Below, piece by piece: positions 1-64,000 of a stretch of DNA of 64,000 bases. How positions within the stretch are numbered: position 1 is the first letter of the stretch; every line of letters begins with the position of its first letter. The stretch lies in assembly GCA_017467305.1 (NCBI GenBank), contig JAFTSM010000065.1, positions 1,353-65,352 on the forward strand. Reading direction: 5' to 3'. A model generated the notes under the pieces. The model saw only the letters and a program-made list of their open reading frames with translations. It did not search any database and had not been told where the DNA came from. The translations under genes were made by a program, and so were the position numbers. Source of the stretch: Candidatus Gastranaerophilales bacterium. Its GTDB lineage: Bacteria > Cyanobacteriota > Vampirovibrionia > Gastranaerophilales > Gastranaerophilaceae.

Positions 1-936
1 TGCTGCTCCAATAACTCCAGAAAAATCACCTAATTGTGCTTTCATAAATTGGATATTTACTGCAGGTGTTGGAAGGGCTTTTATTTTTGCGGTTTCTATA
101 GAATGGTTATAGAAATAGTCTATTGCATCCATTAATCCACCACCTAAAATTATTTTTGCTGGGTTATAGAAGTTTATAATAGAAGCTAAACCAGATGCTA
201 AATATTCAGAAGCTTCATTTATTATTTGAGTTACAAGTTCATCTTTGTTTTCTAAGGCTTTTCTAATCATACTTGTCTTTATTGGTTTATCTTCAACTAA
301 GTAGTTCTCTATATCAGATTTTCTACCTTTTTTTAGCGCTCCAATAATCCTCTTTTCAATGGCTAAACGTGAAGCATATGCTTCTAAACAACCACAAGCT
401 CCACATCCGCAAGGACGTCCACCTACATCAACAATAATATGACCTATTTCCCCAGCCGTACCTGTTGAACCATATCTAATCTTCCCATTTTGTACAATTC
501 CAGAACCAATACCTGTTCCTACAAAAATGCAGACAAAGTCTTTTTCATTTTTGCCTGCACCAAAATACATTTCTCCTATTGTTGCTATTTCAACGTCATT
601 ACCAAGATAAATTGGTTTGTTAAATTCTTTTTCTAGGATATTTTTTATATCAATATTTTTAAAATCTAAATTAGGTGCATCAATAATAATTCCTTCTTCT
701 CTATTTACTTGCCCAGCAACACCAAGACCAATTTCGTCAATTTCATCAATTGTTTTGTTTGAACTTACTAAAACCTCTTTTATAGAGTTAATAATTTTAT
801 TAATAATTTTTTCTTCACCTTTGTCTTTTTTTGTTTTCTTTTTTTCAAAAGCAAGCACTTCTCCATTTTCTTTATTTATAAGTGCTGTTAATATTTTTGT
901 TCCGCCTAAATCTATACCAATTGCATATTTGCTCAT
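1..936 (-). CDS. glk: ROK-family glucokinase (3' end runs off the left edge)
   Basis: Absent from the ORF track because it is truncated. Reverse-strand translation from the ATG (936-934) reads MSKYAIGIDLGGTKIL... (ROK N-terminal motif). It also contains GHIIVDVGGRPCGCGACGCLEAYAS (ROK CxCGxxGCxE zinc motif, about 360-440). The frame is open down to nt 1 (312 codons). Confidence 0.8.
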   Translation of the reverse strand, partial: MSKYAIGIDLGGTKILTALINKENGEVLAFEKKKTKKDKGEEKIINKIINSIKEVLVSSNKTIDEIDEIGLGVAGQVNREEGIIIDAPNLDFKNIDIKNILEKEFNKPIYLGNDVEIATIGEMYFGAGKNEKDFVCIFVGTGIGSGIVQNGKIRYGSTGTAGEIGHIIVDVGGRPCGCGACGCLEAYASRLAIEKRIIGALKKGRKSDIENYLVEDKPIKTSMIRKALENKDELVTQIINEASEYLASGLASIINFYNPAKIILGGGLMDAIDYFYNHSIETAKIKALPTPAVNIQFMKAQLGDFSGVIGAA

Positions 937-1012
937 AATTTCTAATAACCTCTTAACTGTTTGAATTATAACATTTATTTCATTTTTTTTAAAATATTTT
1001 CTATTAAGTAGG

Positions 1013-1041
1013 TTTAAAAGTTGCCATGAATAGGGTATAAT
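1013..1041 (+). promoter_or_regulatory. sigma70-type promoter candidate for hpf (TTTAAA-N17-TATAAT)
   Basis: TTTAAA at 1013-1018, a 17-nt spacer, then TATAAT at 1036-1041. GGAGG at 1061-1065 precedes the ATG at 1073. Confidence 0.45.
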
Positions 1042-1072
1042 ATCAAAGTAGACAGTTTATGGAGGCAAATAA

Positions 1073-1438
1073 ATGCGCATAACAGTTAAAGGGCGTAACA
1101 TTGAAATTACTGATGCAATTCGTGCGTATGCAGAAGAAAAAATTGGAAAGGTGGTAAATCATTACGATCAAATTCAGTCAATCGACGTTGTATTAAACGT
1201 GATTAAAAACCCTTCAGTATCACAAAGCCATACTGCAGAAGTTATTTGTAAATTTGTATCAGGGTCTGTTCAAGCAGAAGAAAGCGCAGAGTCTATGTAT
1301 GCAAGTATTGACCTAGTTGCTGATAAAATTACAAGACAGGTTAAAAAATTCAAAGAAAAACAAATTACTTCTTCAAAGACTGCTTCAATTAGAACTGAAG
1401 CTGCTCCAGAAATTGATGAAGAAACAACAGAAGTTTAG
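1073..1438 (+). CDS. hpf: ribosome hibernation promoting factor / RaiA family
   Basis: MRITVKGRNIEITDAIRAYAEEKIGKV..., size and layout are typical of the HPF/YfiA (sigma54-modulation protein) family. Good SD. Confidence 0.85.
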   Translation: MRITVKGRNIEITDAIRAYAEEKIGKVVNHYDQIQSIDVVLNVIKNPSVSQSHTAEVICKFVSGSVQAEESAESMYASIDLVADKITRQVKKFKEKQITSSKTASIRTEAAPEIDEETTEV

Positions 1439-1452
1439 AGTATAGATAGAAA

Positions 1453-1487
1453 GAAAAAAGAACCAGACAACGTCTGGTTCTTTTTTA
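1453..1487. terminator. bidirectional intrinsic terminator between convergent hpf and leuD
   Basis: Stem GAACCAGAC (1460-1468) pairs with GTCTGGTTC (1472-1480). An A-run lies before it and a T-run after it. Confidence 0.75.
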
Positions 1488-1976
1488 CTTATTTAATTTT
1501 TCTTTTGTGTAATTAATTAATCCACCTGCGTTTACTAAATTTTGAATTTCTGATGGGAACTTGTTACAGGTGTATTCTTTTCCTATTGTATTATTTTTTA
1601 CAATTCCAGTTGTTAAATCAAACTCGATGTTGTCGCCTTTGTTACATTCATCTGCTAGAGTTGGGTGTTCTAAAATTGGTAAACCAATATTTATTGCATT
1701 TCTATAAAAAATTCTTGCAAAGCTTTTTGCTATTACTAGTGAAACACCAGAAGCTTTGATTGCAATTGGTGCGTGTTCTCTAGAACTTCCACAACCAAAG
1801 TTTTCTCCAGCAACAATAATGTCATTATTTTTTACTTCTTTAGAAAAAGTCGTATCGATATCTTCCATGCAGTGTAGTGCTAATTCTTCGTGTGAAGCTG
1901 TGTTTAAGTAACGTGCTGGGATAATTACGTCAGTATCGATGTTATCACCGTATTTCCATACATTTGATGTATTCAT
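1485..1976 (-). CDS. leuD: 3-isopropylmalate dehydratase small subunit (LeuD/HacB type)
   Basis: [14 protein letters not shown] ... [21 protein letters not shown] ... [14 protein letters not shown] are aconitase swivel-domain motifs. No adjacent large-subunit gene. Confidence 0.8.
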
Positions 1977-2070
1977 TTTTTTCTTTACTTCCTTTATATT
2001 CTAGTATATACTTAAATTATACATTTACATGGTGGAAATGTTAATAGCAATTACTTAAAAGGAGAGGTAA

Positions 2071-2268
2071 ATGATGGAAACTATCGGATTAACAGCTGGA
2101 CAAATTTGGAACTATTTAAATGAAAACGGTGAAACAACTGTTGCAAAAATGAAAAAAGAATTAGATCTTAAAGGTAACTTTGCTGAATTAGGCCTTGGCT
2201 GGTTAGCAAGAGAAGGTAAAGTTGAAATGTCTAAAAAAGGTACATCTACAAACGTTAGATTAGTATAA
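2071..2268 (+). CDS. small winged-helix protein (DUF2582-like)
   Basis: 65 aa. LTAGQIWNYLNENGETTVAKMKKEL ... LGWLAREGKV resembles small wHTH proteins. Strong SD (AAGGAGAGG). Confidence 0.5.
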   Translation: MMETIGLTAGQIWNYLNENGETTVAKMKKELDLKGNFAELGLGWLAREGKVEMSKKGTSTNVRLV

Positions 2269-2290
2269 TTGAGACTTTATTAAATAAAAA

Positions 2291-2318
2291 CTCCGAATTA
2301 TTTATCGGAGTTTTTTTT
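2291..2318 (+). terminator. intrinsic terminator
   Basis: CTCCGA ... TCGGAG hairpin followed by T8. Confidence 0.65.
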
Positions 2319-2371
2319 ATGCGATAATATGTTTTATCATAAATAAGAAATTCAGAAGGTTTGTAGTAAAG

Positions 2372-3028
2372 ATGAGATTAATAAAAAAAGTATTCTCTCA
2401 AATAAAAGAAGATATTGAAACAATTTATGCAAAAGACCCAGCCGCAGAAAATATTTTAGAGGTTCTCTTTTGTTATCCTGGGTTACATGCCTTAATTATG
2501 CATAGATTTGCTCATAAACTAGATTATTGGAAAATACCTTTAATTCCAAGAATTATTTCAAATATTTCAAGATTTTTTACTGGTATAGAAATTCACCCAA
2601 AAGCAAGAATTGGTCGTCGTTTCTTTATTGACCATGGGATGGGTGTTGTAATCGGTGCTACAACAATTATTGGTGATGATGTTCTTCTATACCAAGGTGT
2701 TACTCTTGGTGGTACAGGTAATGAACACGGTAAACGTCATCCTACTTTAGGTGATAATATTGTTGTTGGTTCTGGAGCAAAGGTTCTTGGTAATATCGAA
2801 ATTGGTTCAAATTCAAGAATTGGTGCTGGTAGTGTTGTTGTTGATTCTGTTCCAGAAAATTCAACTGTTGTAGGTATTCCTGGCAGAATTGTAAGACAAA
2901 AATTATTAATTCAAGGTCAATTAATGCATAACAGAATTCCCGACCCAATTACTTGTCAGTTAAATAGATTAAAGTATGAAATGCAAGATTTAAAAGAACA
3001 ATTTGAAGAAATAAAAAAGTCTGATTAA
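2372..3028 (+). CDS. cysE: serine O-acetyltransferase
   Basis: FCYPGLHALIMHRFAH ... GIEIHPKARIGRRFFIDHGMGVVIGATT ... hexapeptide repeats. This is the classic CysE layout. Confidence 0.85.
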   Translation: MRLIKKVFSQIKEDIETIYAKDPAAENILEVLFCYPGLHALIMHRFAHKLDYWKIPLIPRIISNISRFFTGIEIHPKARIGRRFFIDHGMGVVIGATTIIGDDVLLYQGVTLGGTGNEHGKRHPTLGDNIVVGSGAKVLGNIEIGSNSRIGAGSVVVDSVPENSTVVGIPGRIVRQKLLIQGQLMHNRIPDPITCQLNRLKYEMQDLKEQFEEIKKSD

Positions 3029-3042
3029 TATCAGACTTTTTT
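3019..3042. terminator. bidirectional hairpin overlapping the cysE stop codon
   Basis: GTCTGA (3019-3024), loop TTAATA, TCAGAC (3031-3036), then T6. An A-run precedes it. It lies between convergent cysE and the chromate-transporter gene. Confidence 0.6.
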
Positions 3043-3043
3043 G

Positions 3044-3583
3044 TTAAATGCTTTTTATGATTATTCCACCGATTGCGCCAACAATAATTGCAAGTAATGG
3101 ATTTTTCTTTGTAAACATAAATGGGATAAACATTACTAAAAACAGTATAAGAGCATCATAGTCGATAGTTGATGGTTTTATTGATTGAAATAATAGTTTA
3201 AGTCCAATAGAAGCTAATAGAGCACACGCTGCTGGGCGCAAACCATTAAATATATCTTCTACATATTTATTCTCCTGAAACTTAGTAAATAGTTTTGTAA
3301 TTGCTATTGTCATAAAGAAAGGTACACAAACTAATGCTGATGTTGCAACAATAGAACCTGTTATTCCAGCTGTTGTAAAGCCAGTATATGTTGCCATATT
3401 AATTCCAATAGGACCAGGAGTTATGTTTGATACTGCAATCATATTTGTTAGTTCGTCTATAGTGAACCAACTATATTGTGATTGCAAAAAGTATAAAAAT
3501 GGTAGTGTTGCATAACCTCCACCGAGGGCAAAAGTTCCTATTTTGCAAAATTCATAGAACAATAATAGGTGAAGCTTAAACAT
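3044..3583 (-). CDS. chromate transporter family protein (short-chain CHR, second half-gene)
   Basis: Polytopic. IGTFALGGGYATLPFL and NITPGPIGINMATYTGF are CHR-family motifs. Overlaps the upstream half-gene by 8 nt. Confidence 0.75.
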   Translation of the reverse strand: MFKLHLLLFYEFCKIGTFALGGGYATLPFLYFLQSQYSWFTIDELTNMIAVSNITPGPIGINMATYTGFTTAGITGSIVATSALVCVPFFMTIAITKLFTKFQENKYVEDIFNGLRPAACALLASIGLKLLFQSIKPSTIDYDALILFLVMFIPFMFTKKNPLLAIIVGAIGGIIIKSI

Positions 3584-4142
3584 TTTTTCCTCCTATTATT
3601 TTTTTATATAGTAATGAAATAGCACCAGCTGAAATTATTACAATAGTTGGTGATACTGGTAGAACTAAAAGGCAAATTAGTATTATAAAAAATAGTGTGT
3701 AGCTAAATATTGAATTGACACTTTTTGCCCATAAGTCTTTTATTGTCATTAATACAAGAACAATTACTGCTATTCTAATTCCAAAGAAGGCATTTTTAAT
3801 TATTTCATTATCTGTTATTGTTGTTAGTGCATTTGCAAGTGCAACAATAATAAAAAAGGCAGGTGCAACAACTCCTAATAGAGCCATCAACGCACCACTA
3901 ATACCTCTGGTTTTATATCCAGCACATGTTGCAATATTACAAGCAATAATTCCTGGTATACATTGGCTCATTGCGTAGAAATCAACAAGTTCTTCTTCTT
4001 TTAGCCATTGGCGTTCGTCTACAATATACTTTTTTAGTAAAGGAACAATTACGTAGCCACCCCCAAGTAGTTGAAGTCCAATTACAAAAAATATTTTAAA
4101 GATTTCCCAAAGAGAAGTATTTTTCATACTTTTATTATACAA
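3576..4142 (-). CDS. chromate transporter family protein (short-chain CHR, first half-gene)
   Basis: IGLQLLGGGYVIVPLL ... MSQCIPGIIACNIATCAGY. This is a paired short CHR arrangement. Confidence 0.75.
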   Translation of the reverse strand: MYNKSMKNTSLWEIFKIFFVIGLQLLGGGYVIVPLLKKYIVDERQWLKEEELVDFYAMSQCIPGIIACNIATCAGYKTRGISGALMALLGVVAPAFFIIVALANALTTITDNEIIKNAFFGIRIAVIVLVLMTIKDLWAKSVNSIFSYTLFFIILICLLVLPVSPTIVIISAGAISLLYKKIIGGKNV

Positions 4143-4165
4143 GAAAATGTGTGTCTGAAAAAATA

Positions 4166-4420
4166 TTATTCAAGTAAACTTTTTGTTGATGTTTTGTTTG
4201 ACAATTCTGCAACTTTAGCAATAGTTCTTGGAAAATATTTAACTAAAAATTGTGCTCGTGTATTTAATTCTTTATGATTAATTCCATATGATGTAAGTAG
4301 AGCATTTGTTTCTGCAATAAATTCTTCAAGTCCGTCTGATTCTGTGAGTTCTGCTCGTGGTGAAAAATATTGAATAAATTCTTGTTCGTTAAATGGCATA
4401 TTGATTTTGAATGTATCCAT
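4166..4420 (-). CDS. small acidic hypothetical protein
   Basis: I prefer the ATG at 4420 (MDTFKINMPF...), which is preceded by GGTGAAG. It starts 4 nt after the stop of the 616-aa gene. The track's longer 4450 start overlaps that gene. Confidence 0.4.
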   Translation of the reverse strand: MDTFKINMPFNEQEFIQYFSPRAELTESDGLEEFIAETNALLTSYGINHKELNTRAQFLVKYFPRTIAKVAELSNKTSTKSLLE

Positions 4421-4424
4421 TTCT

Positions 4425-6275
4425 TCACCGTATGTTTGAATTAATATCAACTAAAGAATTATCTGCTTCTACATATTGCCATTTTTTTATATTTTCGCTA
4501 ATTGTTAATAGTGCATCTACTTGTAGTTCTTTAATTGTTTCCCAGATTATTTCTTGTGAAAAAATTGGTAGAATTGTTTTGAAGTCTATAATTTTAGTGT
4601 TTTTGCCATCATTTATTTCTATTTTTTTGTTTTCATCATCGTATTTAACATTGTATTCAACACCATTTATAATATTTGTTGTTGTACCATTTTGATTTAT
4701 TTTGAAACTTCTAGAAATGTTCATTATTGTAGTTTCATCATCTTCTTCAATTTTACAAATTTTATATGAATATTGTGAATATTCTATTTTCCCATTTTCA
4801 TCCTTTTTCTCTGTATACGAACGTTCTATAGAATAATCATTCATTTGAAAATCTTCTGTGTAAGATATACTTCCATCTTTATTTTGTACAACACTTGAAA
4901 GAGGTATTCCTTCTGTTAATACACAATTTTCTATTTCTTCATCAACAGAACCATCATTACCTTCTTTAATATCTTTTATGTCATAGTATTTTGCTTCAAA
5001 GACTCCAGTTAGAAGATTTGAAGCTTTTGATTGAATCACTCCTATAACTTCATGTGTATCAAAATCTTGTATAAACTCTGTAAGTTCTCTTATTTGACCA
5101 TATTTATCATATTTTGCTTTAAATACACCAGTTTTGTTTCTCATTATTGAAGAGGTTGAATTGTCTTTGTAAGTTTCTAATCTACTTTGAGTTTTGTCTC
5201 CATATCCATCAAAAGTTTGTACAAGAGTTATCCTTGTTCCATTTTCAGCTCTAATATTTCTTGTTAAAATGACTTCTTGTACATCATCTGTTTGGAGTTG
5301 TATTACAGATACCTCATATTCCTCTTTGAATAAATCCCTTATTTCTGGATGGATTTCGATTATTTTTTCTAATGCTTCAATTTGAAAATTGTTTAATGCT
5401 GATAAAGAAGCCGCTGTTGAATAACTATAGCCTCGTTCTCTATAGGTCGAGTATTCGTCGTTTTCTCCAGCACCTTCTTCTATCAAGATAATATCGTATA
5501 TTGCATTAGGATTTACTCCAAGTGCTAATAATTCTTTTGCACGTTTATATTCTTCTTCAGACATTTTTGCAAAATCTGTTATATTAATGTCTCCTACATT
5601 TAGTGAAAAAATTTCTGGTAGTCTTTTTTCTGCTTCTTCATCAAGTTCTGAAATTTCTACTATGTAATCTTGATTTATTCCTTGTTCTAGATAATTTTTA
5701 CATTTTTCTTGTCGTTTCGTATTAAGTTTTGAAATATCACAAGCGACATTTATTTCTGTTCCTTTTAAAAATTCTATAGCTGTTTGTCTTTGTTCGTCTG
5801 AGAGCTTTGCAAGATTACCAGCAACAAGTGGTGTATAAAAATATTTTTGCATAAGTCGTTTTGCCGTTTGTAGTTCTTCTTCATTTAATTCTGCAAAAAG
5901 TTTTAGACAATCGTTCTCTAATCCATCTTTTTTATATTGCAGAGCTTTTTTGAAATTATCGTGTTCTAGGCTTGCAATGATAAGGATAAAATTGTCAAAT
6001 AATCCATTTTTTACAAGTTCTTTTGCTTGATTAAATTTATCACCTTCCAATGTTGTTAAATCTTGAATGTGTTCGTAATTTACCCCTCTTTTTAGTAAAT
6101 ATAGGGCTTTTAGGTATTGTTTTTGATTAAGGTTAGCAAGAAAAAATGAATATGGTGGTGTAACCCCCTCTTTTTCAAGTTCTGATTGTCTCTTTTGGAC
6201 AATAATTGTAGGTATTTGTTGTTTTCTTCCAAATGAATTTGTATATTTAAATGTCTTTATGTTCTCGACTCTCAT
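4425..6275 (-). CDS. hypothetical protein with eight tandem ~27-aa helical repeats
   Basis: 616-aa ORF with no signal peptide. The N-terminus is MRVENIKTFKYTNSFGRK. Repeats lie at residues ~50-265. Confidence 0.6.
   Translation of the reverse strand: MRVENIKTFKYTNSFGRKQQIPTIIVQKRQSELEKEGVTPPYSFFLANLNQKQYLKALYLLKRGVNYEHIQDLTTLEGDKFNQAKELVKNGLFDNFILIIASLEHDNFKKALQYKKDGLENDCLKLFAELNEEELQTAKRLMQKYFYTPLVAGNLAKLSDEQRQTAIEFLKGTEINVACDISKLNTKRQEKCKNYLEQGINQDYIVEISELDEEAEKRLPEIFSLNVGDINITDFAKMSEEEYKRAKELLALGVNPNAIYDIILIEEGAGENDEYSTYRERGYSYSTAASLSALNNFQIEALEKIIEIHPEIRDLFKEEYEVSVIQLQTDDVQEVILTRNIRAENGTRITLVQTFDGYGDKTQSRLETYKDNSTSSIMRNKTGVFKAKYDKYGQIRELTEFIQDFDTHEVIGVIQSKASNLLTGVFEAKYYDIKDIKEGNDGSVDEEIENCVLTEGIPLSSVVQNKDGSISYTEDFQMNDYSIERSYTEKKDENGKIEYSQYSYKICKIEEDDETTIMNISRSFKINQNGTTTNIINGVEYNVKYDDENKKIEINDGKNTKIIDFKTILPIFSQEIIWETIKELQVDALLTISENIKKWQYVEADNSLVDINSNIR
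5481..6128 (-). repeat. 8 x ~27-aa protein-level tandem repeat (x-x-x-[FY]-x-x-A-K-x-L-x-x-x-G-[VIL]-N...)
   Basis: Units by eye include NQKQYLKALYLLKRGVNYEHIQDLTTL, EGDKFNQAKELVKNGLFDNFILIIASL, EHDNFKKALQYKKDGLENDCLKLFAEL and ... SEEEYKRAKELLALGVNPNAIYDIILI. Confidence 0.6.
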
Positions 6276-6346
6276 ATCTCTTTTAAAACAAAACTAGTTT
6301 TATTTTGCTAGTTTGCTTAAAATACTTAAAATTTTTTTTTATTTTC

Positions 6347-6373
6347 TAAAGTTTTATAAAAATGTGCCGATAA
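6347..6373 (+). promoter_or_regulatory. sigma28 (FliA/SigD)-type promoter, exact consensus
   Basis: TAAAGTTT (6347-6354), an 11-nt spacer, then GCCGATAA (6366-6373). This equals the enterobacterial consensus TAAAGTTT-N11-GCCGATAA. It lies 20 nt upstream of the ATG at 6394. Confidence 0.7.
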
Positions 6374-6393
6374 ATATAATAAGTACTTATTAT

Positions 6394-8925
6394 ATGGAGA
6401 AAATAGTGGCATTTGACGTTTCAAAAGCATATGACGTTATGAAATCACTAGCACAAAAAGTCAGTGGTAGTGAGGATGTTTCACGTTCTGATGCAAAAAA
6501 AATGTTTAAAAGTGCTGATACTGATGGGGACGGTATTCTTTCTCTTGATGAATTTAAAAGTTTTTATATGTCTACTGATGACTATCAATCTTTAGAAGAA
6601 GATTACCTAGAAGCCTTTGAAGCTATTGCTGGTTTAGATGGCGAAGAAGGTCTTTCTGAAGAAGATATTGAGTCTGTTTCAGAAGAAGTTAAAGCCAATG
6701 AAGTTGATGAAACACAAGCTGCAAATGGTGCTGGCTCTTCCGGAGGTGGAGGTGGTGGCGGAGGCGGCGGAAACGGTGGCGGTTCTGACAAAACCAATAA
6801 TGATACACAAACTGGAGTTAAACCAGTTTCATTAACTGGTAATGAAACGCCTGCTGAATTACGTGAAGGCAGAGATGATGTTTTATCATCTTTACAAGAA
6901 GCAAAAAATGCAAAATCAGAAATAAAAAATAGTGATGCTTATAAAAGTGCAGAAGATTCTTACGAAAATGCTGATGAAACATATAATGAATCTTTAGATG
7001 CTTTAGTTGATATTTATAACCAAAAGAAGGAAGCTGGTGAACAGCTAACAGAGCAAGAAGAAAATTTGGTTGAATTAGAAGAAGAAAAAGATGCAATAAC
7101 AGAAGAAGTTAATGCTCAGAAGGAAACAATTACAAATGTTGAAACTCAAATTTCAACAGCTCAAGAAAATTTGAGTACAGTAACAGCTTCACTTGAAGGA
7201 TTAGAAGAACCTTCAACATCATTGATTGTTCCAATTTATGATGAGGAAGGTAATGTAATTGGAGAAGATACATCAGCATATGATGCTGCGATGGCTGCAT
7301 ATGAAGCTCAAAAAGCAGAATTAGAAGCCCAAAAAGCAGAAATAGAAAGTAATATTACCGATTTAGAAAGCCAGCTTGCTGAAGAAGAAACTAAATTAGA
7401 AACATTAAATGAAAAGGTATTTACTAATGATGCAGCTATTGCAGAGGCTCTTGTTGCGTTAGAAACTGCTGCTCAAAATTCTAAAGAGGTTGATGAGGCA
7501 GAGTTAAAGGCTATTCAAGCATCTAAACAATCTAGTATTGATTATTTGACTGCTTGGCAAAACTTAATGACTGTAGAAACACAACTTTTACAGCAAAATG
7601 CTGCTGATATTAATCAATTAAGGGCAAATTTGAAAACTTATGATGATGCTTTAGATAAATATGATGAAGAACAAAATTCTAATATGCCAGAAGGTATGTC
7701 AACAAAGAATGGCTTTGTTTATGAAGGCGAAGGTGAAGATGCTAAATTGATGTTGCCAGTAAGTGCAACAGAAGAAGGTTATGATTTACCAGAAGGCTAT
7801 AAAATTAATGAATCTGATGGGACTGTTGTAGACGAGAATGGTAATGTTGTTGGAAAGGTTGTAAATACTCAATCTGACGCAAAAGGTAATGATGGTGTTG
7901 CTGATGATGTACAACGTGTATATTTATATGCTGATGCGGTAGCAACATCAAACGATGATACTGATACGACAGATGACCCTACCTATATGATGTCTACAAA
8001 TTCTGAAGATTATAACATTACAAAATCAGAGGCTGAAAAAGCAAAGGCTGAGTTTATTGATGCTTACTCTAGTGATGATGATAGTGTAAAAGCTATTTTA
8101 GATGCTGTTGGCAATGGTGAAATATCAGATTCTGTTGCTAAATATTTATTAGCTGACATCACTAATGGTGATACTGGAAAATTAATGGATTATTTTGGTG
8201 GTGATGATTCTCAATCATTAGATAATGAGTATGTAAAACAACTAAATAATATGTTTTCAAGTATTGAAAATGCTGCCGAGAATTATAAGGCAAATATTTC
8301 CAAATCAAATTCTGGTAGTAACAAACCAGCACCAACCTTAGAAGAGTTTTTAGCCTCCGTTGACGACCCACAAGCTAAAAAATGGTATACGCAGATGTTT
8401 ACTGAACTTGGTTATGACTATGATACATTCTGGGATACTTCTGATATTCCAAGAGATTTTCAATCAGTTTATACAGATGCATTTGCGACTGGTACAATAA
8501 GAAGTGCTGGTTGCGGTATCACAAGTTTATCTATGTTATCAGAATATTTGACAGGTGAATATAAATCGCCTACAGAATTAGCAGGTGGCTATACTGGTGA
8601 TAACCCAGCTACTGCGTTAGAAAGAGGCTTAAATGCCACTGGTGTAGAATGGTCTCGTGCGTTTGGTAGTGATGCGATGTCAGCCTTAGATGCTTCTTTA
8701 GATGCTGGTAAACCTGTAATTATAAATGTTAGAGGAAGCTCTGCATTTACAGAAGGTGGACACTTTATGGTTGTATCAGGAAAAACAGCAGATGGAAAAT
8801 ACATAGTGAATGACCCTAATATTGAAAATTATTTGAACCCAAGTATGGTTGATGGCTTTACTAATGGGTTTAGTAGAGAAGATATTGAGAGGGGCTTAAG
8901 CCACGTAATTGTATTTAATAAATAG
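6394..8925 (+). CDS. large acidic protein: EF-hand, coiled coil, LPEGY repeat, C-terminal C39-like cysteine peptidase domain
   Basis: Canonical EF-hand loop DTDGDGILSLDEF (6517-6555). A Gly-run is followed by a long E/A/Q-rich heptad-like region. The C-terminus reads IRSAGCGITSLSML ... GGHFMVVSGK ... VNDPN (Cys/His/Asp order of the Peptidase_C39_2 type). The track start at 6313 is a TTG with a hydrophobic junk extension, so the ATG at 6394 is preferred. No signal peptide. Confidence 0.7.
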   Translation: MEKIVAFDVSKAYDVMKSLAQKVSGSEDVSRSDAKKMFKSADTDGDGILSLDEFKSFYMSTDDYQSLEEDYLEAFEAIAGLDGEEGLSEEDIESVSEEVKANEVDETQAANGAGSSGGGGGGGGGGNGGGSDKTNNDTQTGVKPVSLTGNETPAELREGRDDVLSSLQEAKNAKSEIKNSDAYKSAEDSYENADETYNESLDALVDIYNQKKEAGEQLTEQEENLVELEEEKDAITEEVNAQKETITNVETQISTAQENLSTVTASLEGLEEPSTSLIVPIYDEEGNVIGEDTSAYDAAMAAYEAQKAELEAQKAEIESNITDLESQLAEEETKLETLNEKVFTNDAAIAEALVALETAAQNSKEVDEAELKAIQASKQSSIDYLTAWQNLMTVETQLLQQNAADINQLRANLKTYDDALDKYDEEQNSNMPEGMSTKNGFVYEGEGEDAKLMLPVSATEEGYDLPEGYKINESDGTVVDENGNVVGKVVNTQSDAKGNDGVADDVQRVYLYADAVATSNDDTDTTDDPTYMMSTNSEDYNITKSEAEKAKAEFIDAYSSDDDSVKAILDAVGNGEISDSVAKYLLADITNGDTGKLMDYFGGDDSQSLDNEYVKQLNNMFSSIENAAENYKANISKSNSGSNKPAPTLEEFLASVDDPQAKKWYTQMFTELGYDYDTFWDTSDIPRDFQSVYTDAFATGTIRSAGCGITSLSMLSEYLTGEYKSPTELAGGYTGDNPATALERGLNATGVEWSRAFGSDAMSALDASLDAGKPVIINVRGSSAFTEGGHFMVVSGKTADGKYIVNDPNIENYLNPSMVDGFTNGFSREDIERGLSHVIVFNK

Positions 8926-9324
8926 TTTTTTATCCTAATTTCTTTTTATTCTTTCTATAAATAAGCAAAAAAAATGTTTGCAGAGTTTGCAAACATCAAA
9001 TAAACACGAGGATATTAAGAGAGAGAGTAAAATAAATTTGTTTTATAATCATTATGCCTAAAATGGTTGATTTTTTTATGTATAGTGTGTCCCTTAACAT
9101 TGCCTCTTTGTGTTTTTTTGTTAAAGAGTTCTTTGTAGTCCTTTCTGATTTATCTCTTACTCTTATATAAAGTTTTTTTATCTTCTAAAATTGCCTTTTA
9201 AAAATAATGTTTGCTTAATTTTTCTTAATATTTTCTTTAAATGCTATTTAATATTAGTTTTTAAGCTATATTCCTATTTATATTACAAAAATGTTACAAA
9301 AATAGAACAAAAGTCTGAAATTAT

Positions 9325-9352
9325 TAAAGAAAATTTTAATATCTGTCGATTA
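9325..9352 (+). promoter_or_regulatory. sigma28-like promoter (weaker match)
   Basis: TAAAGAAA (9325-9332), a 12-nt spacer, then GTCGATTA (9345-9352; 6 of 8 matches to GCCGATAA). AAGGAG and the ATG at 9388 lie downstream. Confidence 0.45.
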
Positions 9353-9387
9353 GAAGTCATAGTGTATAGAAAAGGAGTAAAAAATCT

Positions 9388-11436
9388 ATGGCTGACATGA
9401 ATGTAAACCAAAGCAATATTGAAAAAATTGCTCAATATCTGCAGCAAAATGGTGAATCGACAAAAGAAGTTAGTAGTAAAGAAGTGGAATCTGTTTTTAA
9501 CACTATGTCTGGTAATGGAGCAGAAGCTGTTGAAACAGAAGAATTTGCTACTACTCTTGCAGAAACATTTCTAGAAAGAGAAATTGAAGACATCGAGGAT
9601 GATTATCTAGCTGCGTGGGAAGACTTTGCAGCTTCTGATGGTGAAAAAGGTAAATTATCTTCTGATGATATGAAACTTGTATCAGATCTTCTTGATGCTT
9701 ATAAAGAAAGCAAGTTGCCAGATGATTGGAAAGTTGAGGATGGCGTAGTTTACGATGCAAGTGGTAAAGAAGTTGTTGCAACTGACCATAAAGATTTACC
9801 AGAAGGTCATAAAATAACAGACGACGGTAAAATTTTAGATTCAGAGGGTAATCAAATCGGTGTAGTTGCAGAAACTGAAGTTTATGACCCAGAAACTGGC
9901 AAATATAATACGGTTGAGTCATTCTATACTTATCCAAAGGAAGAAGCTACTGAAAAAACAGAAAAACCTGTTTCTAAAGCTGATTTACCGGAAGGATATT
10001 CAATTACAGATGACGGTAAAATCTTAGATAAAGACGGTAAAGAAATTGGTAGAACTGAAGTTTCGTATGAAGATGCAACATCTGACGGAGTAAATGATAA
10101 GGTTACTCAATACTTCTTGTATGAAGAAAAATCTGAGCTTCCAGAAGGTTGGACTGAAGATGAAAATGGAGTAATTAAAGATGAAAATGGTCGTGAATTA
10201 TCTCCAGTAGATGCACAAACAATTGACGAAGGTAATTATGATGTCAAAGACGGTGTTATCTATAATGAATTTGGTCAAGAAGTTGGACGTGTAGTTTCTC
10301 AAGAAAGTGATGCGATTGGTGAAGATGGAGTTCCAGAAACTGTAGCTTCTTATTATCTATATAACGACGTACCAGAAGTTAAAGAAGTACAAATTCCACC
10401 TTCAGAATTGCCAGAAGGTTATACAATAACCGATGACGGTAAGATTTTAGATAAAGATGGAAATGTATTTGGTTGCATAAAAGAAACTTATATTGATGCT
10501 GCAAATGGCGACGGTGTTAATGATAAAGTTACTCAATATTTTAAATATGAGGAAGTGCCAGCTGAAGAAACCAAGTTACCGGAAGGTTGGACTGAAAATG
10601 AAGACGGTACTGTAACTGATGATAAAGGAAACAAATTATTGCCAGTCGATGCTGAAGTAATCGATAATGGCGATTATGAGGTTAAAGATGGAAAAATTTA
10701 CGATAAAACAACTGGCAATGAAGTTGGACGTGTAGTTTCTCAAGAAACAGATGCTATCGATGAAGAAGGTGAACCAGTTGATGAAACTGTAGATTCATAT
10801 TACTTATATCAGACAGAAACTGTAGAAGACCCGCAACCTGTAGCAGAAACTCCAACAACAGAAGAATTGCCAGAATTAGAAGCTGGTAATGAAGAAGGTT
10901 CAGAAGAAAAATCTGTGATTACTGATGAAGCAGCAGCACAATTTGCTAAACAATTGTATGACACAACAGCTGGTCGTTTGGGTACAGATGATGAACAGTT
11001 TATGGATATTCTTGAAAATCCAGACCTAACATCTGATGACTGGGTAAAAATTATTTCTGCATACAATGAATCATATGGTAGCTTTATCCAAGACGTAGAT
11101 GCTGATTTCTCAGCTATGTCTGGCAAAGAGGATATAATGACTAGCATTACTTCTAAATTATTAGAAGCTGCAGAAGGTGGTAGCGAAGAGGCTATTAATC
11201 TGTTGGCAAAAGAGTTCCATAATGGTACAGCTGGCATGACTGGTACTGCAGATGAATTTATCTCAGCATTTATGAATGGTGCTAGTGATGATGTCTTAAT
11301 GGCTGTAATGGAATCATATTCAGAAGTAAATGAAGGTGCTAATATCTATGATGCTGTTAAAAAAGATTTCTCTGGTCAAATTGAAGATTCATACATTGCT
11401 AGATTAAATGAAATCTTAGCTAAAATGCGAGAATAA
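9388..11436 (+). CDS. large acidic repeat protein with two C-terminal annexin-like repeats
   Basis: The N-terminal region aligns with the 6394 protein (EDDYLAAWEDFAASDGEKGKLSSDDMKLVS vs EEDYLEAFEAIAGLDGEEGLSEEDIESVS). It has LPEGY/LPEGW repeats. C-terminal motifs are GRLGTDDEQFMDIL...YNESYGSFIQDVDADFS and GMTGTADEFISAFM...YSEVNEGANIYDAVKKDFSG. Confidence 0.7.
   Translation: MADMNVNQSNIEKIAQYLQQNGESTKEVSSKEVESVFNTMSGNGAEAVETEEFATTLAETFLEREIEDIEDDYLAAWEDFAASDGEKGKLSSDDMKLVSDLLDAYKESKLPDDWKVEDGVVYDASGKEVVATDHKDLPEGHKITDDGKILDSEGNQIGVVAETEVYDPETGKYNTVESFYTYPKEEATEKTEKPVSKADLPEGYSITDDGKILDKDGKEIGRTEVSYEDATSDGVNDKVTQYFLYEEKSELPEGWTEDENGVIKDENGRELSPVDAQTIDEGNYDVKDGVIYNEFGQEVGRVVSQESDAIGEDGVPETVASYYLYNDVPEVKEVQIPPSELPEGYTITDDGKILDKDGNVFGCIKETYIDAANGDGVNDKVTQYFKYEEVPAEETKLPEGWTENEDGTVTDDKGNKLLPVDAEVIDNGDYEVKDGKIYDKTTGNEVGRVVSQETDAIDEEGEPVDETVDSYYLYQTETVEDPQPVAETPTTEELPELEAGNEEGSEEKSVITDEAAAQFAKQLYDTTAGRLGTDDEQFMDILENPDLTSDDWVKIISAYNESYGSFIQDVDADFSAMSGKEDIMTSITSKLLEAAEGGSEEAINLLAKEFHNGTAGMTGTADEFISAFMNGASDDVLMAVMESYSEVNEGANIYDAVKKDFSGQIEDSYIARLNEILAKMRE
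9982..10818 (+). repeat. tandem duplication of a ~423-nt (~140-aa) unit inside the CDS
   Basis: Copy 1 starts at ~9982 (DLPEGYSITDDGKILDKDGKEIG...VTQYFLYEE...LPEGWTEDENG...GRVVSQESDAIGEDG...SYYLY). Copy 2 starts at ~10405 (ELPEGYTITDDGKILDKDGNVFG...VTQYFKYEE...LPEGWTENEDG...GRVVSQETDAIDEEG...SYYLY). The 28-nt string GAAGTTGGACGTGTAGTTTCTCAAGAAA occurs in both. Confidence 0.75.
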
Positions 11437-11458
11437 TATTAATATTCAAAATCAAAAA

Positions 11459-11484
11459 GACGGACTTAGTTGTCCGTCTTTTTT
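11459..11484. terminator. bidirectional intrinsic terminator
   Basis: GACGGAC (11459-11465), loop, GTCCGTC (11472-11478), then T6. An A-run lies upstream. It sits between convergent genes. Confidence 0.75.
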
Positions 11485-11487
11485 GTA

Positions 11488-13029
11488 TTAAAATTTAATA
11501 TCTGTATTGAATAGTGTTATATTGTAATATTCATCATCTGTTCTTGGATAGATATATTTATCTTTAACTTTTTCCGTTGGAACAAATACTCCAGCGATAT
11601 TATTTTCGAAAACCAAAGTCCAATCTTTACTGTTTAATAGTTTGTCAAAAATAGGATATTCTGCATCAATAATCATAATATCTGTCTTGTATTCTTTTAG
11701 AATTTTATCCCAATTATTTTTAATCATATTAAAGTTATTTATATCTACTAATAAAGAAGGGTCATATACTTCTTCGTATCTTCCATCCATTGAGATTAAA
11801 TTATGTGGGTATAATTTATATGCTATATAACTTCCCCAGTTAAAACTTGTGAGTAAATTCCCTTTTAGTTCATTTATTTTGACAAATTCAACAGCATATC
11901 TTGGATATTTAGTAGATGTTATTTCTATTAGTTTGTCTTTTTCTAAAATTGGAGGTATTGATATGATTAATAGAATAAAGTAAATGATAACTTCTTTTGC
12001 AAGTATAAACGTTTTGATATTATCTTCATTTTTGATATTAAATTTATCTTGAATTTTTGCAATTAATGAATTGAATAATGAGTAAAACTCATCATACAAA
12101 AGAGTTCCTACTGCAAAAATAAAGAAGGTATGATGTCTTATATGTGTTACAGATAAGTATGTCATTGCTAAAATTATGAGTAATTTTGTTTTATCAAGTT
12201 TTTCATAATTTATTTTGTTCTTTATTAGGTATGCAACTTGGATAAATATCATAGATATAAGGTACAGTTTATATCTTATAAATAGCCCCATATTCTTTGC
12301 AATAAAGGAACTCCGCCATTCCGTAATCATTTCTCTTTTCATTGTTGTTGCAAAGAAAAGGAATTTTACATATTCAAAACCATATGGATTTATAAATAAA
12401 GCACCTAAACAGCCTAATAAAGTATAGATGTATTCTTTAAATGATTTTTTATTTAAAAATTCACCAACTATATATAAGCCTATAAGTCCTATACCACTCA
12501 TACAACCACCGTGTATGTTACTCCATATAATCATTAAAAAGGGGAGTAAGAATAGTTGCTTTTTCTTTCCAGTTCTTGATAACTCTAATATGTATAAGAA
12601 AATGGAAAAGAATACACAAGTGAAAAGTAGGCATCTTGTAGTCGGACCAAGGTTTTTATATGCAACCAAAAACATAATTGCAAAGTATGCTATGTTATAA
12701 GGAATTGTTGATTGTGGTTTTCTTATTTCAACTGTTTTGTAGCAGAAAAATAGTGTTATTCCAGCAAGTAATCCCTTTAATATAATCAATCCAGAGTGAC
12801 CAAAATATTTAAGTGCTAAGTAGAAAAATACACTTGCGCCCCATTCGTGATCATACCAAGGATGTGTTTTTGTATATGAAAGAAAATCGTACTTTAGAAC
12901 ACTTAGTTTCTCTACTATGTGTGCACCTGCAATTAATCGTGCCCATAAATCATTGTCTGGATAGCAGTTAAGACAACAAAGTCCAATACACAATATAAAT
13001 AGTGTTGCTATAAATAGTATTTTTTTCAT
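11488..13029 (-). CDS. polytopic membrane protein, possible GT-C-type glycosyltransferase
   Basis: 513 aa with more than 10 predicted hydrophobic helices. The N-terminus has DLWARLIAG...DFLSYT...WYDHEWGA, and there is a soluble C-terminal ~130 aa. The family assignment is only a guess. Confidence 0.45.
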   Translation of the reverse strand: MKKILFIATLFILCIGLCCLNCYPDNDLWARLIAGAHIVEKLSVLKYDFLSYTKTHPWYDHEWGASVFFYLALKYFGHSGLIILKGLLAGITLFFCYKTVEIRKPQSTIPYNIAYFAIMFLVAYKNLGPTTRCLLFTCVFFSIFLYILELSRTGKKKQLFLLPFLMIIWSNIHGGCMSGIGLIGLYIVGEFLNKKSFKEYIYTLLGCLGALFINPYGFEYVKFLFFATTMKREMITEWRSSFIAKNMGLFIRYKLYLISMIFIQVAYLIKNKINYEKLDKTKLLIILAMTYLSVTHIRHHTFFIFAVGTLLYDEFYSLFNSLIAKIQDKFNIKNEDNIKTFILAKEVIIYFILLIISIPPILEKDKLIEITSTKYPRYAVEFVKINELKGNLLTSFNWGSYIAYKLYPHNLISMDGRYEEVYDPSLLVDINNFNMIKNNWDKILKEYKTDIMIIDAEYPIFDKLLNSKDWTLVFENNIAGVFVPTEKVKDKYIYPRTDDEYYNITLFNTDIKF

Positions 13030-13073
13030 ATATCCCCTCGTCCCTCTTGATAATTATATCATTAATTTTTGAA

Positions 13074-13106
13074 TAAAAAAAAGAAGCGATTTTCTCGCTT
13101 CTTTTT
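13074..13106 (-). terminator. intrinsic terminator after the 178-aa gene
   Basis: GAAGCGA (13083-13089) pairs with TCGCTTC (13095-13101). On the minus strand it is followed by T9. Confidence 0.75.
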
Positions 13107-13109
13107 ATA

Positions 13110-13646
13110 TTATTTTCTTTCGTGGATTATATTTATTTTTCTTAAATTTCCACTATGCTTGAATACATTCAATGGGCTTTCTTTTCCAAAATTTCTACGC
13201 CACTCTTTCATAAATGTTTTGTCTTTCATAAGCATTTTGACATAGTTTAGGTTGTTTTCAAAAACCATTGCTTTGTTCAATATGTCAGAAACATAGCCTA
13301 AATCATTTTCGGCAATTGCTCTTATATAGTGACTGTATAAACTTTCTTGATATTTGCCACTTCTTTTTGAAAAGCCGGTTTTGTTAACTCCTACAATTCT
13401 AAAAAATTCTTTTTCTGTAATTGTATTTGAATATGGATTTAGTGAATCTTTGTTGATTGAAACAAATTCTATATTTTCTCCAGTATTAAAGAAACTGTAT
13501 TGATTGCTTTCTTCTGTTCTAAATGCAGAATTTAATTTGTAAAAACTATCTTCAGTTAATAACTCTGAAATGAAATTCTCAACAGTATTAACTTCATCTA
13601 AATTGATTTCGATATTATTAGCTAGGGCTGTTTTCTTTTTAGTCAT
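13110..13646 (-). CDS. hypothetical protein (sigma28-promoter-driven)
   Basis: 178-aa ORF with AGGAG SD at 13653-13657 (reverse strand). No recognisable domain and no signal peptide. Confidence 0.6.
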   Translation of the reverse strand: MTKKKTALANNIEINLDEVNTVENFISELLTEDSFYKLNSAFRTEESNQYSFFNTGENIEFVSINKDSLNPYSNTITEKEFFRIVGVNKTGFSKRSGKYQESLYSHYIRAIAENDLGYVSDILNKAMVFENNLNYVKMLMKDKTFMKEWRRNFGKESPLNVFKHSGNLRKINIIHERK

Positions 13647-13685
13647 TAAATTCTCCTATCCAATTTTCTTTCGTCCATGCTCTTT

Positions 13686-13712
13686 ATATCGGCATTTTTA
13701 TATTTTTCTTTA
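13686..13712 (-). promoter_or_regulatory. sigma28 (FliA/SigD)-type promoter
   Basis: The minus strand reads TAAAGAAA-aatataaaaat-GCCGATAT, which equals the B. subtilis SigD consensus TAAA-N15-GCCGATAT. It is ~40 nt upstream of the ATG at 13646. Confidence 0.7.
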
Positions 13713-13886
13713 GTCTGCAATTGTCTTTTTTTTGTTTTGTTAATATTTCTTAATTATCAAAAAAATGATGTCAATTTTTCTTTGCGTATATACTTTATAT
13801 ATATAAGCAAAGGTGAAAAAGATGAAAACATTCTTCAAATTTATTAATAGACGTAAAAGATTTTCAACATTCGTATTGTTGAATAT

Positions 13887-15179
13887 TTAGTATGGGTAAA
13901 TACAGAAGAATATTAGAGATATAGCCAACATAATCCAAGTAATTATGTTGGTTTCGTTTCTGTGACCGCATAATACTTTTACTATTGGGTAAATAATAAA
14001 TGCTGCAATAATACCTACACCGATGTTGTAAGTAAAAATCATTATGCTTATTGTTAAAATAGATGTTGCTAATTCTGAAATATCATCAAAATCTATTTTA
14101 GAAATTGTACTTGTCATTAATATACCAACATATAGTAATGCTGGAGCATAGGCATAAGAAGGAATTATTTTAATAATTGGGGTAAAGAGTAACCCAATTA
14201 AAAATAATATGCCAACTGTCGTTGCAGTAAGTCCGGTTCTTCCACCAGCACTAATTCCGGTCATCGAGTCTAAATAAGCACCAGGAGTTGTTGTTCCCAT
14301 TAATGGTGCCAAAATAACAGATATTGAGTCTGCTATCATTGATTTTTTATTATCTGTTTTGTTATTTTCTTTATATGATAAACCAATTATTCCACCAGCT
14401 GTATCTATGTTTACTAGTAGAAAAATTACAAAGAACATAGATATAAATTTAGGGTCTAGCAGTCCTTTAAAATCTAGCTGGAATAATGAAGGTTGTATGC
14501 TTGCTGGTAATGAAATAACTTTTTCTGGTAAATGAACATCGCCAAGTATAATTCCGATGAAAGTTGTTACGAAAATTGATATTATAATTGCTGCTTTAAT
14601 TTGTTTTTTTACGAGTACGATGAGTAAAATAAAACAAAAAAGTCCAAGAATTACTGGTAATGAGGTAAAATTACCAGTTTCAAGTGGGATGTTTTTTGTT
14701 GTGAAATTAACAATTCCAATATCTCTAAGTGCTATAAAAATAAAAAATAAACCTAGACCTGTGCAGAATGAGATTTTTATATTTTCTGGAATTTTTTCTA
14801 CTATGTATGTTCTGATGTTTGTTAAAGTCATTGTTAATAATAAAAGACCACAAATAAAAATTGCTGCAAAAACAGTTTTTATTGAGAAACCCAGAGCACA
14901 AACAACTGTATATGAAATAAATGCTGTTTCCCCTAAAAAAGGTGCAATAGCGTAGGGTTTATTTGCAATGAATGCAATTAAAAGACTTCCTATAAATACC
15001 ATTAATGCTGTCACTGTTAATGTTGAACTAAAATCCATACCAGCGTATTCTAAAATTTTCGGGCTTAGAATGAGCATGTATGACATTGTAAAAAATGTTG
15101 TTAATCCTGCAAGCATTTCTGTTTTGATAGATGTGTTTTTTTCTTTTAATTTAAATATTTTTTCAATATAGTTAATCAT
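13887..15179 (-). CDS. NCS2-family purine (adenine/guanine/hypoxanthine) permease, AzgA/PbuG-like
   Basis: The N-terminus FKLKEKNTSIKTEMLAGLTTFFTMSYMLILSP and a ~13-TM profile are typical of AzgA-like permeases. Confidence 0.85.
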   Translation of the reverse strand: MINYIEKIFKLKEKNTSIKTEMLAGLTTFFTMSYMLILSPKILEYAGMDFSSTLTVTALMVFIGSLLIAFIANKPYAIAPFLGETAFISYTVVCALGFSIKTVFAAIFICGLLLLTMTLTNIRTYIVEKIPENIKISFCTGLGLFFIFIALRDIGIVNFTTKNIPLETGNFTSLPVILGLFCFILLIVLVKKQIKAAIIISIFVTTFIGIILGDVHLPEKVISLPASIQPSLFQLDFKGLLDPKFISMFFVIFLLVNIDTAGGIIGLSYKENNKTDNKKSMIADSISVILAPLMGTTTPGAYLDSMTGISAGGRTGLTATTVGILFLIGLLFTPIIKIIPSYAYAPALLYVGILMTSTISKIDFDDISELATSILTISIMIFTYNIGVGIIAAFIIYPIVKVLCGHRNETNIITWIMLAISLIFFCIYPY

Positions 15180-16387
15180 AAAAAGCTCTCAAGTTTTTTT
15201 ATAGTTTTTTCATCGAAAGTTTCTTCTATCGAGGTATTTGCTTCTAACATTAGTTTTGCTTTTTCTTTTAGTATATCATTAATTCTGTTGTAATTTTTAT
15301 TTATAGGAGTTGGTTTTGAATTTACAATTGTATCTATAAATACTTTGTTTTTGGGGTTTGTAGTTACAAATACTTTTGCTGAGTCTATTCTTGCTGGAAC
15401 GATTAAACCAGATTGTGTTAGTTTGTTAGTTGTTTCATATGATGATAAATGTTTAATTAATTTTATAGCGTATTCCTTATTTTTTGCATTTCTCGAAATT
15501 GCCCAGCCAGAAGAATCAATGTAAACTTTATTGTTTTGTGAAGGAAATTTTGCAATATTCCAATCAAAATCTATAACTTCTGAAAACTTAGGAAACATCC
15601 ATCTTCCACCTAAATACATTGCGATTTTCCCGTCAATAAACATTTGTGCAGTAGTCATACTTCCTGCTTCTGCTTTGCTAGGTGCTATTTTGTATTTGTG
15701 TATGTAATCTTTATAAAGGTTGAGTGATTCAATACTTTCTTTTTTGTTTATAATAATTTCTTTTTTGTCGTCAGAAATTATTCCTCCACCATTAGAGGAT
15801 AGGAAAAACATCCAATATAAAGGATTATCTTCACAATTTATTCCCCAAGTATTTTTAGTTGTTATTTTTTTTGTAAGCTCTGTTAATTCTTTTATATTTT
15901 GAATTTCATTTGGAAATTTTACTTTGTTTTTTTTGAAAATATCTTTGTTATAGTACAAAACCATATTTGAGATGTCTCTTGGTATTGCATATAATTTGTT
16001 ATCTCTTTTAAAGCAGTTTAATGCTTCATTATAATATTCTTTTTCTATAGTTGGAAAATATTTAGATAAGTCTTCAAGTAAATTTGCGTTTGCATATAAC
16101 TGAATATTTTGGTTATTCATAAAAATAACATCTGGTGCTAAGTTTGATGCAAATAATAAATGGACTTTTTGAAAATAATTTTGAGGGATATGAATTAACT
16201 CTACTTTTATTTTGTTTTCTTTTTCAAAGTCACTAATTATATTATTCAAAATTGAAATTTCACTCTGTGAACCCCAAGTGGCAAAAGTGACTGTATTTTT
16301 CTCTTCTGAATTTTTTCTTGTAATGAAATTTAAAAAGAATAAACAGAAAATTAAAACAATTGAAGAGATAACAATTATTTTTTTCAT
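15176..16387 (-). CDS. ABC transporter extracellular solute-binding protein (family 1, sugar type)
   Basis: Signal/anchor peptide. TFATWGSQSE..., ...GGRWMFP... and ...DSSGWAISRNAKNKEYA resemble family-1 SBP motifs. No permease or ATPase genes are adjacent. Confidence 0.75.
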   Translation of the reverse strand: MKKIIVISSIVLIFCLFFLNFITRKNSEEKNTVTFATWGSQSEISILNNIISDFEKENKIKVELIHIPQNYFQKVHLLFASNLAPDVIFMNNQNIQLYANANLLEDLSKYFPTIEKEYYNEALNCFKRDNKLYAIPRDISNMVLYYNKDIFKKNKVKFPNEIQNIKELTELTKKITTKNTWGINCEDNPLYWMFFLSSNGGGIISDDKKEIIINKKESIESLNLYKDYIHKYKIAPSKAEAGSMTTAQMFIDGKIAMYLGGRWMFPKFSEVIDFDWNIAKFPSQNNKVYIDSSGWAISRNAKNKEYAIKLIKHLSSYETTNKLTQSGLIVPARIDSAKVFVTTNPKNKVFIDTIVNSKPTPINKNYNRINDILKEKAKLMLEANTSIEETFDEKTIKKLESFL

Positions 16388-16390
16388 GTT

Positions 16391-17578
16391 TTATAGTACA
16401 GCCGTTTCTCTCATTCCAGTATTAGAAATTTCTATCATAGCTTTGTAAGAATCCATTCTTACAATGTATTGTTCATTTCCATTTTGTGCTCTGTCGTAAA
16501 ATCTTGCTTGTAGATTAATTTGGCTCAAATCAATGAATTTTTTAAGTAGGAATACGTTATCACCAACAAAACCAAATAGCGCAAACATGTCATTATCCGC
16601 TGTAGTCAAATAAAAACCTTTATTAGGAGTTATATTCAATACTGATAATAGTTCTGGTTCGTCTTTATTTTCTTTAACAGCTTCTTTGTTTTGAACTGTA
16701 TTTGGTAAATCTTCAACAACTGGCAGAGAAAATTCATTGTTTTCTTCTGTGTATTTTCTTTGCATTGGATTAGTTTGTTTCGATTTTAAAGTTCTTTCTT
16801 TCATTATGTTAGATGTTTGTTTAAGAGTGCTTTTGAATTCATAGCTAGATTGTTTTGGCTCTTCAGCAAGTGGTATATCAAAGCAACTAAAAGAATCGCT
16901 ATCTGCTGTTTTAAGATTTTTCTTAATATTTACTTTTGGTAAAATTGGTCTTTGTGGAGTATTATCAACACCAGTAGAACGACTGTATATGTAGTCTTGT
17001 GGTGAATTTAAATAACTTGAAGGGAAATGTGTATAAGTTACTGATTTATTTTGTTTCTTTGACTTCATAAACATTCTAAGCGTAAAGAATAGCATTAATG
17101 CAAGCGCTATTATTATTACAAAAGAATAAAAGTTTACAAATAAAAATGGTAATGAACTTGTTTTTGGCTCTTCTGTTTTTGCTAATAGTCTAATTGCATA
17201 GTCATTTGCAATATCTACAGTTAGTTTTACATAGTTTGATTGTTCAGAATCTTTCTTTATGAAAGGTTTTTCTTCCATGCTTACTTTTACAATATCACTG
17301 TCTTCATTATTTACGTATATAAGCTTTGTTTTCTTAGGATTAATAATTGTGTCCGGAATGAATACATTATAAATCCCTTGTTGTTTCTTTTGTAAAAAAG
17401 CGTTGCTTGTAAATTGTTTGTCAAAATACAGGTTGAAATTGAAGCTGTTATCAGCAGTTGGTTCAATTACAATTTTAGTTAAAACGCTTGGTGCTGTTTC
17501 TGTTGCAAAAACGGAAATTGCAAAGAAAAAGAAAACAAAAACCAATGTAAATAATTTAAAACATATGTTATTTTTCAT
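16391..17578 (-). CDS. hypothetical secreted/membrane-anchored protein
   Basis: N-terminal signal peptide (FTLVFVFFFFAISVFA) and one internal TM (FVNFYSFVIIIALALMLFFTL). No recognisable domain. Confidence 0.55.
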   Translation of the reverse strand: MKNNICFKLFTLVFVFFFFAISVFATETAPSVLTKIVIEPTADNSFNFNLYFDKQFTSNAFLQKKQQGIYNVFIPDTIINPKKTKLIYVNNEDSDIVKVSMEEKPFIKKDSEQSNYVKLTVDIANDYAIRLLAKTEEPKTSSLPFLFVNFYSFVIIIALALMLFFTLRMFMKSKKQNKSVTYTHFPSSYLNSPQDYIYSRSTGVDNTPQRPILPKVNIKKNLKTADSDSFSCFDIPLAEEPKQSSYEFKSTLKQTSNIMKERTLKSKQTNPMQRKYTEENNEFSLPVVEDLPNTVQNKEAVKENKDEPELLSVLNITPNKGFYLTTADNDMFALFGFVGDNVFLLKKFIDLSQINLQARFYDRAQNGNEQYIVRMDSYKAMIEISNTGMRETAVL

Positions 17579-17779
17579 ATTTAATTTTACCTTTAGTGGG
17601 CACTATATTCTTAACCAATCAAAACGATGACATGAACATTAAAACATTAAAATATATTTTTTGTCACTTTTGCAAAGAAAAGCAACAATATAATTATATA
17701 ATTTATGGTTAAATATGTCGTTAAATGTTGAAAGTTTGTTAAAATTTTGTTATGATTTTACAACGAAAAGGCGATAATT

Positions 17780-18679
17780 ATGAATATAACAGATGAACAA
17801 GTAAGTAAGATTTTCGAATTAGCTTCAATGCAAGCTAAACTAGCAAATGGAGAAATTTCTTCTTCTGATATAACAGAAGCACTTATAGAAATTGAAAGAA
17901 AAATATATTCATTTTCTTCAGAATTTAAAATTAATTCTTTGTCTGATAAAAAGATTTTAATTGCTGATGACTTAGAATTGTCTATATATCAACTAGGTAC
18001 ACTTTTGAAAAGAATAGGTATAACTCCTAGTGTTGCAAGACATAAAGATGAAGCTGTTTCTGAATTGCAAAAATGTCATTTCGATTGTGTAATTATTGAT
18101 TTATTCATGCCGGATAGTACAGATGGTATTGATTTAATTAAAGCTGCTGTTCAACGTAGAAGCGAAACAGGTGTTTATAGTAAGATTGTTGTTATTTCTG
18201 GTACTGATGATACTTCTATGGTTGATTATTGTTACGAACTTGGTGTTGATTTGTATATTCAAAAAGATAAAGATTGGCATTCTAAGTTATTAAAATATTT
18301 AAGTACTTCTTTCCAATCAGAAAAAAATGTTGCATTTACAAGATATGTTATAAATAATGATATTGTATCTTATATCTTGAAACGATTTAATGACCCTAAA
18401 ATATTTGATGTTCTTGTTAAAAATATCAACTCATCAATGTTTACTGGCTTAAAAAATGTTTTGTTTGATATGCGTGAAATTACAACATTCGATGTTGATA
18501 ATGCGTATATTTTTGCAGATATATATAAAATATGTGCAGAAAACGGCGGAAAATTCGTTTTGGTTAATCCGTCTATTAGTGTGAAAGAAGCACTATCATT
18601 TGCATATTTGGCAGATATTATTCCATTTGTAGATTCAATGGAAGACGCTGTTTCAATGATTGTTTCTAAAAATAATTAA
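17780..18679 (+). CDS. response-regulator receiver domain fused to a STAS-like C-terminal domain
   Basis: KKILIADDLELSIYQL...CVIIDLFMPDSTDGIDLIKA...VISG are receiver D/D/T-type motifs. The C-terminus NVLFDMREITTFDVDNAYIFADIYKICAENGGKFVLVNPSISVKEAL resembles anti-sigma antagonist (STAS) proteins. Confidence 0.65.
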   Translation: MNITDEQVSKIFELASMQAKLANGEISSSDITEALIEIERKIYSFSSEFKINSLSDKKILIADDLELSIYQLGTLLKRIGITPSVARHKDEAVSELQKCHFDCVIIDLFMPDSTDGIDLIKAAVQRRSETGVYSKIVVISGTDDTSMVDYCYELGVDLYIQKDKDWHSKLLKYLSTSFQSEKNVAFTRYVINNDIVSYILKRFNDPKIFDVLVKNINSSMFTGLKNVLFDMREITTFDVDNAYIFADIYKICAENGGKFVLVNPSISVKEALSFAYLADIIPFVDSMEDAVSMIVSKNN

Positions 18680-19113
18680 TCTTCTAAAAGTTTAACTCTT
18701 TTTAGATGTCTGTCCTCTGCGAATTTTGTTTCAAGCCAAATTTTGCAAATATCTTTTGCTAAATATTCGCCTACAATTCTTTCCCCAAAACATAGAACAT
18801 TTGTATTGTTGTGTTCCCTAGAAAATTTTGCTGATGTTGTATCAGAACATACAACGGCTCTTATTCCTTTTATTTTGTTTGCTGCAATAGACATTCCAAT
18901 ACCTGTTCCACAGATAAGTATGCCTTTTTGAAATTCTTCGTTAGCAATTTTTTTAGCAAGTTCTTTTGCTATTAATGGGTAATCAATTGCTTTTGTTGAA
19001 TGGGTACCTATGTCAAAAACTTCATAACCTAATTCTGTTAGGAAAGGTTTTACTTTTTCTTTTAAATTGTAGCCTGCGTGGTCTGAACCAATAATAATTT
19101 TTTCGTTTTTCAT
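18676..19113 (-). CDS. rpiB: ribose-5-phosphate isomerase B
   Basis: IIIGSDHAGYNLKE...ILICGTGIGMSIAANKIKGIRA...REHNNTNVLCFGERIVG are hallmark RpiB/LacAB motifs. Confidence 0.85.
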   Translation of the reverse strand: MKNEKIIIGSDHAGYNLKEKVKPFLTELGYEVFDIGTHSTKAIDYPLIAKELAKKIANEEFQKGILICGTGIGMSIAANKIKGIRAVVCSDTTSAKFSREHNNTNVLCFGERIVGEYLAKDICKIWLETKFAEDRHLKRVKLLED

Positions 19114-19248
19114 AAGATACTCCTCTTTATGATTTTATCATACCTTTTATAAATTAAAATATGTTACAAATTTTAATTTTTTCAGCTCAAACTAGCATGT
19201 TTTTTACATATTGCTTTTTTATTTTAATAGTAGAAGGTACGGATTACT

Positions 19249-20040
19249 ATGACGTATACTCAGTCAAATAATGTTATATATCCAAATCAAACGGGTACTC
19301 CGTTATATACTTATGCGCCAAATTATCCGCAACAGCAACAAGTTGTGAGTGTTGCACCTCAGCCGGTTATTACTGCACCATATTATCAGTACCCTCAAAC
19401 TTCAATTTATAATGATCCGACTAAGCAAGCGGCATCTGGCGTTAATATCTATATTTATAATCCTTCTGGAATCGGTGGTCAAAGTTCATCTTCTACATTG
19501 AATTCGTATTCGACACCTCCAGCTGCACCAGCGCAACCTCAAGTTCAAGTAACACCGCAGGTACCTGCAGAAAAGGATATTGCACCTTCTCAACCTATTG
19601 CACAGCAACCAATAGCAGATACTTCAATTTCTAAGCCAGAAACTGATAAAACTAAGAGAATTGTTCAATTGACGGATGATTATATAAAATCTTTGGAAAG
19701 TTATTTGAGAAATCCTGATGAAACTGTAAGAAAGACTGCGATAAAGGAAATAATTCAACGTTTTGAAGAAGATGATTCAAGATATGATGACCCTGCTTTA
19801 ACAGCGTTGTTAAATATTGCACTTCAAGACCCAGTTCCAAATAATAGATTATTTGCTATGAGTGTAATTGCTGGTGGCAAAGCACATGGTGATGAAAATA
19901 CAATTAATATATTAAATAATTTAACTACTTCAGATAAAATGTATGGTCAAGAAGCCAAAATGGCATCGAGTGCATTAATTAAAGCTGCACAAGAAACAGA
20001 AACAGTTCCAGATTATTCAAAGGATAAAGATAAGCAATAA
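19249..20040 (+). CDS. hypothetical protein, P/Q-rich N-terminus with HEAT-like C-terminus
   Basis: Low-complexity PQQQQVVSVAPQP... is followed by RNPDETVRKTAIKEIIQRF...ALQDPVPNNRLFA, which is helical-repeat-like. Confidence 0.5.
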   Translation: MTYTQSNNVIYPNQTGTPLYTYAPNYPQQQQVVSVAPQPVITAPYYQYPQTSIYNDPTKQAASGVNIYIYNPSGIGGQSSSSTLNSYSTPPAAPAQPQVQVTPQVPAEKDIAPSQPIAQQPIADTSISKPETDKTKRIVQLTDDYIKSLESYLRNPDETVRKTAIKEIIQRFEEDDSRYDDPALTALLNIALQDPVPNNRLFAMSVIAGGKAHGDENTINILNNLTTSDKMYGQEAKMASSALIKAAQETETVPDYSKDKDKQ

Positions 20041-20063
20041 AGAGCAAAAAGTAAGGTAAAGGT

Positions 20064-20576
20064 ATGGCATCAATAAAGGCAGTAGCGTCAAAAGTGGCTA
20101 CAGGTGTAGCGACAGGTGTAAAGAAATTTTATGGTAAACCAATGAGTGTTACCTCAAAAGTTCTTGGCGTTGCAACAGCTGCAGCTGTTGTTTATGATTC
20201 TCATATAAATGGTCGTGAACGTGCTTATGCAATGGATGAGATAAAATCTGCTGATACTTTTTACAATCAATATAAACAATATATGTCATCAGAAAAAGAT
20301 AGTGCTACTATTTGTAAAATGAAGAAATGGTGGTTTGACGTTCAAAGGAACTTCCCATTAGATAATATTGCGTACAAGACCGGAGGATATTTATCTGGTT
20401 TTGGTCGTACGTTTACAAGGGAACTTCCAGCTCTTGCTCTTTCTGCGTTAACGTTGATTCCTAAAAATAAGACAGTGAATAAAGTTGCTGGTACATTTTT
20501 GGCTTTAAATGGACTTCAAACCTTCTTAACTGATGTTATGGGTGTTGGTGCAACTAAATCTGAAAGAAATTATTAA
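20064..20576 (+). CDS. hypothetical protein
   Basis: 170-aa ORF preceded by AAGGTAAAGG. No recognisable domain. Confidence 0.5.
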   Translation: MASIKAVASKVATGVATGVKKFYGKPMSVTSKVLGVATAAAVVYDSHINGRERAYAMDEIKSADTFYNQYKQYMSSEKDSATICKMKKWWFDVQRNFPLDNIAYKTGGYLSGFGRTFTRELPALALSALTLIPKNKTVNKVAGTFLALNGLQTFLTDVMGVGATKSERNY

Positions 20577-20741
20577 TCTTTGAAAACATTGATTTTAATG
20601 CTTTTACGATGTACCTATCTAGCCATGTGGCTAGGTTGAAACTAGTCGAGTGATTAATTTAAATAAAATTTTGCTTGTTCTAATATATAGCCGTTATGGA
20701 ACGCAATGTTCAACAATGCTTTTCTTAGAGAGGATGTTAAA

Positions 20742-21425
20742 ATGATGGAAATGCTAAAAAGTAGTGATGTTGTTACTGTTGTTATTGTTGAGGACTATAA
20801 GTTGACAAGGGTAGGTTTAAAATCAACATTGAATGAGTATGAACACATTAATGTTGTAGGTGAAGCTGAAGATGCAATTGAAGGACTAGAAATAATACAG
20901 AAGCTAAAGCCAAATGTTGTACTTATGGATTTAGGTTTGCCTGGCATGAATGGGCTTGAAGCAACAATGAAAATAAAGGAAATGGGGTTAAATACAAGGG
21001 TGATAATTTTAACTTCTCATGAAAGAGGAGAGGAAGTCATTGCTGCATTAGGTTCTGGTGCTAATGCTTATTGTTTAAAAGATATTTCACCAGAAACATT
21101 ATCAGAAGTAATTAGAAATGTTGCAGAAGGCGCTTGTTGGGTTGACCCTGCTGTTTCAGCTGTTGCTTTAAATTTCTTCCCAAAACCAGAAAATGTTTCA
21201 CTTATACAAACAAATGAGGTTCAAGACGCAAGGGCACAATTAACAGAAAGGGAACTTGAAGTTTTAAAACACTTGGTAAAAGGTAAAAGTAATACTGAAA
21301 TTGCAAAAGAGTTGATTGTAAGTGTTCATACAGCTAAGGCGCATGTATGTAGTATACTTCAAAAGCTATGTGTAGATGATAGAGTTCAAGCTGCGGTTAA
21401 GGCAATTAAAGAAAATATTATCTAG
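20742..21425 (+). CDS. NarL/FixJ (LuxR)-family response regulator
   Basis: VVIVEDYKLTRVGL...VLMDLGLPGMNGLEAT...LTSH is the receiver. LTERELEVLKHLVKGKSNTEIAKELIVSVHTAKAHVCSILQKL is the LuxR HTH. The start is moved to the ATG at 20742, behind GAGAGGA. Confidence 0.85.
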   Translation: MMEMLKSSDVVTVVIVEDYKLTRVGLKSTLNEYEHINVVGEAEDAIEGLEIIQKLKPNVVLMDLGLPGMNGLEATMKIKEMGLNTRVIILTSHERGEEVIAALGSGANAYCLKDISPETLSEVIRNVAEGACWVDPAVSAVALNFFPKPENVSLIQTNEVQDARAQLTERELEVLKHLVKGKSNTEIAKELIVSVHTAKAHVCSILQKLCVDDRVQAAVKAIKENII

Positions 21426-21440
21426 TGATATTTGAAAAAA

Positions 21441-21470
21441 GGGGAAGGGGTATCTTCCCCTTTTCTTTTT
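21441..21470 (+). terminator. intrinsic terminator
   Basis: GGGGAAG (21441-21447) pairs with CTTCCCC (21454-21460), followed by a T-rich tail. Confidence 0.7.
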
Positions 21471-21523
21471 GAAATAGTCATAATATGGTAAACTATACTT
21501 AGTTTAGAATATTAGGTTTGAAT

Positions 21524-22396
21524 ATGCCTTTAGTATCCGTAATAATGAGCACATATAATAGAGGATTAATGCTTGCAGAAGCTATTGATTCTGTATTAAA
21601 TCAATCTTTTGATGATTTTGAGTTTATTATTATTGATGATGCTTCAACTGATAATACGGAAGAAATTATAAAAAGTTATTCAGATAGCCGTATACGCTAT
21701 TTTAAGAATAGATTTAATTGTGGGTGTACGTTTAACTACCATAACGCAAATAACCTTGCTAGGGGCAAGTATGTGGCGCATATTGATGATGATGATATCT
21801 TTTTACAAGATAAATTAAAAAAACAAGTTGATTATTTAGAAAAAAATCAAAATATAGATATGGTTGGTACATTTGTTGATACCTTTGGTGAGGGTGTAAG
21901 ACCTTCTTGGGTATTTTATACAGAGCCAGCTGTTATAGATTTTTGCATGAACTTTTTTAATCCTATATGTCATTCTTCAGTAATGTATAGGAAATCGTTT
22001 ATAGATAAGCATGCTGTAAACTACGATATTAGAAAAAGATGTGCACAAGATTATGATTTTTATAAACAGTTTATCTTTAATGGTGGCTTGATATCTAATA
22101 TTCCAGAGATGTTGGTAAAGTATAGGATGCATGCCAACCGTTTGACAGATGTAAAAGAAACACAAGATATCCAGATTAATAATGCTGAAATTATTAAAAA
22201 AGAGCTGATAAATAGATTTTTAGATGATAGTTTATACCATAAATTTATAGAATTAATGGGTGGTTTTCCATTTAATCAATATGATGTTGATAGAGTTGAA
22301 GAAGCGTTAAATATGCTGTTTGAAGCTTCTTGTTATGAAAGAGAAGTATTAGAAAAAGTAGTAGAAGACATAAAAAATAATAAATTTAGATTTTAG
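21524..22396 (+). CDS. family 2 glycosyltransferase
   Basis: VSVIMSTYNRGLMLAEAIDSVLNQSFDDFEFIIIDDASTDNT...HIDDDD is the GT2 (GT-A) signature. The ATG at 21524 is preferred over the TTG at 21518. Confidence 0.8.
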   Translation: MPLVSVIMSTYNRGLMLAEAIDSVLNQSFDDFEFIIIDDASTDNTEEIIKSYSDSRIRYFKNRFNCGCTFNYHNANNLARGKYVAHIDDDDIFLQDKLKKQVDYLEKNQNIDMVGTFVDTFGEGVRPSWVFYTEPAVIDFCMNFFNPICHSSVMYRKSFIDKHAVNYDIRKRCAQDYDFYKQFIFNGGLISNIPEMLVKYRMHANRLTDVKETQDIQINNAEIIKKELINRFLDDSLYHKFIELMGGFPFNQYDVDRVEEALNMLFEASCYEREVLEKVVEDIKNNKFRF

Positions 22397-22442
22397 TACT
22401 TTACAATTAAATATTTTTTGATTAATATAATAATCAAGCGAT

Positions 22443-22529
22443 GGAGGAGTGCCAGAGCGGTTGATTGGAGCGGTCTTGAAAACCGTCGTACGTGCGAGCG
22501 TACCGTGGGTTCGAATCCCACCTCCTCCT
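22443..22529 (+). tRNA. tRNA-Ser (anticodon UGA), type II with long variable arm
   Basis: The acceptor GGAGGAG pairs with CTCCTCC. The anticodon stem is GCGGT/ACCGT with loop CTTGAAA (anticodon TGA). The variable arm is GTACG..CGTAC. The T arm is GTGGG-TTCGAAT-CCCAC. No encoded CCA. Confidence 0.85.
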
Positions 22530-22537
22530 AATTTTAA

Positions 22538-22563
22538 AGCCACCGATAAGGTGGCTTTTTTTA
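22538..22563. terminator. bidirectional intrinsic terminator (tRNA / first radical-SAM operon)
   Basis: AGCCACC-gataa-GGTGGCT followed by T7, with AAA before it. Confidence 0.75.
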
Positions 22564-22576
22564 TGTTTTAATTAAT

Positions 22577-23566
22577 TTATTTCAACGCATATTTTTGAAT
22601 TATATCTTCAACTTTTGAGTATACGGAGCATTTAATTCCTCTTTTTTTAGCTTCTTCTTTAAAGAGGGTATACATTTCTCCATAGTGTGGTGGGAAAGGT
22701 TTTTCGTCTAAGTTTGTGAATAATGCCCATTTATTATCTATAGTAAATTCAACCATTTTGATGCCAATATCTGACATTAAATCAAAGAATTTAATAATTT
22801 CTTCTTTATTATCATTAAAGTGTTCTACTAGTATGTATTTAACTATAATTGGTGGATTTTCTCTTCCTTTTGAGTATTCTCTCAAATTTTTTACAGAGTC
22901 ATTAAATTTATCAACTCTTTTTAATTTTTTATATGTTTCTGGAGTTCCACAATCTAATGAAGTAAAGAGTAATACTTTATTCAAATCCATTAATTTTTTT
23001 ATGATTGGTTGATAAACAATATTATTTGTTAAAATATGGATTTGTTTTACTCCGTTTTTTAAAAATTCTTTTATCATTTTTTCAAATTCTTTTAAAACAG
23101 AAATATCTCCACCTTGAATTACTGCAACCAATTCTTTTCTATTAAGTAGGTTTTGCTTGTAGAGTTCTTTTAATAGTGGAACAAAATCATAGTATTGGCT
23201 TTTTCCACTTTTGTAGGTTATTTCTCCGTGTGAATCAAACATTCTTGCGCAATAAATACAACCACAATTACATTGAGTCCAATGGCTTACATTTAGCATT
23301 GTGTATTGTTGTGAAATAACATCATTTTCTGTTTTTTCTTTTAAAAAGAAGCAACCTTTACAAGGTGATTTTTCTATATCTTCTTCATTCAATAGTGCAA
23401 ACGCATCTAGTTTTGTTTGTTTGAATTTTTTCCAGTCGATTCTTTTCCCTCTATAAGCTTCTTCATATACTGGACCAATTTGACCAGTACAGCAAGACAT
23501 TATTCTATCGTGGAAACAAGATAAGACATTATTTAATTCATTACAAAAATATTGTTTTTTTGTCAT
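22577..23566 (-). CDS. radical SAM protein, clade A (A1)
   Basis: CX3CX2C = CNCGCIYC. The N-terminal Cys motif is FC...SCC...CKGC. It has IQGGDIS, SLDCGTPETYKKLKRVDKF and VKYILVEHFNDNKEEI. By eye more than half its residues are identical to A6 (28768). Confidence 0.8.
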   Translation of the reverse strand: MTKKQYFCNELNNVLSCFHDRIMSCCTGQIGPVYEEAYRGKRIDWKKFKQTKLDAFALLNEEDIEKSPCKGCFFLKEKTENDVISQQYTMLNVSHWTQCNCGCIYCARMFDSHGEITYKSGKSQYYDFVPLLKELYKQNLLNRKELVAVIQGGDISVLKEFEKMIKEFLKNGVKQIHILTNNIVYQPIIKKLMDLNKVLLFTSLDCGTPETYKKLKRVDKFNDSVKNLREYSKGRENPPIIVKYILVEHFNDNKEEIIKFFDLMSDIGIKMVEFTIDNKWALFTNLDEKPFPPHYGEMYTLFKEEAKKRGIKCSVYSKVEDIIQKYALK

Positions 23567-23573
23567 TTATCCT

Positions 23574-24572
23574 CTATAAATTTAAAACTAGTGCTCTGTC
23601 GTAAAATTCAAAATGAATATTTTCATCTTGGCAGTGTTGTCTTATGTAAATGAGTAAATCTTTTACATATTGTGGGATTTCTCCACATTTATTCACAAAC
23701 CAATGTTCTTCAACGTCTGCAATAAGATATTTAACATCAAGCTTGTTAATACATAAATCAAGCCATTTATCGATTTCTTCTTTGTTATCATTAACATTTG
23801 GAATAATTATGTATTTTACGCCTAAACGTTTAGGGTCAGTTTTGTTTGCTTCTTTTGCATATTTTTTTATTGTTGAACAAACATCTTTAAATTTATCAAC
23901 GCCTTTTATCTTTTTGAACGTTTCTTTTGTACCAGCATCCAAAGAAATTACTATGTTCATATTTTTAATATATTTTGCAGTCATTCTGCTAAAACGTATG
24001 CCGTTTGTGTATAGTGCAAAATTTTTATTACCAGCTTTTGCAAATAAATTTATTATGTCATCAAACTTCTTTAATAAAGTAGGCTCACCCATTGCAAAAG
24101 AAACGTGTGCTTCTGGTTCCTTTTCAAGGTTATATATTTTTTGGTTAAGCATTTCTTTGAATAAAGGAATTATGTCATATGCCTTTGTTGTTCTTTTTTC
24201 TACAATTTCTTGATATGCAAAACAGTAGATACATTTAGAATTGCAATCATTTGAATGACCAACCCATATCATATCAATGTAGTTGTCTAAATCTGATAAA
24301 AATTGATTTTCTGAGTTTTCATCAAATTCTTCAATCCAATGGCAGCCTTTACAAAATGGTGGGATTACTCCTTCACGCATTTCGGAAACTAGTTTGTTTT
24401 TATTTTTAAAAATTTCTTCCCAATTAGCTTTATCTTTTGGTCCTTTATAAGGAACTATATAGTTGTTATTTCTTTCATTTGGTGAATGGATAGACAAATG
24501 ACAATGTCTAAAACAATCATAATGAATATAAAGTCCGTGTGCTAAATATCTGCATCTATACTTTTTTGTCAT
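23574..24572 (-). CDS. radical SAM protein, clade A (A2)
   Basis: CNSKCIYC, MGEPTLL (GGE-type motif), SLDAGTKETFKKIKGVDKF, IIPNVNDNKEEI. Confidence 0.8.
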   Translation of the reverse strand: MTKKYRCRYLAHGLYIHYDCFRHCHLSIHSPNERNNNYIVPYKGPKDKANWEEIFKNKNKLVSEMREGVIPPFCKGCHWIEEFDENSENQFLSDLDNYIDMIWVGHSNDCNSKCIYCFAYQEIVEKRTTKAYDIIPLFKEMLNQKIYNLEKEPEAHVSFAMGEPTLLKKFDDIINLFAKAGNKNFALYTNGIRFSRMTAKYIKNMNIVISLDAGTKETFKKIKGVDKFKDVCSTIKKYAKEANKTDPKRLGVKYIIIPNVNDNKEEIDKWLDLCINKLDVKYLIADVEEHWFVNKCGEIPQYVKDLLIYIRQHCQDENIHFEFYDRALVLNL

Positions 24573-24607
24573 AAAAAACCTCTATCCAAGTATGATTATA
24601 ACATAGT

Positions 24608-25606
24608 TTACTTTGTGGAGAATCCTTGTTCTAAAACTTTTGTTGTATATGGTGGAATACCTAAATCCATATTGTGTTTTCTGCAAGTTTCTTTTGCATA
24701 TTTTACTATGTCGTAATAGTGATTTGGAATTGTAAAACAACCATCAATGATATCTCTGTAATCAATATCTAAAACAATAATTTTAATTCCGATTTCAATC
24801 ATTTTATCCATAAATTTGGTAAATTCATCAATATTATCATTATGACCATTAACTATAATGTATTTTACAATTATCGAATCATTGCCAGCTGCGGCAATAT
24901 ATTTCTTTAGGTTATCAATGGATTTATCAAATTTATCTACTTGTTTTATTCTTTCATAAGTTTCTTTGCATCCAGCATCAAGCGCTGTACAAACTTCACC
25001 CTTTTTCATTTTCAAAAGATTTTCGATAACTGGCATATAAACAATATTGTTTGTAGGAATATAAATTGTTCCAACACCTCTATCTAAAAATGTTTGAATT
25101 ATTTCTTGATGATTTTTTAAGCAAGATATATTTCCACCTTGAAAATCGATGTATAGCTTTTCTTTGTCTATTAGGTCGTTATCGTAAAGCTCATTTATGA
25201 ATTTTAAGACATCATATAGGACTGGTTTGTTTTCATCTTCTTTTATTTTTTCAAAGGTTCTATTCCCTTGTGTACAATAAATACACGCACAATTGCATTG
25301 AGTATAGTGATTTAAAGTGATTTTATTTATTCTAAAATCAGTTGCTTCTTTATATTCTTCTAGGTGAACACAACCTTTGCAACCTTCTGGAATTATTCCA
25401 TTTTTTAAATTTTTAATAAGTTGTTTTTTATTTGAAATAAATTCTTTAATTGAATTTTTTTTAGAAAGTTCACTAACCATTGCTGGGCCAATGTTTGCAC
25501 TACAGCAAGGTTCTAGAGTATCTCTTGATGTAAAATGCAAGTGGTTATTTAGTAATGCACAACTATATGATTTTTTCTTTTTGAAAAATTTTTCTAAAAA
25601 ATTCAT
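24608..25606 (-). CDS. radical SAM protein, clade A (A3)
   Basis: CNCACIYC, FQGGNIS, ALDAGCKETYERIKQVDKF, IVNGHNDNIDEF. Confidence 0.8.
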   Translation of the reverse strand: MNFLEKFFKKKKSYSCALLNNHLHFTSRDTLEPCCSANIGPAMVSELSKKNSIKEFISNKKQLIKNLKNGIIPEGCKGCVHLEEYKEATDFRINKITLNHYTQCNCACIYCTQGNRTFEKIKEDENKPVLYDVLKFINELYDNDLIDKEKLYIDFQGGNISCLKNHQEIIQTFLDRGVGTIYIPTNNIVYMPVIENLLKMKKGEVCTALDAGCKETYERIKQVDKFDKSIDNLKKYIAAAGNDSIIVKYIIVNGHNDNIDEFTKFMDKMIEIGIKIIVLDIDYRDIIDGCFTIPNHYYDIVKYAKETCRKHNMDLGIPPYTTKVLEQGFSTK

Positions 25607-25649
25607 GAATAACTTTCTTTAATCTATTATTATAATATCAGAAATTTAG

Positions 25650-25655
25650 TATAAT
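25650..25655 (+). promoter_or_regulatory. -10 box (TATAAT) placed for a leaderless A4 transcript
   Basis: TATAAT at 25650-25655 is followed by 6 nt (GTTGTT) and then the ATG at 25662. No SD is present, so the predicted +1 coincides with the A of the start codon. Confidence 0.4.
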
Positions 25656-25661
25656 GTTGTT

Positions 25662-26654
25662 ATGCGTAAAAGATATTATTGTAAAAGACTTAATGAAACA
25701 CTAAACTTTGATGCACTTAAAGTATTTTATTGTTGTGCAACAAGAAATGGTCCTTCAATTGATGTTCCAAAACCAGATAAAATAAAAGATATTATAAAAA
25801 GAAGAAATTCTTTAATTAAAATGTTAGATAGAGGAGTGATTCCTCAAGAGTGTGTTGGTTGTTTTGATTTAAAAGAACAAGAAAATCCTAAACCTTTAAT
25901 TATAAGTCAGTTATCAAAGCCACCAAAAGCAAATATGATAATTGTTAAACACTTTAAACAATGTGATTGTAGTTGTGTTTATTGTTGCGAGCAGTACCTT
26001 TCTGAAAGAAAAATTGTTCTAAAATCTAAAAAAAGTGATTATTATGATTTGCTTCCTATAATTGAAGAACTCTATAAACAAGATATTGTTGATAAAAAAG
26101 AATTAGATGTTCATTTTCAGGGTGGTAATGTGTCTGTTCTTGATGAGTTTGATGATTTAGTTAATATCTTTATCAAAAATGGTGTAAAGCGTGTAGAAAT
26201 TGCTACAAATGGTATTAAATATCTTCCTCAAATTGAACAAATATCTAATAAAACTTTTGTTGATGTAAATATTTCTATTGATGCAGGTACAAGAGAAACT
26301 TATAAAAAGATTAAAACTGTTAATAAATTTGAAGACTTAGTTGAAAACTTAAAAAAGTATGCTAAATTACCAATTCTTTTGAGACTCAAATATATTTTGG
26401 TAAGAGGTATTAACGATAATAAAGAAGAACTAGAAAATTATATTAACCTTATGAAGGAAGTTGGTATTACAAATTCTGAACTTATGATTGATCAATGTGA
26501 TAGTGAGTTTCTTCAAAATGGTGAGTTTAAAATACCAGAATATTACTATGAATTATTCTCTTTTTATAAAGAAAAATGTGCTGAACAAGGTATAAAAGCA
26601 ACCATTTGGGAGTATATAGAGGAAATTTTACAAAAAGGTTCATTTTTTAAGTAA
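25662..26654 (+). CDS. radical SAM protein, clade A (A4)
   Basis: CDCSCVYC, FQGGNVS, SIDAGTRETYKKIKTVNKF, LVRGINDNKEEL. Confidence 0.8.
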   Translation: MRKRYYCKRLNETLNFDALKVFYCCATRNGPSIDVPKPDKIKDIIKRRNSLIKMLDRGVIPQECVGCFDLKEQENPKPLIISQLSKPPKANMIIVKHFKQCDCSCVYCCEQYLSERKIVLKSKKSDYYDLLPIIEELYKQDIVDKKELDVHFQGGNVSVLDEFDDLVNIFIKNGVKRVEIATNGIKYLPQIEQISNKTFVDVNISIDAGTRETYKKIKTVNKFEDLVENLKKYAKLPILLRLKYILVRGINDNKEELENYINLMKEVGITNSELMIDQCDSEFLQNGEFKIPEYYYELFSFYKEKCAEQGIKATIWEYIEEILQKGSFFK

Positions 26655-27665
26655 ATCTTTGATTTTTTCAATGAAACTCTTTTTAATTGGTTTTAAGTTT
26701 TTTAAATAGTCATTAACTACGCAACAGTCGTCTTTAAAAATAGGGTCTGATAATAGTTTAACTATATCATTATATTTTGGATGTGTTGGAAGTGAAACAT
26801 CTAATTCATTCATTAGAGAATCAGAGTCTATTTGCCTATGGTAGTTTATAAAAAATGCTTTCGCATCAAGTTTTTTTGCTAGTTGGGCAAATTTTTTCAT
26901 CTCTTTATAGTTAATAGATGTCACTACAAAATTAAGTTGTAATCCATTTAATAAACCTTGTTTTTTTAACTCTGATAAATATTCAACATTTTTTATTAGT
27001 TCTTTGAAATTACCGTGTTCTACAAGTTTATTGTATGTCTTTTCAGTTGCACTATGTATAGAGATAATAACTGTGCTTAGACGTGATTTTAAGTCTAGTT
27101 CTTCTATTCTCTCTTTAGTGAATAAAGTTCCGTTTGAGATTATATTAAACTTAATTTTAGGGTTTATTTTTATGATTTTTCTTACTACGTCTATTGAGTG
27201 TTTACTTGCAAAAAGTTCACCAGCTGAATTCATTTCAACTATTTCAGCTTTTTCTAATATTGGAGTAAATATTCTATCAAAATTTTCTTCAATACGTTTT
27301 TCTTTTGCTCTGTTATATTCTTCTTCTTCTTTGTTTGGTTTTGTTCTGCAAAAAATACAACGGACGTTACAGCGTCTATCGTAACTAAATTCAATTTGCT
27401 TTGGATATTCTGCTGTTAAGTCTTCGTTTATATTTATTTCTTTTTGAAATGGATCACAGACATCTAATTTACAATATTTGAAATTGTTTTCTATAAATTG
27501 TTTTCTAAAAGCTTTTGCTTTTTCTCCATTCCAAATTTCATCAAAAGATTGTTCAAAAATATTTCCAAAAGAATAAAAATCGGTCCAATAACAACAACAA
27601 CAATATACTTCGCCCGTGTTTTGGATTTGTATAGTATGAAATGGATGATTGCAAATTTTACTCAT
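26640..27665 (-). CDS. radical SAM protein, clade B, N-terminal SPASM/twitch-like motif (B1)
   Basis: The N-terminus is CNHPFHTIQIQNTGEVYCCC...SFGNIFEQSFDEIWNGEKAKAFR...YCKLDVC. It is followed by CNVRCIFC (CX3CX2C), NSAGELF and SIHSATEKTYNKLV. Confidence 0.8.
   Translation of the reverse strand: MSKICNHPFHTIQIQNTGEVYCCCCYWTDFYSFGNIFEQSFDEIWNGEKAKAFRKQFIENNFKYCKLDVCDPFQKEININEDLTAEYPKQIEFSYDRRCNVRCIFCRTKPNKEEEEYNRAKEKRIEENFDRIFTPILEKAEIVEMNSAGELFASKHSIDVVRKIIKINPKIKFNIISNGTLFTKERIEELDLKSRLSTVIISIHSATEKTYNKLVEHGNFKELIKNVEYLSELKKQGLLNGLQLNFVVTSINYKEMKKFAQLAKKLDAKAFFINYHRQIDSDSLMNELDVSLPTHPKYNDIVKLLSDPIFKDDCCVVNDYLKNLKPIKKSFIEKIKDLLKK
27511..27585 (-). repeat. near-identical ~60-nt segment shared by B1, B2 and B3 (copy 1)
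   Basis: TTTTGCTTTTTCTCCATTCCAAATTTCATCAAAAGATTGTTCAAAAATATTTCCAAAAGAATA encodes SFGNIFEQSFDEIWNGEKAK. Confidence 0.8.
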
Positions 27666-27710
27666 ATAAAAATATTATTATAATTTTGGTATTATTGCAA
27701 AGAAGAGTTA

Positions 27711-27719
27711 TGTTATAAT
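27711..27719 (+). promoter_or_regulatory. extended -10 (TGTTATAAT) upstream of A5
   Basis: TGnTATAAT at 27711-27719. AGGAG at 27732-27736 and the TTG start at 27743 lie downstream. Confidence 0.4.
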
Positions 27720-27742
27720 TATTCTTGAATTAGGAGATTATC

Positions 27743-28732
27743 TTGAAATACGTTAGTTGTCAAAATATACAGAATGGGTTGCGATTTGAATATAATGCTA
27801 TAAAACTTTGCTGTTTTATGAGTGGGAACACTCCGGAGCCTTTGTTTATAAAAAAGGATTATTGGGGTGAAAAGCTCGATTGGAAAGAAGTTGTTGATAG
27901 TATATATAAAATCAGAGAAAATCAAAAGAATGGGATAACTCCAGCTGAATGTGTTGGTTGTTTTGGTTTGCAAGAACGTGAATGGGATGATAACCCAAAA
28001 TTTAAATGGATTCAAATAGCGCATTGGTCTGAATGTAATTGTAACTGTACATATTGTTATCGTTTGCAAAGTAATTTTGAAAAGCCTAAAAAACGCTATA
28101 AAATCATGCCAATAATTAAAGAATTAGATAAAATGAATATGCTTGATTACAATGGTGAATTAGCATATTCGGGTGGTGAACCAGCAAGTTTGAGAGAATT
28201 TGATGATATTACAAATTTTTTCCTAAAAAAAGGAATGAGAATTATTATGGTTCACTCTAATGGTATTAAACCAGTAAAATCCGTTTTAAAAGGGCTAAAA
28301 ACAGATACAATGTCTGTAACTGTTAGTGTTGATTGTGGTGATAGACAAAAATTTAAACAAATAAAACAAGTTGATGCTTATAACAAAGTTATGGATACAT
28401 TAAAGAAGTATGTTAAAGCTCAAGGAAATGATAAAACATCTGTTCGTTCAAAATACATTATTATTCCTAGAGTAAATGATACTAAAGAAGATGTAGATAA
28501 ATGGCTTGATGAAACACAAAGAGTTGGAATACAAAAAGTTATTCTGGATTTTGAAGCAGATTGGCTAGAAAGAAATAAACATAACATCCCAGAATATATT
28601 GATGAGTTGTATCAATATATAGTTGATTCAACAAAACAACGAGGAGTTGAATTGCAATTTTATGGTGTAGCTACTCAATATAGAGAAATAAAAAAGCTTA
28701 ATGTTGAGGGCTATGGATTACATCAAGAGTAG
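27743..28732 (+). CDS. radical SAM protein, clade A (A5)
   Basis: TTG start behind AGGAG. CNCNCTYC, SGGEPASL, SVDCGDRQKFKQIKQVDAY, IIPRVNDTKEDV. Confidence 0.8.
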   Translation: MKYVSCQNIQNGLRFEYNAIKLCCFMSGNTPEPLFIKKDYWGEKLDWKEVVDSIYKIRENQKNGITPAECVGCFGLQEREWDDNPKFKWIQIAHWSECNCNCTYCYRLQSNFEKPKKRYKIMPIIKELDKMNMLDYNGELAYSGGEPASLREFDDITNFFLKKGMRIIMVHSNGIKPVKSVLKGLKTDTMSVTVSVDCGDRQKFKQIKQVDAYNKVMDTLKKYVKAQGNDKTSVRSKYIIIPRVNDTKEDVDKWLDETQRVGIQKVILDFEADWLERNKHNIPEYIDELYQYIVDSTKQRGVELQFYGVATQYREIKKLNVEGYGLHQE

Positions 28733-28767
28733 GTTTATTATTAGAAAAAAGGCTTGTTTAATATATT

Positions 28768-29751
28768 ATGTCTGGTGAATTATATTTTTGTGATGAATTA
28801 AATGAAACGTTAACTTGTTATCATGACAAAATAACATCTTGTTGTAGTAATCCAAACGGTCCAATATATTTTGATAAATATGATGGTAGTAAAGTAGATT
28901 TTGAAATTTTAAGACAAAAAAAACTTGAGTTTTTTTCATTGTTTGATGAAGAAAATATCAAAAATTCACCGTGTTATGGTTGTTTTTCCTTAAGAAAAAG
29001 AAAACCTGAGGATGTTATTAATTCTAAATTTAAACAGATTCATGTTTCACATTGGACACATTGTAATTGTGGTTGTATATATTGTGCAAGAATGGATGAT
29101 TCACATGGAAAAATTACCTATAGAAAGGCAAAAAGTGAATATTACGATATGTTGCCTGTTGTAAAACAGTTGTACAAAAAAGATTTATTAGATAGAGAAA
29201 ATCTTATAGTTTGTATACAAGGTGGAGATATCTCTGTATTAAGTGAATTTGAAAAACTTGTAAAGGAGTTTTTTAAGCAAGGTCTTTTAAAATTTCATTT
29301 TCTTTCTAACAATATAATTTATCAACCAATTATTAAAAAATTATTAGATGCAAATAAGGGCACTTTTTGTACTTCTTTAGATTGTGCTAGTAGAGATATT
29401 TACTATAAATTAAAAAGAGTGGATAAATTTGATGAATGTGTAAAAAATTTAAGGAAGTACGCTAAGGGACATTCTCATCCGCCTATTACTGTTAAGTATA
29501 TTGTTATTGAAAATGTAAATGATAACATAATTGAAATGAAAAAATTTTTAGATTTAGTTGTATATATGGGTATAAAAAATGTAGAATTTATGCTAGATAA
29601 TAAATATGTTTTCTGTGACCATTCGAAAGTTAGTATCCCAAAACACTATGGAAACTTATATTTTTTCTTTAAAGAATATTGTGAAATAAGTGGACTAAAG
29701 TTTGTAATATGGGATAAAGTAGAATCTCTGATAAACGAGTATTTATTATAG
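28768..29751 (+). CDS. radical SAM protein, clade A (A6)
   Basis: CNCGCIYC, IQGGDIS, SLDCASRDIYYKLKRVDKF. This is a close paralog of A1. Confidence 0.8.
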   Translation: MSGELYFCDELNETLTCYHDKITSCCSNPNGPIYFDKYDGSKVDFEILRQKKLEFFSLFDEENIKNSPCYGCFSLRKRKPEDVINSKFKQIHVSHWTHCNCGCIYCARMDDSHGKITYRKAKSEYYDMLPVVKQLYKKDLLDRENLIVCIQGGDISVLSEFEKLVKEFFKQGLLKFHFLSNNIIYQPIIKKLLDANKGTFCTSLDCASRDIYYKLKRVDKFDECVKNLRKYAKGHSHPPITVKYIVIENVNDNIIEMKKFLDLVVYMGIKNVEFMLDNKYVFCDHSKVSIPKHYGNLYFFFKEYCEISGLKFVIWDKVESLINEYLL

Positions 29752-29753
29752 TA

Positions 29754-30797
29754 CTACTTTTTCTTTAATATTTTATCTATAAAACAAAGAAAATTTTTTT
29801 CTTCTTTTAGTGGAAGTATTAATTGGGGATTAATTCTTGGTTCAAAATAACAAACATAAGATGCTAATTCTTTTTTTCTTAGTTGTCTAAGAAAATCTTT
29901 GTATAGTGAATTATCTGGTTCAAAGACAGCTATTTCTTTATATTTTTTTGCAAGAGTTGTATGTTCCCAAGGTTGGTAACAAGTATAGCTAACTGAGATG
30001 TTTAGTTTTTTTGCAATATTTGCCATTTTTGCCATTTCTTTATAATTGTATTTAGAGATAACCATAGTAATAGTAACTGATTCAATATTGCCTTTTTCTT
30101 TTTCTTTTGCAATGAATTTTAAAATTTTCATAACAGCAGAAAAATTACCTTTGCAAACGATTTTATTATATGTTTTTTCAGTTGCACCAGGAATTGAAAT
30201 TCTTATATCTTTAATTTTTCCTCTTAAATTTAATTTTTCATATAATTCTTTAGTCAACAATATTCCGTTAGTATCTATCTCAAATAATATATTGGGATGA
30301 ATATTAGTAACATAATTTATAAGATTAATTCCATTCTTGCTTGCAAAAACATCTCCTGAAGTACTTAATTCAATTATTTCTACATCATCAAGTAATGGGA
30401 TGATTTTTTCTGTTATTTCTTTTTGTTTGTCAGAAAAAGCTAGCTTTATTTCGTCTCTACAAGTTTTACAAGCAACATTGCAAACAGTATCGTATGCTAA
30501 TTTTAAATATTTACAAGATTTATCATTTTCCCAATGTTTGAGAATGTCTTCTTTATTTCTTTTATTTTAATATGTACATATATCTAAATTACATAAAGAA
30601 TAGTCATTGTTTAGAATTTTTTCTCTAAAGTCATTTGCTTTTTTTGAATGCCATACTTCTTGAAAGTTATTTTCTAGTAAATTTCCAAAAGAGTAAAAAT
30701 CTACAAATCGTGGGCAACAAGGATAAACATTTCCATCGTCAGAAATTTCAGCCATATAAAACGGTAAATAGCAGACTTTATCGTTTGTAGAGTTCAC
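29754..30797 (-). pseudogene. clade B radical SAM gene interrupted by one in-frame TAA (codon 77)
   Basis: The track fragments 30567-30797 (N-terminal SPASM-like part) and 29754-30260 (C-terminal part) are in the same frame (1044 nt = 348 codons). My reverse-strand translation across 30261-30566 is open and reads ...DKSCKYLKLAYDTVCNVACKTCRDE...STSGDVFASK.... The only stop is TAA at 30567-30569. Confidence 0.75.
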
Positions 30798-31864
30798 TAT
30801 AATACTCCAAATATTTTACATTTATTTCTTATTTTGTTTTTTAAATTATCCCAGAAAGAAATCGGCTCTAATCCCACAAAATAATCATGGCCTTGAATTA
30901 CAACATCTTTTGCATTTAAGAATTCTTGTGAATGAACTAGTTTTACTAGTTTATTGTAGTCTGGGTGTTTTTTATCTTGAATATTGATTTTGTTATAAGT
31001 TTCCTCTAAATCTCTTGAACAATCCAAACCTAATAGACGAACTTTTGCATCTATTCTTCTGCATAATTTAATGATATCTAGTATTTCTTTATAGTTAATG
31101 CTTGTAACAGTAAAATGAAGTTCAAATCTATCCATTTTTCTTTCTTTCTTCATTTGAGAAAGATATTCTATATTTTTAATAACTTTTTTATAATTACCAC
31201 CTTTTACGATTTTGTTGTAGGTCTTTTCTGTAAAAGCATGTAGAGAAACAGTCATCATTGAAATTTTATCTGTGATATTTAATTTTTCTAAATTTTCTTT
31301 TGTACATTGGATTCCGTTTGTAATTATTTCAAATTTAACATTAGGAAATTTGCTGGCAATATTTTTAATTAAATCTCTAGAAATTTTGCTCGCAAAAACT
31401 TCTCCAACTGCATTTGTTTTAACGTATTTTGCCTTTTCTAGCCAAGGAGATAGTATTTCTAATAATTTATCTTCTTTATCTTTCGGAATTAAATTAGTAT
31501 CGACTTTATAATTTTCTCCACGGCAGAAAATACATTTTACATCACATAATTCATCTAAACCTAAAAGAATTCTCTCTGGTGGCTCTGAAATAAGTTTAGG
31601 TTCTTTATCGTGAATTTCTTTTAATATTTCTAAATTTTGGCAACCAGGACATAAGGAAAAATCATTGTCGTAAAGCTTTTGACGAAATTTTTTTGCTTTT
31701 TCTCCATTCCAAATTTCATCAAAAGATTGTTCAAAGATATTTCCAAAAGAATATCCTCTAATCCAGCCACAACTACATGGGTATACATTTCCATATGGCA
31801 TAATTTCTGCCAAAATATATGGATTTGGACAATATATGTGTTTATTTGTATTATTATCTACCAT
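30797..31864 (-). CDS. radical SAM protein, clade B (B2)
   Basis: YCPNPYILAEIMPYGNVYPCSC...SFGNIFEQSFDEIWNGEKAKKFR, then CDVKCIFC. Its TAG stop overlaps the GTG start of the downstream pseudogene by 1 nt. Confidence 0.8.
   Translation of the reverse strand: MVDNNTNKHIYCPNPYILAEIMPYGNVYPCSCGWIRGYSFGNIFEQSFDEIWNGEKAKKFRQKLYDNDFSLCPGCQNLEILKEIHDKEPKLISEPPERILLGLDELCDVKCIFCRGENYKVDTNLIPKDKEDKLLEILSPWLEKAKYVKTNAVGEVFASKISRDLIKNIASKFPNVKFEIITNGIQCTKENLEKLNITDKISMMTVSLHAFTEKTYNKIVKGGNYKKVIKNIEYLSQMKKERKMDRFELHFTVTSINYKEILDIIKLCRRIDAKVRLLGLDCSRDLEETYNKINIQDKKHPDYNKLVKLVHSQEFLNAKDVVIQGHDYFVGLEPISFWDNLKNKIRNKCKIFGVL
31691..31753 (-). repeat. near-identical segment shared by B1, B2 and B3 (copy 2)
   Basis: Same string as 27511-27585, with a single visible substitution (A to G) in the core. 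Confidence 0.8.
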
Positions 31865-32837
31865 TGTTTATGTATCTAATTCTGTCTCTGTAACCACAAG
31901 TAGTTAGGATTTCTCTGTAGTCTAAATTACATTTATGTTCGTGCGCATAATCAACTATCATTTGAACATATTCTTTTACGTTTTCTGGAAGATATTTATT
32001 CTTCTCGTACCAATGATGTTCAAGTTCTAATTGAATATTTGTCATTCCTAAATCTTCAACTATTTTTAGCCAAGCTTGAACTTCTTCTAGTGTATCATTG
32101 TATCCAGGAATAAAAATATATTTCATTCCTATTAAGCTTGCAGAAATTGGGTCTAATCCTTTTTTGTATTTTTTGATGTTGTTTATAACTTTTTTGAAAC
32201 AATCAACATTCTTTACTTTTTTATAAGTTTCTCTGGTGCCTGCGTCGAGTGAAATAGTAACAGCCGCACGTTTCTTTTCTAGCCCTTTTCTTATCCACTT
32301 TGAATAATCTACAGCTGCTGAATTAATCATTATGAAAATATTTGTTTTTTCTAAGAAGAATTTCATTAAATCTGGAAATTCCTTTAGAATTGTTGGTTCA
32401 CCACCAGTAATATTAACGTTGCCATTGTAGCTTAGCATATTCTTATCAAGAGCATCTTTTAAAACTGGTAATATTTTCCAAGGTTTTAATGAGTTAAGAT
32501 ATTTTTTTTGGTCGTGAGTGTGGCAATATACACAGTCTAATTGGCAATTTTCCCAGTGATTGATTAGAATATATGCTAATTGCATTGAACCATTCCAATC
32601 TTTTACTTGTAAGCTAGGACAGCCTTCACAAATTTTAGGGATGTCACCTTTCGCAAACCTATCACGGTATTCTTGTTTTATTTGTCTTATTTTATCCCAG
32701 TCAAAAAGTTCACCTTGATAGCCTTCTATAATTTTTATTGCTTCAAACTTCATACACATTGAATAACTACATAAAACCGCAGCGTCTCTAATAAAACACA
32801 TTCCATTTTCTACAAACTCACAAGATAAATAACCCAT
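31854..32837 (-). CDS. radical SAM protein, clade A (A7)
   Basis: CQLDCVYC, TGGEPTIL, SLDAGTRETYKKVKNVDCF, FIPGYNDTLEEV. Its 3' end overlaps the start of B2 by 11 nt. Confidence 0.8.
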   Translation of the reverse strand: MGYLSCEFVENGMCFIRDAAVLCSYSMCMKFEAIKIIEGYQGELFDWDKIRQIKQEYRDRFAKGDIPKICEGCPSLQVKDWNGSMQLAYILINHWENCQLDCVYCHTHDQKKYLNSLKPWKILPVLKDALDKNMLSYNGNVNITGGEPTILKEFPDLMKFFLEKTNIFIMINSAAVDYSKWIRKGLEKKRAAVTISLDAGTRETYKKVKNVDCFKKVINNIKKYKKGLDPISASLIGMKYIFIPGYNDTLEEVQAWLKIVEDLGMTNIQLELEHHWYEKNKYLPENVKEYVQMIVDYAHEHKCNLDYREILTTCGYRDRIRYINNGR

Positions 32838-32886
32838 TTTAATTCCTCTTACTAATTCATAAGAATATTATATATTAAACATCGCT

Positions 32887-33888
32887 TTAAAAAAATCTAT
32901 ATTTTAATTTTTCCCATAAGCTAATCGGTTTTAAATTTAGCATAGTATCGTTTATTGTACATATTTCTGAGCGAAAAACTGGATTTTTTAGTACCTTAAC
33001 AAAATCATTGAATTTTGGATGTTTTTCATCAAATATATTGATTTTTTCATATATATCTTTGTTTGTTTCAAGTTTTAAAAGTTCTAAAAAACCGACTGTA
33101 GCACCAATTTTTTGTGCCATTTTCATATAAAGTACCATTTCTTTATAGTTATATGCATTTACTACAAAATTAAGAATAAATCTATCTAGTTTTCCTTCTT
33201 TTTTGAGTGAAGAAAGAAAAGTTAAATTATTCATTACTCTATCAAAATCACCATTTACTACGAGTTTATTATAAGTTTCTTTCTTTGTTGCGTGTAGAGA
33301 AACAGTTATAGAAATTAATTTATCTATTATTCCTAATTCCTCTAAATTTTGTTTATCGCATAAAATTCCATTGGATATGAGCGAAAATTTTACATTTGGG
33401 AATAATTCAGAAATTCTTTTAATTAGTTTTCTAGAATGTGGACTAAATAGCGCCTCCCCAACACCAGATAAAACAACATTTTCAGCATTTTCTAACATGT
33501 TTTGAATTATAGAATCCATATTCTCATCAAAATATGATAAATCTTGTTTTTGATGGCAACTTCTGCAGAAAATACATTTTACGTTACAAAGAGAGTCATA
33601 GCAGAATATAAATTTTTTAGGTTTTGGAACAACTTCTGTTGGAATTATCTTATGAGAACAATCTTTTACACACAAATCCAAGTTACAAATATTGTAGTTT
33701 TCATTGATAAATTGGCGTCTAAATTCTTTTGCTTTTTCTCCATTCCAAATTTCATCAAAAGATTGTTCATAAATGTTTCCAAAAGAATATGAATTACACC
33801 AAGGAGGACAGCAAACAAAAACATCACCTTGCATACTTATTTGTGCAGAGTCAAATGGGAATGTACAAATTGCATGTTTTTCTGTCAT
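32887..33888 (-). CDS. radical SAM protein, clade B (B3)
   Basis: The start is moved to the ATG at 33888 (MTEKHAICTFPF...), which is preceded by GGAGG. CNVKCIFC. SFGNIYEQSFDEIWNGEKAKEFR. Confidence 0.8.
   Translation of the reverse strand: MTEKHAICTFPFDSAQISMQGDVFVCCPPWCNSYSFGNIYEQSFDEIWNGEKAKEFRRQFINENYNICNLDLCVKDCSHKIIPTEVVPKPKKFIFCYDSLCNVKCIFCRSCHQKQDLSYFDENMDSIIQNMLENAENVVLSGVGEALFSPHSRKLIKRISELFPNVKFSLISNGILCDKQNLEELGIIDKLISITVSLHATKKETYNKLVVNGDFDRVMNNLTFLSSLKKEGKLDRFILNFVVNAYNYKEMVLYMKMAQKIGATVGFLELLKLETNKDIYEKINIFDEKHPKFNDFVKVLKNPVFRSEICTINDTMLNLKPISLWEKLKYRFF
33727..33789 (-). repeat. near-identical segment shared by B1, B2 and B3 (copy 3)
   Basis: TTTTGCTTTTTCTCCATTCCAAATTTCATCAAAAGATTGTTCATAAATGTTTCCAAAAGAATA has two or three substitutions relative to copy 1. 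Confidence 0.8.
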
Positions 33889-33939
33889 AAAACCTCCGTA
33901 TGTAAAAGTGTATAATAAAATAGCCAATTTAGTCTAATT

Positions 33940-33948
33940 TGTTATAAT
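33940..33948 (+). promoter_or_regulatory. extended -10 (TGTTATAAT) upstream of A8
   Basis: TGnTATAAT at 33940-33948, GGGAGAAG SD, ATG at 33972. Confidence 0.45.
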
Positions 33949-33971
33949 ATAAATTAATCTAGGGAGAAGTT

Positions 33972-35003
33972 ATGAAATATAAATGTTGTGACCATATTTT
34001 AGGAAGTATAGACCTTAGTTTTAGTGGGTTTAAATATTGTAATGAAGTTTGGGAAGGTCCAGAATATATTTTATATACGGATGAAAATGCCTTTGAAAAG
34101 AATGAACAAAGACGTCTCGAAATCATTGAAAAAATGAAAAATGGTTATATTCCAGAACATTGTAAATTGTGTCCAATGTTAGAAGAAAAAGATTGGAAAG
34201 AGTTTGACGGAAAAATTCATAAAATAACTGTTTTTAACTGGAAACATTGTAATGCTGCGTGTTTTTACTGTAGTGTTCATTCCGATTTTTATGATGGGGT
34301 GAAGAAAAGTGATGATTATGATTCATTCCCGATAGTACAAAAATTAGTTGAACAAGGAAGGTTAACAAAAGATTCATTTATTGCTTTTATGGGTGGTGAA
34401 CCTACTATGCTTGAAGAATTTCCTCAAATATTACAACTTTTGCTTGAACATGGTTGTAGACTAGAAGTATTAACTAATGGAATTAAATATGAACAATTGA
34501 TTGGTAAGATGTTAAAAGAAGAAAATAATAATACAATTTGTATTTCTTTAGATTGTGGTTCGAAGGAATTATATAAAAGAATAAAACGAGTTGATAAATT
34601 TGATGATGTTGTTTCGACTATAGAAAAATATGTTCAAGTCGCACAAGATAAAGCAAATAGAGTAAAAATTAAGTATATTATTTTCCCAAATGTTAATGAT
34701 AATAAAAAAGAAATAGATGCTTTTTTTGAAGTGTGTAAAAAAATGGGGGTAAAAACAGTTGCAAGAGCTGTAAATCATGAAGAAAGCAAAATTAAAACTA
34801 CAAAAAATCAAGTGATTGAAAGCTCTGTAATTAAAGCTTATAAATACTTTGAAAATCAAGCAATAAAACTTGGTTTTGAACTTCAGCCAGAACCTTGGGC
34901 AGATGCTATTATTGAAAATAAAGTTTATAACTGTAGAAAAATATCTTTAATTACAAGATTAAAATCAGAAATGCACTTCCTTTTTGGAAACAAGAAGAAT
35001 TAA
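33972..35003 (+). CDS. radical SAM protein, clade A (A8)
   Basis: MKYKCC..., CNAACFYC, MGGEPTML, SLDCGSKELYKRIKRVDKF, IFPNVNDNKKEI. Confidence 0.8.
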   Translation: MKYKCCDHILGSIDLSFSGFKYCNEVWEGPEYILYTDENAFEKNEQRRLEIIEKMKNGYIPEHCKLCPMLEEKDWKEFDGKIHKITVFNWKHCNAACFYCSVHSDFYDGVKKSDDYDSFPIVQKLVEQGRLTKDSFIAFMGGEPTMLEEFPQILQLLLEHGCRLEVLTNGIKYEQLIGKMLKEENNNTICISLDCGSKELYKRIKRVDKFDDVVSTIEKYVQVAQDKANRVKIKYIIFPNVNDNKKEIDAFFEVCKKMGVKTVARAVNHEESKIKTTKNQVIESSVIKAYKYFENQAIKLGFELQPEPWADAIIENKVYNCRKISLITRLKSEMHFLFGNKKN

Positions 35004-36421
35004 TCGAATTTTATATTTCCTAGTTTTATTCCCTTATATTTTTTCTTTATAATCATTTTTTGTATTTGAAAAATAATTGGTATTTTAACTAGATTAAATG
35101 TAATCTCTGAATAACTTGTTTTAATCATTTCATCTAGTGTCTTATCGTAAGATAACTTACTAGTAGATAGTTCTACATCAAAGCCAAGTCTAAGTAATTG
35201 CATAATAATCTCATTAAAATCTTTTGTTTTTGTGATTTCATTTTTTGAAGTTAGAAATACTTTTCTCTTTGGCGAAAATTTTTCATTTTGAACTAAGTTA
35301 TCAATATCCTTGTTTATAAAAGAAAGCACGTCTTCATCTAAATTCAAATACAAATTTCTATATTGTTCGTCAAAATCAATATTTTTTATGTCTTTTAAAT
35401 CTATAGTTGAATTGAGCGCATTAACTTGTTTTTCATAAATTCTTTTTGCTCTGTTCATAAATGCTAAAAATGAAGTTACTTTTATATTATATTTTTCAGC
35501 AAGTAATTCGGTGTATTTAAGCATCTTTAATGTTCTATTTACATATTTTTTATTTTCACAGTTTTCAGAGGATGAAACACTGTGTTCAGAGTCAAATTGA
35601 ACTTCAATGTGTCCTATATTTTTACAATTTTTTAGCCAAGTTTCTACTTCTAAGCTAGTATCATTGTAGTTAGTGAATAATATAAATTTAGAAATAATAA
35701 AGTCTTTTTTTCTTGCATGTTTTAAATATGTTTGCATATTCTTCATTACAATATCAAAGAATTTAGTTCCTTTTACCTTTTCAAAAGTTTCTTTAGTACC
35801 AGAATCAACGCTTGCAACAATAGCAGCGCTTTCTACTTTTTGAAGCGCATTACATAAACTTTTAGAGAGTCTTATCGCAGATGTTGGCACATAAATTTCT
35901 GGAACGTTGTTTTTTGAAAATAAGTCAACTAACCAATCAAATTCTTTCATTAATGTTGGCTCTCCACCAACAAAACGAAGTGAACCATTAAATCTTAGTA
36001 GATTTTTCTCCAAAAGTTCATTGATTATTGGTTTCATGTCAACATCTTGTTCTCTATTATGACAATCTGGTATTCTTCCAATAGGACAGTACACACAACG
36101 AGAATTGCATTTCATAATATGACCAGCTGTTAAGTGATTAATATAATCTTCATTATCCCAATCGTGTTCCTTTAACTCAAAACAACCTTCACATTGAGAA
36201 GGATATATTCCTTTTTTTGCATTTTCTCTATATTTTCTTTTTTGTTCAAAAATATAGTCCCAATTTAATGTTTGATTTTTTAAATCATCATATAGATACA
36301 AACGATGTGGTAAATCCAAGTGGTCAGTATTGCAACAATGACCAACACATAGCTGTTTACTTCCTGGGTCTAAATAAAAATATATTCCGTGCTCTAATAA
36401 TCTACAACTTTTGTATTTCAT
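35000..36421 (-). CDS. radical SAM protein, clade A with ~150-aa C-terminal extension (A9)
   Basis: MKYKSC..., CNSRCVYC, VGGEPTLM, SVDSGTKETFEKVKG. The extra C-terminal region has no recognisable motif. Confidence 0.75.
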   Translation of the reverse strand: MKYKSCRLLEHGIYFYLDPGSKQLCVGHCCNTDHLDLPHRLYLYDDLKNQTLNWDYIFEQKRKYRENAKKGIYPSQCEGCFELKEHDWDNEDYINHLTAGHIMKCNSRCVYCPIGRIPDCHNREQDVDMKPIINELLEKNLLRFNGSLRFVGGEPTLMKEFDWLVDLFSKNNVPEIYVPTSAIRLSKSLCNALQKVESAAIVASVDSGTKETFEKVKGTKFFDIVMKNMQTYLKHARKKDFIISKFILFTNYNDTSLEVETWLKNCKNIGHIEVQFDSEHSVSSSENCENKKYVNRTLKMLKYTELLAEKYNIKVTSFLAFMNRAKRIYEKQVNALNSTIDLKDIKNIDFDEQYRNLYLNLDEDVLSFINKDIDNLVQNEKFSPKRKVFLTSKNEITKTKDFNEIIMQLLRLGFDVELSTSKLSYDKTLDEMIKTSYSEITFNLVKIPIIFQIQKMIIKKKYKGIKLGNIKFD

Positions 36422-36529
36422 ACATTTGATATTATCATTGATTACTTTTAAATTAAAGAGTTTTAAAATCTTTTTCTGAAATTCATATGTATTTAATTCC
36501 TTGTTTTTTAATAAAAAATAAACAATACG

Positions 36530-36538
36530 TGGTACAAT
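36530..36538 (+). promoter_or_regulatory. extended -10-like element (TGGTACAAT) upstream of A10
   Basis: TGnTACAAT at 36530-36538, GAGG at 36565-36568, ATG at 36574. Confidence 0.35.
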
Positions 36539-36573
36539 ATTTTTTATATTTGAAATATTTCTCTGAGGTTTTT

Positions 36574-37581
36574 ATGAAATACAAAAGTTGTAAGTATATT
36601 CAAGGTGGTATAGCGTTTAGACATGATGCAGTTTCATTGTGTAATAAGTTGTGTGGAACAAAGCGTTATGAAAAATTTAATATCCCTTATACAGAAAACT
36701 TTTATGAAAAATTTATTTCTGTTAGAGAAGAAGCTATAGAAAACTGTAAAAAAGGTACTTTGCCACATGAAGGTTGTTTATCTTGTCCTTATGTAGAAGA
36801 AAAAGAATGGGATGAAGATACTCGTTTTAAAGAAATTGAAATTACGCACTGGGTACATTGCAATTGTGGATGTTGTTATTGTGCAATGTTGCCCGTAACA
36901 AAGGGGAAAATGGTTAAATCTAAACAAAATTCACCTTACATTGAACTTTTCCCAATAATAAAAAGAATGTTAAAAGAAAACCGAATTCATCCTAATGCAT
37001 TTTTCTCTGTAACTGGTGGTGAATTAACAATGTTAAAAGAATTTCCAGATATAATGAAATTACTTTTAAAGCAAAAAGATGCAAGTTATGGTTTTTGTTT
37101 ACAGTCTAATGGTATTAAGTATGAAAAATTATTATCTAAAGCTGTATTGAAAGATAGAAGAACTTCGATAGTTATTTCCATAGATGCTGGTTCTAGAGAA
37201 ATGTTTAAGTTGATGAAACGAAAAGATAATTATAATGACGTTATTAAAAATTTAAAACATTATTTAAAAGATGCAAAAAGTAATCAAGATAGAATAGTCG
37301 CTAAATATATTATAGTTCCAAATGTTAATGATACTAAAGAAGAAATTGATAAATGGATTAAAACTTGTAAAGAAATTGGTATTAAAACATTGCAACCATC
37401 AATTGAGTTTTGTTCACAAGTTGTTAATCCTGGTACTTTTAAAGAAAAACAAGGTGAATTATATCATTATATGAAGGAACAAATAATTGCAAATGGATTT
37501 GAAATGATAACTTATGATTTTCTTGAGAGTATTATAAAAAATAAGAGTTTTGATATTACTATAAAGGCAGAGAAAGAGTAA
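36574..37581 (+). CDS. radical SAM protein, clade A (A10)
   Basis: The start is moved to MKYKSCKYIQGG (ATG at 36574 behind GAGG). This matches the paralog N-termini. CNCGCCYC, TGGELTML, SIDAGSREMFKLMKRKDNY. Confidence 0.8.
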   Translation: MKYKSCKYIQGGIAFRHDAVSLCNKLCGTKRYEKFNIPYTENFYEKFISVREEAIENCKKGTLPHEGCLSCPYVEEKEWDEDTRFKEIEITHWVHCNCGCCYCAMLPVTKGKMVKSKQNSPYIELFPIIKRMLKENRIHPNAFFSVTGGELTMLKEFPDIMKLLLKQKDASYGFCLQSNGIKYEKLLSKAVLKDRRTSIVISIDAGSREMFKLMKRKDNYNDVIKNLKHYLKDAKSNQDRIVAKYIIVPNVNDTKEEIDKWIKTCKEIGIKTLQPSIEFCSQVVNPGTFKEKQGELYHYMKEQIIANGFEMITYDFLESIIKNKSFDITIKAEKE

Positions 37582-37583
37582 TT

Positions 37584-38570
37584 GTGCAAAATTTATATTG
37601 TAGTAATTTATTAAATTGTTTAAGTTTTCACCAAAAGAATGTAAGATTTTGTACTACTTTGCAACTTGGTGAAATTATTTCAACTTATCAAGAAAAACCT
37701 AAAGAATTAGCACAAAGAATAATAGAAATAAGAGAAAATATAAACAAGCAACTTGCACAATGTATTATTCCGAATGGATGCGAAAATTGTATTTATCGTA
37801 ATCAAGAAGATTATAAAACAGTAAAAATAAGAAGAATAGATTTGTATTATTGGTATCACTGTAATTGTGGCTGTTTTTATTGTTCATATAGGGATGAAAC
37901 AAAGGGGGAATTTTCTGATAAGGTAAAAGAAGGTAATCCTTTAATCTATAAAACATTGGAAGAATTATATAAAAAGGATTTAATTGATAAAAATAATCTT
38001 TTTGTTAATTTTGGTGGTGGTGAGTTAGGCGTGTTAAAAGAATATCCCAAATTGGTGAACTTATTTTTAAAAAATAATGTTCAAAATATTTGGTGTGAAA
38101 CTTCTGGAATTAGATATTCTAAGGAGTTGGCAAAGGCTTTAGAAAAAGGTAAGGCGGGATTATCGATAGCTATATGTAGTGGCTCAAGAGAAACTTATAA
38201 AAAAATAAAAAAGAGAGATAAGTACGAACAAGTTTTAAAAAATTTAAAAAATTATGTAAAGGCTGCTAAAAAATTTAAACAAGATCAAAATAATGATTGT
38301 CGCGTTATTTCTAAATATATTATTTTACAAGGATTTAATAATAATAAAGATGAAATTGACAAATGGTTATTGGCGTCTAAAAGTATAGGTATAAAATCTG
38401 TTGAAATAAGTATGGAATTTTGTTGGGGAATTCATACAAAAAAAGGTCAGAAAGTTGAAGATTACAACTATGAATTGTTTGAATATACAGAACAAAGATG
38501 TCTTGAACTTGGCTTGAATTTAAGAAAAAATGATACATCTATGGCTATTATGGAGCAAGGAACTTATTAA
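37584..38570 (+). CDS. radical SAM protein, clade A (A11)
   Basis: GTG start 2 nt after the A10 stop. CNCGCFYC, GGGELGVL, ICSGSRETYKKIKKRDKY. Confidence 0.75.
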   Translation: MQNLYCSNLLNCLSFHQKNVRFCTTLQLGEIISTYQEKPKELAQRIIEIRENINKQLAQCIIPNGCENCIYRNQEDYKTVKIRRIDLYYWYHCNCGCFYCSYRDETKGEFSDKVKEGNPLIYKTLEELYKKDLIDKNNLFVNFGGGELGVLKEYPKLVNLFLKNNVQNIWCETSGIRYSKELAKALEKGKAGLSIAICSGSRETYKKIKKRDKYEQVLKNLKNYVKAAKKFKQDQNNDCRVISKYIILQGFNNNKDEIDKWLLASKSIGIKSVEISMEFCWGIHTKKGQKVEDYNYELFEYTEQRCLELGLNLRKNDTSMAIMEQGTY

Positions 38571-39558
38571 TTTTAAATAATTTTTCAAAAATATTTTTAT
38601 GTTTTAATTTTAGAAGATTTTGGTTTATAGAAACAAAATCTTCTTTAAAAATGGGGTGTTGTAATATTTTAATAAATTTATTATGGTTTCTATGTTCTGG
38701 ATTTATTACATTGATTTCATTGTAGATTTTATCTGGTATTTCATATTTTATTAAATTTAAAAAAACTACGTTTGCGCCAGAACTTTTGGCTATTTGGGCA
38801 AAGTTAACCATTTCTTTATAGTTATAGTCTGTTATTACTGCTCTAAATTGAAGAATATTAATTAAACCTTCTTGCTTTAGTTTTATTGCATAATTTATAT
38901 TTTCCATTACTGTATCAAAATTACTATTTTTAACAATTTTATTGTAAGAATTTTTATTAAAGGTATGAAAAGAAATCCCAACGAGATTTAGTTTTTCTTT
39001 AATACCAAGTTCTATTAAATTTTTTTCATTGAAAAGTAAACCATTTGTAAGTATGTCAAATTTGATATTGGGGTATGTCTTTGCAATTTTTTTTATCAAA
39101 TTTCTGGAATGTAAACTTGCAAATGCTTCTCCTGCTGATGCTATATTTACGTTTTTAACATCTTTAAATAAATCAGAAACCTTATCTTCAATGATTTTGA
39201 ATGGTTCCAAATATTTTTGATTATTATTTGGTTTGCAAAAAATACAGTTAACATTGCAAGTTCTATCATATCCTAAAAGAACTGATGCTGGTCGTTTGTG
39301 AACAATTGGTTCTATTCTAATTGAATCATCATTAGATCTATGCGGCAAACAAATATTGAGTTTACAATATTTGAAATTTTTATCTGTAAACTGTTTTCTA
39401 AAGTTTAAAGCTTTTTCTCCATTCCAAATTTCAGAAAAATTTTTTTCTAAAATGTTACCAAAAGAATAGTTTGAACAATATGTTGTACAACAAGGGTGTA
39501 CGTCTCCATAATCATCTATATTTGCACACGTATATGGTAATTCGCAGTATAAGTCCAT
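38548..39558 (-). CDS. radical SAM protein, clade B (B4)
   Basis: The start is moved to the ATG at 39558 (MDLYCELPYTC...) by analogy with the other B N-termini. YSFGNILEKNFSEIWNGEKALNFR. CNVNCIFC. Confidence 0.75.
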   Translation of the reverse strand: MDLYCELPYTCANIDDYGDVHPCCTTYCSNYSFGNILEKNFSEIWNGEKALNFRKQFTDKNFKYCKLNICLPHRSNDDSIRIEPIVHKRPASVLLGYDRTCNVNCIFCKPNNNQKYLEPFKIIEDKVSDLFKDVKNVNIASAGEAFASLHSRNLIKKIAKTYPNIKFDILTNGLLFNEKNLIELGIKEKLNLVGISFHTFNKNSYNKIVKNSNFDTVMENINYAIKLKQEGLINILQFRAVITDYNYKEMVNFAQIAKSSGANVVFLNLIKYEIPDKIYNEINVINPEHRNHNKFIKILQHPIFKEDFVSINQNLLKLKHKNIFEKLFKINKFLAP

Positions 39559-39626
39559 ACCACTAATTATATGGAAAATATTGTTATTAATCAAATTAAA
39601 AGTTATAATTAGTCGGTGGAGATTTA

Positions 39627-40529
39627 ATGTTTAAAATTTTATTCAAAAAAAAGTTAAAATATTTAGTCATTGGAGCAGGTTCAACTGGTGCGACTTTTGC
39701 TTGTTTTTTACATTCTGCAGGAAAAGATGTAACGCTTCTTTCTAAGTATGATGATATAGTAAATAATGCAAAAGAAAAGGGGGGCATTAAGTTAATTTCT
39801 AGTGTAAAAGGAAAGAAAAGATACAATATAAAAATTAAAACTGAAAAAACTTATAAAGAAAAAGCTGATGTGATAATTCTTTGTATTAGAACGCCTGATA
39901 TTCTATCTGCAATTCCTTTTATTAAAAAAGTTTCGCATAAAAAAACAATTGTTACATCAATTGCAAATGGCTTTGGAATTGCGTATGCCTTAAAAAAGGC
40001 ACTTCCTAAACTTTTGATTTTAGATTCTAATTTTGTAGGTAAATGCCGATGGTATAATCGTAAGGATGTAGAGTATTTACAGCAAAGAGAATATTGTGAG
40101 TTCAATTTTGCAGACAAATATAATTTAATCGATAAAAAAACTTTAAAACAAATAGAAATAGACTTTACTGATGCAGGCATGAATACTACTATGATGTCTG
40201 AAAAACAATTTACAGAAGTTGCGTTTGAACGATTAATAACTCGTTCTCCTTTTGAGGCTACATGTATTTATTATGATATATGTGCACATGATTTTATCGG
40301 TGAAAAATTAGATACGTTTAAAATTCTTTGTAATGAACTATTAATTCTTGCAAAGGCTATGAATATAAATGTTAGAGAAAATTTTTTAGAAGAATATTAT
40401 CAAAATTTTGAACTATATAAAGAACGTGATGATGCAAATGTATATTCATCAATTTTAAATGATATGAAAATTGAACAATGTTCAGAAATAGATTTTCTAT
40501 TTTTTATTGTTGTTGAACTTGCAAAATAA
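39627..40529 (+). CDS. ketopantoate reductase (ApbA/PanE)-like NAD(P)-dependent oxidoreductase
   Basis: The N-terminal Rossmann motif is YLVIGAGSTGATFACFLHSAGKDVTLL. Length ~300 aa and two-domain layout fit the 2-dehydropantoate 2-reductase family. It is the only non-radical-SAM gene in the array. Confidence 0.6.
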   Translation: MFKILFKKKLKYLVIGAGSTGATFACFLHSAGKDVTLLSKYDDIVNNAKEKGGIKLISSVKGKKRYNIKIKTEKTYKEKADVIILCIRTPDILSAIPFIKKVSHKKTIVTSIANGFGIAYALKKALPKLLILDSNFVGKCRWYNRKDVEYLQQREYCEFNFADKYNLIDKKTLKQIEIDFTDAGMNTTMMSEKQFTEVAFERLITRSPFEATCIYYDICAHDFIGEKLDTFKILCNELLILAKAMNINVRENFLEEYYQNFELYKERDDANVYSSILNDMKIEQCSEIDFLFFIVVELAK

Positions 40530-40611
40530 TATAATGTTCAATTACCAATGTATTTTAAAATAGCAGATAAATTTAAGGAATATAATTCTTTAGGTTCATT
40601 TGCTGAAAAAA

Positions 40612-40641
40612 AGAACCACTAATTATTAATGGTTCTTTTTT
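40612..40641. terminator. bidirectional intrinsic terminator (the only one inside the array)
   Basis: AGAACCA ... TGGTTCT hairpin with an A-run before it and T6 after it. It lies between the convergent KPR-like gene and B5. Confidence 0.65.
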
Positions 40642-40648
40642 AATATTT

Positions 40649-41689
40649 TTATGACCAGCCGTATTTTTTGTAGAAGTTTATCTTGTTTTTTATAACATCT
40701 GCAAATGAATTTGGTCTTAGGTGTTTAAATCCATCGTTAATTAAGAAATCATCATTATGTTTTATTAATGGATTATTCATTATCTTAACAAAATTATTAT
40801 ATTCTGGGTGTGTAGGATTTGTTATTATATATTTATCTAGTTGACTAAGAAATTTTGTACCTTGTCCCATATCTTTTGCAATCATTACGTGGACATATGC
40901 ACCCAGTTCTTTTGCAAATTTAGTTAGTGGTATTAAATCTTTATAGTTTAGTGATGTTAAAACACAATTAATTGTTAATTTCTTGATTTTTTCTTGTTTT
41001 CTTAATTGTGATACATATTCAAGATTTTTCATAACACTCTTAAAATTGCCATTTCTAACAATTTTGTTATATGTTTCTTCAATACAAGATGGTATGGATA
41101 TCCTTATATCAACAATTTTATCTGCTATTCCTAATTTTTTGAGATTTTCTTCACTACATAAAATTCCGTTTGTTATGAGCGCAAATTTTATATTTGGATA
41201 TACTTCTGCAATTCTTTTTATTAACTTTTTTGAGTGTTCACTTATAAATACTTCTCCAGCGACATTTACTGTTACTAATTTTGCGTTTTTTAACATTGGA
41301 ATTAATACAGGTTCAATAAGTGCATCCCACTTTGCTTGGTCTTCTTTTGACATAATGTGGGGTTCATCTCTGCAGTATACACATTGTTGAACACAAGTAT
41401 TGTCATAACATAAACTTACCTCTTCTGGATATTCAGCTATAGATGTTTCAATTGGTTTACAAGTTTGTATTAAACATAAGTTAGTATCACAATATTTATA
41501 ATTTTTATCTATTATTGATTGTCTGAATTCTCTTGCTTTTTGTCCATTCCAAACTTCTTCGAAACTTTGCTCTAGTATATTTCCGATACAGTAACTGTCA
41601 TTCCATAATCTTGAGCAAAAATAGCAAAAACCATCTGTCCCGATTTCAAAAAAAATGTATGGTTTAACACAAAATCTATTCTCTGACAT
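40649..41689 (-). CDS. radical SAM protein, clade B (B5)
   Basis: FCVKPYIFFEIGTDGFCYFC...CIGNILEQSFEEVWNGQKAREFR, CVQQCVYC, VAGEVF, SIPSCIEETYNKIV. Confidence 0.8.
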   Translation of the reverse strand: MSENRFCVKPYIFFEIGTDGFCYFCSRLWNDSYCIGNILEQSFEEVWNGQKAREFRQSIIDKNYKYCDTNLCLIQTCKPIETSIAEYPEEVSLCYDNTCVQQCVYCRDEPHIMSKEDQAKWDALIEPVLIPMLKNAKLVTVNVAGEVFISEHSKKLIKRIAEVYPNIKFALITNGILCSEENLKKLGIADKIVDIRISIPSCIEETYNKIVRNGNFKSVMKNLEYVSQLRKQEKIKKLTINCVLTSLNYKDLIPLTKFAKELGAYVHVMIAKDMGQGTKFLSQLDKYIITNPTHPEYNNFVKIMNNPLIKHNDDFLINDGFKHLRPNSFADVIKNKINFYKKYGWS

Positions 41690-41790
41690 TATATCTACCT
41701 CTTTTTATCTTACAAATATCATACAAAAACTTTATAAAAACTGCAATTGTGATATTATGTAATTAGTTTTTAAAAGATATTGAGAAATTT

Positions 41791-42885
41791 ATGAGTAGAG
41801 ATTTGTTTTGTAAAAATCCTTGGAATTGTTTAGAGTTAAATAATGATGGAAAGTGTTTTTTTTGTAACCCTTGTTTTTCTAATTTTAATTTGATTGGGAA
41901 TATTTTTGAAGATGATATAGATGAAATTTGGAATGGTGAAAAAGCTCAAAATTTCAGAAAGGATGTTTTGGAAAAGAAATATTCTTTTTGTAACTACGAA
42001 AATTGTAATGGTAATAAAGCCTCAGAGATTCCTTATAATGAACTTATTGCACCATATCCGGAATATATTAATATTGGTTATGATTATACTTGTGGGCAAC
42101 GTTGTATTATATGTAGAGATGATTATCAAGCGTTATCAGAAGATGAGTGCAAAAAATGGGAAGATAAACTTGAAACGCACATTCTTCCAATAACTTCTCA
42201 AGCAAAATATATGTTTGTAAACTGTCGTGGTGAATTTTTCGATAGCAAACATACGCAAAAAATGGTTTCTTCTATTTTGAGTAATAACCCTAGTATTAGA
42301 GTTGATTTTATTTCTAATGGAATAAAGTGTACTGAAGAAAATTTAAAGAAGCATGGATTGTTTGATAAAATATTTAAAATTCATATTTCATTACATGCTG
42401 CATCAAAAGAAACATATAAACGTATTTTTAGAACAGACAAATTTGATTCTGTTATGGAAAATGTTCGATATATTAGTTCTTTAAAAAAAGAAGGAAAAAT
42501 AGATGAGTTTGAAATAATGTTTGTTATAACAGATGCTAACTATAAAGATATGCCATCATTTGTTAAATTAGCAGAAGAACTTGATGCAAAAGCAGCTTTC
42601 TCTGCTTGTATAGGTGGATATGCTTCTTATATTATGAACCGTGAAGAGTATGCGGTATTTTATCAAAATCATCATAATTATAATAACTTTGTTAAAATGC
42701 TGAAAAATCCAATTTTTAATTCTTCTCATTGTTGGTTGCCAGATTATTTGCGTGAGTTAAAGCCAGTTAGCTTTATTCAATCATTTAAAAACAAGCTGAG
42801 ATACTTTGCTCGTACGAAGTTAAATATGAAAATTAAACAGACAAAAGGAAATATTCAAATATTTTCTCATGATACTTATAAGTGA
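41791..42885 (+). CDS. radical SAM protein, clade B (B6)
   Basis: FCKNPWNCLELNNDGKCFFC...LIGNIFEDDIDEIWNGEKAQNFR, CGQRCIIC, CRGEFF, SLHAASKETYKRIF. Confidence 0.8.
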   Translation: MSRDLFCKNPWNCLELNNDGKCFFCNPCFSNFNLIGNIFEDDIDEIWNGEKAQNFRKDVLEKKYSFCNYENCNGNKASEIPYNELIAPYPEYINIGYDYTCGQRCIICRDDYQALSEDECKKWEDKLETHILPITSQAKYMFVNCRGEFFDSKHTQKMVSSILSNNPSIRVDFISNGIKCTEENLKKHGLFDKIFKIHISLHAASKETYKRIFRTDKFDSVMENVRYISSLKKEGKIDEFEIMFVITDANYKDMPSFVKLAEELDAKAAFSACIGGYASYIMNREEYAVFYQNHHNYNNFVKMLKNPIFNSSHCWLPDYLRELKPVSFIQSFKNKLRYFARTKLNMKIKQTKGNIQIFSHDTYK

Positions 42886-42891
42886 TGACTT

Positions 42892-43911
42892 TTATTCGTA
42901 ATAGCAGAGTCCCAGCTTTTTGTATACATACTCAATATTTGGGAAGAAAATGTGTGAAAGATTTTCTTCTCTGGCTTTCATTTTGTAGAAATCAGCAAGT
43001 TCAATCAAATGTCTTAATAAGCTTTCATCGTAGTTCATTTCATTAAGTAATTGATTATAAACATTAAGTGCAACTTGTGTTGCGCCATTTCTTTTAGATT
43101 GTTTAATAAATTCTTCAATTTCTTTTTTTGAATCGTTTACGCCTGGAACAATAACATATTTTGTGCAAAGTCTCATTGAATAATCTTTTGTTCTCGCTTT
43201 TGAGTAATTTTTGAAGTTTTTCCAAACTTTATCGAAAGATTTTACTCTTTTTACTTTTTCGTGACACTTCTTTGTTCCTGCGTCGATTGAAATCATAAGA
43301 GTTACAGCGTTTTCTCTTACTCCTCTTTCAATAGCTTTAGAATATTGAATATTGTTAGAGTGAATAATTATATTTTTAAAACCGTTGTCTAACAAAAAGT
43401 TTAAAAGCTTGTCGAATTTTGGGTAGAGAGTTGGTTCCCCACCTGCAAAATCAAGTTCTGCATTTTCAGAAAGAACATTGTTTTTAATCATGTCTTTTAT
43501 TATTTCGAGCATATCATAAGGTTCTACGTACTCTTTATAAAAATTTTTGTAGTTTGGTGACAGCGGAGATCTTGGGTTTACGTGACCTAAACAGTATATG
43601 CAGTTAGAATTACATACTTGCCAAGGCGATAAAAGAACATAGTGGATTTTTCTGTCATCTGCATAATCTTCATCTGTAATTAATTGACAATTTTTACATT
43701 CATTTCTTTCACAAGAATTTTTGATTTTTTCTATTTCTTTTGCTCTTTCGTCAAAAAATCTTTTCCAATCGATTTTTTTACCATCAAAAACATCATTGGA
43801 TATTTTAGGCCAGCCTATACCATTATTTGCATTAGTAAGTGTGCAATACGTGATTCCAATATCTTTTCCATTAAAACAAATAGATGTATTAAGATTGTCG
43901 CAAATTCTCAT
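42892..43911 (-). CDS. radical SAM protein, clade A (A12)
   Basis: CNSNCIYC, AGGEPTLY, SIDAGTKKCHEKVKRVKSF, IVPGVNDSKKEI. Confidence 0.8.
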   Translation of the reverse strand: MRICDNLNTSICFNGKDIGITYCTLTNANNGIGWPKISNDVFDGKKIDWKRFFDERAKEIEKIKNSCERNECKNCQLITDEDYADDRKIHYVLLSPWQVCNSNCIYCLGHVNPRSPLSPNYKNFYKEYVEPYDMLEIIKDMIKNNVLSENAELDFAGGEPTLYPKFDKLLNFLLDNGFKNIIIHSNNIQYSKAIERGVRENAVTLMISIDAGTKKCHEKVKRVKSFDKVWKNFKNYSKARTKDYSMRLCTKYVIVPGVNDSKKEIEEFIKQSKRNGATQVALNVYNQLLNEMNYDESLLRHLIELADFYKMKAREENLSHIFFPNIEYVYKKLGLCYYE

Positions 43912-43979
43912 GTAGAATAAATCCCCCTTGAAGCATTATAACATAGTATGTTAAAATTTCTCTGTGTAGAGGAAACAAA

Positions 43980-44957
43980 ATGAAGTTTAAATGTTGTGAA
44001 TGGGCTTTGGCTCATCTTGTTATAAATTCTGATGATTTAACGTATTGTTGTGCGTCTTTTGATAAAAAACTTACTTTCAAGGAAAATTATCACGGTGAAC
44101 TTATTGATATAGATGAATATATAAAAAATAGAGAATTATTTATTGAACAATGCAAACAAGGTAATTTCCCAGAAGTATGTAAAGATTGTCCTACTTTAGA
44201 AGAACGTGATTGGGATGAAACACCAGGTTTTATTGACGTTTCTGTCTCTAATAGGACTAAATGTAGTTGTAATTGCACATATTGTATTATTTCTAGTGGT
44301 GGAAGAGAAGATGTTAAAAAAGATTTAAACACAAGACAAACTTATGATGTTCGCCCTCTTTTAAATCAGTTTCGTGAAAAAAATATGTTTAAGCCAAATT
44401 GCCATTTTATTATTGGCGGTGGTGAGTGCGCAGAATATCCTAAAGGCGAACTTAAATGGCTTGTTGATTTTGTTTTTGAACAAAAGGGTTCTATTGAATT
44501 TTTAAGTGCTGGTATTAAATTTTCTGATGATATTAAAAATGCCTTAAGAAAAGGTAAATCTAAATTAAAGGTTTCTGTTGATGCTGGTACTAAAAAGGTA
44601 TATGAACAAGTTAAACGAGTAAAAGGATATGATGCTGTTTGGAAAAATTTGAAAAAATACATTGAAGCTTCAAAGAAAAATCCTAATGCAGAGGTGACTA
44701 TTAAATATATTATTATTCCTAATGTGAATGATAATATGACCGAAGCCACAGAGTTTATAAAAAGATGTAATAAAATTGGATGTACAAGAATTGAAGTTAA
44801 TGTTGAATTCTTTTGGATGAATGAAAATTGGGATAAACCAATTTCTGATAATTTAAGAGAAGTGTTATTGTATTTTCAAAGTCAGTCTAATTTATGTTTT
44901 TCTTCAAATATTTCTTCTCATGTGCGAAATTGGTTAGAAAAGAATTTGGTGAAATAA
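43980..44957 (+). CDS. radical SAM protein, clade A (A13)
   Basis: MKFKCC..., CSCNCTYC, IGGGECA, SVDAGTKKVYEQVKRVKGY, IIPNVNDNMTEA. Confidence 0.8.
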   Translation: MKFKCCEWALAHLVINSDDLTYCCASFDKKLTFKENYHGELIDIDEYIKNRELFIEQCKQGNFPEVCKDCPTLEERDWDETPGFIDVSVSNRTKCSCNCTYCIISSGGREDVKKDLNTRQTYDVRPLLNQFREKNMFKPNCHFIIGGGECAEYPKGELKWLVDFVFEQKGSIEFLSAGIKFSDDIKNALRKGKSKLKVSVDAGTKKVYEQVKRVKGYDAVWKNLKKYIEASKKNPNAEVTIKYIIIPNVNDNMTEATEFIKRCNKIGCTRIEVNVEFFWMNENWDKPISDNLREVLLYFQSQSNLCFSSNISSHVRNWLEKNLVK

Positions 44958-46085
44958 ATGCAAAATCAACAGAATCAAAGTAATAAAAGTAATAAAAGAA
45001 AAAGTTGTCATATTCTAAGACATGGGATGTGTTTTTTTGGTCAATATATTTCATCTTGCTGCTTTTCACCAGTTGACCAAATAGATAATCAAACGCCACC
45101 TCTTTTGTGTGATTTGACTGGTGGTGAAAGTTATTCTACAGATTTATTATTTGAAAGAATAGAACAATATGAAAAACAATTTAGTGAGGGTGGTTGTCCA
45201 AGAGAATGTGCAAACTGCTATCATATAGAAGAAAAAGATTGGTCTGATGACGATAAAAAAGGCAAATATATTGATTACATAACTATTACTCATTTTACAA
45301 AGTGTAGTGCAAATTGTATTTATTGTTCAAATAATAATACGTTGCAAGAACGTAAAAATAATACTTATAAAATAGTTCCTATATTAAATGATTTAAAGGA
45401 AAAAGGATTAATTAAAAAACATTGTGAGTTGCATATCGGTGGTGGTGAGTTTACAATTTATGATGAGTGTGATGAACTTTTAAATTCATATGCGGTTAAC
45501 GATTTTGCAAGGGTTTTTGTACCAACTAATGCTATTAAATATTCAGAAACTTTATTTCAAGCAATGGATAAAGCAACGACTTATATAATTGTTTCTTTAG
45601 ATTGTGGTAGCAGAAAGTTATATAAGCGTATTAAACGTGTTGATGCCTTTGATAAGGTAATTGAAAATCTAACAATGTATGCTAAAACAAAAAAATCACA
45701 AGATGCTATTAGATTGAAGTATATTATCTTACCTACAGTTAATGACAGTATATGTGAATTTAAAAAATTCTTAAGAGTTGCGAAAAAACTTAAAGTTCAA
45801 AATCTGATTATTGATATTGATGCAAGATATGCAAGAATGAATAATTGGAAAATTGATGATTTTTATATTAATCTAGCAAAAAAAATGAATAATATTGCTA
45901 TAAAACAAGGTTTTATAACTGAATTTTACTCATTCTTTTTTCAATGTGAAAAAGGGACAACAGTAAAAACTTATAATTTGATTGAGGACTTTATCGAAAG
46001 TCTAAAATTTAAATATTTCAATAAAGATTCGGAGAAAATAATTTCTTTATATAAGAATGAGAAAGTCTTTTTTAATTCAAAATAA
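44958..46085 (+). CDS. radical SAM protein, clade A (A14)
   Basis: The ATG directly abuts the A13 TAA. CSANCIYC, IGGGEFT, SLDCGSRKLYKRIKRVDAF, ILPTVNDS. Confidence 0.8.
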   Translation: MQNQQNQSNKSNKRKSCHILRHGMCFFGQYISSCCFSPVDQIDNQTPPLLCDLTGGESYSTDLLFERIEQYEKQFSEGGCPRECANCYHIEEKDWSDDDKKGKYIDYITITHFTKCSANCIYCSNNNTLQERKNNTYKIVPILNDLKEKGLIKKHCELHIGGGEFTIYDECDELLNSYAVNDFARVFVPTNAIKYSETLFQAMDKATTYIIVSLDCGSRKLYKRIKRVDAFDKVIENLTMYAKTKKSQDAIRLKYIILPTVNDSICEFKKFLRVAKKLKVQNLIIDIDARYARMNNWKIDDFYINLAKKMNNIAIKQGFITEFYSFFFQCEKGTTVKTYNLIEDFIESLKFKYFNKDSEKIISLYKNEKVFFNSK

Positions 46086-46176
46086 CTGTTTAATAATTTT
46101 CTTTAATTGTAAAATAGCAAAAAATATTTTTACGTGATTTGTATCAATTAGTTCACAATAAAAGAGAAGGAAAGTT

Positions 46177-47478
46177 ATGAAGATATCTTCTATAAATATT
46201 TATAATAAACCTGCTTTTTCTGCTAGAAGAAATGGGAAATATGTTGGTCAACACGCAAAAAATGATTCAAATAGAAAACTAGTAAATACTATTGGTGGTA
46301 TTGGGTTAGCTGCAACAACTGTTATTGGTGCTGGTGTTACTAGTTGTATGAATACTTCTGAACCAACTGTTCCAGTACAACCAACTAATCCAACTTCAGC
46401 TTATGTTGAAACAGTAGAAACAAAACCAATGGAAACTATTATTGAAGAAACTTTATCACAACAAAATCAGCATCAAAGTAATACTCCAGTAATAACTACA
46501 CGACCATTGTCAGAAAGAAAAGCTGTGTGGTATGAAGTAAAAAGTGGTGATAGATTAGCTGATATTGTTAAAGATTTTGCAGGATTGCATGAATTAACGG
46601 AAGATAAAGAGTTAGTGCCTTATTACAATTTGTTAGAAGCTGACAACCCTGGCAAATGGGAAAGCAGAGATAAAATATTAATAGGTACAAGATTTAGAGT
46701 TGATAGTATTATGCCAGAAAATATTATCATAACTTATCCAAATTCCACTCAATCTAAACCTTATGTACAAGAACAAATTGAAGAAGAAGAGATTTTACCT
46801 ACAGAAGAACAACAATTGACTTCAGAAGATGATAAGGTTGAAATTAACGGCAATTTATTTACCTTTGATTTGGGTACATTAGATAAAAAAATGTTCGGTG
46901 ATTATGAAGGCCTGATGTTTGGTAAATTTGTTGAATTAGACAAAAAAATGAATGGTAATTTAATATTAACAAGATATGAAGGAACTAATTCTGATAGTGA
47001 AGTAGTACAACAGTTGATTTATGACGAAGATGGTAATATTACGACTGTATCAGAATATCAAGATAATAAACCATCTAAAATTTATACTTATGTATATAGA
47101 ATTGATTCTACTGAAGAAACAATGGTTGATAAAACAGCAAAATCTGGTCAAATTGATGAAATAAAAACAATTTTTGATTCAAAAGAAGACAGAGTAAATT
47201 CAAGAGAATTTTCTGTAGATGGAAAAACAATTGTAAACTTTGATTTTGTTAGTGGTTTTGCACAAATAGGTGAATCAATTTGGGCTTTAGATGAAGGAAC
47301 ATTTACTTGTAATGATGATATTATTGGTTCAAAAAGATACACTGGAAAAATCGAAGGAGTAGATGTTTGTTTTGATGTATTAAAAAATGGATATTGTTTA
47401 GAATACTTAAATGCAGAAGGCGATATTGCATCTAGAGAACAATATGATGCAAAGGGTAATTTCCTTTGTGTTGAATAA
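46177..47478 (+). CDS. membrane-anchored protein with LysM-like domain
   Basis: One TM (IGGIGLAATTVIGAGVTS). YEVKSGDRLADIVKDFAG...ILIGTRFRV resembles LysM. The N-terminus is MKISSINIYNKPAFSARR. Confidence 0.5.
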   Translation: MKISSINIYNKPAFSARRNGKYVGQHAKNDSNRKLVNTIGGIGLAATTVIGAGVTSCMNTSEPTVPVQPTNPTSAYVETVETKPMETIIEETLSQQNQHQSNTPVITTRPLSERKAVWYEVKSGDRLADIVKDFAGLHELTEDKELVPYYNLLEADNPGKWESRDKILIGTRFRVDSIMPENIIITYPNSTQSKPYVQEQIEEEEILPTEEQQLTSEDDKVEINGNLFTFDLGTLDKKMFGDYEGLMFGKFVELDKKMNGNLILTRYEGTNSDSEVVQQLIYDEDGNITTVSEYQDNKPSKIYTYVYRIDSTEETMVDKTAKSGQIDEIKTIFDSKEDRVNSREFSVDGKTIVNFDFVSGFAQIGESIWALDEGTFTCNDDIIGSKRYTGKIEGVDVCFDVLKNGYCLEYLNAEGDIASREQYDAKGNFLCVE

Positions 47479-47507
47479 TCTATAAAAGTATAAAATAATC
47501 TAATAAA

Positions 47508-47537
47508 AACGACTTGATATATTTTTATTAAGTCGTT
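47508..47537 (+). terminator. intrinsic terminator candidate
   Basis: AACGACTT ... AAGTCGTT hairpin followed by a T-rich tail. Confidence 0.5.
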
Positions 47538-47701
47538 CTTTGTATTTTATCTTTAATGAAAAATTTAAGTTAATATTAGTTTTATCATTGAATAAATGTA
47601 AAATTAATAAATGTAAACTTTGCCTTAAATTTTCTATTTTTTAATCAATTTAGAATATAGAAATTTGTTAATTATAATATGTGTTAATATAAGGTTTTTT
47701 A

Positions 47702-49420
47702 ATGCAAATTTTATCAAGTAATAGTGTCTATTTCCCTAATGAAATAAATAAAGAAAATGAAGTAAGAAACAGTAGATTACGTTCTACTGTTGCGCATACA
47801 ACGGCATCTACAACAGCTTCAACAACTGCAAGTACAACAGCTTCAACAACTGCAAGTACAACAGCTTCAACAACTGCAAGTACAACAGCTTCAACTACAG
47901 CTAGTACAACAGCCTCAACAACTGCAAGTACGACTGCAAGCACAACGGCTAGCACAACTACTCCTATGTTGTCATCTGCAGTTATTACTAAATCTATTGT
48001 TTCTACTATGTCTACTGCTTTCGCTAAAAAACTTAGTGAAATAAAGAAAACTAAAAATAATGAATTACAAAATATTCCACCAGAAGAACTTTATAAATTA
48101 ATCTCTGAGTTATATACTTCTTCTTTTGAACTAAGTGGTGTAGATTCTCAATTAAGACCAACTTTAGAAATTGTTTATAACGATGAAATTTATGTTTTAA
48201 AACCAGATAATAGTGTTGAACTTAAAGAGGCAGATGATGATGCCAAATCTAACCAATTTGATTTGGCTTATTATAACTCAGATAACCATGTTGTAAGATT
48301 TTATGCAAATCAATACGTTAATGGAAATTGTGCTTGCATTGAAGAAACATTGTCTCATGAACTTTATCATGCAGAAGAAGCTATTTTAAGAAACAGTATT
48401 CCACAAGCGGATAGAAATGAAATAGTTAAAGAAGTTTTACTTGATAATATAAAAAATGGAGAGTCTCATAGAATTATCAAATCTTACGACGGTGAAAATT
48501 ACCAAATGATGACATCTCCAGTTTTACCAAATAATTTATCTGAAGATTATGCTGAATTTGCAGAGAAAAATTTATTCAATGAAGATAAAGAACTTTTAGA
48601 TAAAATGCAAGAATATTATGATTTAAAGTATATTCAAAAAGATAAAGATAGTTCTAGGCTTCTTGAATTAGAGCAAGAATTAGCACCGGTTTTAAATGAA
48701 TTAGACAAAATGTCTAATAATATATATTATATACCTCAAGACTGCCATAGCATTGCATTTTGGAAAAATCCTGGCGAAAAGAGAAAGGAACTTTTAGCCT
48801 ATACAATTTCTGTTGAAAGTAGATATCATGCCTTTAAGCAAAAAGAAATAAAAACTGATTTACCAGTTGTTTCTGATTATGATAGAGACGCTGTAAAAAA
48901 ATCTATCTCATCAAATATTTCTGCTGTACAAGGGAATGAAGCGTTAGTTGCTGCAAGAAAAACAGAAGAATCTAAACATAAATATAACTTCTTAAAATCA
49001 GCTAATATGTTAGATGAAAGGTCAGCATTTCTTCAGTATTATTATAGTGAAGAAGAAGTTTCTGCAAGAAAAGAAGGTTATAATTCACAAATAACAGTCT
49101 TGAAAGCAAAACAGAAGAACGCTAATTTTTTTCAAAAAATTAAAATAAAAAAACAAATAGATGATATTAAAAAGAAAATTAAATTAGAAGAAGCTAATGC
49201 CGAAAACTATAGAGCTATTCAAAGATTAAGGACAAATCCAAATGATATGTCACTTATGTTTAAACAAAATATTGCACAAATTAAGGTTGATTTTATAAAA
49301 AATCCCGCTTCTATATTGCTACATATTTTTGGTTCTTGTTGCTGCGTTGGTGTAACATCTAATCTTTGTAATGATGCTGATGAACGTTATCAAAGAGCTT
49401 ATCATGGCGCGATAGCTTAG
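47702..49420 (+). CDS. hypothetical protein with (TTAS)13 tract and HExxH motif (putative zinc metallopeptidase)
   Basis: 572-aa ORF. (TTAS)13 at 47799-47954. HELYH at 48356-48370. Cys-rich C-terminus (GSCCCVGVTSNLC). No signal peptide. Confidence 0.55.
   Translation: MQILSSNSVYFPNEINKENEVRNSRLRSTVAHTTASTTASTTASTTASTTASTTASTTASTTASTTASTTASTTASTTASTTASTTTPMLSSAVITKSIVSTMSTAFAKKLSEIKKTKNNELQNIPPEELYKLISELYTSSFELSGVDSQLRPTLEIVYNDEIYVLKPDNSVELKEADDDAKSNQFDLAYYNSDNHVVRFYANQYVNGNCACIEETLSHELYHAEEAILRNSIPQADRNEIVKEVLLDNIKNGESHRIIKSYDGENYQMMTSPVLPNNLSEDYAEFAEKNLFNEDKELLDKMQEYYDLKYIQKDKDSSRLLELEQELAPVLNELDKMSNNIYYIPQDCHSIAFWKNPGEKRKELLAYTISVESRYHAFKQKEIKTDLPVVSDYDRDAVKKSISSNISAVQGNEALVAARKTEESKHKYNFLKSANMLDERSAFLQYYYSEEEVSARKEGYNSQITVLKAKQKNANFFQKIKIKKQIDDIKKKIKLEEANAENYRAIQRLRTNPNDMSLMFKQNIAQIKVDFIKNPASILLHIFGSCCCVGVTSNLCNDADERYQRAYHGAIA
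47799..47954 (+). repeat. 13 x 12-nt (6.5 x 24-nt) in-frame tandem repeat encoding TTAS
   Basis: The unit ACAACAGCTTCAACAACTGCAAGT is repeated three times perfectly (47811-47882). Degenerate copies lie on both sides. Confidence 0.9.
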
Positions 49421-49421
49421 T

Positions 49422-50009
49422 TTATATCATAACTTCTAGTTGATTTTCTTGTTTTGCTCTATTGATAAAATTTATGAAGCGTCTTTTAGAAAGTGCGTAT
49501 ACGCCTTCAGTTTCTGTTTCTTTAAATTTTAACTTTTTTTGAATAGTAGCTGGCTCTTCTGTTCCAGTTACTGAGATAACACTTTTGTCATATCTATCAG
49601 ATGCTCTTTGTGCTATATAAGCGACAAGGGGTTGCGCTCCATTTTCAAATTTTGCATTTTCACTTGCTTCTTCAAGCATTGTAGATAAACCTGGGTGTGG
49701 AATATTGTCAGTTCTAAAACGGTGAAGAGTTTGTGCGCAAGATACAACTTCTCCAGTTTTATCGACTTTTAATAAATAAAATTCTCTACCTTTATTGTAT
49801 GGAGCATTTTCTCTTTCAATGTCTATGCCATATCTTAAACAATGAGTATTTTTACTATATCTAATCTCTCTTACATCACTTTCTTCTAGAGGGTTCATTT
49901 TGTATATAGTTGCTGGTAAAACTTTTTGTGTTGATTTCTCTTTTACATTACAAGTAGCTACTGCGGTTTTACCAAATTTTAATTGTGTGTTTATTTTTGT
50001 TATTTTCAT
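49422..50009 (-). CDS. hypothetical protein
   Basis: 195-aa ORF convergent with the HExxH gene, with a 1-nt gap. The N-terminus is MKITKINTQLKFGKT. No confident domain. Confidence 0.5.
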   Translation of the reverse strand: MKITKINTQLKFGKTAVATCNVKEKSTQKVLPATIYKMNPLEESDVREIRYSKNTHCLRYGIDIERENAPYNKGREFYLLKVDKTGEVVSCAQTLHRFRTDNIPHPGLSTMLEEASENAKFENGAQPLVAYIAQRASDRYDKSVISVTGTEEPATIQKKLKFKETETEGVYALSKRRFINFINRAKQENQLEVMI

Positions 50010-50089
50010 TTATTTACTCCTATACCTTTTTTAAAAACTATAATAAAATTTTTTGCTATAATCTTATTGGTATATTTATGAGGTGCCCT

Positions 50090-51139
50090 ATGAAAATGCA
50101 AAAAATCTTATCATTATTTTTAGTTTGTGCTTTTGCTTGCTTTTCTTTTATGTTATGTGGTTTTACTTTCTTTAAAAAGAAAGAAACTAAGCAAGATAAG
50201 AAAGTTGAACAAACAGTTCAAAATTTTTCAGATATGCAATCTGATTTATGGTGTGTAACTTTCCAATTAGTTTGGAATGAGTTTATGCAAAAAATTACAA
50301 ATGGTCAACCAGTACAGTTTGTTGGTGGTAATCCTCCTATTGCAGATGAATTAAATAAGCAAAATTATACAAAAGATATTTTATCTAATAATTCATACTA
50401 TATTGCTGATGGCAAAATTTCTAAATCTTTAAAAAGAAAAATCGAAAGAGCTATTAAAAAGAAATTTAAAGAGACAAGTGATATTCTTGATTTTGTAGAT
50501 TGGAATGCTAAAGATTCTTATTTGTTCTATTCTATGTTGAAAAAAGAGTTTAATTATCAAAATCCGTTTGATGAGTTGGCTTCTTTAAAATTTAACAACT
50601 CAGTTGAAAAGGTTAAATATTTTGGTATTCATCCTGCTTCCAGCTCTAATGTAAGAGAAAATGTTCAAATTTTATTTTATAACTCTCCAGATGAGTATGC
50701 AGTACGTATTCTAACAAAAGAAAATGAAGATGTAATTTTATTTAGAACTGATAAAGACGATAATTTTGAAAATTACTATTCTTATGTCGTTGAAAATTCT
50801 TCTGTTGAGCCGTTTACTAAATATGATAATTTAAGAGTGCCAGAGATTAATGTAGATAAAATGGTATCCTATAATGATTTAATTGGTAAACAAATTAGTG
50901 GAACTAAATATGTTATATCCCAAGCTTTACAAACTATTAAATTTAAACTTGACAGAAAAGGTGGTAGTTTAAAAAGTGAAGCTGTGATTGGTGTAATGAA
51001 AATGTCTTTAATTAATCCAGATAAAGAAAGAGATTTTTTCTTTGATAAACCTTTTGTTATTTTCCTAAAAGAACAATGCAAAGATAAGCCGTATTATGCT
51101 ATGAAAGTTGATACAACAGAATATTTAGTAAAAGAATAA
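50090..51139 (+). CDS. serpin-like protein, probable lipoprotein
   Basis: The C-terminal FFFDKPFVIFL fits the serpin signature pattern [LIVMFY]-x-[LIVMFYAC]-[DNQ]-[RKHQS]-[PST]-F-[LIVMFY]-[LIVMFYC]-x-[LIVMFAH]. The N-terminal MKMQKILSLFLVCAFACFSFMLCGF is a signal/lipobox-like sequence. The ATG at 50090 behind GAGGTG is preferred over the track start at 49985. Confidence 0.55.
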   Translation: MKMQKILSLFLVCAFACFSFMLCGFTFFKKKETKQDKKVEQTVQNFSDMQSDLWCVTFQLVWNEFMQKITNGQPVQFVGGNPPIADELNKQNYTKDILSNNSYYIADGKISKSLKRKIERAIKKKFKETSDILDFVDWNAKDSYLFYSMLKKEFNYQNPFDELASLKFNNSVEKVKYFGIHPASSSNVRENVQILFYNSPDEYAVRILTKENEDVILFRTDKDDNFENYYSYVVENSSVEPFTKYDNLRVPEINVDKMVSYNDLIGKQISGTKYVISQALQTIKFKLDRKGGSLKSEAVIGVMKMSLINPDKERDFFFDKPFVIFLKEQCKDKPYYAMKVDTTEYLVKE

Positions 51140-51146
51140 GAAAAGA

Positions 51147-51166
51147 AGCCCCTAATGGGGCTTTTC
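51147..51166 (+). terminator. intrinsic terminator candidate
   Basis: AGCCCC-taat-GGGGCT followed by TTTT. Confidence 0.5.
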
Positions 51167-51203
51167 CCTTGCAAATATTTATAAAAATCTTATAATTTAT
51201 AGT

Positions 51204-51572
51204 ATGAGAAAGTTTTTATTTTTGTTTTTATTTATATTTTTTGTACAAAGTGCTTATGCGCACTTTGATATGACAACTCCAGTAGAAGGGAACTCAATAG
51301 CTACTGATAATTTACAAACAGAAGTTCTTGAAGATGTTTATGAATTAGTTTTCCCTTTAGATTCAAAATGTACAGATTATAAAGTTAAAGATACACAGAT
51401 AATTCATTACCCATATGATGTAAAAAAGAAAAAAGGTCGGTATGTAAAAGGGTATTGGAAAGAGCTATGGTCTGTTGATTATTGTGGTTCTGTTGTTCAG
51501 GTTCCTATAACTTTCTATATAAAAGGTAAGAAGACCAAATATAATATAGATACTAATTTTTTGGTTGATTAA
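51204..51572 (+). CDS. small secreted hypothetical protein
   Basis: Signal peptide MRKFLFLFLFIFFVQSAYA. 122 aa. Confidence 0.55.
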   Translation: MRKFLFLFLFIFFVQSAYAHFDMTTPVEGNSIATDNLQTEVLEDVYELVFPLDSKCTDYKVKDTQIIHYPYDVKKKKGRYVKGYWKELWSVDYCGSVVQVPITFYIKGKKTKYNIDTNFLVD

Positions 51573-51641
51573 GATTATATAAATTACTAGCAAAAAAAAT
51601 ATTTTGAGTTTTTATTCTTACTAAATAAGAGGTATTTATAT

Positions 51642-52214
51642 ATGATTACACGTGTTCAATCCCCATCATTTAAAGCATATGTTCCAGTTCAATTTTATGC
51701 AAAAAATCCAGCTAATGGTAAGTATGTTCCAGTTTTAAAACGTGAAAATATAAAAAGATGCCAAGGTTTTGTTGTTCGTAATTTGAATGGCACTGCCAAA
51801 AATAATAAAAATGAAAAATTTGTTGATTACTATAAACAACATGATAGTGACTACCAAAAAATTCCTTCTGTTCATTCCGTTTATGACCATGAAAATCCAA
51901 TAGTTTATATGGTAACAGGTAGCGATGTGGATAAAGTTCGTGAAATGGCAAAGCCTATTGGTAAAGCTAAAGCTGATTCACTTGATACTTTTGGTCATAC
52001 AAAGACCTTTGAAGTTGCACAAGCTGGTCGAGATTATTATAGAGAAGTTCAGCACTTTATTAAAAATACTTGTAAATGTTTAAAATCAGATGAAGGCAAA
52101 AATTTAATGTTAAGAGTTTATTTCGACCCTGTGTATGGTAAAAGAGGTAAACAGAAGGGAAAACTTCAAGGTTTCGATTTTGTAAACGCAAGATTTCTAG
52201 TAGAGCAAGGTTGA
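51642..52214 (+). CDS. hypothetical protein
   Basis: 190-aa basic ORF. The N-terminus is MITRVQSPSFKAY. SD is AAGAGG. Confidence 0.5.
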   Translation: MITRVQSPSFKAYVPVQFYAKNPANGKYVPVLKRENIKRCQGFVVRNLNGTAKNNKNEKFVDYYKQHDSDYQKIPSVHSVYDHENPIVYMVTGSDVDKVREMAKPIGKAKADSLDTFGHTKTFEVAQAGRDYYREVQHFIKNTCKCLKSDEGKNLMLRVYFDPVYGKRGKQKGKLQGFDFVNARFLVEQG

Positions 52215-52226
52215 AAACCTTGCTCT
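52202..52226. terminator. hairpin between convergent genes
   Basis: AGAGCAAGG (52202-52210) pairs with CCTTGCTCT (52218-52226). It overlaps the stop codon of the 190-aa gene. Confidence 0.5.
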
Positions 52227-52234
52227 ATATTTAT

Positions 52235-54640
52235 CTATTTTATTCTTTTGAATATTGCTGTTGTTTGACCTGATAATTTGATTGGTGATTTGTTTTCTCC
52301 GTCACTATGGATTATTGTTGTACCATTGATATTTCCGCTACCACCATACTTTTTATCATCTGTATTGATTTTTTCAACCCAAACACCTTTTGGAAATTTA
52401 ATATAGTAATCGGCAGCGTCTCTTCTTGGATATGTTGAATCACTAAAGTTAGTTACTGAGAAAATTTCATTTTTTCGTTCTGGGTCTAATGCGTGAGTAG
52501 CAAATACATTATCAAGATTTTTTACAGTGTTATCTGTAATTAAATAGCCTCTTGTAAGTGCTGAGTTTTCTTCATTTAACTGATTTAAATCCTTTGTTAA
52601 ATTTCTGAATTTATTCATAAGGGCTCTGCCGTTTGGAGAATAGCTGATGCTACCTATAGTTGATTCTTTATATCCAGCTAAACCAGTATCATACCCTTTT
52701 TCTATATGTATGTGTTTTTCTTCTCTTGCAGAGTCAAATTGTCTGAAAAATCTAAAAGGTGTTAAATCAGCTTTATCATCACCTTGGAAGACCATTTTAG
52801 GGCCAGGAATAGAATATGTTCTTGCAAGTGCCATTTTATTTTTGTTGAAGCTCTTCATGAACATTGCTTTAACTACATCATATGTGATACCAGAGTTTGA
52901 TTTTATACCAAGTGGTTTTAAAATTTCATCTATAAAAGCTTGGTCTATTTGGTGTTTTTTTCTTCTTTGTAGAATAGATGAAGTATCATATTTATCTAGT
53001 TCACCAGTTTGGAACAAGATTTCTAAGTCTTCTGCAACAAACTGTGCTTTTTGTGATTGAACAGTTCTGTAAGCATCGTGTGGGTTCATACCTTTTTGTT
53101 TGCACATAGCATCAGCACGTTTTTCATCTTCTGAGGAAAGTTCTACATTTTCATTCAAATGTAACATTGGAACCATTAATTTTGCGATAAGTCTTGAGCC
53201 TTCTTTGTTTCCTATTTCATCGTGACTCATAACGTATTTAACGCTGTCTTGTGCACAGTAGCAAGCTTTTTCAAATTTATCTAAATTAAGAACACCATAT
53301 AAACCGTCTTCAAGTGTATGGTGGTAGTTAAAGTCCCATTCGCTATCGTAACCAAGTCTACCTAAAGAAGTATTGCCATTTGCAATATTTTCAATTGCTT
53401 CACAGTGAACAGATTCACTGTTATAATGACCATATTCTTCTGGACGTAAAGGGTTTACAACACGCTTATCATGAACTTCACTGTGATTTTGCCAGAAGTT
53501 TCCATATGTATCAACGCTAATTCCTTCTCTTGCATCTTCTGCAATTAAGAAAGCATCCGGTTTGTGGTAATTGATTTCTGCTGCAATTTGTTTCATTGTG
53601 TAATCAGATTCCATATATTTTGTCATATCGAGTCTTAAACCGTCACAGTGATAGTTTTCAAGCCAGTTTAATGCTGTGTTGACGATATAGTCTCTAACAT
53701 ATCTTGAGTTTTCCCCTTCAAAATTGAACGCTTCACCAAAATCGTTAGTTCCTTTTATGTATGGACCTGTCTTTTTCAAAGAAGCACCGTCTGGACCTAA
53801 GTGATTTGGTACTAAGTCCATAATTACGTTCAATCCAATACTGTGCGCGTAATCAATTAATTCTTTTAATTGATCTGGACCGCCTCTATGTTCTGCTGGT
53901 GCAAATTTATCAACGCCATCATATCCCCAGTTAAATGAATATGTATTTTCTACTGGCATAATTTCTATTGCGTTAAATCCAGCTTGTTTTATACCATTTA
54001 AAGCACCTTTTGCACTTTTGAATGTACCTGCCTTTGTTAATGTTGCAGTATTAAATTCGTATATTCTTGCACTATCAACTGGAGTTAATTGATTGTATTT
54101 ATTAGCACGTCGTGAAATTCTTGCTTTATTTGTTTTGAACCAGCTATCATCTTTCCAATTGTATAATGAATGGTCATATACAACGGATTCTCCTAAAAGT
54201 TTTTCTTGGCGGAATGAGTATGGGTCTTTTACAGTGTCTACGTCACCATTACCTTTGTAAATTGTATAAGAATATTTGTCACCGTGTTCAACTTCTCCTG
54301 CTGGAATTTTTTCTGAAGTTTCGAAAATTCCGTTTCCTTTATTTTCTAGTTCATAAGTTTTTTGTTGTGTTTCATCGTCTCTTTTTGTGACAGTAACAGT
54401 AACACTTTTGGTATCTGGATAAGTGAAAAGTTTAAATGAAGTTTCTTTTGTTTTAGGGTCAATTACTGCCCCCCAGCTTTTGTGTTCTGCCCAGGTTCTT
54501 CCAAATGAAATTGGTTTATAACAAATATTGGAAAGTTGAGTTATTTGATTTTTTTTATTTTCAATATTTTTGTTTGTTTTCTTTTCTAATACTTGTGCTT
54601 GTTTAATACTTTGGATGCTATTAATACTATTTACCTTCAT
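52235..54640 (-). CDS. GH13 alpha-amylase-family enzyme (branching-enzyme / TreZ-like) with ~50-aa N-terminal extension
   Basis: GH13 regions are present: VIMDLVPNH (I), GLRLDMTKY (II), FLIAEDA (III) and VMSHDEIGN (IV). A CBM48-like segment precedes the catalytic domain. The ATG at 54640 is preferred over the TTG at 54646. Confidence 0.75.
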   Translation of the reverse strand: MKVNSINSIQSIKQAQVLEKKTNKNIENKKNQITQLSNICYKPISFGRTWAEHKSWGAVIDPKTKETSFKLFTYPDTKSVTVTVTKRDDETQQKTYELENKGNGIFETSEKIPAGEVEHGDKYSYTIYKGNGDVDTVKDPYSFRQEKLLGESVVYDHSLYNWKDDSWFKTNKARISRRANKYNQLTPVDSARIYEFNTATLTKAGTFKSAKGALNGIKQAGFNAIEIMPVENTYSFNWGYDGVDKFAPAEHRGGPDQLKELIDYAHSIGLNVIMDLVPNHLGPDGASLKKTGPYIKGTNDFGEAFNFEGENSRYVRDYIVNTALNWLENYHCDGLRLDMTKYMESDYTMKQIAAEINYHKPDAFLIAEDAREGISVDTYGNFWQNHSEVHDKRVVNPLRPEEYGHYNSESVHCEAIENIANGNTSLGRLGYDSEWDFNYHHTLEDGLYGVLNLDKFEKACYCAQDSVKYVMSHDEIGNKEGSRLIAKLMVPMLHLNENVELSSEDEKRADAMCKQKGMNPHDAYRTVQSQKAQFVAEDLEILFQTGELDKYDTSSILQRRKKHQIDQAFIDEILKPLGIKSNSGITYDVVKAMFMKSFNKNKMALARTYSIPGPKMVFQGDDKADLTPFRFFRQFDSAREEKHIHIEKGYDTGLAGYKESTIGSISYSPNGRALMNKFRNLTKDLNQLNEENSALTRGYLITDNTVKNLDNVFATHALDPERKNEIFSVTNFSDSTYPRRDAADYYIKFPKGVWVEKINTDDKKYGGSGNINGTTIIHSDGENKSPIKLSGQTTAIFKRIK

Positions 54641-54757
54641 ACACAAAACCCCAATTCGATGACATATATATAAGTCTATTGAAGCATAATAAGTGCCTTT
54701 TATGGAATAAAATTTGCAAATGTTTACAAAAGGACTATATGCTATTTTATTCAGTAT

Positions 54758-55174
54758 TTATGCATATAGCGATAATCTTTGACCAATCAAATTTTCTTGT
54801 TCAGGAATAGGAGTTGTTAATAAATGCATATTTGCTTTATAGGCAAAGTCTGACATATCTCCTAATGAATGTTTTTTCTCAATACTGTTTATTTCATCTT
54901 GTGTTTCTTTGTTGTCTATTTGCGAAGCATTGCTTGATTTTAAATTATTGTTGCCGTCTGTTGTATATAATGTTTGTGGCAAGCTTTCTAGTGCTTTTTT
55001 CTCTCTTTCGAATTCTTTTTGTGAAATTTGACCGTGCTTCATTTTTTCTTCAAGTTTTTTTATTTCTTTTTCAACACTTGAAGAATTTAGTGAGAATTTA
55101 TTTCCACTTCCTTTTTGTTGGTATATTGAGTTTATTGTTCTAGATTTTAACTGTGATAATGCAGCAATACTCAT
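54758..55174 (-). CDS. hypothetical protein
   Basis: 138-aa ORF with a K/E-rich helical middle. No domain recognised. Confidence 0.45.
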   Translation of the reverse strand: MSIAALSQLKSRTINSIYQQKGSGNKFSLNSSSVEKEIKKLEEKMKHGQISQKEFEREKKALESLPQTLYTTDGNNNLKSSNASQIDNKETQDEINSIEKKHSLGDMSDFAYKANMHLLTTPIPEQENLIGQRLSLYA

Positions 55175-55219
55175 ACTAAAACACCTTTACTTATTTTCTT
55201 AGTCTTTAGAAAACAAATA

Positions 55220-55249
55220 AAATCCAAGAATTAATCAATTCTTGGATTT
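55220..55249 (-). terminator. intrinsic terminator after the GGDEF gene
   Basis: 13-bp stem AAATCCAAGAATT / AATTCTTGGATTT. It is T-rich downstream on the minus strand. Confidence 0.6.
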
Positions 55250-55276
55250 TGTAAAAAAATATTAATTTTTAATTTT

Positions 55277-57148
55277 CTATTCTTCTATAAAACCAACTTG
55301 ATTTCTTCCATTTTCTTTAGCTTTGTATAAGCATTTGTCAGAGTATTCTATTAAATCAGTTGGTGTTTTACCATTTTGTGGGTATGTTGCGACTCCTAAG
55401 CTTATAGTTATTTGAACTTCCAAATCTGGAGAAAGTTCATATTGTTTTGAAGCGATTGTTTTACATATTTTTTCTGCAACAGCAACGGCAGTTTCTCTGT
55501 TTACGTTGTTTAGAATGATTGCCATTTCCTCACCACCATATCTGCAGACAAAATCTTCATTCCTTACGCAAGATTTTAATGTTTTAGCAACGTGTTTTAA
55601 AACGGCATCTCCAGCTTGGTGTCCATATTTATCGTTGAATTTTTTAAAGAAATCAATGTCTATCAATATTAAAGAAAAATTGTTTTTTAATTTTTCTGCA
55701 AAATCAATCTTCTTTCTCATTTCTTCTTGGAAAAATCTATGGTTATATAATTCTGTTAAACCGTCTGTTGTTGCTAATTTATATGTGTATTCAAAATCTC
55801 TTGATTTAAGTAAATATTTTACGATGAATGAGCATACAAAACAGAAAATTGCTAGGATTAATGGTACAACTACCCACGTCCAAACATTATATTTTGTCAT
55901 TACGTATGTTGAAAAATATAAGAAGGCAAAAATCAATCCACTAAATAATGGTATAGAAACATAAACGCTTCTAATCTTGAATACAGTAAATATTGCTGCA
56001 ATAGATAGTATGATTGAAATTGCTACATTGTAAGGTAGTGAAGCTTTATGTATTAAATTATTATCGATAATGTTATTTAAAAGAGTTGTATGAATTTCAA
56101 CCCCCGGTAAATATTTGCTTGTAGGTACTGTTTTTATATCTGATAGTGAGAATACGTTAGTTCCAATATATACGATTTTATCTTTAAAAAAGTCATTAGG
56201 TAAAACTTCTTTGTTACCAGTTTCTTTTGCTTTTATTGATTTTATTACTTCCCAGAAGGATACATACTTAAATGAGTCTGGATTTATTAATCCGCTTTCT
56301 CCATACCAGTTTAAGATTGCTTCTGCATTTTCGTTTAGTGGAAGTTTTCTATTTCCAAGAATTAGGTTATTGTTTTTATCTATTTTAATTTCTTGTATAT
56401 TTGCATTTTCATATTTATTTAAATAATCAATTGCTAATTTTACTGTCATATATAAATAGTTATCCATTTGTTTAATAGATAAATCCTCATTATACTCTGG
56501 ATAATTAACAATTAATGGAACAGTTCTAATAAATCCATCGTCAGATTTTGGCGTATTAATGTGTCCAATTCTGTCCGTAGCATTTATTATTTCTTCCATA
56601 ATAATTCTACAATTTGTAAATACAGTTGGTTTTATTTTATCTGTTTCAAATTTTATATTTGTCGTGATTTTTTTATCTACATTAGGAGGTGTCCTAAGTT
56701 CAAAATTATAATCATCAAAATTCATTGCGGTGAATGTGTTTTGATATTTTTTAAATTTTTGAATAAGTTGTTCATCACTTTGAGGGATTCTTTTTAATGA
56801 CTTTATAAATAACAAATCAAATGCAATAAATTTAGGGTTTTGGTTTTGTACATATTCAACTAAATCTGCGTAAACACTTCTTGGAATAGGCCAATCACCA
56901 TATGTTTCAACTAAATATTCATATGAAGGATCATCAACTGTAATGATAACAATATCATCCCTTACTTTTTTATCTTTTGTAATTATATTTTGCCTTATAT
57001 CAAATGTCTTATTTTCCATTATTCTAATAATATTTTTCGTTTCTTCTTTAGGAAAAACAAAAAACAACAATGAAAAAAGCAGAACTAACAGAAGACTAAA
57101 GAATATATCGTATCTGTGTCTATATATAAAGCTAATAAATTTATTCAT
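55277..57148 (-). CDS. CHASE2 sensor domain diguanylate cyclase (GGDEF)
   Basis: The N-terminal TM is followed by IVIITVDDPSYEYL...GDWPIPRSVYADLV...IAFDLLF (CHASE2), then 3-4 TMs. The GGDEF domain has RYGGEEM and an RNED (RxxD) I-site 5 residues upstream. Confidence 0.8.
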   Translation of the reverse strand: MNKFISFIYRHRYDIFFSLLLVLLFSLLFFVFPKEETKNIIRIMENKTFDIRQNIITKDKKVRDDIVIITVDDPSYEYLVETYGDWPIPRSVYADLVEYVQNQNPKFIAFDLLFIKSLKRIPQSDEQLIQKFKKYQNTFTAMNFDDYNFELRTPPNVDKKITTNIKFETDKIKPTVFTNCRIIMEEIINATDRIGHINTPKSDDGFIRTVPLIVNYPEYNEDLSIKQMDNYLYMTVKLAIDYLNKYENANIQEIKIDKNNNLILGNRKLPLNENAEAILNWYGESGLINPDSFKYVSFWEVIKSIKAKETGNKEVLPNDFFKDKIVYIGTNVFSLSDIKTVPTSKYLPGVEIHTTLLNNIIDNNLIHKASLPYNVAISIILSIAAIFTVFKIRSVYVSIPLFSGLIFAFLYFSTYVMTKYNVWTWVVVPLILAIFCFVCSFIVKYLLKSRDFEYTYKLATTDGLTELYNHRFFQEEMRKKIDFAEKLKNNFSLILIDIDFFKKFNDKYGHQAGDAVLKHVAKTLKSCVRNEDFVCRYGGEEMAIILNNVNRETAVAVAEKICKTIASKQYELSPDLEVQITISLGVATYPQNGKTPTDLIEYSDKCLYKAKENGRNQVGFIEE

Positions 57149-57157
57149 GAAAACTCC

Positions 57158-57185
57158 AATAGATAATAATTAATTATTATCTATT
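57158..57185. promoter_or_regulatory. perfect 28-bp palindrome abutting the SD of the CHASE2-GGDEF gene
   Basis: AATAGATAATAATT|AATTATTATCTATT at 57158-57185. The SD (GGAG, reverse of 57154-57157) and the start codon (57148) follow immediately on the minus strand. Confidence 0.4.
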
Positions 57186-57578
57186 TTTGAGTTTTTTTCA
57201 ATTTCTTCAATATTCTTTAAAAATATATTAGATAAGTCTTTAATTTCATCAGGATTGATTAAAAAATTAAGTAGACAGAGCTCATTCAAATTCATTAATA
57301 AATTCCTACCCAAACTATAATTTTATTCTATCAATTTGGTATTTTCTAACATCAACTTGAAGTATGAATAAGTAGGGTTTTCTCATACTTTATTTGTATG
57401 ACTTTTTGTTCAAATTTATCTAGTTATAATAATTAACCTTGTTTATCGTCATAAAAGGTAATGAAGATAAGTGGTCAAACGTATCATAATTCATAGATAG
57501 AAAAGCTATAAAAATAATCTAATAAAAATATAAAGAAGTGTTTGCCTGTAACATTTCTTTTATGAACAAGGAGGAAAA

Positions 57579-59603
57579 ATGAAATTAAACAAAATTACAC
57601 TTGCCGCCGTTTTAACAATGGGTGTAATGGCAAGTACAAATGCAGGTTTTTCTCAAGAAATAGCAACTGAATCAACAGAGCTTTTAGCAGCTTGCCCTTT
57701 GTCTGGATGCCCTTCTCCTGTGACACCGCAAACTGCAAAATGTCCTAAATGTCTAAATGATTTAGATCGTTGTTCTTGTCAACCAAAAGTAACTTGTGAT
57801 CCGTGTGCAAAGAAAAAGGATTGTAATACTTGTCAACCTGTAGCAAGTGATTGTAACCCTTGTCCGCCAATTGCGGCTTGCCCAGAACCTTCACAACCAG
57901 TTTGTGCGGTATGTCCTGCACCAAATGATGCTGACAAATTTAGACAACAAGTTTATGCTTATCCAAATGCGATTTATGGTATGAATCAAGTTGTTGGTGA
58001 AAGAAATAATGGTTTATACATTGGTGATGGTTCAAAAGGTTGTTTTTCTGGTGTTCCAGTAGCTAATCCAACAACAATCGGTTGTGGATGTGGTTGTGAT
58101 GATGGTTCAATGACTGGTGCTGCTGCTCCTATTCCATGTTTAGACAATGCACCTTGTATTCATGGTGTTCCTGTTGATGTAGATACATCTTGTGGTTGCC
58201 CAGTTCAAATTCATACCAATACAAGTACGGAAGCTATGAAAAGAACAATGGAACCTTTTACATATTCTAGCTCTTCTGGTATGACTGGTGGTGCAGCACC
58301 TATAGTAAGTGCGTTCCCAGATGTTCCGGACGGTTATTGGGCTAGTTGTGATATAAATACATTAACGCAAAACCACGTGATTGCTGGTTATCCAGATAGA
58401 ACATTTAAACCAACTCTTCCTATTTCAAGAGCTGAAATGGCAACTTTAGTTGTAAAAGGTTTCAATCTTGATAATGATTACACATCTACAACTAAAATGT
58501 TCAAGGATGTTCCAGAGTCTCATTGGGCAAACAAAACTATTGCTAAAGCTGTTAATAACGGTATGATGGCTGGTTATCCTAATAATTTATTTAAACCAGA
58601 ACAATCAATTTCTAGGGCAGAAGCTTTAACAATAATGTCAAAGGGTATAAATTGTCCTATGGATGAATGTAAGGCAGAACAGATTTTAAGTCAGTATTGT
58701 GACGGAGATTCTGTACCAAGTTGGGCAAAAGTTCCTGTTGCAAAAGTGTTAGAAACTGGTGCTATATCTGAGTTCCCAAATTCAAATCAAATTTCACCAA
58801 ACAAAGATGCTAGTCGTGCAGAAATTGCTTCTATGCTTGAAAATGTTCGTGTTGCAATGGGTTACAGTAAAGATGATGCAGTAGCTTCAACTGATTGTAA
58901 TTCTTGTGAAACAAAACAAGCATTTTATGAAAAAGAAGAAATTGTAAATATCCCAACTCTTCAATTAACATTTAGTGATGAAATTAGTGCAAAATCTGCT
59001 CACGTAGGTGATAGATTCTCAGCTAAAACTATTGATTCTGTTACTATAGGCAATATGGAATTCCCAGCTGGTTCAAAGGTTTATGGTAAAGTTCTAGAAG
59101 TTGTTAGACCAGATAGCCATTGTCAAGGTGCATTAAAATTATCATTTGAAAGAATTCAAAATGGTAAATGTAAGGCAGATTTACCTAGCCAAATTTTAAC
59201 AGCACAAGTAGCTAAGATTAAAAAGCCAAACGCAGTAGCTCGTGTAGTTGAGTTCCCATTCACTTGGGCTGGTGGTATTTTAGGTAACGTAGGTAGAACA
59301 GTAGGTGGTGCATTAGTTAGTGCAAGTAATGCTGTTGAACAAACAGTTACTGGTATTGGCGTCGGTACCGGAGAAATATTCCAAGGTGAGTTCAAAGCTG
59401 CTGGTAGAAGTTACTTAGATGTTGGTAAAGCAATAGTTAAGGCTCCTGTTGATTTAACAAGAACTGCTTTATCTGGTACAATGGGTATCTTCCAATATTC
59501 TGGCGATGAAATTAGTTACTTAGTTGACCCAAAAGGAACAAAGGTATCTTCTGTTAACCCAAGGGAAAAAGTTACAATTGCTTTTGGTTGTCAAGAACAA
59601 TAA
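57579..59603 (+). CDS. SLH-domain envelope protein with Cys/Pro-rich N-terminal region
   Basis: Signal peptide. About 25 Cys lie in residues 40-210. SLH repeats are present (FPDVPDGYWA...GYPDRTFKP...ISRAEMA; FKDVPESHWA...GYPNNLFKP...ISRAEAL; a third is degenerate). Confidence 0.75.
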   Translation: MKLNKITLAAVLTMGVMASTNAGFSQEIATESTELLAACPLSGCPSPVTPQTAKCPKCLNDLDRCSCQPKVTCDPCAKKKDCNTCQPVASDCNPCPPIAACPEPSQPVCAVCPAPNDADKFRQQVYAYPNAIYGMNQVVGERNNGLYIGDGSKGCFSGVPVANPTTIGCGCGCDDGSMTGAAAPIPCLDNAPCIHGVPVDVDTSCGCPVQIHTNTSTEAMKRTMEPFTYSSSSGMTGGAAPIVSAFPDVPDGYWASCDINTLTQNHVIAGYPDRTFKPTLPISRAEMATLVVKGFNLDNDYTSTTKMFKDVPESHWANKTIAKAVNNGMMAGYPNNLFKPEQSISRAEALTIMSKGINCPMDECKAEQILSQYCDGDSVPSWAKVPVAKVLETGAISEFPNSNQISPNKDASRAEIASMLENVRVAMGYSKDDAVASTDCNSCETKQAFYEKEEIVNIPTLQLTFSDEISAKSAHVGDRFSAKTIDSVTIGNMEFPAGSKVYGKVLEVVRPDSHCQGALKLSFERIQNGKCKADLPSQILTAQVAKIKKPNAVARVVEFPFTWAGGILGNVGRTVGGALVSASNAVEQTVTGIGVGTGEIFQGEFKAAGRSYLDVGKAIVKAPVDLTRTALSGTMGIFQYSGDEISYLVDPKGTKVSSVNPREKVTIAFGCQEQ

Positions 59604-59621
59604 AAATAATTATTTCCCTAG

Positions 59622-59651
59622 AGAAAGTCCTCGTATGAGGGCTTTCTTTTT
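59622..59651 (+). terminator. intrinsic terminator
   Basis: AGAAAGTCCTC ... GAGGGCTTTCT hairpin followed by a T-run. Confidence 0.6.
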
Positions 59652-59721
59652 AAGTTAAATATATGATTACTACATTAAAAAATATGGTAAAATTTTCATA
59701 GGTAGTAGAATTGAGGTATTT

Positions 59722-60282
59722 ATGGCAGATAATGTTGATGTGATTTTAAATTGTCCTGCTTGTGGCAAGCCAATGAAAAAAGTCTATATGGATGAACAAA
59801 ATCTTTATCTTGATGTTTGTTTAGATGGTTGTGGTGGCATATATTTTGATAATCGTGAATATAAAAAGTTTGATGAAGGTAATGAAGATATTTCTCCACT
59901 TATAGAAGCTTATAAAAATAAAACTTTTAATGAAATTTCTGATTCTGAAGAAAGAGTTTGTCCAAAATGTAATAGTAAAATGGTAAAACATTATTCTAGT
60001 TCAAAATATGAAATTCAAATTGATGATTGTTATTCTTGTGGAGGTATTTTCTTGGACTATGGTGAGTTAAAGAGAATTCGTTCTGAATATCTTGAAGAAC
60101 AGCATAGAACTACTGATGTCTTACAACAGCTTGATGATAATATTGGCTCTTATTTAAGAGAAAGAGAAATTCGTCATTCGAATATAAATGATAGAAGCTT
60201 TTTTAGGAAGCATTGTTCAAATTTAGTTAAAGAGTTTGTATTAAAATTTCAATCAAATTTAGAAACAGAAAATATTCAATAA
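59722..60282 (+). CDS. double zinc-ribbon protein (zf-TFIIB-like)
   Basis: There are two copies of CPxC...(M/V)...DxCxxCGGI(Y/F)(F/L)D..E: CPACGKPM...CLDGCGGIYFDNREYKKF and CPKCNSKM...CYSCGGIFLDYGELKRI. Confidence 0.65.
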   Translation: MADNVDVILNCPACGKPMKKVYMDEQNLYLDVCLDGCGGIYFDNREYKKFDEGNEDISPLIEAYKNKTFNEISDSEERVCPKCNSKMVKHYSSSKYEIQIDDCYSCGGIFLDYGELKRIRSEYLEEQHRTTDVLQQLDDNIGSYLREREIRHSNINDRSFFRKHCSNLVKEFVLKFQSNLETENIQ

Positions 60283-60284
60283 GA

Positions 60285-60308
60285 AAAGCCCTCTTAATAG
60301 AGGGCTTT
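60285..60308. terminator. bidirectional intrinsic terminator
   Basis: AAAGCCCTCT-taat-AGAGGGCTTT between convergent genes. Confidence 0.65.
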
Positions 60309-60313
60309 AAAAT

Positions 60314-61066
60314 TTATACATCAATTTTTTCCATTAACTCATCGGATATATCAAAGTTTGAATATACATTTTGTACGTCGTCATGTTCTTCTAACTTAGA
60401 CATTAATCTTAGAATGTTAGTTGCTATTTTTTCATCAGTTACTTCTACTGTGTTTTCTGCAATTCTTGTTAATTCGGCAGATGTACCCTTGAAACCATTT
60501 TGTTCTAAAGCTTCAACACAAGATTGAAAGTCTTCTACAGAAGTAATTACCTTATAAATTTCATCTTCATCTAAAACATCTTGTGCGTTAGCCTCAATTG
60601 CAGCTTCAAAAAGTTTGTCAAAATCTGTTGTTTCTTTATCAAATTCTATTGCACCAACTTGTTTGAACATCCAGCCTACACAACCAGTTTCACCTAAATT
60701 ACCACCAAATTTAGAAAATGAACTTCTAATATCTCCAGCTGTTCTATTTCTATTATCAGTCATTGCTTCTATAAATATTGCAGTACCGCCAGCACCATAG
60801 CCTTCGTATGTTAATTCTTCAACGTTATCTGCTCCGCCGCCACCAGCACCTTTTTCAATTGCTCTTTTTATATTGTCGTTTGGTAGACCAGCTGCTTTTG
60901 CTCTATCTATAGCTGTTCTTAAACGGAAGTTACCAGCAGGGTCTGCTCCACCCATTTTTGCTGCTACAATAATTTCTCTTGAAAATTTTTGGAATGTTAC
61001 ACCACGAGCTGCATCTACTGCTGCTTTTTTGTGTTTAATTGTTGACCACTTAGAGTGTCCTGACAT
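60314..61066 (-). CDS. yebC: YebC/PmpR-family DNA-binding regulator
   Basis: [22 protein letters not shown]...[37 protein letters not shown] is a hallmark of the family. Confidence 0.9.
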
Positions 61067-61111
61067 ATATATTTCCTTTCATAATTTTTTCTTTTATATT
61101 ACAATAAAATT

Positions 61112-61885
61112 ATGGAAAATAAAATAAATGATAATTTGCAACAAGCTCTTGATTCTTTCAAAGCTGGTGAATATGAAAAAGCTATTGATGCTTTTAAGTT
61201 AGTGTTAGAAGATGATAATAACAACCCTAATGTTTTAAATAACATTGGTCTTTGTTATTCTAAATTAGCTAAAGATGATTTAGCTTCTGAATATTTTATA
61301 AAAACATTATCTTTTAATCCAAAATCTGTTCAGACTTATATAAATTTAGCTGATGTTTACTATAGAAATAGAAATATTGTTGAAGCAATAAATCTTCTTG
61401 AAAATGGCGTTACAATAATGCCTCAAGAAATTGCTTTAAAACATTATCTTTCTCGTTTTTATGTAGAAGATTGTAGATATGAGCTTGCAATGGATCAACT
61501 TTTTGAAATTTTGGATATTGATGAAGAAAATCTTGATGCATATTGGGATTTAGGTAATATTCAATTTGAACTTGGTGATTATGATAGTGCTGTTCAAAAT
61601 TATGAAAATGTATTAGAAAAAGTTACAGAAAATGCTGTCCTTTATTATCAAACAGCAATTGCATATGAAGCTAATGATAACGTGGATAAAGCAATATCAA
61701 ATCATTTAAAAGCTATTTCTTGTAATGAAAATTTTCATCCTTCATATAAAAAACTTGGTATTTTATTTATGGCAAGAAATGATAATGAAAGTGCTATTGA
61801 ATATTTCCAAGATTATTTAAACTTTGATTTACCAGAAGATGAAAAGAAAAATATTAAAGATTTGATTGATAGAATAAGCAAATGA
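61112..61885 (+). CDS. tetratricopeptide repeat protein
   Basis: Several 34-aa TPR-like units (A..YF.KAL..NP...). Confidence 0.7.
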   Translation: MENKINDNLQQALDSFKAGEYEKAIDAFKLVLEDDNNNPNVLNNIGLCYSKLAKDDLASEYFIKTLSFNPKSVQTYINLADVYYRNRNIVEAINLLENGVTIMPQEIALKHYLSRFYVEDCRYELAMDQLFEILDIDEENLDAYWDLGNIQFELGDYDSAVQNYENVLEKVTENAVLYYQTAIAYEANDNVDKAISNHLKAISCNENFHPSYKKLGILFMARNDNESAIEYFQDYLNFDLPEDEKKNIKDLIDRISK

Positions 61886-61920
61886 TTTATTCTATTGACT
61901 GATAAAAAAGATATAAAATT

Positions 61921-61961
61921 TCCTAATAATTAAACTTAGTATTAGTTATTAGGATTTTTTT
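61921..61961 (+). terminator. terminator-like hairpin whose 3' arm contains the glutaredoxin SD
   Basis: TCCTAATAA (61921-61929) pairs with TTATTAGGA (61946-61954), followed by T7 and then directly the ATG at 61962. Confidence 0.45.
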
Positions 61962-62228
61962 ATGAACGAAATTATTATGTACACAGTCGATTATTGTTCT
62001 TATTGTAAAAAAGCAGAGATGTTTTTTAAAGAAAGAAATATACCTTTTAAAAATATTGATATCACCTCTAATGAAGAGGAATATAGAAAAAAACTTGGTG
62101 AATATTATGATATAAAAGGAAAAGTAACTGTTCCACAAATTATAATTGATGGTAAGAGAATAGGTGGATATGATGATTTAATGGATTACGTTTCCCATTC
62201 TAATTTTAATCAATTATTTAAAAAATAA
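61962..62228 (+). CDS. grx: glutaredoxin
   Basis: IIMYTVDYCSYCKKAEMFF...VPQIIIDGKRIGGYDDL shows the CxxC active site and the glutaredoxin C-terminal motif. Confidence 0.85.
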   Translation: MNEIIMYTVDYCSYCKKAEMFFKERNIPFKNIDITSNEEEYRKKLGEYYDIKGKVTVPQIIIDGKRIGGYDDLMDYVSHSNFNQLFKK

Positions 62229-62236
62229 TCAAAAAA

Positions 62237-62267
62237 AGAGGAAGCATTCGCTTCCTCTTTTTTTTTA
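62237..62267. terminator. bidirectional intrinsic terminator
   Basis: AGAGGAAGC-attc-GCTTCCTCT with A7 before it and T9 after it. Confidence 0.75.
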
Positions 62268-63833
62268 TTCCATTTCATTAACCATTTGGGCAATTATTGG
62301 ATTATAATTTATTTCTGTTGCTGGATTAATTCCATTTACATAATTTTTGATTTGAGCAGTTGTTAACCCTGGATTTGCATCTAAATAACTAGTTATATTT
62401 TGTGGTGCATTATTTGATTTTAATAAATTATTTAATTGCGTAGTTGCAGATACATCTCCATTTATAAACTCATTTAATTTTGCTACTGATGTTGGTGCGT
62501 TTGATTTAAATGTAAGAGTATTATTATTGTAAGTTACACTACCATTATTGTGTTTAATCATTTGTTTGTATTTGAATGAATTAATTTGTTCTGGTGTAAC
62601 ATTTTCATATACTGTTGTTTTTGTTAATGTTGGATTTGTATTTGTTGTCATTGTATATGTTCCATCAGCACATTTTGTAACTACTTGCCCATTTTTAAGT
62701 GTAACTGATTGATTTGTTTGTAAATTTTTGATTGATGTTAAATCTCCACTTTGAAAATCTTTCGTATATTGTCTAAAATCTTTTGGTCTTAAATTTTCTA
62801 CTGTGTTAGTACTACCTTTTGTAGACTCCCAAGTTGTTGTTTTTGTCTTTACTTTTTGAAGTGAATATGAAATATCATCACCAACTTGACTTAAATTATA
62901 TGTTTTATCGCCAACAGTTAATTTACCACCATTATTCAATGCTTCTTGAACTTGTTTTGCTGTAATTTTACTGTTTTTTGTACTTAATGAGTTTGCTATT
63001 TGTTCAGCGTTTCCAGTACCAGTTTTGCCTGTTAACTTATCTGCAGTTTTCGTTGCTTGTTGCTTTATTGCTTTTGCAGTGCTAATTGCATTTTCTGCAG
63101 TTCCTTTTGCACCTTGTTTTATAACAGCTTTTGTTCCACTCAATGCCTTACTTAAACTTGTTGCACCGCTAGCTGAAGCAACACCATTGCTCCACGCATT
63201 GCCATAGTAGTTTCTAAATGAATTTCCAACCTTTGATGCAATTTCTGCTCTACCTGCAGATGTTGTTGCATTATTTAACATAGCTTTTGTACTTGCAAAT
63301 CCTGTTTGTTGTGCAATAGCACCAGCAGAACCTTTTAAACCAGCAACTGATAAACCAGTGGCAAGTGTCGTGCCACCCAATGATTCAAATGCTTGTTTTG
63401 CTTCTGCATCTGTTGTTGCTGTTGCTGCATTGTACATACTTTTAATCATTCCTGCTCCACCTTTTACAGCGCCAACAGCACATAATCCTGCAGCTATATA
63501 TGGACCAGCAATAGGAATAAAGCAAGCACCAATTGTTACTGCACTTTTTAAGGTGTTTTTAAGAGAAAAATTCCCATTTTCATCGAAAAACATTCCTTTT
63601 ATACCATTTCCAATGCCTTTTATAGCACCTTCTACTGCGTTTCCTACTGCACTAAAAAATCCGATTTTACCATCATCTTTTCCGTCTGTACATTTGTTGC
63701 TTGATAATGATACTGAATCGTTTTCATATGTTAAACTTACTGGATTTGTTGCTCCAGTTTGTTGCATTGCGTTTTGTACGTTTAAGTATGTTTGATAATC
63801 GGCAGCTGTAATGCCGTTTAATGAATTAACCAT
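62265..63833 (-). CDS. hypothetical Gly/Ala/Thr-rich protein with glycine-zipper-like hydrophobic region
   Basis: The start is moved to the ATG at 63833 behind GGGAGG. GFFSAVGNAVEGAIKGIGNGIKG...IGACFIPIAGPYIAAGLCAVGAVKGGAG. No signal peptide and no recognised domain. Confidence 0.55.
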   Translation of the reverse strand: MVNSLNGITAADYQTYLNVQNAMQQTGATNPVSLTYENDSVSLSSNKCTDGKDDGKIGFFSAVGNAVEGAIKGIGNGIKGMFFDENGNFSLKNTLKSAVTIGACFIPIAGPYIAAGLCAVGAVKGGAGMIKSMYNAATATTDAEAKQAFESLGGTTLATGLSVAGLKGSAGAIAQQTGFASTKAMLNNATTSAGRAEIASKVGNSFRNYYGNAWSNGVASASGATSLSKALSGTKAVIKQGAKGTAENAISTAKAIKQQATKTADKLTGKTGTGNAEQIANSLSTKNSKITAKQVQEALNNGGKLTVGDKTYNLSQVGDDISYSLQKVKTKTTTWESTKGSTNTVENLRPKDFRQYTKDFQSGDLTSIKNLQTNQSVTLKNGQVVTKCADGTYTMTTNTNPTLTKTTVYENVTPEQINSFKYKQMIKHNNGSVTYNNNTLTFKSNAPTSVAKLNEFINGDVSATTQLNNLLKSNNAPQNITSYLDANPGLTTAQIKNYVNGINPATEINYNPIIAQMVNEME

Positions 63834-63928
63834 TAATATCCTCCCATTTTTTCCCCATATTCTTATCAAAAAAATTTTATGAGATAAATTTACTTTTTTT
63901 AAAAATAATGTTAAGAAATATTAAAAAG

Positions 63929-63950
63929 CAGACATTATGTCTGTTTTTTT
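63929..63950. terminator. hairpin plus T-run (terminator candidate for a gene outside the window)
   Basis: CAGAC-attat-GTCTG followed by T7, with an A-run before it. Confidence 0.35.
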
Positions 63951-64000
63951 GTTTTCAATGAAATGAAAATAAACCACCTACTATGCAGGTGAGTTCCCTG

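What the first reader, a model, noticed from the sequence alone, without database searches (positions are those of the whole stretch)
6347..6373. Exact sigma28 (FliA) consensus promoter in front of an 843-aa EF-hand / coiled-coil / C39-like peptidase protein
Seen: TAAAGTTT-N11-GCCGATAA at 6347-6373. This is letter-for-letter the enterobacterial class-3 flagellar promoter consensus and also fits TAAA-N15-GCCGATAA. It lies 20 nt before the ATG at 6394. The product has no signal peptide and is very acidic. Established: sigma28 regulons contain late flagellar genes. In Campylobacter they also contain non-flagellar, flagellum-co-expressed or flagellar-T3SS-exported factors (Fed/Cia proteins). Inference: the protein may be co-regulated with motility and possibly exported through the flagellar apparatus.
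Basis: partly seen in the sequence, partly recalled or inferred. Interest (0 to 1): 0.62.

Follow-up and report, generated by a model that had tools for sequence, protein, structure and literature searches.

The report
Sigma-28 promoter driving leaderless peptidase effector
A perfect, evolutionarily conserved flagellar-type (sigma-28) promoter drives a large signal-less toxin-like protease in a gut relative of cyanobacteria that cannot swim but keeps a separate flagellum-like export machine, so the protein is probably cargo of that machine, not a motility gene.

Summary
The motif is real. TAAAGTTT-N11-GCCGATAA lies at 6347-6373, and no copy appeared in 10 shuffles of the whole genome. It is conserved at a fixed distance from the start codon in six homologous loci whose remaining upstream DNA does not align. 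The true start is GTG 6406 (839 aa), not ATG 6394.

The host is an uncultured gut Gastranaerophilales bacterium (non-photosynthetic cyanobacterial relative). It has a FliA/WhiG sigma factor. It has no flagellin, hook, FliG torque domain, MotA or L/P rings, so co-regulation with motility fails.

About 25-30 genes carry the same promoter type 21-43 nt before their starts. Most encode very acidic proteins without a signal peptide. These combine related N-terminal modules with different enzyme or toxin ends: C39-like protease, ADP-ribosyltransferase, lipase, esterase, RHS.

The retained flagellar genes are not a decayed flagellum. They form a second, paralogous FliF/FlhA/FlhB set found in every genus sampled, alongside true flagella in swimming relatives.

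My best reading is a sigma-28 regulon of effector-like cargo for this machine. Export itself is inferred, not shown.

This scan reached similar readings earlier on other Gastranaerophilales DNA (e1-4085216, e1-4051373). No paper in the searched library describes it.

The parts
6347..6354 (+). -35 element TAAAGTTT of the sigma-28-type promoter
   Evidence: Read directly. TAAAG is conserved in 6 of 7 aligned homologous loci.
6366..6373 (+). -10 element GCCGATAA, after an 11-nt spacer at 6355-6365
   Evidence: Read directly. GCCGA is invariant in all 7 aligned loci, while the DNA further upstream cannot be aligned.
6380..6382 (+). Predicted transcription start (inferred, not mapped)
   Evidence: Inferred from the usual 7-9 nt between a sigma-28 -10 box and the start site (own knowledge).
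6396..6399 (+). Ribosome-binding site GGAG
   Evidence: A GGAG/GGA box sits at the same position in the homologous loci.
6406..8925 (+). Coding sequence: 839 aa from GTG 6406, stop at 8923-8925.
   Evidence: (P0002, 839 aa, 100% identical).
6406..6690 (+). Conserved N-terminal module: amphipathic helix, an (E/D)xS(V/I/L)F-type motif and an EF-hand. It is shared with the neighbour P0034 and with homologs that carry other C-termini.
   Evidence: Pfam EF-hand_1 at residues 34-60. N-termini of homologs. BLAST against P0034, E = 5e-9.
6727..6786 (+). Gly/Ser-rich linker (GAGSSGGGGGGGGGGNGGGS)
   Evidence: Translation.
6841..7683 (+). Acidic coiled-coil region
   Evidence: Translation. Only weak coiled-coil Pfam hits.
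8260..8922 (+). C-terminal papain-fold (C39-like) cysteine peptidase domain with a helical lead-in
   Evidence: Pfam PF13529, E = 2.5e-10. AlphaFold2 model with pLDDT 84. Best Foldseek matches are the CdiA-CT toxin 8ssk/8ssm, the papain-like toxin 9l5u and the C39-like peptidase 3erv.
8512..8514 (+). Catalytic Cys707 (843-aa numbering). His790 is at 8761-8763 and Asp807 at 8812-8814.
   Evidence: Invariant in the 29-sequence alignment A2 and the 22-sequence alignment A1.
9325..9352 (+). Weaker sigma-28-like element TAAAGAAA-N12-GTCGATTA, 35 nt before the paralog P0034 (CDS 9388-11436; DUF3659 repeats and an annexin-like end)
   Evidence: (PWM 11.8).
13686..13712 (-). Second strong sigma-28-type promoter in the window (TAAAGAAA-N11-GCCGATAT), 40 nt before a 178-aa orphan gene (13110-13646, - strand)
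   Evidence: G000:C38:15038-15064.

Best explanation
The site is a working FliA/WhiG-type (sigma-28) promoter. RNA polymerase carrying the genome's single FliA (contig C11) should start transcription near 6380-6382 and express an 839-aa acidic protein with no signal peptide. That protein has a conserved N-terminal EF-hand module, a Gly/Ser linker, a coiled coil, and a C-terminal papain-fold cysteine peptidase most similar in fold to interbacterial toxin domains.

The gene is one of about 25-30 genes in this non-motile Gastranaerophilales genome that carry the same promoter type. Together they encode a polymorphic set of effector-like proteins with related N-terminal modules and different enzyme ends. 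The set also includes flagellin-shaped 'MGLAASQ' proteins and HD-GYP regulators.

The bacterium has no flagellum. It keeps a complete, paralogous flagellum-related type III export machine: FliF, FliE, FlgB/C and two FlgF/G rod proteins, a lytic transglycosylase, FliH, FliI, FlhA, FlhB, FliPQR and a FliN-like protein. It lacks a FliG torque domain, motor, hook, filament and L/P rings.

The most likely mechanism is that sigma-28 couples expression of these proteins to that machine, which exports them.

Shown: the motif, its conservation, the sigma factor, the regulon, the domain content, the absence of motility genes, and the paralogous apparatus. Inferred: FliA dependence, the start site, export, and the target of the peptidase.
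For: Promoter.
- The match is exact and no copy appeared in the genome shuffles.
- In a footprint across 7 loci whose proteins are 42-81% identical, only the -35 box, the -10 box, the ribosome-binding site and the start are kept.
- More distant orthologs keep a CCGATA box 25-35 nt before the ATG.

Sigma factor.
- TIGR02479 scores 247 bits against a cut-off of 189.6.
- The best solved relatives are WhiG (2e-60) and E. coli FliA (2e-46).

Regulon.
- Of 30 TAAAG-N16/17-CGATAN sites, 11 lie 15-60 nt before a same-strand ORF start as called; 4 more sites are masked by over-extended ORF calls, giving at least 15. The figure is 1 of 65 for TAAA[ACT] sites and 0 of 21 for the reversed control.
- The spacing scan peaks at the canonical distance, 9 sites against 0 in the control.
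- 12 of 41 acidic proteins (pI < 4.6, 250 aa or longer) have a site, against 13 of 956 other proteins.
- Products include ADPrib_exo_Tox, Lipase_3, esterase and RHS domains.
- The same motif is enriched in all 61 sampled genomes of the family.

No motility genes.

Apparatus.
- The C1 cluster is described; the FliN-like protein and FlhB; the C10 ORFs next to the FliN-like gene look like FliP, FliQ and FliR by size and N-terminal sequence and match G119's fliPQR at 26-42% identity.
- FlhA, FliF and FlhB each fall into two classes. The class found in this genome is present in 60/61, 31/31 and 31/31 genomes. The canonical flagellar class occurs only in about half, the same subset each time.
- In flagellated G119 both sets sit at separate loci.

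Other routes: no T6SS sheath and no VirB4 were found.
Against: - There are no transcript data, so neither the start site nor FliA dependence is shown.
- Export is not shown for any member.
- No FlgM or export chaperone was recognised.
- No L/P ring was found and no secretin was tested, so passage through the outer membrane is unexplained.
- The first ~20 residues are predicted helical and belong to a folded EF-hand module, unlike classical disordered flagellar export signals.
- A perfect TATAAT at 6375-6380 with a poor -35 could serve sigma-70, although it is not conserved in the homologs.
- No conserved immunity gene follows the peptidase gene, which weakens an antibacterial-toxin reading.
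- The genome is 89% complete. Type I secretion was not checked.
- A second small sigma factor lies next to flhB and has not been excluded as the reader of this motif.
Confidence: 0.5

Rival explanations
1. The promoter is sigma-28-dependent, but the products are not cargo of the flagellum-like machine. FliA here acts like Streptomyces WhiG or chlamydial sigma-28, as a developmental or stationary-phase sigma factor. The proteins would stay in the cell, or leave by another route such as type I secretion, vesicles or lysis.
For: The closest solved relative of the sigma factor is WhiG. fliA is not in a flagellar operon. HD-GYP regulators belong to the regulon. The N-terminus is a folded EF-hand module, not a disordered signal. 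No outer-membrane ring was found. No FlgM was found.
Against: An ADP-ribosyltransferase of the exotoxin family, lipases, RHS proteins and a toxin-like protease are unlikely to be cytoplasmic housekeeping proteins. The only recognised apparatus for signal-less export is the type III set; no T6SS or T4SS was found. That set and FliA are both retained in essentially every genus.
Confidence: 0.3
2. One reading: this is a class-3 flagellar promoter that co-expresses the protein with motility genes in a flagellated bacterium.
For: The sequence matches the enterobacterial class-3 consensus letter for letter (the consensus is from my own knowledge). fliA and flagellar-type genes are present.
Against: Flagellin, hook, FliG_C, MotA, FlgH and FlgI were not found in this genome. 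Most of the family lacks flagellin. Flagellin genes of swimming relatives lack the motif in 14 of 15 cases examined.
Confidence: 0.05
3. The motif is incidental. Transcription is driven by the housekeeping sigma factor from TTTATA-N16-TATAAT (6353-6380), or the gene is read through from elsewhere.
For: A perfect TATAAT lies at 6375-6380. AT-rich genomes produce many such matches.
Against: Sigma-70-like matches are no commoner here than in shuffles, 19 against 23. The TATAAT is lost in homologous loci, while the sigma-28 boxes are kept. The exact 16-base match is far beyond chance. The upstream gene is divergent, so no read-through is possible.
Confidence: 0.07

Closest known systems
Sigma-28 (FliA/SigD/WhiG) promoters; enterobacterial class-3 consensus TAAAGTTT-N11-GCCGATAA (own knowledge)
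   Same: Both boxes and the spacing are identical. A cognate FliA/WhiG-family sigma factor is encoded. The site lies a short leader's distance before a start codon.
   Different: The regulon contains no flagellin, hook-associated, motor or chemotaxis genes that I could recognise. It is dominated by signal-less modular enzyme and toxin proteins, in an organism without a flagellum.
Non-flagellar proteins expressed from sigma-28 promoters and exported by the flagellar T3SS (Campylobacter jejuni Cia/Fed/FlaC type; PMC2764114, PMC5223770, PMC9856085)
   Same: A sigma-28 promoter, no Sec signal, and a flagellar-type export gate present in the genome.
   Different: In Campylobacter a complete, rotating flagellum is the conduit. 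Here the conduit would be a paralogous machine with no motor, hook or filament. Export is untested. The proteins are much larger (up to 1184 aa) and polymorphic.
Polymorphic toxin systems (CdiA-CT, Rhs, LXG and MIX-type effectors), in which a constant N-terminal trafficking module carries swappable C-terminal toxin domains
   Same: Related N-terminal modules are joined to unrelated C-terminal enzyme domains. The peptidase fold is closest to a CdiA-CT toxin and to a papain-like toxin from a toxin/immunity pair.
   Different: No conserved immunity gene lies next to this peptidase gene. The trafficking module is an EF-hand-containing domain not linked to any known secretion system.
Peptidase_C39_2 / C39-like papain-fold peptidases (Pfam PF13529; Bacillus anthracis 3erv; ComA/PCAT1 peptidase domains)
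   Same: The Pfam hit is above the cut-off. The Cys-His-Asp triad is invariant. The fold matches.
   Different: It is not fused to an ABC transporter. It sits at the end of an 839-aa coiled-coil protein. Its substrate is unknown.
'Partial flagellar gene sets' of Gastranaerophilales, read as loss of flagella (PMC4040986) or postulated to act in secretion (bioRxiv 10.64898/2026.04.24.720558)
   Same: The same gene set (flhA, flhB, fliI, rod genes) in the same lineage.
   Different: Here the set proves to be a distinct paralogous system that coexists with genuine flagella in swimming relatives. It now has a candidate sigma-28 cargo regulon.

Membership tests
Sigma-28 (FliA/WhiG)-dependent promoter | -35 TAAA(GTTT) and -10 GCCGATAA separated by 11 nt (15 nt between TAAA and GCCGATAA) | tested here: met
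   Exact match at 6347-6373. No copy in the genome shuffles.
Sigma-28 (FliA/WhiG)-dependent promoter | A cognate sigma factor is encoded in the genome | tested here: met
   TIGR02479 scores 247 bits against a cut-off of 189.6. The best PDB relatives are WhiG and FliA.
Sigma-28 (FliA/WhiG)-dependent promoter | The boxes are conserved in orthologous loci while flanking DNA diverges | tested here: met
   Alignment A3 of 7 loci. More distant orthologs.
Sigma-28 (FliA/WhiG)-dependent promoter | A transcript starts 7-9 nt after the -10 box and depends on FliA | not testable with these tools
No culture or mutant exists.
Class-3 flagellar (motility) regulon | The genome encodes flagellin, hook, hook-associated proteins and a MotAB/FliG motor | tested here: not met
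   No Flagellin_N. Only rod-type Flg_bb_rod hits. No FliG_C and no second MotA. No FlgH or FlgI in 52 genomes of the genus.
Flagellar-T3SS-exported non-flagellar proteins (Cia/Fed type) | A flagellar-type export gate (FlhA, FlhB, FliPQR, FliI) is present | tested here: met
   It is of a paralogous class.
Flagellar-T3SS-exported non-flagellar proteins (Cia/Fed type) | No Sec/Tat signal, and an N-terminal export signal | tested here: inconclusive
   There is no hydrophobic leader. The N-terminus is a conserved helical EF-hand module rather than a disordered signal.
Flagellar-T3SS-exported non-flagellar proteins (Cia/Fed type) | Demonstrated export that depends on the gate | not testable with these tools
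   This requires secretome work.
Peptidase_C39_2 (papain-fold cysteine peptidase) | Profile match above the curated cut-off, and a Cys/His(/Asp) triad | tested here: met
   41.5 bits against a cut-off of 24. C707, H790 and D807 are invariant. Model and fold matches.
C39 bacteriocin-processing peptidase (PF03412) of ABC exporters | An N-terminal domain of an ABC transporter that cleaves double-glycine leaders | tested here: not met
   The protein has no ABC or transmembrane domains. The peptidase is C-terminal.
Polymorphic toxin system | A shared N-terminal module with alternative C-terminal toxin domains | tested here: met
   Homologs with the same N-terminus but different lengths and ends. 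N-terminal module groups. Toxin and enzyme domains.
Polymorphic toxin system | A cognate immunity gene immediately downstream | tested here: not met
   Only short hydrophobic ORFs lie in the 460-nt gap. There is no conserved small gene downstream in 6 homologous loci.
Flagellin / flagellar axial proteins (for the co-regulated 318-aa MGLAASQ protein) | Sequence-profile homology to Flagellin_N/C | tested here: not met
   No Pfam hit. hhalign against the family's own flagellins gives probability 0.1. Only the layout resembles flagellin: long N- and C-terminal helices with a beta-rich middle. The top Foldseek hits are flagellins at E about 0.01.

The most novel reading that the evidence does not exclude
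The FliF/FlhA/FlhB/FliH/FliI/rod set kept by every sampled genus of this family may be a previously unrecognised third branch of type III secretion, beside the flagellum and the injectisome. It has no motor, hook or filament. It would be dedicated to exporting a sigma-28-controlled arsenal of polymorphic effector proteins, with the 839-aa EF-hand/C39-like peptidase as one cargo and its conserved N-terminal module as the targeting domain.
Probability: 0.3. Interest if true: 0.9.

Novelty: new variant of a known kind. Interest (0 to 1): 0.68.

Why it matters
Gastranaerophilales are widespread gut bacteria whose 'incomplete flagella' have puzzled genome studies since 2013-14. This analysis makes two things testable.

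First, the retained genes are a separate, universally conserved paralogous type III machine, not a wreck of the flagellum. Second, the late flagellar sigma factor has a well-defined regulon of about 25-30 genes in a non-swimming bacterium. That regulon is dominated by signal-less, toxin-like modular proteins.

This gives concrete candidate substrates, a candidate targeting module and a promoter signature. With them one can ask whether a new flagellum-derived secretion route exists, and whether these gut bacteria attack neighbours or act on host cells.

Tried and rejected
- A pattern with up to 3 mismatches in the window is uninformative.
- My first loose spacing regex was mis-specified and showed no enrichment. 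I corrected it with a spacing scan and a positional test.
- Validating the motif on flagellin genes of swimming relatives failed. Only 1 of 15 flagellin genes examined has it, and far upstream. The motif's link to sigma-28 therefore rests on cross-phylum conservation of FliA specificity, not on a lineage-internal control.
- FlgM was not found. The small sigma-28-driven proteins have no Pfam family.
- A PDB sequence search with the peptidase domain gave nothing meaningful.
- Rfam found nothing in 5900-9500.
- Homology of the MGLAASQ family to flagellin was rejected by hhalign.
- An N-terminal HMM built from nine regulon proteins found no further members. It is circular for its own training sequences, so I use only the pairwise BLAST groups.
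- No T6SS sheath and no VirB4 were found. Type I secretion and secretins were not checked.

Full report
**1. The observation**

Positions 6347-6373 of the + strand read TAAAGTTT-TATAAAAATGT-GCCGATAA. From my own knowledge, this is the enterobacterial class-3 (sigma-28) consensus letter for letter. It also fits the Bacillus SigD form, TAAA-N15-GCCGATAT.

In a genome of 30% G+C an exact 16-base match is expected about 3e-3 times per genome (my arithmetic). There is one copy, and none appeared in 10 dinucleotide-preserving shuffles of the whole genome.

GGAG at 6396-6399 precedes GTG 6406. The database copy of the protein has 839 aa, and every homolog begins at the equivalent MAFDV/MSLE position. 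The -10 box therefore ends 32 nt before the start codon.

**2. Is the promoter functional?**

I fetched six loci that encode homologs 42-81% identical to the product and aligned the 145 nt before and around each start. Upstream of -35 the sequences cannot be aligned.

Four features are kept at fixed spacing: TAAAG (6 of 7 loci), GCCGA (7 of 7), the GGAG box and the start codon. A perfect sigma-70 -10 hexamer, TATAAT, lies at 6375-6380, but it is not kept in the homologs.

More distant orthologs (L028-L033) keep a CCGATA box 25-35 nt before the ATG. Homologs in other phyla carry Sec signal peptides and have no such box. This footprint is the strongest evidence available without transcript data.

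**3. The organism and its sigma factor**

Names attached to homologs and loci place the genome in Gastranaerophilales, the gut Melainabacteria, which are non-photosynthetic relatives of cyanobacteria. The assembly is 1.85 Mb in 75 contigs and 89% complete.

One gene (C11:15075-15878) matches the FliA/WhiG model at 247 bits against a cut-off of 189.6. Its best solved relatives are WhiG (2e-60) and E. coli FliA (2e-46). It sits among housekeeping genes, not in a flagellar operon.

**4. A regulon, not a single site**

Genome-wide there are 30 sites of the form TAAAG-N16/17-CGATAN.
- 11 lie 15-60 nt before the start of a same-strand ORF as called; 4 more sites are masked by over-extended ORF calls, giving at least 15.
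- The comparison figures are 1 of 65 for TAAA[ACT] sites and 0 of 21 for the reversed control.
- The spacing scan peaks at the canonical distance: 9 sites against 0 in the control for CCGATA.
- A weight matrix adds near-matches, again 24-43 nt before starts.

The products fall into four groups.
- An 1184-aa protein ending in an ADP-ribosyltransferase exotoxin domain.
- A 719-aa esterase, a 378-aa class-3 lipase, an 878-aa RHS-repeat protein, and proteins of 640, 623, 666, 581 and 396 aa of unknown function.
- Two HD-GYP regulators and several small orphans.
- All three genomic copies of a 'MGLAASQ...' protein.

The large proteins are signal-less and very acidic. Of 41 proteins of at least 250 aa with pI below 4.6, 12 carry a site, against 13 of 956 others.

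Their N-termini form three related groups. These share an amphipathic helix, a Ser/Gly-rich stretch and an (E/D)xS(V/I/L)F-type motif. The product studied here groups with its downstream neighbour P0034 (E = 5e-9). P0034 has a weaker sigma-28-like box at 9325-9352.

A second strong site in the window, at 13686-13712 on the - strand, drives a 178-aa orphan.

The same motif is enriched in all 61 sampled genomes of the family, typically 8-20 copies against 1-4 in the control. In swimming relatives it also drives signal-less EF-hand proteins and MGLAASQ homologs.

**5. No flagellum, but a flagellum-like machine**

I found none of the following:
- Flagellin_N.
- A hook or hook-associated protein; the only Flg_bb_rod hits are the rod genes.
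- The FliG torque domain, which is also missing from the same-genus genome G135, the closed genome G067 and the five-contig genome G029, but present in flagellated G119.
- MotA beyond one ExbB/TolQ-type copy.
- FlgI or FlgH, in any of 52 genomes of the genus.

Across the family, flagellin was found in 7 of 86 genomes. FliA was found in 60 of 61 genomes, one per genus.

What the genome does have:
- One cluster encoding FliI, FlhA, FliH, a 326-aa protein with only faint FliG_N/M similarity, FliF, FliE, a lytic transglycosylase, FlgC, FlgB and two FlgF/G rod proteins.
- FlhB, FliPQR and a FliN-domain protein.
- Soluble paralogs of the FlhA cytoplasmic domain.

**6. The machine is a paralog, not a remnant**

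This is my main addition.

- FHIPEP scores fall into two classes. One class, at 703-736 bits, includes this genome's FlhA and is present in 60 of 61 genomes. The other, at 855-885 bits, is present in about half.
- FliF behaves the same way. A 49-71%-identical copy is present in 31 of 31 genomes. A second copy, 26-33% identical, occurs only in genomes that have the high-scoring FlhA.
- FlhB also does so. The closer copy is 64-86% identical and present in 31 of 31 genomes. A 30-38% copy occurs in the same subset.
- In flagellated G119, the first class forms an flhA-fliH-fliG-like cluster that is 78, 43 and 32% identical to this genome's genes. A canonical fliPQR-flhB-flhA operon lies on another contig, and fliF-fliG on a third.

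Published work reads these genes as partial flagellar sets left after loss (PMC4040986), or postulates a secretion role (bioRxiv 10.64898/2026.04.24.720558). I found no paper in the searched library on a second type III system or on sigma-28 effectors in Melainabacteria.

**7. The product**

Pfam finds an EF-hand at residues 34-60 and Peptidase_C39_2 at residues 703-809. The C-terminal 221 residues model confidently, with pLDDT 84.

Cys707, His790 and Asp807 are invariant in 29 homologs from several phyla.

The nearest solved folds are:
- a CdiA-CT toxin domain (8ssk/8ssm),
- a papain-like toxin from a toxin/immunity pair (9l5u),
- a C39-like peptidase (3erv),
- the ComA/PCAT1 peptidase domains.

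TM-scores normalised to the target are about 0.5-0.6. This supports the fold class but not the substrate.

No immunity-like gene follows this gene here or in the homologous loci. The annexin-ended paralog is the conserved downstream neighbour in at least one other locus.

**8. How it most likely works**

Shown: a conserved sigma-28-type promoter, a cognate sigma factor, a coherent regulon of signal-less effector-like proteins, the absence of motility genes, and a conserved paralogous type III machine.

Inferred: FliA-RNA polymerase initiates near 6380-6382. Expression is coupled to the machine. The protein is exported by it, with the N-terminal module acting as the recognition element.

Points against:
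- No FlgM or chaperone was recognised.
- No outer-membrane ring was found.
- The N-terminus is structured rather than disordered.
- Type I secretion was not checked.
- A second small sigma factor lies beside flhB.

No T6SS sheath or VirB4 was found. This leaves the type III set as the only recognised route for signal-less proteins.

**9. Relation to earlier notes of this scan**

Notes on this window (e1-4029715, e1-4029716, e1-4029717) describe the two other promoters and the paralog pair. I confirmed all three.

Follow-ups on other Gastranaerophilales genomes had already proposed several of these points:
- sigma-28-driven giant effector families as cargo of a flagellum-derived route (e1-4085216);
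- sigma-28-driven flagellin-shaped proteins (e1-4051373, e1-4076427);
- a FliG stand-in without a rotor domain (e1-5004900);
- soluble FlhA-C paralogs (e1-3040057).

My results agree with them. They are AI notes and I do not count them as evidence. The two-class (paralog) result for FlhA, FliF and FlhB was not in the summaries I saw.

**10. Verdict**

It is wrong about motility. The finding is one well-supported member of a lineage-wide, unpublished regulon tied to a distinct flagellum-related machine.

Noticed in passing
G000:C41:56728-57684 (-); paralogs at C36:10949-11692 (-) and C44:47798-48670 (+); relatives L108-L136: A 'MG(L/M)AASQAR...TFKTFG' protein family has strictly conserved N- and C-terminal long helices and a variable beta-rich middle. 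It has up to 17 matches per genome and occurs in 98 of 101 genomes of the order. Nearly all copies follow sigma-28-like boxes. The layout resembles flagellin, but profile comparison with the lineage's own flagellins is negative.
   Followed up: partly
G000:C41:17663-19123 (-) and C34:11130-11810 (+): These are membrane-less paralogs of the FlhA cytoplasmic docking domain. The 486-aa one matches FHIPEP positions 321-652 and has a faint DUF4177-like head. They may be accessories of the export machine.
   Followed up: partly
window 8950-9200: The gap between the two paralogous genes is almost identical in two other species (L030, L031), although the flanking proteins are only about 58% identical. 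It holds a hairpin at 8973-8997 that is terminator-shaped only on the - strand, and a 23-aa hydrophobic ORF at 9067-9138. There is no Rfam match. It could be a small RNA or a type I toxin-like cassette.
   Followed up: partly
L081-L086 (flagellin loci of the flagellated relatives G107, G108, G110, G112, G116, G119): Flagellin genes of swimming relatives mostly lack the sigma-28 motif. They share other upstream words instead (for example TATACTTAAGTTGTAGG and CAGTCTAAACA), which suggests a different promoter class for flagellin in this lineage.
   Followed up: no
G000:C69:38604-39260 (-): A 218-aa sigma factor with weak FliA-like matches lies directly after the paralogous flhB. Its promoter specificity is unknown. 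It could be the regulator of the apparatus, or an alternative reader of the motif.
   Followed up: no
window 4425-6275 (-) (P0035); also G000:C41:53853, C41:52880-53248, C11:4930: Many signal-less proteins begin M-(R/K)-(I/V)-x-x-(I/V)... followed by F-G-(R/K), for example MRVENIKTFKYTNSFGRK and MRINPNVCHPNFGRAF. This may be a second lineage-specific N-terminal tag.
   Followed up: no
G000:C64:5674-5700 (+) and the gene at 5826-8372: A sigma-28-like box lies 126 nt before an 848-aa protein with a prepilin-type N-terminus (KGFSLAELLIALLVI) and a tail-fibre-like C-terminal chaperone region.
   Followed up: no
whole genome G000: TAAAG-N12-CCGATA, which is 3 nt shorter than the canonical spacing, occurs 6 times against 1 in the reversed control. 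This is unexplained.
   Followed up: no
G000:C41:26382-27755 (-) and C44:60183-61310 (+): Two proteins that by their sequence motifs look like HD-GYP regulators, one with a receiver-like N-terminus (not run through Pfam), follow sigma-28-type boxes. This hints at cyclic-di-GMP signalling in the regulon, as with WhiG in Streptomyces.
   Followed up: no

Follow-up and report, generated by a model that had tools for sequence, protein, structure and literature searches.

A conserved array of radical-SAM paralogs in Gastranaerophilales with a possible role in surface-glycan tailoring

Radical-SAM enzymes related to the array proteins

BtrN, the 2-deoxy-scyllo-inosamine dehydrogenase of the butirosin pathway (PDB 4M7S/4M7T), is the founding radical-SAM (rSAM) enzyme with a 'twitch' domain; its substrate is carbohydrate-like, and its partner is a DegT-family aminotransferase. 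The substrates of DesII, BlsE and AprD4 are nucleotide- or nucleoside-linked sugars, and AprD4/AprD3 is a pairing of an rSAM dehydratase with an NAD(P)H reductase. Among rSAM enzymes acting on lipids, the relevant comparators are Tes/GDGT-MAS, HpnJ and ladderane-type enzymes.

Positions 22577–46085 of the window (the whole 64-kb stretch of DNA analysed, from a gut bacterium of the Gastranaerophilales, non-photosynthetic relatives of cyanobacteria) contain 22 back-to-back genes on both strands, which span 23.5 kb as defined by ORF listing and translation. They comprise 14 rSAM genes of clade A, six intact and one interrupted rSAM gene of clade B, and one ApbA/PanE-type reductase gene; no published literature on the array was found. 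Pfam and AF2/Foldseek agree with the first-pass annotation that the rSAM products are genuine members of this superfamily with one scaffold in two clades, each having the canonical CX3CX2C/SAM-binding partial TIM barrel. PF04055 is matched by every one of the 14 clade A and six intact clade B proteins, and the N-termini of those six clade B proteins match PF13186 (SPASM). In both clades an N-terminal four-Cys auxiliary-cluster (twitch/SPASM) domain is followed by the rSAM core, and the two clade profiles are colinear from the N-terminal domain on (hhalign probability 97.8%). The invariant cysteines are C7, C24, C64 and C67 plus CX3CX2C in clade A, and C23, C65, C99, C103 and C106 in clade B. 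AF2 models of one representative of each clade (g04, pLDDT 91.7; g05, pLDDT 90.0) have the rSAM barrel and match only rSAM barrels in Foldseek, generic ones at TM about 0.5 in the case of g04, with nothing close among solved structures. No array protein reaches the cut-off of a curated family model, and neither clade has a characterised homolog; likeness to BlsE, DesII and BtrN is no greater than to PFL-AE, SuiB, NifB, viperin and MoaA.

BtrN resembles the array proteins in several respects. Its auxiliary [4Fe-4S] twitch and the N-terminal domain of clade B are demonstrably homologous (BtrN residues 164–234, E 1e-12), the four-Cys pattern is of the single auxiliary cluster type, and a DegT-family aminotransferase, the partner of BtrN, is also encoded beside arrays in related genomes. 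However, the BtrN twitch is C-terminal to the rSAM core whereas that of the array proteins is N-terminal, a permuted order; the cores are only weakly similar (14 bits), no sequence match is obtained with the N-terminal domain of clade A by itself, and BtrN is single-copy in an antibiotic cluster as opposed to the approximately 20 paralogs here. The NCBIfam model NF033640 ('N_Twi_rSAM') is colinear with the array proteins, its auxiliary domain preceding the rSAM core, and is among the better-scoring subfamily models and the only one of these named for twitch-domain architecture. It is matched by all six intact clade B proteins (best g05, E 6e-16) and by five of the 14 clade A proteins (best E 3e-12), but even the highest clade B score listed (g05, 58.5 bits) falls far short of the 170-bit cut-off, and the array proteins are thus relatives rather than members. 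Both clades have BlsE and DesII among their top structural matches, although with TM-scores of 0.46–0.50 and 8–19% sequence identity, and the NCBIfam BlsE and AprD4 models do not match the array proteins above noise. DesII, BlsE and AprD4 also differ in having neither an N-terminal auxiliary domain nor multi-paralog arrays, while the AprD4/AprD3 pairing parallels the ApbA-like reductase that is embedded in this array and fused to an rSAM unit in a relative.

Gene content and conservation of the array

To the left of the array, as reported previously, are a GT2 glycosyltransferase gene (EpsE/TuaG-like; 21518–22396, plus strand; PF00535, E 5e-33; NCBIfam EpsE and TuaG matches below cut-off) and a tRNA-Ser(TGA) gene (22443–22529, plus strand; ARAGORN, Rfam RF00005), with a terminator-like hairpin 3' of the tRNA (22536–22558; terminator scan). 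No ortholog of this GT2 was found beside the arrays of other genomes.

The array begins with three clade A genes on the minus strand: g01 (22577–23566; 329 aa; CNCGCIYC; orthologs 62–74% identical), g02 (23574–24572; 332 aa; CNSKCIYC; orthologs 71–80%) and g03 (24608–25606; 332 aa; CNCACIYC; orthologs 71–79%). The g01 product is identical to P0001, titled 'radical SAM protein [Candidatus Gastranaerophilales bacterium]'; the position of g01 in other genomes is after g13-g02, and the conserved core gene order begins with g03. The two modelled representatives are adjacent, clade A g04 (25662–26654, plus; 330 aa; CDCSCVYC), which has orthologs of up to 85% identity at 24 loci, and clade B g05 (26640–27665, minus; 341 aa; CNVRCIFC), with an N-terminal SPASM/twitch domain (Pfam SPASM at residues 5–66, Radical_SAM at 97–262). 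Clade A genes g06 (27743–28732; 329 aa; CNCNCTYC) and g07 (28768–29751; 327 aa; CNCGCIYC) are on the plus strand; g07 is the closest paralog of g01, and an ortholog of at least 60% identity to it was found only in the MAG SIG29. The interrupted clade B gene g08 (about 29754–30803, minus; CNVACKTC) has an in-frame TAA at 30567–30569 and otherwise runs in a single frame over its full length (tblastn with the SIG29 protein, 73% identity across 346 aa); SIG29 carries an intact ortholog of 371 aa.

Further to the right are three minus-strand genes, clade B g09 (30797–31864; 355 aa; CDVKCIFC), clade A g10 (31854–32837; 327 aa; CQLDCVYC) and clade B g11 (32887–33927; 346 aa; CNVKCIFC), of which g10 is the most conserved paralog of all (orthologs up to 92% identical, dN/dS 0.02). 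The following four genes are of clade A: g12 (33972–35003, plus; 343 aa; CNAACFYC), g13 (35000–36421, minus; 473 aa; CNSRCVYC), g14 (36487–37581, plus; 364 aa; CNCGCCYC) and g15 (37584–38570, plus; 328 aa; CNCGCFYC). The product of g13 has a C-terminal extension of approximately 140 aa, which is conserved, since matching ORFs in other genomes are similarly long (456–480 codons stop-to-stop). Clade B g16 (38548–39594, minus; 348 aa; CNVNCIFC) precedes g17 (39627–40529, plus), the ApbA/PanE-family NAD(P)-dependent reductase gene (Pfam ApbA and ApbA_C; 91 bits against TIGR00745, cut-off 141), whose orthologs lie within arrays at nine other loci (73–79% identity) and at one more (53%). The right part contains clade B genes g18 (40649–41689, minus; 346 aa; CVQQCVYC) and g19 (41791–42885, plus; 364 aa; CGQRCIIC) and clade A genes g20 (42892–43911, minus; 339 aa; CNSNCIYC), g21 (43980–44957, plus; 325 aa; CSCNCTYC) and g22 (44958–46085, plus; 375 aa; CSANCIYC), the last being the least conserved copy (best ortholog found 57% identical).

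The layout described in the first-pass annotation largely stands. Its 22 consecutive genes, 21 with a cluster motif, correspond to 20 intact rSAM genes, g08 with its single stop, and g17; CX3CX2C is present in all 20 intact genes, with motifs exactly as first given, and translation confirms products of 325–375 aa except for g13. Intergenic gaps, given there as at most 152 nt, do not exceed 119 nt, and there are five overlaps between adjacent genes. A motif S-x-D-x-G-x-x-E-T-Y-x-K-I-K said to be common to all copies holds for clade A, but clade B retains only T-Y-x-K-[IL].

The earlier proposal of massive diversification in situ, accompanied by a conversion tract, is not supported by the comparisons. 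Paralogs share just 25–53% identity; their duplications are old, and the array is not a recent burst; no conversion tract is detectable, even in the closest pair, g01/g07, which share 53% protein identity with longest matching DNA arms of 73–74%. Each paralog has one-to-one orthologs with 65–92% identity in 20 or more Gastranaerophilales species-level MAGs, where gene order and orientation are conserved, and their dN/dS ratios of about 0.02–0.12 indicate strong purifying selection on the paralogs. These genomes contain at least 6–24 copies each, and comparable arrays of at least 20–24 copies are present in Gastranaerophilales other than the one analysed here. The array is therefore a stable, lineage-wide cluster and not peculiar to one genome.

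Neighbourhoods of related arrays and distant relatives

The earlier statement that partner genes are lacking is correct for this window but not for most related genomes, where genes for sugar-nucleotide enzymes, glycosyltransferases and membrane proteins flank or interrupt the arrays. The window lacks genes for DegT, the cupin, B12-rSAM and Gmd, and its sole glycan gene is the adjacent GT2; nothing in the array block encodes a transporter, protease, carrier, kinase or glycyl-radical enzyme. Elsewhere a conserved left flank encodes a GT2 (weak ArnC, AglJ and PpgS matches), a DegT/LegC-type aminotransferase, a WbuC-like cupin and a B12-rSAM protein, and the arrays are interleaved with genes for Gmd, GT2, polytopic membrane proteins (8–11 TM segments, some with TPR) and weakly SGNH-like proteins; neither the polytopic nor the SGNH-like proteins have a significant Pfam or PDB match. 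One reduced locus has only four rSAM genes (330–479 aa), packed between DegT, GT2, Gmd and membrane-protein genes; by size and order they correspond to g12, g13, g02 and g01, the one queried being 75% identical to g01. A sugar-pathway gene is present at 23 of 53 array loci and at none of 20 non-array loci, these loci being neither independent nor complete.

Independently of the arrays, three distant two-unit relatives fall within polysaccharide loci: P0328 (neighbours NTP_transferase, NDP-sugar dehydratase, FkbM methyltransferase, GT1, GHMP kinase and IspD), P0391 (GT2, epimerase and a Wzm/Wzt-like ABC2_membrane/ABC_tran pair) and P0268 (GT9 and a methyltransferase). Purely housekeeping surroundings are seen for P0393 and P0395, and for a singleton relative at L025, L027, L028 and L054. 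P0286 has a fusion of an ApbA-like reductase with a g15-like rSAM unit.

Candidate substrates of the array enzymes

We tentatively favour, at somewhat less than even confidence, the interpretation that the array encodes a set of enzymes that tailor a surface glycan, or the activated sugars from which it is built, by radical chemistry. The glycan would be a capsule, an LPS O-antigen or some other envelope polysaccharide, and the precursors would be sugars activated by a nucleotide or by polyprenyl phosphate. SAM cleavage at the rSAM cluster would generate a 5'-deoxyadenosyl radical that abstracts hydrogen from a specific sugar C-H, with the N-terminal auxiliary cluster handling the second electron or anchoring the substrate as in BtrN-type dehydrogenases, to yield a keto, deoxy, epimerised or C-C/C-branched sugar. 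Keto intermediates might be processed by the embedded ApbA-like reductase, following AprD4/AprD3 logic, and in other genomes by the DegT aminotransferase, following that of BtrN/BtrS. The non-peptide substrate suggested earlier, such as a surface glycan, draws genuine support from the neighbourhoods in related genomes and of distant relatives. It agrees less well with the relatives in housekeeping contexts, with the single glycan gene of this window and with a likeness to sugar-acting rSAM enzymes that is no greater than to others.

A rather unlikely alternative, though the strongest of those considered, is a battery modifying small molecules or nucleotides, with diffusible products (viperin-like nucleotides, or aminocyclitol-like compounds) for defence, antagonism or signalling. 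Viperin is the top Foldseek match of clade B, and prokaryotic viperin models match weakly and in part (NF038283, E 1e-14; PADLOC pVip, E 8e-15); however, the score is 54 bits against a cut-off of 180, covers only the generic core (about 130–170 of 257–262 profile positions), and viperins have no auxiliary Fe-S domain. The P0286 mini-array, in housekeeping surroundings without glycan genes, and the mirroring of BtrN/BtrS of 2-deoxystreptamine synthesis by twitch-rSAM plus DegT are in keeping with a small-molecule product, and the fusion of one relative to a MatE exporter fits such a product as well as a glycan. The array nevertheless contains no nucleotide kinase or other defence gene, its stable synteny and its one-to-one orthology across 20 or more species contrast with defence islands, and neighbours such as GT2, and the Wzm/Wzt-like transporter beside a distant relative, are of the polymer type.

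A role in maturing peptides or proteins, as RiPP-type or protein-modifying rSAM/SPASM enzymes with substrates encoded elsewhere in the genome, is improbable. Clade B bears Pfam SPASM, the top structural matches of clade A include SuiB and SkfB, and NCBIfam sactipeptide, mycofactocin, HxsC and anSME-type models match weakly, but every maturase model is far below cut-off and Pfam finds no PqqD/RRE domain in any copy. The domain order is also the reverse of that in anSME, AlbA, SkfB, PqqE and MftC, with one N-terminal four-Cys auxiliary cluster rather than the two of a C-terminal seven-Cys SPASM. No precursor-sized ORF, protease or peptide exporter was seen in the window, in line with the first-pass annotation, nor in two loci with called genes or among the recurrent neighbour families of array loci (mapped for ORFs of at least 120 codons). 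Lipid tailoring, in which membrane lipids, polyprenyl carriers or the acyl chains of lipid A would undergo C-C bonding, methylation or cyclisation, is similarly improbable. In its favour, clade A weakly matches Tes (NF045702, E 4e-12) and GDGT-MAS (PDB 7tol, E 1e-8), and the B12-rSAM neighbour resembles BchE, HpnJ and a 'lipid biosynthesis B12-binding/radical SAM protein'; against it, clade A matches MoaA, TYW1 and PFL-AE just as well, adjacent fatty-acid, isoprenoid and lipid A genes are absent, and the neighbours are sugar-nucleotide enzymes.

Returning to glycan tailoring, each of the approximately 20 paralogs probably has its own site or reaction, because the paralogs are old and individually conserved. 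If the array does act on a surface glycan, the variation in gene content between species, from at least 6 to 24 copies, would imply species-specific glycan decoration.

Gene content and radical SAM core of the array

The array comprises 22 back-to-back genes on mixed strands at 22577–46085, as seen from ORF listing and translation of window 20–48.5 kb; the genes are numbered g01 to g22 from left to right and are tightly spaced, with gaps of at most 119 nt and overlaps in five neighbouring pairs. A GT2 gene and a tRNA-Ser(TGA) gene lie directly to the left, and elsewhere the window encodes ordinary chromosomal functions together with secreted-looking proteins without assigned function. The sole gene outside the radical SAM (rSAM) group is g17 (39627–40529), which encodes an ApbA/PanE-family reductase. 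The rSAM genes form two clades, the 14 clade A proteins being 325–375 aa in length (with the exception of one of 473 aa) and sharing 24–53% identity, and the six intact clade B proteins being 341–364 aa in length and sharing 31–42% identity. A further clade B gene, g08 (approximately 29754–30803, minus strand), is full length in one frame save for a single in-frame TAA at 30567–30569, which could mean that the gene has recently become a pseudogene or that this MAG was misassembled or misread at that point; its ortholog in the related MAG SIG29 (L001 14551–15663) is uninterrupted. The C-terminal ~140 aa of g13 (35000–35420) constitute an extension that is kept in its orthologs (ORFs of 456–480 codons) and in which no domain is recognised.

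The CX3CX2C motif is present in all 20 intact copies as well as in the interrupted g08, and is invariant in alignments of 60 and 50 sequences; the run of 22 consecutive genes, 21 of them with such motifs, listed in the first-pass annotation agrees with the ORFs and their translations, with the exact motifs found in the 20 intact products. All 14 clade A and all six intact clade B proteins pass the PF04055 gathering threshold (e.g. g01 at 49.1 bits and g05 at 48.4 bits, against a cut-off of 29.5). AlphaFold2 models of g04 (clade A) and g05 (clade B) are confident (pLDDT 91.7 and 90.0, respectively) and match rSAM structures only, with 90 and 70 Foldseek matches at E ≤ 1e-3 and TM scores of about 0.45–0.52 against rSAM barrels. 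The top matches are BlsE, PFL-AE, SuiB, SkfB and DesII for clade A, and viperin, NifB, SuiB, BlsE and DesII for clade B; neither model has a close relative, and no close PDB structure was found by sequence search or by Foldseek (TM ≤ 0.52). The HMM and structural comparisons thus uphold the fold that had been proposed, and the array proteins are genuine members of the rSAM superfamily, with a modelled partial (β/α)6 TIM-barrel fold and predicted SAM cleavage.

A permuted domain order

In both clades an auxiliary domain occupies residues ~1–70 and precedes the CX3CX2C motif at ~93–125. In clade B this is clearly related to the Cys-rich auxiliary Fe-S domains known as SPASM or twitch: PF13186 (SPASM) matches the N-terminus of all six intact proteins (best E 2e-15), and in a PDB profile search the N-terminal 70 residues align with the C-terminal twitch domain of BtrN (E 1e-12). 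In clade A the region has four invariant cysteines (C7, C24, C64 and C67 in g04 numbering) and is modelled in g04 as strands (5–34) followed by a helix (38–56). No clade A protein matches PF13186; profile–profile comparison aligns the two clades colinearly from the N-terminal domain through the barrel, with a probability of 97.8%. Because the clade A domain alone matches nothing in the PDB by sequence, we infer rather than assign its identity as a twitch domain.

The standard SPASM/twitch order, with the auxiliary domain C-terminal to the core, is ruled out as the domain leads in both clades. The array enzymes thus have a permuted layout, auxiliary domain first, and belong to no characterised family, because no NCBIfam model comes close to its cut-off, PADLOC matches are confined to the core, and neither structural model has a close Foldseek relative. 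Assignment through Pfam, NCBIfam or PADLOC yields only matches that are superfamily-level or below cut-off. N_Twi_rSAM (NF033640) is named for this same architecture and is among the better-scoring NCBIfam subfamily models, but the best listed clade B score is 58.5 bits (g05) against a cut-off of 170, and the best clade A match has an E value of 3e-12. Resemblance to BtrN-type rSAM dehydrogenases does not extend beyond the twitch domain; the core match is only 14 bits, and BtrN is absent among the 50 Foldseek matches listed for each of the g04 and g05 models. Glycyl-radical-enzyme activases can also be set aside (g01 scores 23.9 bits against a TIGR02493 cut-off of 231.75, and the best PFLA match has E 2e-12), and there is no glycyl-radical enzyme gene in the window or in the array loci.

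Conservation and genomic arrangement

With each GTDB species represented by a single genome (185,579 species genomes), a scan identified 185 relatives. The best 73 loci are all in uncultured Gastranaerophilales/Vampirovibrionia-type MAGs from gut; several of these records bear no title beyond 'bacterium' or 'uncultured bacterium', and others read 'Muribaculaceae'. The MAGs titled 'uncultured Muribaculaceae bacterium' (L006, L033, L035, L038, L039, L058, L063 and L066) hold arrays of Gastranaerophilales type, with a g04 ortholog of 82% identity in L006, and these bins are probably mislabelled or contaminated. HMM search of six-frame ORFs found up to 17 copies per 21-kb locus and at least 6–24 copies per genome, these being lower bounds, such that the arrays sought in related genomes are indeed there, and three genomes equal or exceed the 21 copies of the window. 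At E ≤ 1e-30 the clade A profile matches at least 1,275 clusters (50% identity) in public data.

Several patterns emerge from the comparison of these loci. First, best-hit mapping finds 1:1 orthologs of nearly every window paralog, with 65–92% identity, and the paralogs are far more divergent than the orthologs. Secondly, at least 20 species share the core order g03< g04> g05< g06> g09< g10< g11< g12> g13< g02> g01> ... g20< (arrowheads indicate direction). Thirdly, dN/dS against the best ortholog is 0.02–0.12, with dS saturated. Recent duplication or gene conversion is rejected, as the paralogs are 25–53% identical and DNA repeats reach no more than ~74% identity over 150–255 nt, with no near-identical tracts in the array. 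The massive in-situ diversification and conversion tract previously claimed for this locus are therefore unsupported, given the synteny, the 1:1 orthologs, the divergence of the paralogs, the lack of near-identical tracts and the low dN/dS. The array is a stable cluster of many genes, all of whose copies are kept, and is old, conserved and widespread within one lineage. Nor is it peculiar to this genome and devoid of partner genes, since arrays are present in at least 20 species and partner genes accompany them in the relatives. It is thus less exotic than first implied, being neither unique nor a recent product of in-situ change, and having partner genes in relatives.

The cluster does seem to have been rearranged or relocated in this genome, because g02 and g01 (22577–24572) are inverted at the left end beside the tRNA-Ser gene and a block of DegT, cupin and B12-binding rSAM genes seen in relatives is missing; in five other loci (L005, L029, L030, L036 and L041) g02 and g01 come after g13 on the + strand of the core. 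The flanks of the window array differ from those elsewhere, and the flanking genes do not adjoin arrays in other genomes. A mobile island is not supported, the scanned flanking ORFs (~13.9–22.4 kb and 46.2–59.6 kb) containing no integrase or transposase domain. Nor do simple repeats point to phase variation: homopolymer tracts are not enriched in the array, which makes up 37% of the window and contains eight of the 20 A/T runs, the longest run being 8 nt. There are no tandem repeats within the array, a search for regulatory RNAs in the window returned tRNA only, with no sign of riboswitch control, and promoter-like and terminator-like signals are no more frequent than chance predicts for DNA so rich in AT.

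Some neighbouring genes deserve mention. An ORF of 572 aa with no Pfam match lies 1.6 kb downstream of the array (47702–49420); close to the N-terminus it has an almost perfect (Thr-Ala-Ser)n tract (repeat DNA 47797–47958), and its C-terminal tail is Cys-rich; no ortholog was found adjoining the arrays of other genomes. Further right are genes for a CHASE2-GGDEF diguanylate cyclase (55277–57148) and an SLH-domain protein (57579–59603), both ordinary for a diderm of the Gastranaerophilales group and neither tied to the array. In MAG BRZ_CG_bin87 a type I restriction-modification specificity (S) subunit gene (L018 1369–2586) lies ~6 kb upstream of the array and ~2.7 kb from its GT2/DegT flank, and nothing comparable is present in the window.

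Neighbourhoods and proposed function

In the related genomes the core has a conserved left boundary of GT2, DegT/LegC-type aminotransferase, WbuC-like cupin and B12-binding rSAM genes, the GT2 protein weakly resembling AglJ, PpgS and ArnC, which transfer sugars to polyprenyl phosphate. Interleaved within the arrays are genes for GDP-mannose 4,6-dehydratase (Gmd), an ApbA-like reductase of the same family as g17, a further small rSAM, ~310-aa proteins that have a single TM segment and weakly resemble SGNH/GDSL proteins (GDSL E 7e-8), and polytopic membrane proteins of ~550–800 aa with 8–11 TM segments. Apart from TPR repeats in the three longest, these polytopic proteins have no significant match. 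A compact version of the locus contains four rSAM genes, corresponding by size and order to g12, g13, g02 and g01 (the queried gene is 75% identical to g01), packed among genes for DegT, a TPR membrane protein, GT2, Gmd and further membrane proteins. Overall, a sugar-pathway gene is present in 23 of 53 array loci and in none of 20 single-copy loci, the loci being non-independent and incomplete. Some long matches to the clade A profile are fusions of two units that come from other organisms, and P0268, as at least one member with high GC, suggests that the family reaches beyond Gastranaerophilales. All three fusions with a readable neighbourhood are in polysaccharide loci: P0328 is beside NTP_transferase, NDP-sugar dehydratase, FkbM methyltransferase, GT1, GHMP kinase/NTP_transferase and IspD genes, P0391 beside GT2, epimerase and a Wzm/Wzt-like ABC pair, and P0268 beside GT9 and a methyltransferase.

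Because of the rSAM fold, the auxiliary-cluster domain of clade B, the conservation of all copies, and this association with sugar-nucleotide, glycosyltransferase and membrane genes both in the lineage and in distant relatives, we tentatively favour the view, at slightly under even probability, that the array encodes a battery of enzymes that tailor an envelope glycan, or the activated sugars from which it is made, by radical chemistry. The enzymes would abstract hydrogen from sugar C–H bonds, and the ApbA-like reductase or the DegT aminotransferase would deal with the resulting keto intermediates, by analogy with the established BtrN/BtrS and AprD4/AprD3 pairings. Three observations count against a glycan role: single-copy relatives are found among housekeeping genes, no glycan genes adjoin a mini-array that includes an ApbA-rSAM fusion, and another relative forms a fusion protein with a MatE transporter. 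The singleton of L025, L027, L028 and L054 (e.g. L028 9923–10981) is a well-conserved clade A paralog ~40% identical to g04, with fixed surroundings of PFOR, TrpB and TrpA (read from translations), an alpha/beta hydrolase, TpiA and PyrF, and may be an ancestral or differently employed member. Fusions among distant clade A relatives (P0286, L082 10001–12007; P0317, L083 10001–12292; and P0247) join an ApbA-like reductase to an rSAM, an rSAM to a MatE transporter, or a methyltransferase-like N-terminal region (by eye only) to two rSAM units; they are possible Rosetta-stone links, although gene-calling artefacts are conceivable.

A battery acting on small molecules or nucleotides, including a viperin-like role, is an unlikely alternative to glycan tailoring. 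Viperin is among the top structural matches of clade B, but the best viperin/pVip score is 54 bits against the NF038283 cut-off of 180, and the PADLOC pVip matches are partial and core-only (profile positions ~7–167 of 257), whereas full-length viperins include a C-terminal nucleotide-binding extension. Peptide or protein maturases with remote substrates, which the SPASM match of clade B might recall, are a poorer prospect still; a RiPP rSAM/SPASM maturase is not supported, as no copy has a PqqD-family Pfam match, and precursor, protease and exporter genes were not seen in the window, in the called genes of the compact four-rSAM locus, or among the recurrent neighbour families of array loci (ORFs of at least 120 codons). 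Lipid tailoring is just as improbable, and the probability left over goes to none of these readings.

Full-text searching turned up no publication that deals with this family, with rSAMs whose twitch domain is N-terminal, or with arrays of rSAM genes in Melainabacteria or Gastranaerophilales, and public records give the proteins no more specific name than 'radical SAM protein' or 'SPASM domain-containing protein', including entries identical to the g01 and g05 products. Tailoring rSAMs of carbohydrate pathways are already a known kind; those acting on sugars are few, each with unusual chemistry (BtrN, DesII, AprD4, BlsE and NeoN). What appears to be new is the permuted architecture, an array of paralogs so large and so well conserved, and the confinement of this array, in the genomes sampled, to a gut lineage that is uncultured. 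The array is a well-founded and experimentally tractable puzzle, and even if the glycan link fails it is among the densest rSAM paralog clusters known to us, with a substrate still worth solving. If the link holds, the array would define a major envelope feature in a gut lineage that is widespread but uncultured, and would offer a locus by which to follow diversity among strains and serotypes as well as a ready panel of enzymes, presumably differing in regio- or chemoselectivity. We also entertain the more doubtful possibility that Gastranaerophilales, and more thinly some other anaerobes, use N-terminal-twitch rSAMs as a toolkit for serial oxygen-independent C–H functionalisations of one envelope glycan or its precursors; if true, this would be a previously unrecognised route of glycan diversification, with at least 20 new radical carbohydrate chemistries per genome and, overall, over 1,000 sequence clusters.

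Follow-up and report, generated by a model that had tools for sequence, protein, structure and literature searches.

The radical SAM array

The window, by which we mean the whole 64,000-nucleotide stretch of DNA that was analyzed, comes from a Candidatus Gastranaerophilales bacterium. Between positions 22577 and 46085 it carries an array of radical SAM genes on both strands, made up of 14 clade A genes, 7 clade B genes, and a single ApbA/PanE-like reductase gene that sits inside the array (39627-40529). A related genome has a syntenic array, and there too the ApbA gene lies inside. The genome from which the array comes is that of a gut Melainabacteria.

The clade B genes are the main subject here. 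Six of the copies are intact and one has a single stop codon. On the minus strand, copy 1 (B1; 26640..27665, 341 aa) matches the Pfam SPASM profile PF13186 at residues 5-66 (E 1.2e-13) and the radical SAM profile PF04055 at residues 97-262. Its N-terminal twitch domain runs from Cys5 to Cys70 (27456..27653, minus strand), with C5, C23, C65, and C70 as the predicted ligands of an auxiliary [4Fe-4S] cluster, and its CX3CX2C motif, CNVRCIFC, occupies residues 99-106 (27348..27371, minus strand). The copy at 29754..30797 (minus strand; twitch 30576-30773, CX3CX2C 30459-30482) is broken by an in-frame TAA at 30567-30569. The 76-aa N-terminal fragment still matches PF13186 with an E value of 1.5e-14 and, apart from the one TAA, the gene is intact; it is a probable recent pseudogene. 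Also on the minus strand are the copies at 30797..31864 (355 aa; twitch 31640-31831, CX3CX2C 31523-31546, PF13186 at residues 12-76, E 1.8e-15), 32887..33927 (346 aa; twitch 33670-33867, CX3CX2C 33565-33588, PF13186 at 21-82, E 1.4e-14), 38548..39594 (348 aa; twitch 39349-39546, CX3CX2C 39235-39258, PF13186 at 17-78, E 2.5e-12), and 40649..41689 (346 aa; twitch 41474-41671, CX3CX2C 41372-41395, PF13186 at 7-68, E 2.6e-10). The remaining copy, at 41791..42885 on the plus strand (364 aa), has its twitch at 41809-42006, CX3CX2C at 42091-42114, and PF13186 at residues 7-73 (E 9.4e-10).

Is the module of copy 1 truly at the N terminus? The interval 27441-27665, singled out in the earlier note, covers codons 1 to 75 of the open reading frame 26640-27665 on the minus strand. 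Upstream of the start there are 3 sense codons and then a stop, giving an open frame of 344 aa, and the module must therefore be N-terminal. A misplaced gene start or a gene fusion was considered and ruled out, both by this stop and by the orientation of the neighboring gene, a clade A copy at 27743..28732 on the plus strand (329 aa, matching PF04055 only), which is divergent.

A SPASM/twitch-type domain ahead of the core

The earlier note had described a SPASM/twitch-like Cys motif at the N terminus of all seven clade B copies, followed about 30 residues later by the CX3CX2C motif. Both statements are borne out. Searched with domain coordinates, PF13186 matches the N terminus in 7/7 copies at 39.1 to 57.4 bits (E 9.4e-10 to 1.8e-15), all above the gathering cutoff of 21.5 bits, and the match spans nearly all of the profile (positions 1-64 or 1-67 of 67). 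In every copy PF13186 comes first and PF04055 after. The alignment of the seven copies has invariant residues at C5, P8, G18, C23, G34, N35, E38, E43, W45, K49, A50, F53, R54, and C65. C70 is found in six of the seven; the exception, 30797-31864, closes its twitch with CPGC, not CX4C. In all seven, 26 to 31 residues separate the last Cys of the twitch from the Cys that opens CX3CX2C. Across 55 relatives at 23-41% identity, the residues that do not vary are C5, P8, C23, G34, R54, C65, C70, C99, C103, and C106, and C24 is a near-invariant extra Cys.

The core has the features of a radical SAM enzyme. CX3CX2C is present in 7/7 copies, and C99, C103, and C106 are invariant in 43 clade B sequences as well as in sets of 104 and 55 relatives. 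The GGE-type SAM motif, G149-E150, is invariant in the 43-sequence clade B alignment, and G149 is nearly so in the 55 relatives. Five of the six intact copies match PF04055 at 32.8 to 51.5 bits, with copy 41791-42885 at 26.9 bits against a gathering cutoff of 29.5.

The AlphaFold model of full-length copy 1 is confident (pLDDT 90.6, pTM 0.87; N-domain blocks 77 to 96). In this model, the protein would open with the twitch domain of about 66 residues, a beta-hairpin (E11-15/E19-21) and then helices (H41-45 and H48-58). A linker of 26 to 31 residues would join it to a partial TIM-barrel core holding the CX3CX2C SAM-cleaving cluster and the GGE-type motif, and a helical tail of about 70 residues without conserved Cys would form the C terminus. 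When the full model was compared with the PDB by Foldseek, the core alone was aligned (about 235 to 275 columns, E 7e-9 to 1e-5, TMq 0.41-0.49). Its neighbors are viperin, NifB, BlsE, DesII, MoaA, and SkfB, with viperins as the top matches.

How common is the reversed order?

SPASM and twitch domains have been described as C-terminal extensions (PMC9012708). The clade B N terminus aligns to the C-terminal part of several curated profiles: residues 24-82 fall on 263-321 of 363 in anSME TIGR03942, 18-58 on 261-299 of 354 in NirJ, and 42-83 on 348-389 of 423 in TIGR04311, and the DynA and TIGR04347 profiles are likewise aligned at their C-terminal positions. The core of the clade B copies falls on positions 1 to about 180 of the same profiles. 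Since the core belongs to the SPASM/twitch subgroup, the arrangement has the look of a permuted core-then-twitch order. The idea of a relocated auxiliary Fe-S domain thus holds insofar as a genuine SPASM/twitch-type domain precedes the core and the order is permuted; it is refined below to a twitch with one cluster.

The order itself is not new. A profile of the twitch alone is matched by 674 protein clusters (50% identity) at E<=1e-10, and in 93/93 close relatives the twitch lies 90 to 131 residues ahead of CX3CX2C. All 104 nearest relatives of the clade B twitch match the NCBI model NF033640 (N_Twi_rSAM), with a best E value of 1.3e-76. Phage proteins give full-length structural matches (TMq 0.72-0.73 over 335 to 358 columns); a tblastn search of a phage collection with B1 had no match. 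A search for related loci with the 43-sequence clade B alignment was saturated by Gastranaerophilales. Among the distant relatives, those carrying a name are one Brachyspira and one Tara Oceans entry.

The twitch-first layout is therefore real, widespread in public sequence data, and already in the NCBI catalog: NF033640 models this order, which is thus a common, described subfamily, the outcome that the earlier note had named as counting against its proposal. Being cataloged, the layout in this window is ordinary. Among solved structures, none was found with the twitch before the core. In the open literature, we found no paper on an N-terminal twitch or N-terminal SPASM in radical SAM enzymes and nothing relevant on the radical SAM enzymes of Gastranaerophilales. 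What does such a class mean for the field? An auxiliary cluster can apparently be supplied from the end of the chain opposite to that of the textbook and review picture of a C-terminal extension, and the class that does so is a large one: hundreds of 50%-identity clusters, from bacteria as well as phages, belong to it. Knowing the structure or activity of any twitch-first member would close a real gap in our picture of radical SAM enzymes and would probably also bring new anaerobic sugar chemistry to light.

Clade A and the amplification of the paralogs

The clade A genes have an N-terminal module of their own. In the representative copy at 27743..28732, the pattern C-x16-C...C-x2-C stands ahead of CNCNCTYC. 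In a set of 34 clade A copies, C5, C22, and C72 never vary, and at least 90% of the copies have C69. PF13186 matched none of these 34 copies, and the N-terminal part of NF033640 matched three (best E 6.2e-7). Profile-profile comparison of the clade A and B modules with hhalign gave an E value of 0.016 when only the B paralogs were used. Set against diverse twitch sequences with the core excluded, the clade A module scored a weak 0.0043, where a reversed control scored 0.031; including the CX3CX2C anchor improved the value to 7e-8. The isolated module is predicted to fold confidently (pLDDT 89), and Foldseek found no match for it in the PDB (best E 8). Of the analogous module that the earlier note had ascribed to clade A, the four-Cys pattern is thus present, while its homology to the twitch is weakly supported.

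More striking than the layout is the number of these genes. About 53 such radical SAM paralogs are encoded in this small, 1.85-Mb gut Melainabacteria genome, and the amplification is confined to one genus; clade B is found in a single Gastranaerophilales genus. Many of the clade A copies lie dispersed, with unrelated housekeeping genes around them. The paralogs have diversified strongly, and among them are single-stop pseudogenes and a gene-conversion tract; gene conversion appears to move sequence between copies, and single stop codons appear to silence them. With so many paralogs in one genus, these organisms are a natural place to search for the substrate.

One speculation, which we consider improbable, is that clades A and B descend from one twitch-first ancestor and that some 50 diversifying enzymes act in combination to modify a glycan of the cell surface or some other scaffold that they share. 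If true, the battery of about 50 enzymes would take up roughly 3% of the 1.85-Mb genome and would give a host-associated bacterium a way to vary its surface by radical chemistry. With the auxiliary cluster in front, the barrel would be closed from the beta-1 side, and the substrate channel would resemble none in the SPASM/twitch enzymes solved so far.

What is the substrate?

The array neighborhoods in the genus have no consistently linked precursor, transporter, or polymerase gene, so the assignment of a substrate draws on distant relatives. In 5/5 contexts outside Gastranaerophilales, twitch-first radical SAM genes adjoin genes of a glycan type, namely, those for glycosyltransferases, UDP-galactopyranose mutase, UDP-glucose dehydrogenase, a sugar epimerase, a pyruvyl transferase, or a sulfotransferase. 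These neighborhoods suggest sugar tailoring. The core also has weak matches to the sugar-nucleotide enzymes BlsE and DesII. The ApbA-like reductase gene inside this array and the related one is counted on the same side, as is a GT2 gene that abuts the array here. The ortholog of the GT2 gene is on other contigs in 4/8 relatives within the genus and missing at an E value of 1e-30 in the other 4/8, and because this neighbor is not conserved, we do not use it as strong evidence. Together, the substrate class of clade B is most likely a sugar, nucleotide-sugar, or glycan.

Might the same architecture serve another class of substrate? Most characterized SPASM/twitch enzymes act on peptides, which would fit maturases of the RiPP type, and the core's weak matches to pVip/viperin models, the viperins at the top of the PDB fold matches, and the diversification, single-stop pseudogenes, and gene conversion described above, which are also seen in defense loci, would fit antiviral modifiers of nucleotides. 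However, the array holds no small precursor open reading frame, RRE domain, protease, or exporter, and no defense genes adjoin it. The viperin score is far under its cutoff and comes from the generic core, an auxiliary cluster is lacking in viperins, and the distant relatives are tied to glycan genes in every one of their five contexts. We therefore regard peptide maturation or viperin-like nucleotide modification as unlikely and prefer the sugar class.

A probable single auxiliary cluster and a proposed mechanism

What would the N-terminal module bind? Zinc ribbons are frequent among four-Cys modules of this size, and a few clade A N-terminal modules give marginal zinc-finger Pfam matches (E 0.01 to 0.08), so that one could picture a domain that binds zinc, or has a structural or recognition role only, without an Fe-S cluster or a redox function. 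This is very unlikely for clade B, where PF13186 matches strongly (E as low as 2e-15), the alignment with BtrN sets the Cys residues on known cluster-ligand positions, and the non-Cys signature of the twitch is kept (P8, G18, GN34-35, W45, R54).

If the module does carry Fe-S clusters, how many? The features of a twitch are all there: the CX9-15GX4C hairpin, the helix, and the closing Cys pair, with four invariant Cys where a twitch would supply 3-4 ligands. The seven-Cys SPASM signature (CX9-15GX4C ... CX2CX5CX3C ... C) is not, since the conserved residues are confined to C5, C23, C65, and C70, plus C24. Neither the CX2CX5CX3C block nor the final Cys was found in the clade B copies or the 55 relatives, and the NCBIfam SPASM domain model TIGR04085 scores the clade B copies at 17.6 to 26.5 bits, under its cutoff of 27. 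A full SPASM domain of the anSME, PqqE, and AlbA kind, with two auxiliary clusters, is very unlikely, for although PF13186 is matched over almost its whole length, some homologs bear the NCBI name "SPASM domain-containing protein," and B1 has additional Cys (CCCC at residues 22-25), the missing half of the signature, the set of Cys conserved among relatives, the TIGR04085 score, and a best solved relative, BtrN, that has one cluster all speak against it. With four to five conserved Cys, the CX2CX5CX3C half absent, and BtrN closest, the module reads as a twitch domain that would hold one auxiliary cluster rather than as a two-cluster SPASM. Judging from the conserved residues, this is most likely a fully Cys-ligated [4Fe-4S] cluster bound through C5, C23, C65, and C70.

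For a clade B enzyme with one such cluster, a mechanism can be inferred by analogy with BtrN. The core cluster would cleave SAM to give a 5'-deoxyadenosyl radical, which would take an H atom from the substrate. The auxiliary cluster could then accept or relay electrons in a two-electron oxidation or in a redox-neutral rearrangement related to it.

Comparison with known systems

Several known radical SAM enzymes resemble clade B in the core. BlsE and DesII share its barrel fold and both act on nucleotide-sugars, in line with the glycan context of the distant relatives. Viperin and pVip models are matched by the core only, with scores of 54 and 45 bits against the NF038283 cutoff of 180 and a partial PADLOC pVip match at E 7.7e-15, and clade B differs from viperin in carrying an auxiliary-cluster domain. 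For BlsE, DesII, viperin, MoaA, and NifB alike, there is no N-terminal twitch, the likeness is confined to the generic barrel, and the family scores are far below the cutoffs.

The canonical SPASM enzymes (anSME, PqqE, AlbA, NirJ, AhbD, and MftC, along with TIGR04311 and TIGR04317) are nearest to the clade B core, with E values of 1e-15 to 1e-22, and the clade B N-terminal module matches the opening half of the SPASM domain at their C terminus. The order, however, is opposite, and the second half, CX2CX5CX3C...C, is missing in clade B, where one auxiliary cluster is expected and not two.

Closer in the twitch itself is BtrN, a 2-deoxy-scyllo-inosamine dehydrogenase (4M7S/4M7T) and the prototype twitch enzyme, which is the sole PDB match by sequence (E 2.5e-4). 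Residues 5-70 of B1 align to the twitch of 4m7s_A at 169-232, with C5, C23, and C70 placed on Cys. Each protein has four Cys, a number that fits a single, fully ligated auxiliary cluster. Their closing Cys pairs differ, being CX2C in BtrN and CX4C in clade B. The twitch of BtrN follows the core, whereas that of clade B precedes it, and overall identity is low.

The full layout is matched by NF033640, whose profile positions of about 2-62 fall on the clade B twitch (residues about 4-77) and about 100-356 on the clade B core. Yet the six intact copies score 33.5 to 58.5 bits against a curated cutoff of 170, and genome-wide no locus passes it; clade B would therefore be a diverged sister group and not a member. 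No characterized member of NF033640 was found. Overall, we think it probable that the clade B proteins are twitch-first radical SAM enzymes with one auxiliary cluster and a substrate of the sugar class, in a sister group to NF033640. By its profile scores, clade B is an uncataloged, genus-restricted, and strongly amplified sister group of this biochemically unstudied family.

The radical SAM array and its gene copies

The array in the window (22577-46085, GC ~27%) consists of 21 radical SAM genes on both strands, 14 of clade A (~330 aa each) and seven of clade B, together with one gene for an ApbA/PanE-like reductase. The clade B copies occupy 26640-27665(-) (copy 1), 29754-30797(-), 30797-31864(-), 32887-33927(-), 38548-39594(-), 40649-41689(-), and 41791-42885(+). 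The second of these is interrupted by one in-frame TAA at 30567-30569; the rest of the gene is intact, its CNVACKTC motif included. Several genomes of the genus also have B copies broken by one to a few in-frame stops, which could reflect recurrent recent inactivation. A DNA tract of ~65 nt, TATTCTTTTGGAAA..GAAAAAGCAAAAG, is nearly identical, synonymous sites included, within the twitch domains of three B copies (27511-27585, 31691-31753, and 33727-33789) whose proteins are elsewhere only 41-43% identical. Such a pattern of nucleotide identity suggests gene conversion between paralogs. One clade A copy, 35000-36421(-), is 473 aa long, with an extra C-terminal region of ~140 aa; its weak CodY-type HTH match (E 6e-4), which lies within the core, is probably spurious.

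An auxiliary domain ahead of the core

The earlier note described a SPASM/twitch-like Cys motif at the N terminus of all seven clade B proteins, upstream of the radical SAM core. The seven-copy alignment bears this out: C5, P8, G18, C23, G34, N35, E38, E43, W45, K49, A50, F53, R54, and C65 (copy 1 numbering) are invariant, and C70 is present in six copies, with CPGC in the remaining one. In all seven, 26 to 31 residues separate the final twitch Cys from the first Cys of the CX3CX2C motif, close to the 30 or so first estimated. A search with domain coordinates placed Pfam PF13186 (SPASM) at every N terminus, with E values of 9.4e-10 to 1.8e-15 and scores of 39-57 bits (gathering cut-off, 21.5 bits), and PF04055 after it. 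The N-terminal SPASM/twitch motif of the B copies is confirmed, far beyond chance. Could the module be an artefact of gene calling? In copy 1, where 27441-27665 represents codons 1-75, the frame is closed by a stop three codons before the ATG, and the adjoining gene runs divergently. The module is thus genuinely N terminal, and an artefact is ruled out.

The order is permuted relative to canonical families. In an NCBIfam scan, B N termini aligned with C-terminal SPASM regions: residues 24-82 with positions 263-321 of 363 in the anSME model TIGR03942, 24-80 with 270-325 of 370 in PRK13758, 18-58 with 261-299 of 354 in NirJ, 21-72 with 259-311 of 356 in DynA, 18-77 with 298-357 of 390 in TIGR04347, and 42-83 with 348-389 of 423 in TIGR04311. 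The core (residues ~90-270) matched positions ~1-180 of the same or sister models, best of all the rSAM/SPASM families TIGR04311, TIGR04317, AhbD, HxsC, and MftC. Clade B thus looks, from these profile matches, like a SPASM/twitch-subgroup enzyme whose auxiliary domain has been shifted to the front, and we hold this twitch-first architecture with high confidence. Core-first SPASM/twitch enzymes also occur in the same genome (contigs C43, C44, and C69) and serve as an internal control.

Is the module a SPASM or a twitch domain? Across 55 single-domain relatives (23-41% identity), C5, P8, C23, G34, R54, C65, and C70 are invariant, as are C99, C103, and C106 of the core, and C24 is nearly so. Of the seven-Cys SPASM signature, the CX2CX5CX3C...C half is missing. 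The module is therefore a twitch domain; the earlier reading is right about domain identity and order and is narrowed from SPASM to twitch.

An AlphaFold2 model built with a 43-sequence alignment (pLDDT 90.6, pTM 0.87; 77-96 across blocks of the N-domain) predicts a beta-hairpin (E11-15, E19-21) and helices (H41-45, H48-58), followed by a (beta/alpha)6-type core and a helical tail. Foldseek matches of the full model to the PDB were confined to ~250 columns of the core (TMq <=0.49; viperin, NifB, BlsE, DesII, MoaA, and SkfB), and no solved structure there shares the whole twitch-first layout. Among predicted viral structures, radical SAM proteins of uncultured Caudovirales matched over the full length (TMq 0.72-0.73, 335-358 columns), and Q6WHP4 of Vibrio phage KVP40 did so more weakly. 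The predicted phage structures matching the full-length model include BFVD entries A0A6J5LJC9, A0A6J5L3D5, and Q6WHP4.

The N-terminal Cys motif that had also been noted in clade A is real: C5, C22, and C72 are invariant across 34 copies and C69 occurs in at least 90%, with a spacing of C-x16-C ... C-x2-C. PF13186 matched none of the 34 N-modules, and the N-terminal part of NCBIfam model NF033640 matched three (best E 6.2e-7). By hhalign, the clade A module aligned with a diverse twitch profile at E 0.0043 (reversed control, 0.031), and at E 7e-8 with the four Cys in register when the CX3CX2C anchor was included. Modelled in isolation, it forms a hairpin-plus-helix unit (pLDDT 89) with no PDB fold match in Foldseek. 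Homology to twitch is plausible but unproven.

A common and curated class

How unusual is this order? A twitch-only profile (77 positions, from the seven window copies) searched against 1.84 billion cluster representatives matched 11,177 proteins at E<=1e-3 and 674 at E<=1e-10. Order was surveyed in 104 of the 150 best matches, short fragments being left out. A recognisable C-x2-P...G-x3-5-C start was present in 93 of the 104, and in all 93 CX3CX2C lay 90-131 residues downstream of it (median 100); none had the canonical core-first order. NF033640, named "N_Twi_rSAM, twitch domain-containing radical SAM protein," matched all 104 at E<=1e-5 (best, 1.3e-76). Since this curated model places the twitch at positions ~2-62, ahead of the core, the order is already catalogued. 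The novelty once suggested for it fails, because the twitch-first class is common and already curated, even if unstudied. SPASM/twitch domains have been reviewed as C-terminal extensions (PMC9012708), and no paper on an N-terminal twitch or SPASM order in radical SAM proteins was found in the open literature. The B copies score 33-58 bits against the NF033640 cut-off of 170, which nothing in the window's genome passes; by these scores, clade B is an uncatalogued sister group. What retains value is a class without any biochemistry or structure, together with its extraordinary paralog amplification in this genus.

The surveyed matches include natural tandem fusions, twitch-core-twitch-core (domain order SPASM, rSAM, SPASM, rSAM), in a single polypeptide. 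P0175 (1188 aa), P0261 (969 aa), P0343 (846 aa), P0304, and P0229 are such double units, and in P0336 a twitch domain is fused with SAM-dependent methyltransferase domains.

Amplification within one genus

Of 41 genomes of the window's genus, 35 carry clade B, with 1-12 copies apiece. All 80 other genomes searched in the class lack it, among them 14 from the same family; this distribution suggests that clade B was acquired, or expanded explosively, at the level of the genus. Homologs bear names such as Candidatus Gastranaerophilales, Candidatus Avigastranaerophilus, and "Cyanobacteria bacterium SIG29" and were recovered from gut metagenomes, among them those of rabbit, goat, and chicken. The window's genome, G000, is a MAG of 1.85 Mb in 75 contigs, 89% complete, in which the window is C38:1353-65352. 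Purpose-built HMMs found 12 clade B and ~41 clade A copies in it, ~3% of its genes or coding capacity. Some stand in arrays, including further ones at C66:3987-14851, C25:12180-16257, and C20:21536-26197; many, among them numerous clade A copies, are singletons scattered amid housekeeping genes.

Genomic context and possible function

The array shows no sign of a link to peptides: it contains no small precursor ORFs, RRE domain, protease, or exporter. Its only conserved non-radical-SAM gene encodes the ApbA/PanE-like NAD(P)H oxidoreductase, at 39627-40529 in the window and at L001:16778-17761 inside the related array of a related genome. At 21518-22396 the array is bordered directly by a GT2 gene, an adjacency not conserved within the genus. 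Neither of two flanking proteins (47702-49420 and 19249-20040) has a Pfam match. One contains a long TASTTAS repeat, the other is P/Q-rich, and they could be glycosylated surface proteins and thus candidate substrates.

Distant twitch-first relatives outside the Gastranaerophilales lie directly beside sugar genes in all five contexts examined: UDP-galactopyranose mutase and two glycosyltransferases (L077); UDP-glucose dehydrogenase and GT8 (L078); two GT2, polysaccharide pyruvyl transferase, and a short-chain dehydrogenase (L079); a sugar epimerase/dehydratase and GT1 (L080); and a sulfotransferase and GT2 (L081). Phage genes also occur in L077 and L080. The twitch-first genes of L077, L080, and L081 sit on phage-like contigs (T4 rIIB, ribonucleotide reductase, lysozyme, and Clp protease), adjoining the glycosyltransferases.

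Which known enzyme does clade B most resemble? Likeness to pVip/viperin is limited to the generic core (PADLOC E 7.7e-15; top PDB fold matches), and the NF038283 score of 54 bits is far below the family cut-off of 180. BtrN is the only solved structure found by sequence match to copy 1. Residues 5-70 align with 169-232 of chain 4m7s_A, the BtrN twitch domain, and C5, C23, and C70 align with Cys of that chain (these are chain positions from the alignment rather than the published numbering). The BtrN cluster ligands are established from its structure. By analogy, the four conserved Cys of clade B are consistent with a single auxiliary [4Fe-4S] cluster, fully ligated as that of BtrN is. From this likeness and the neighbors of the relatives, we tentatively propose, at somewhat less than an even chance, that clade B enzymes may oxidise or rearrange sugars, nucleotide-sugars, or glycans by radical chemistry like that of BtrN, the auxiliary cluster serving as electron acceptor.
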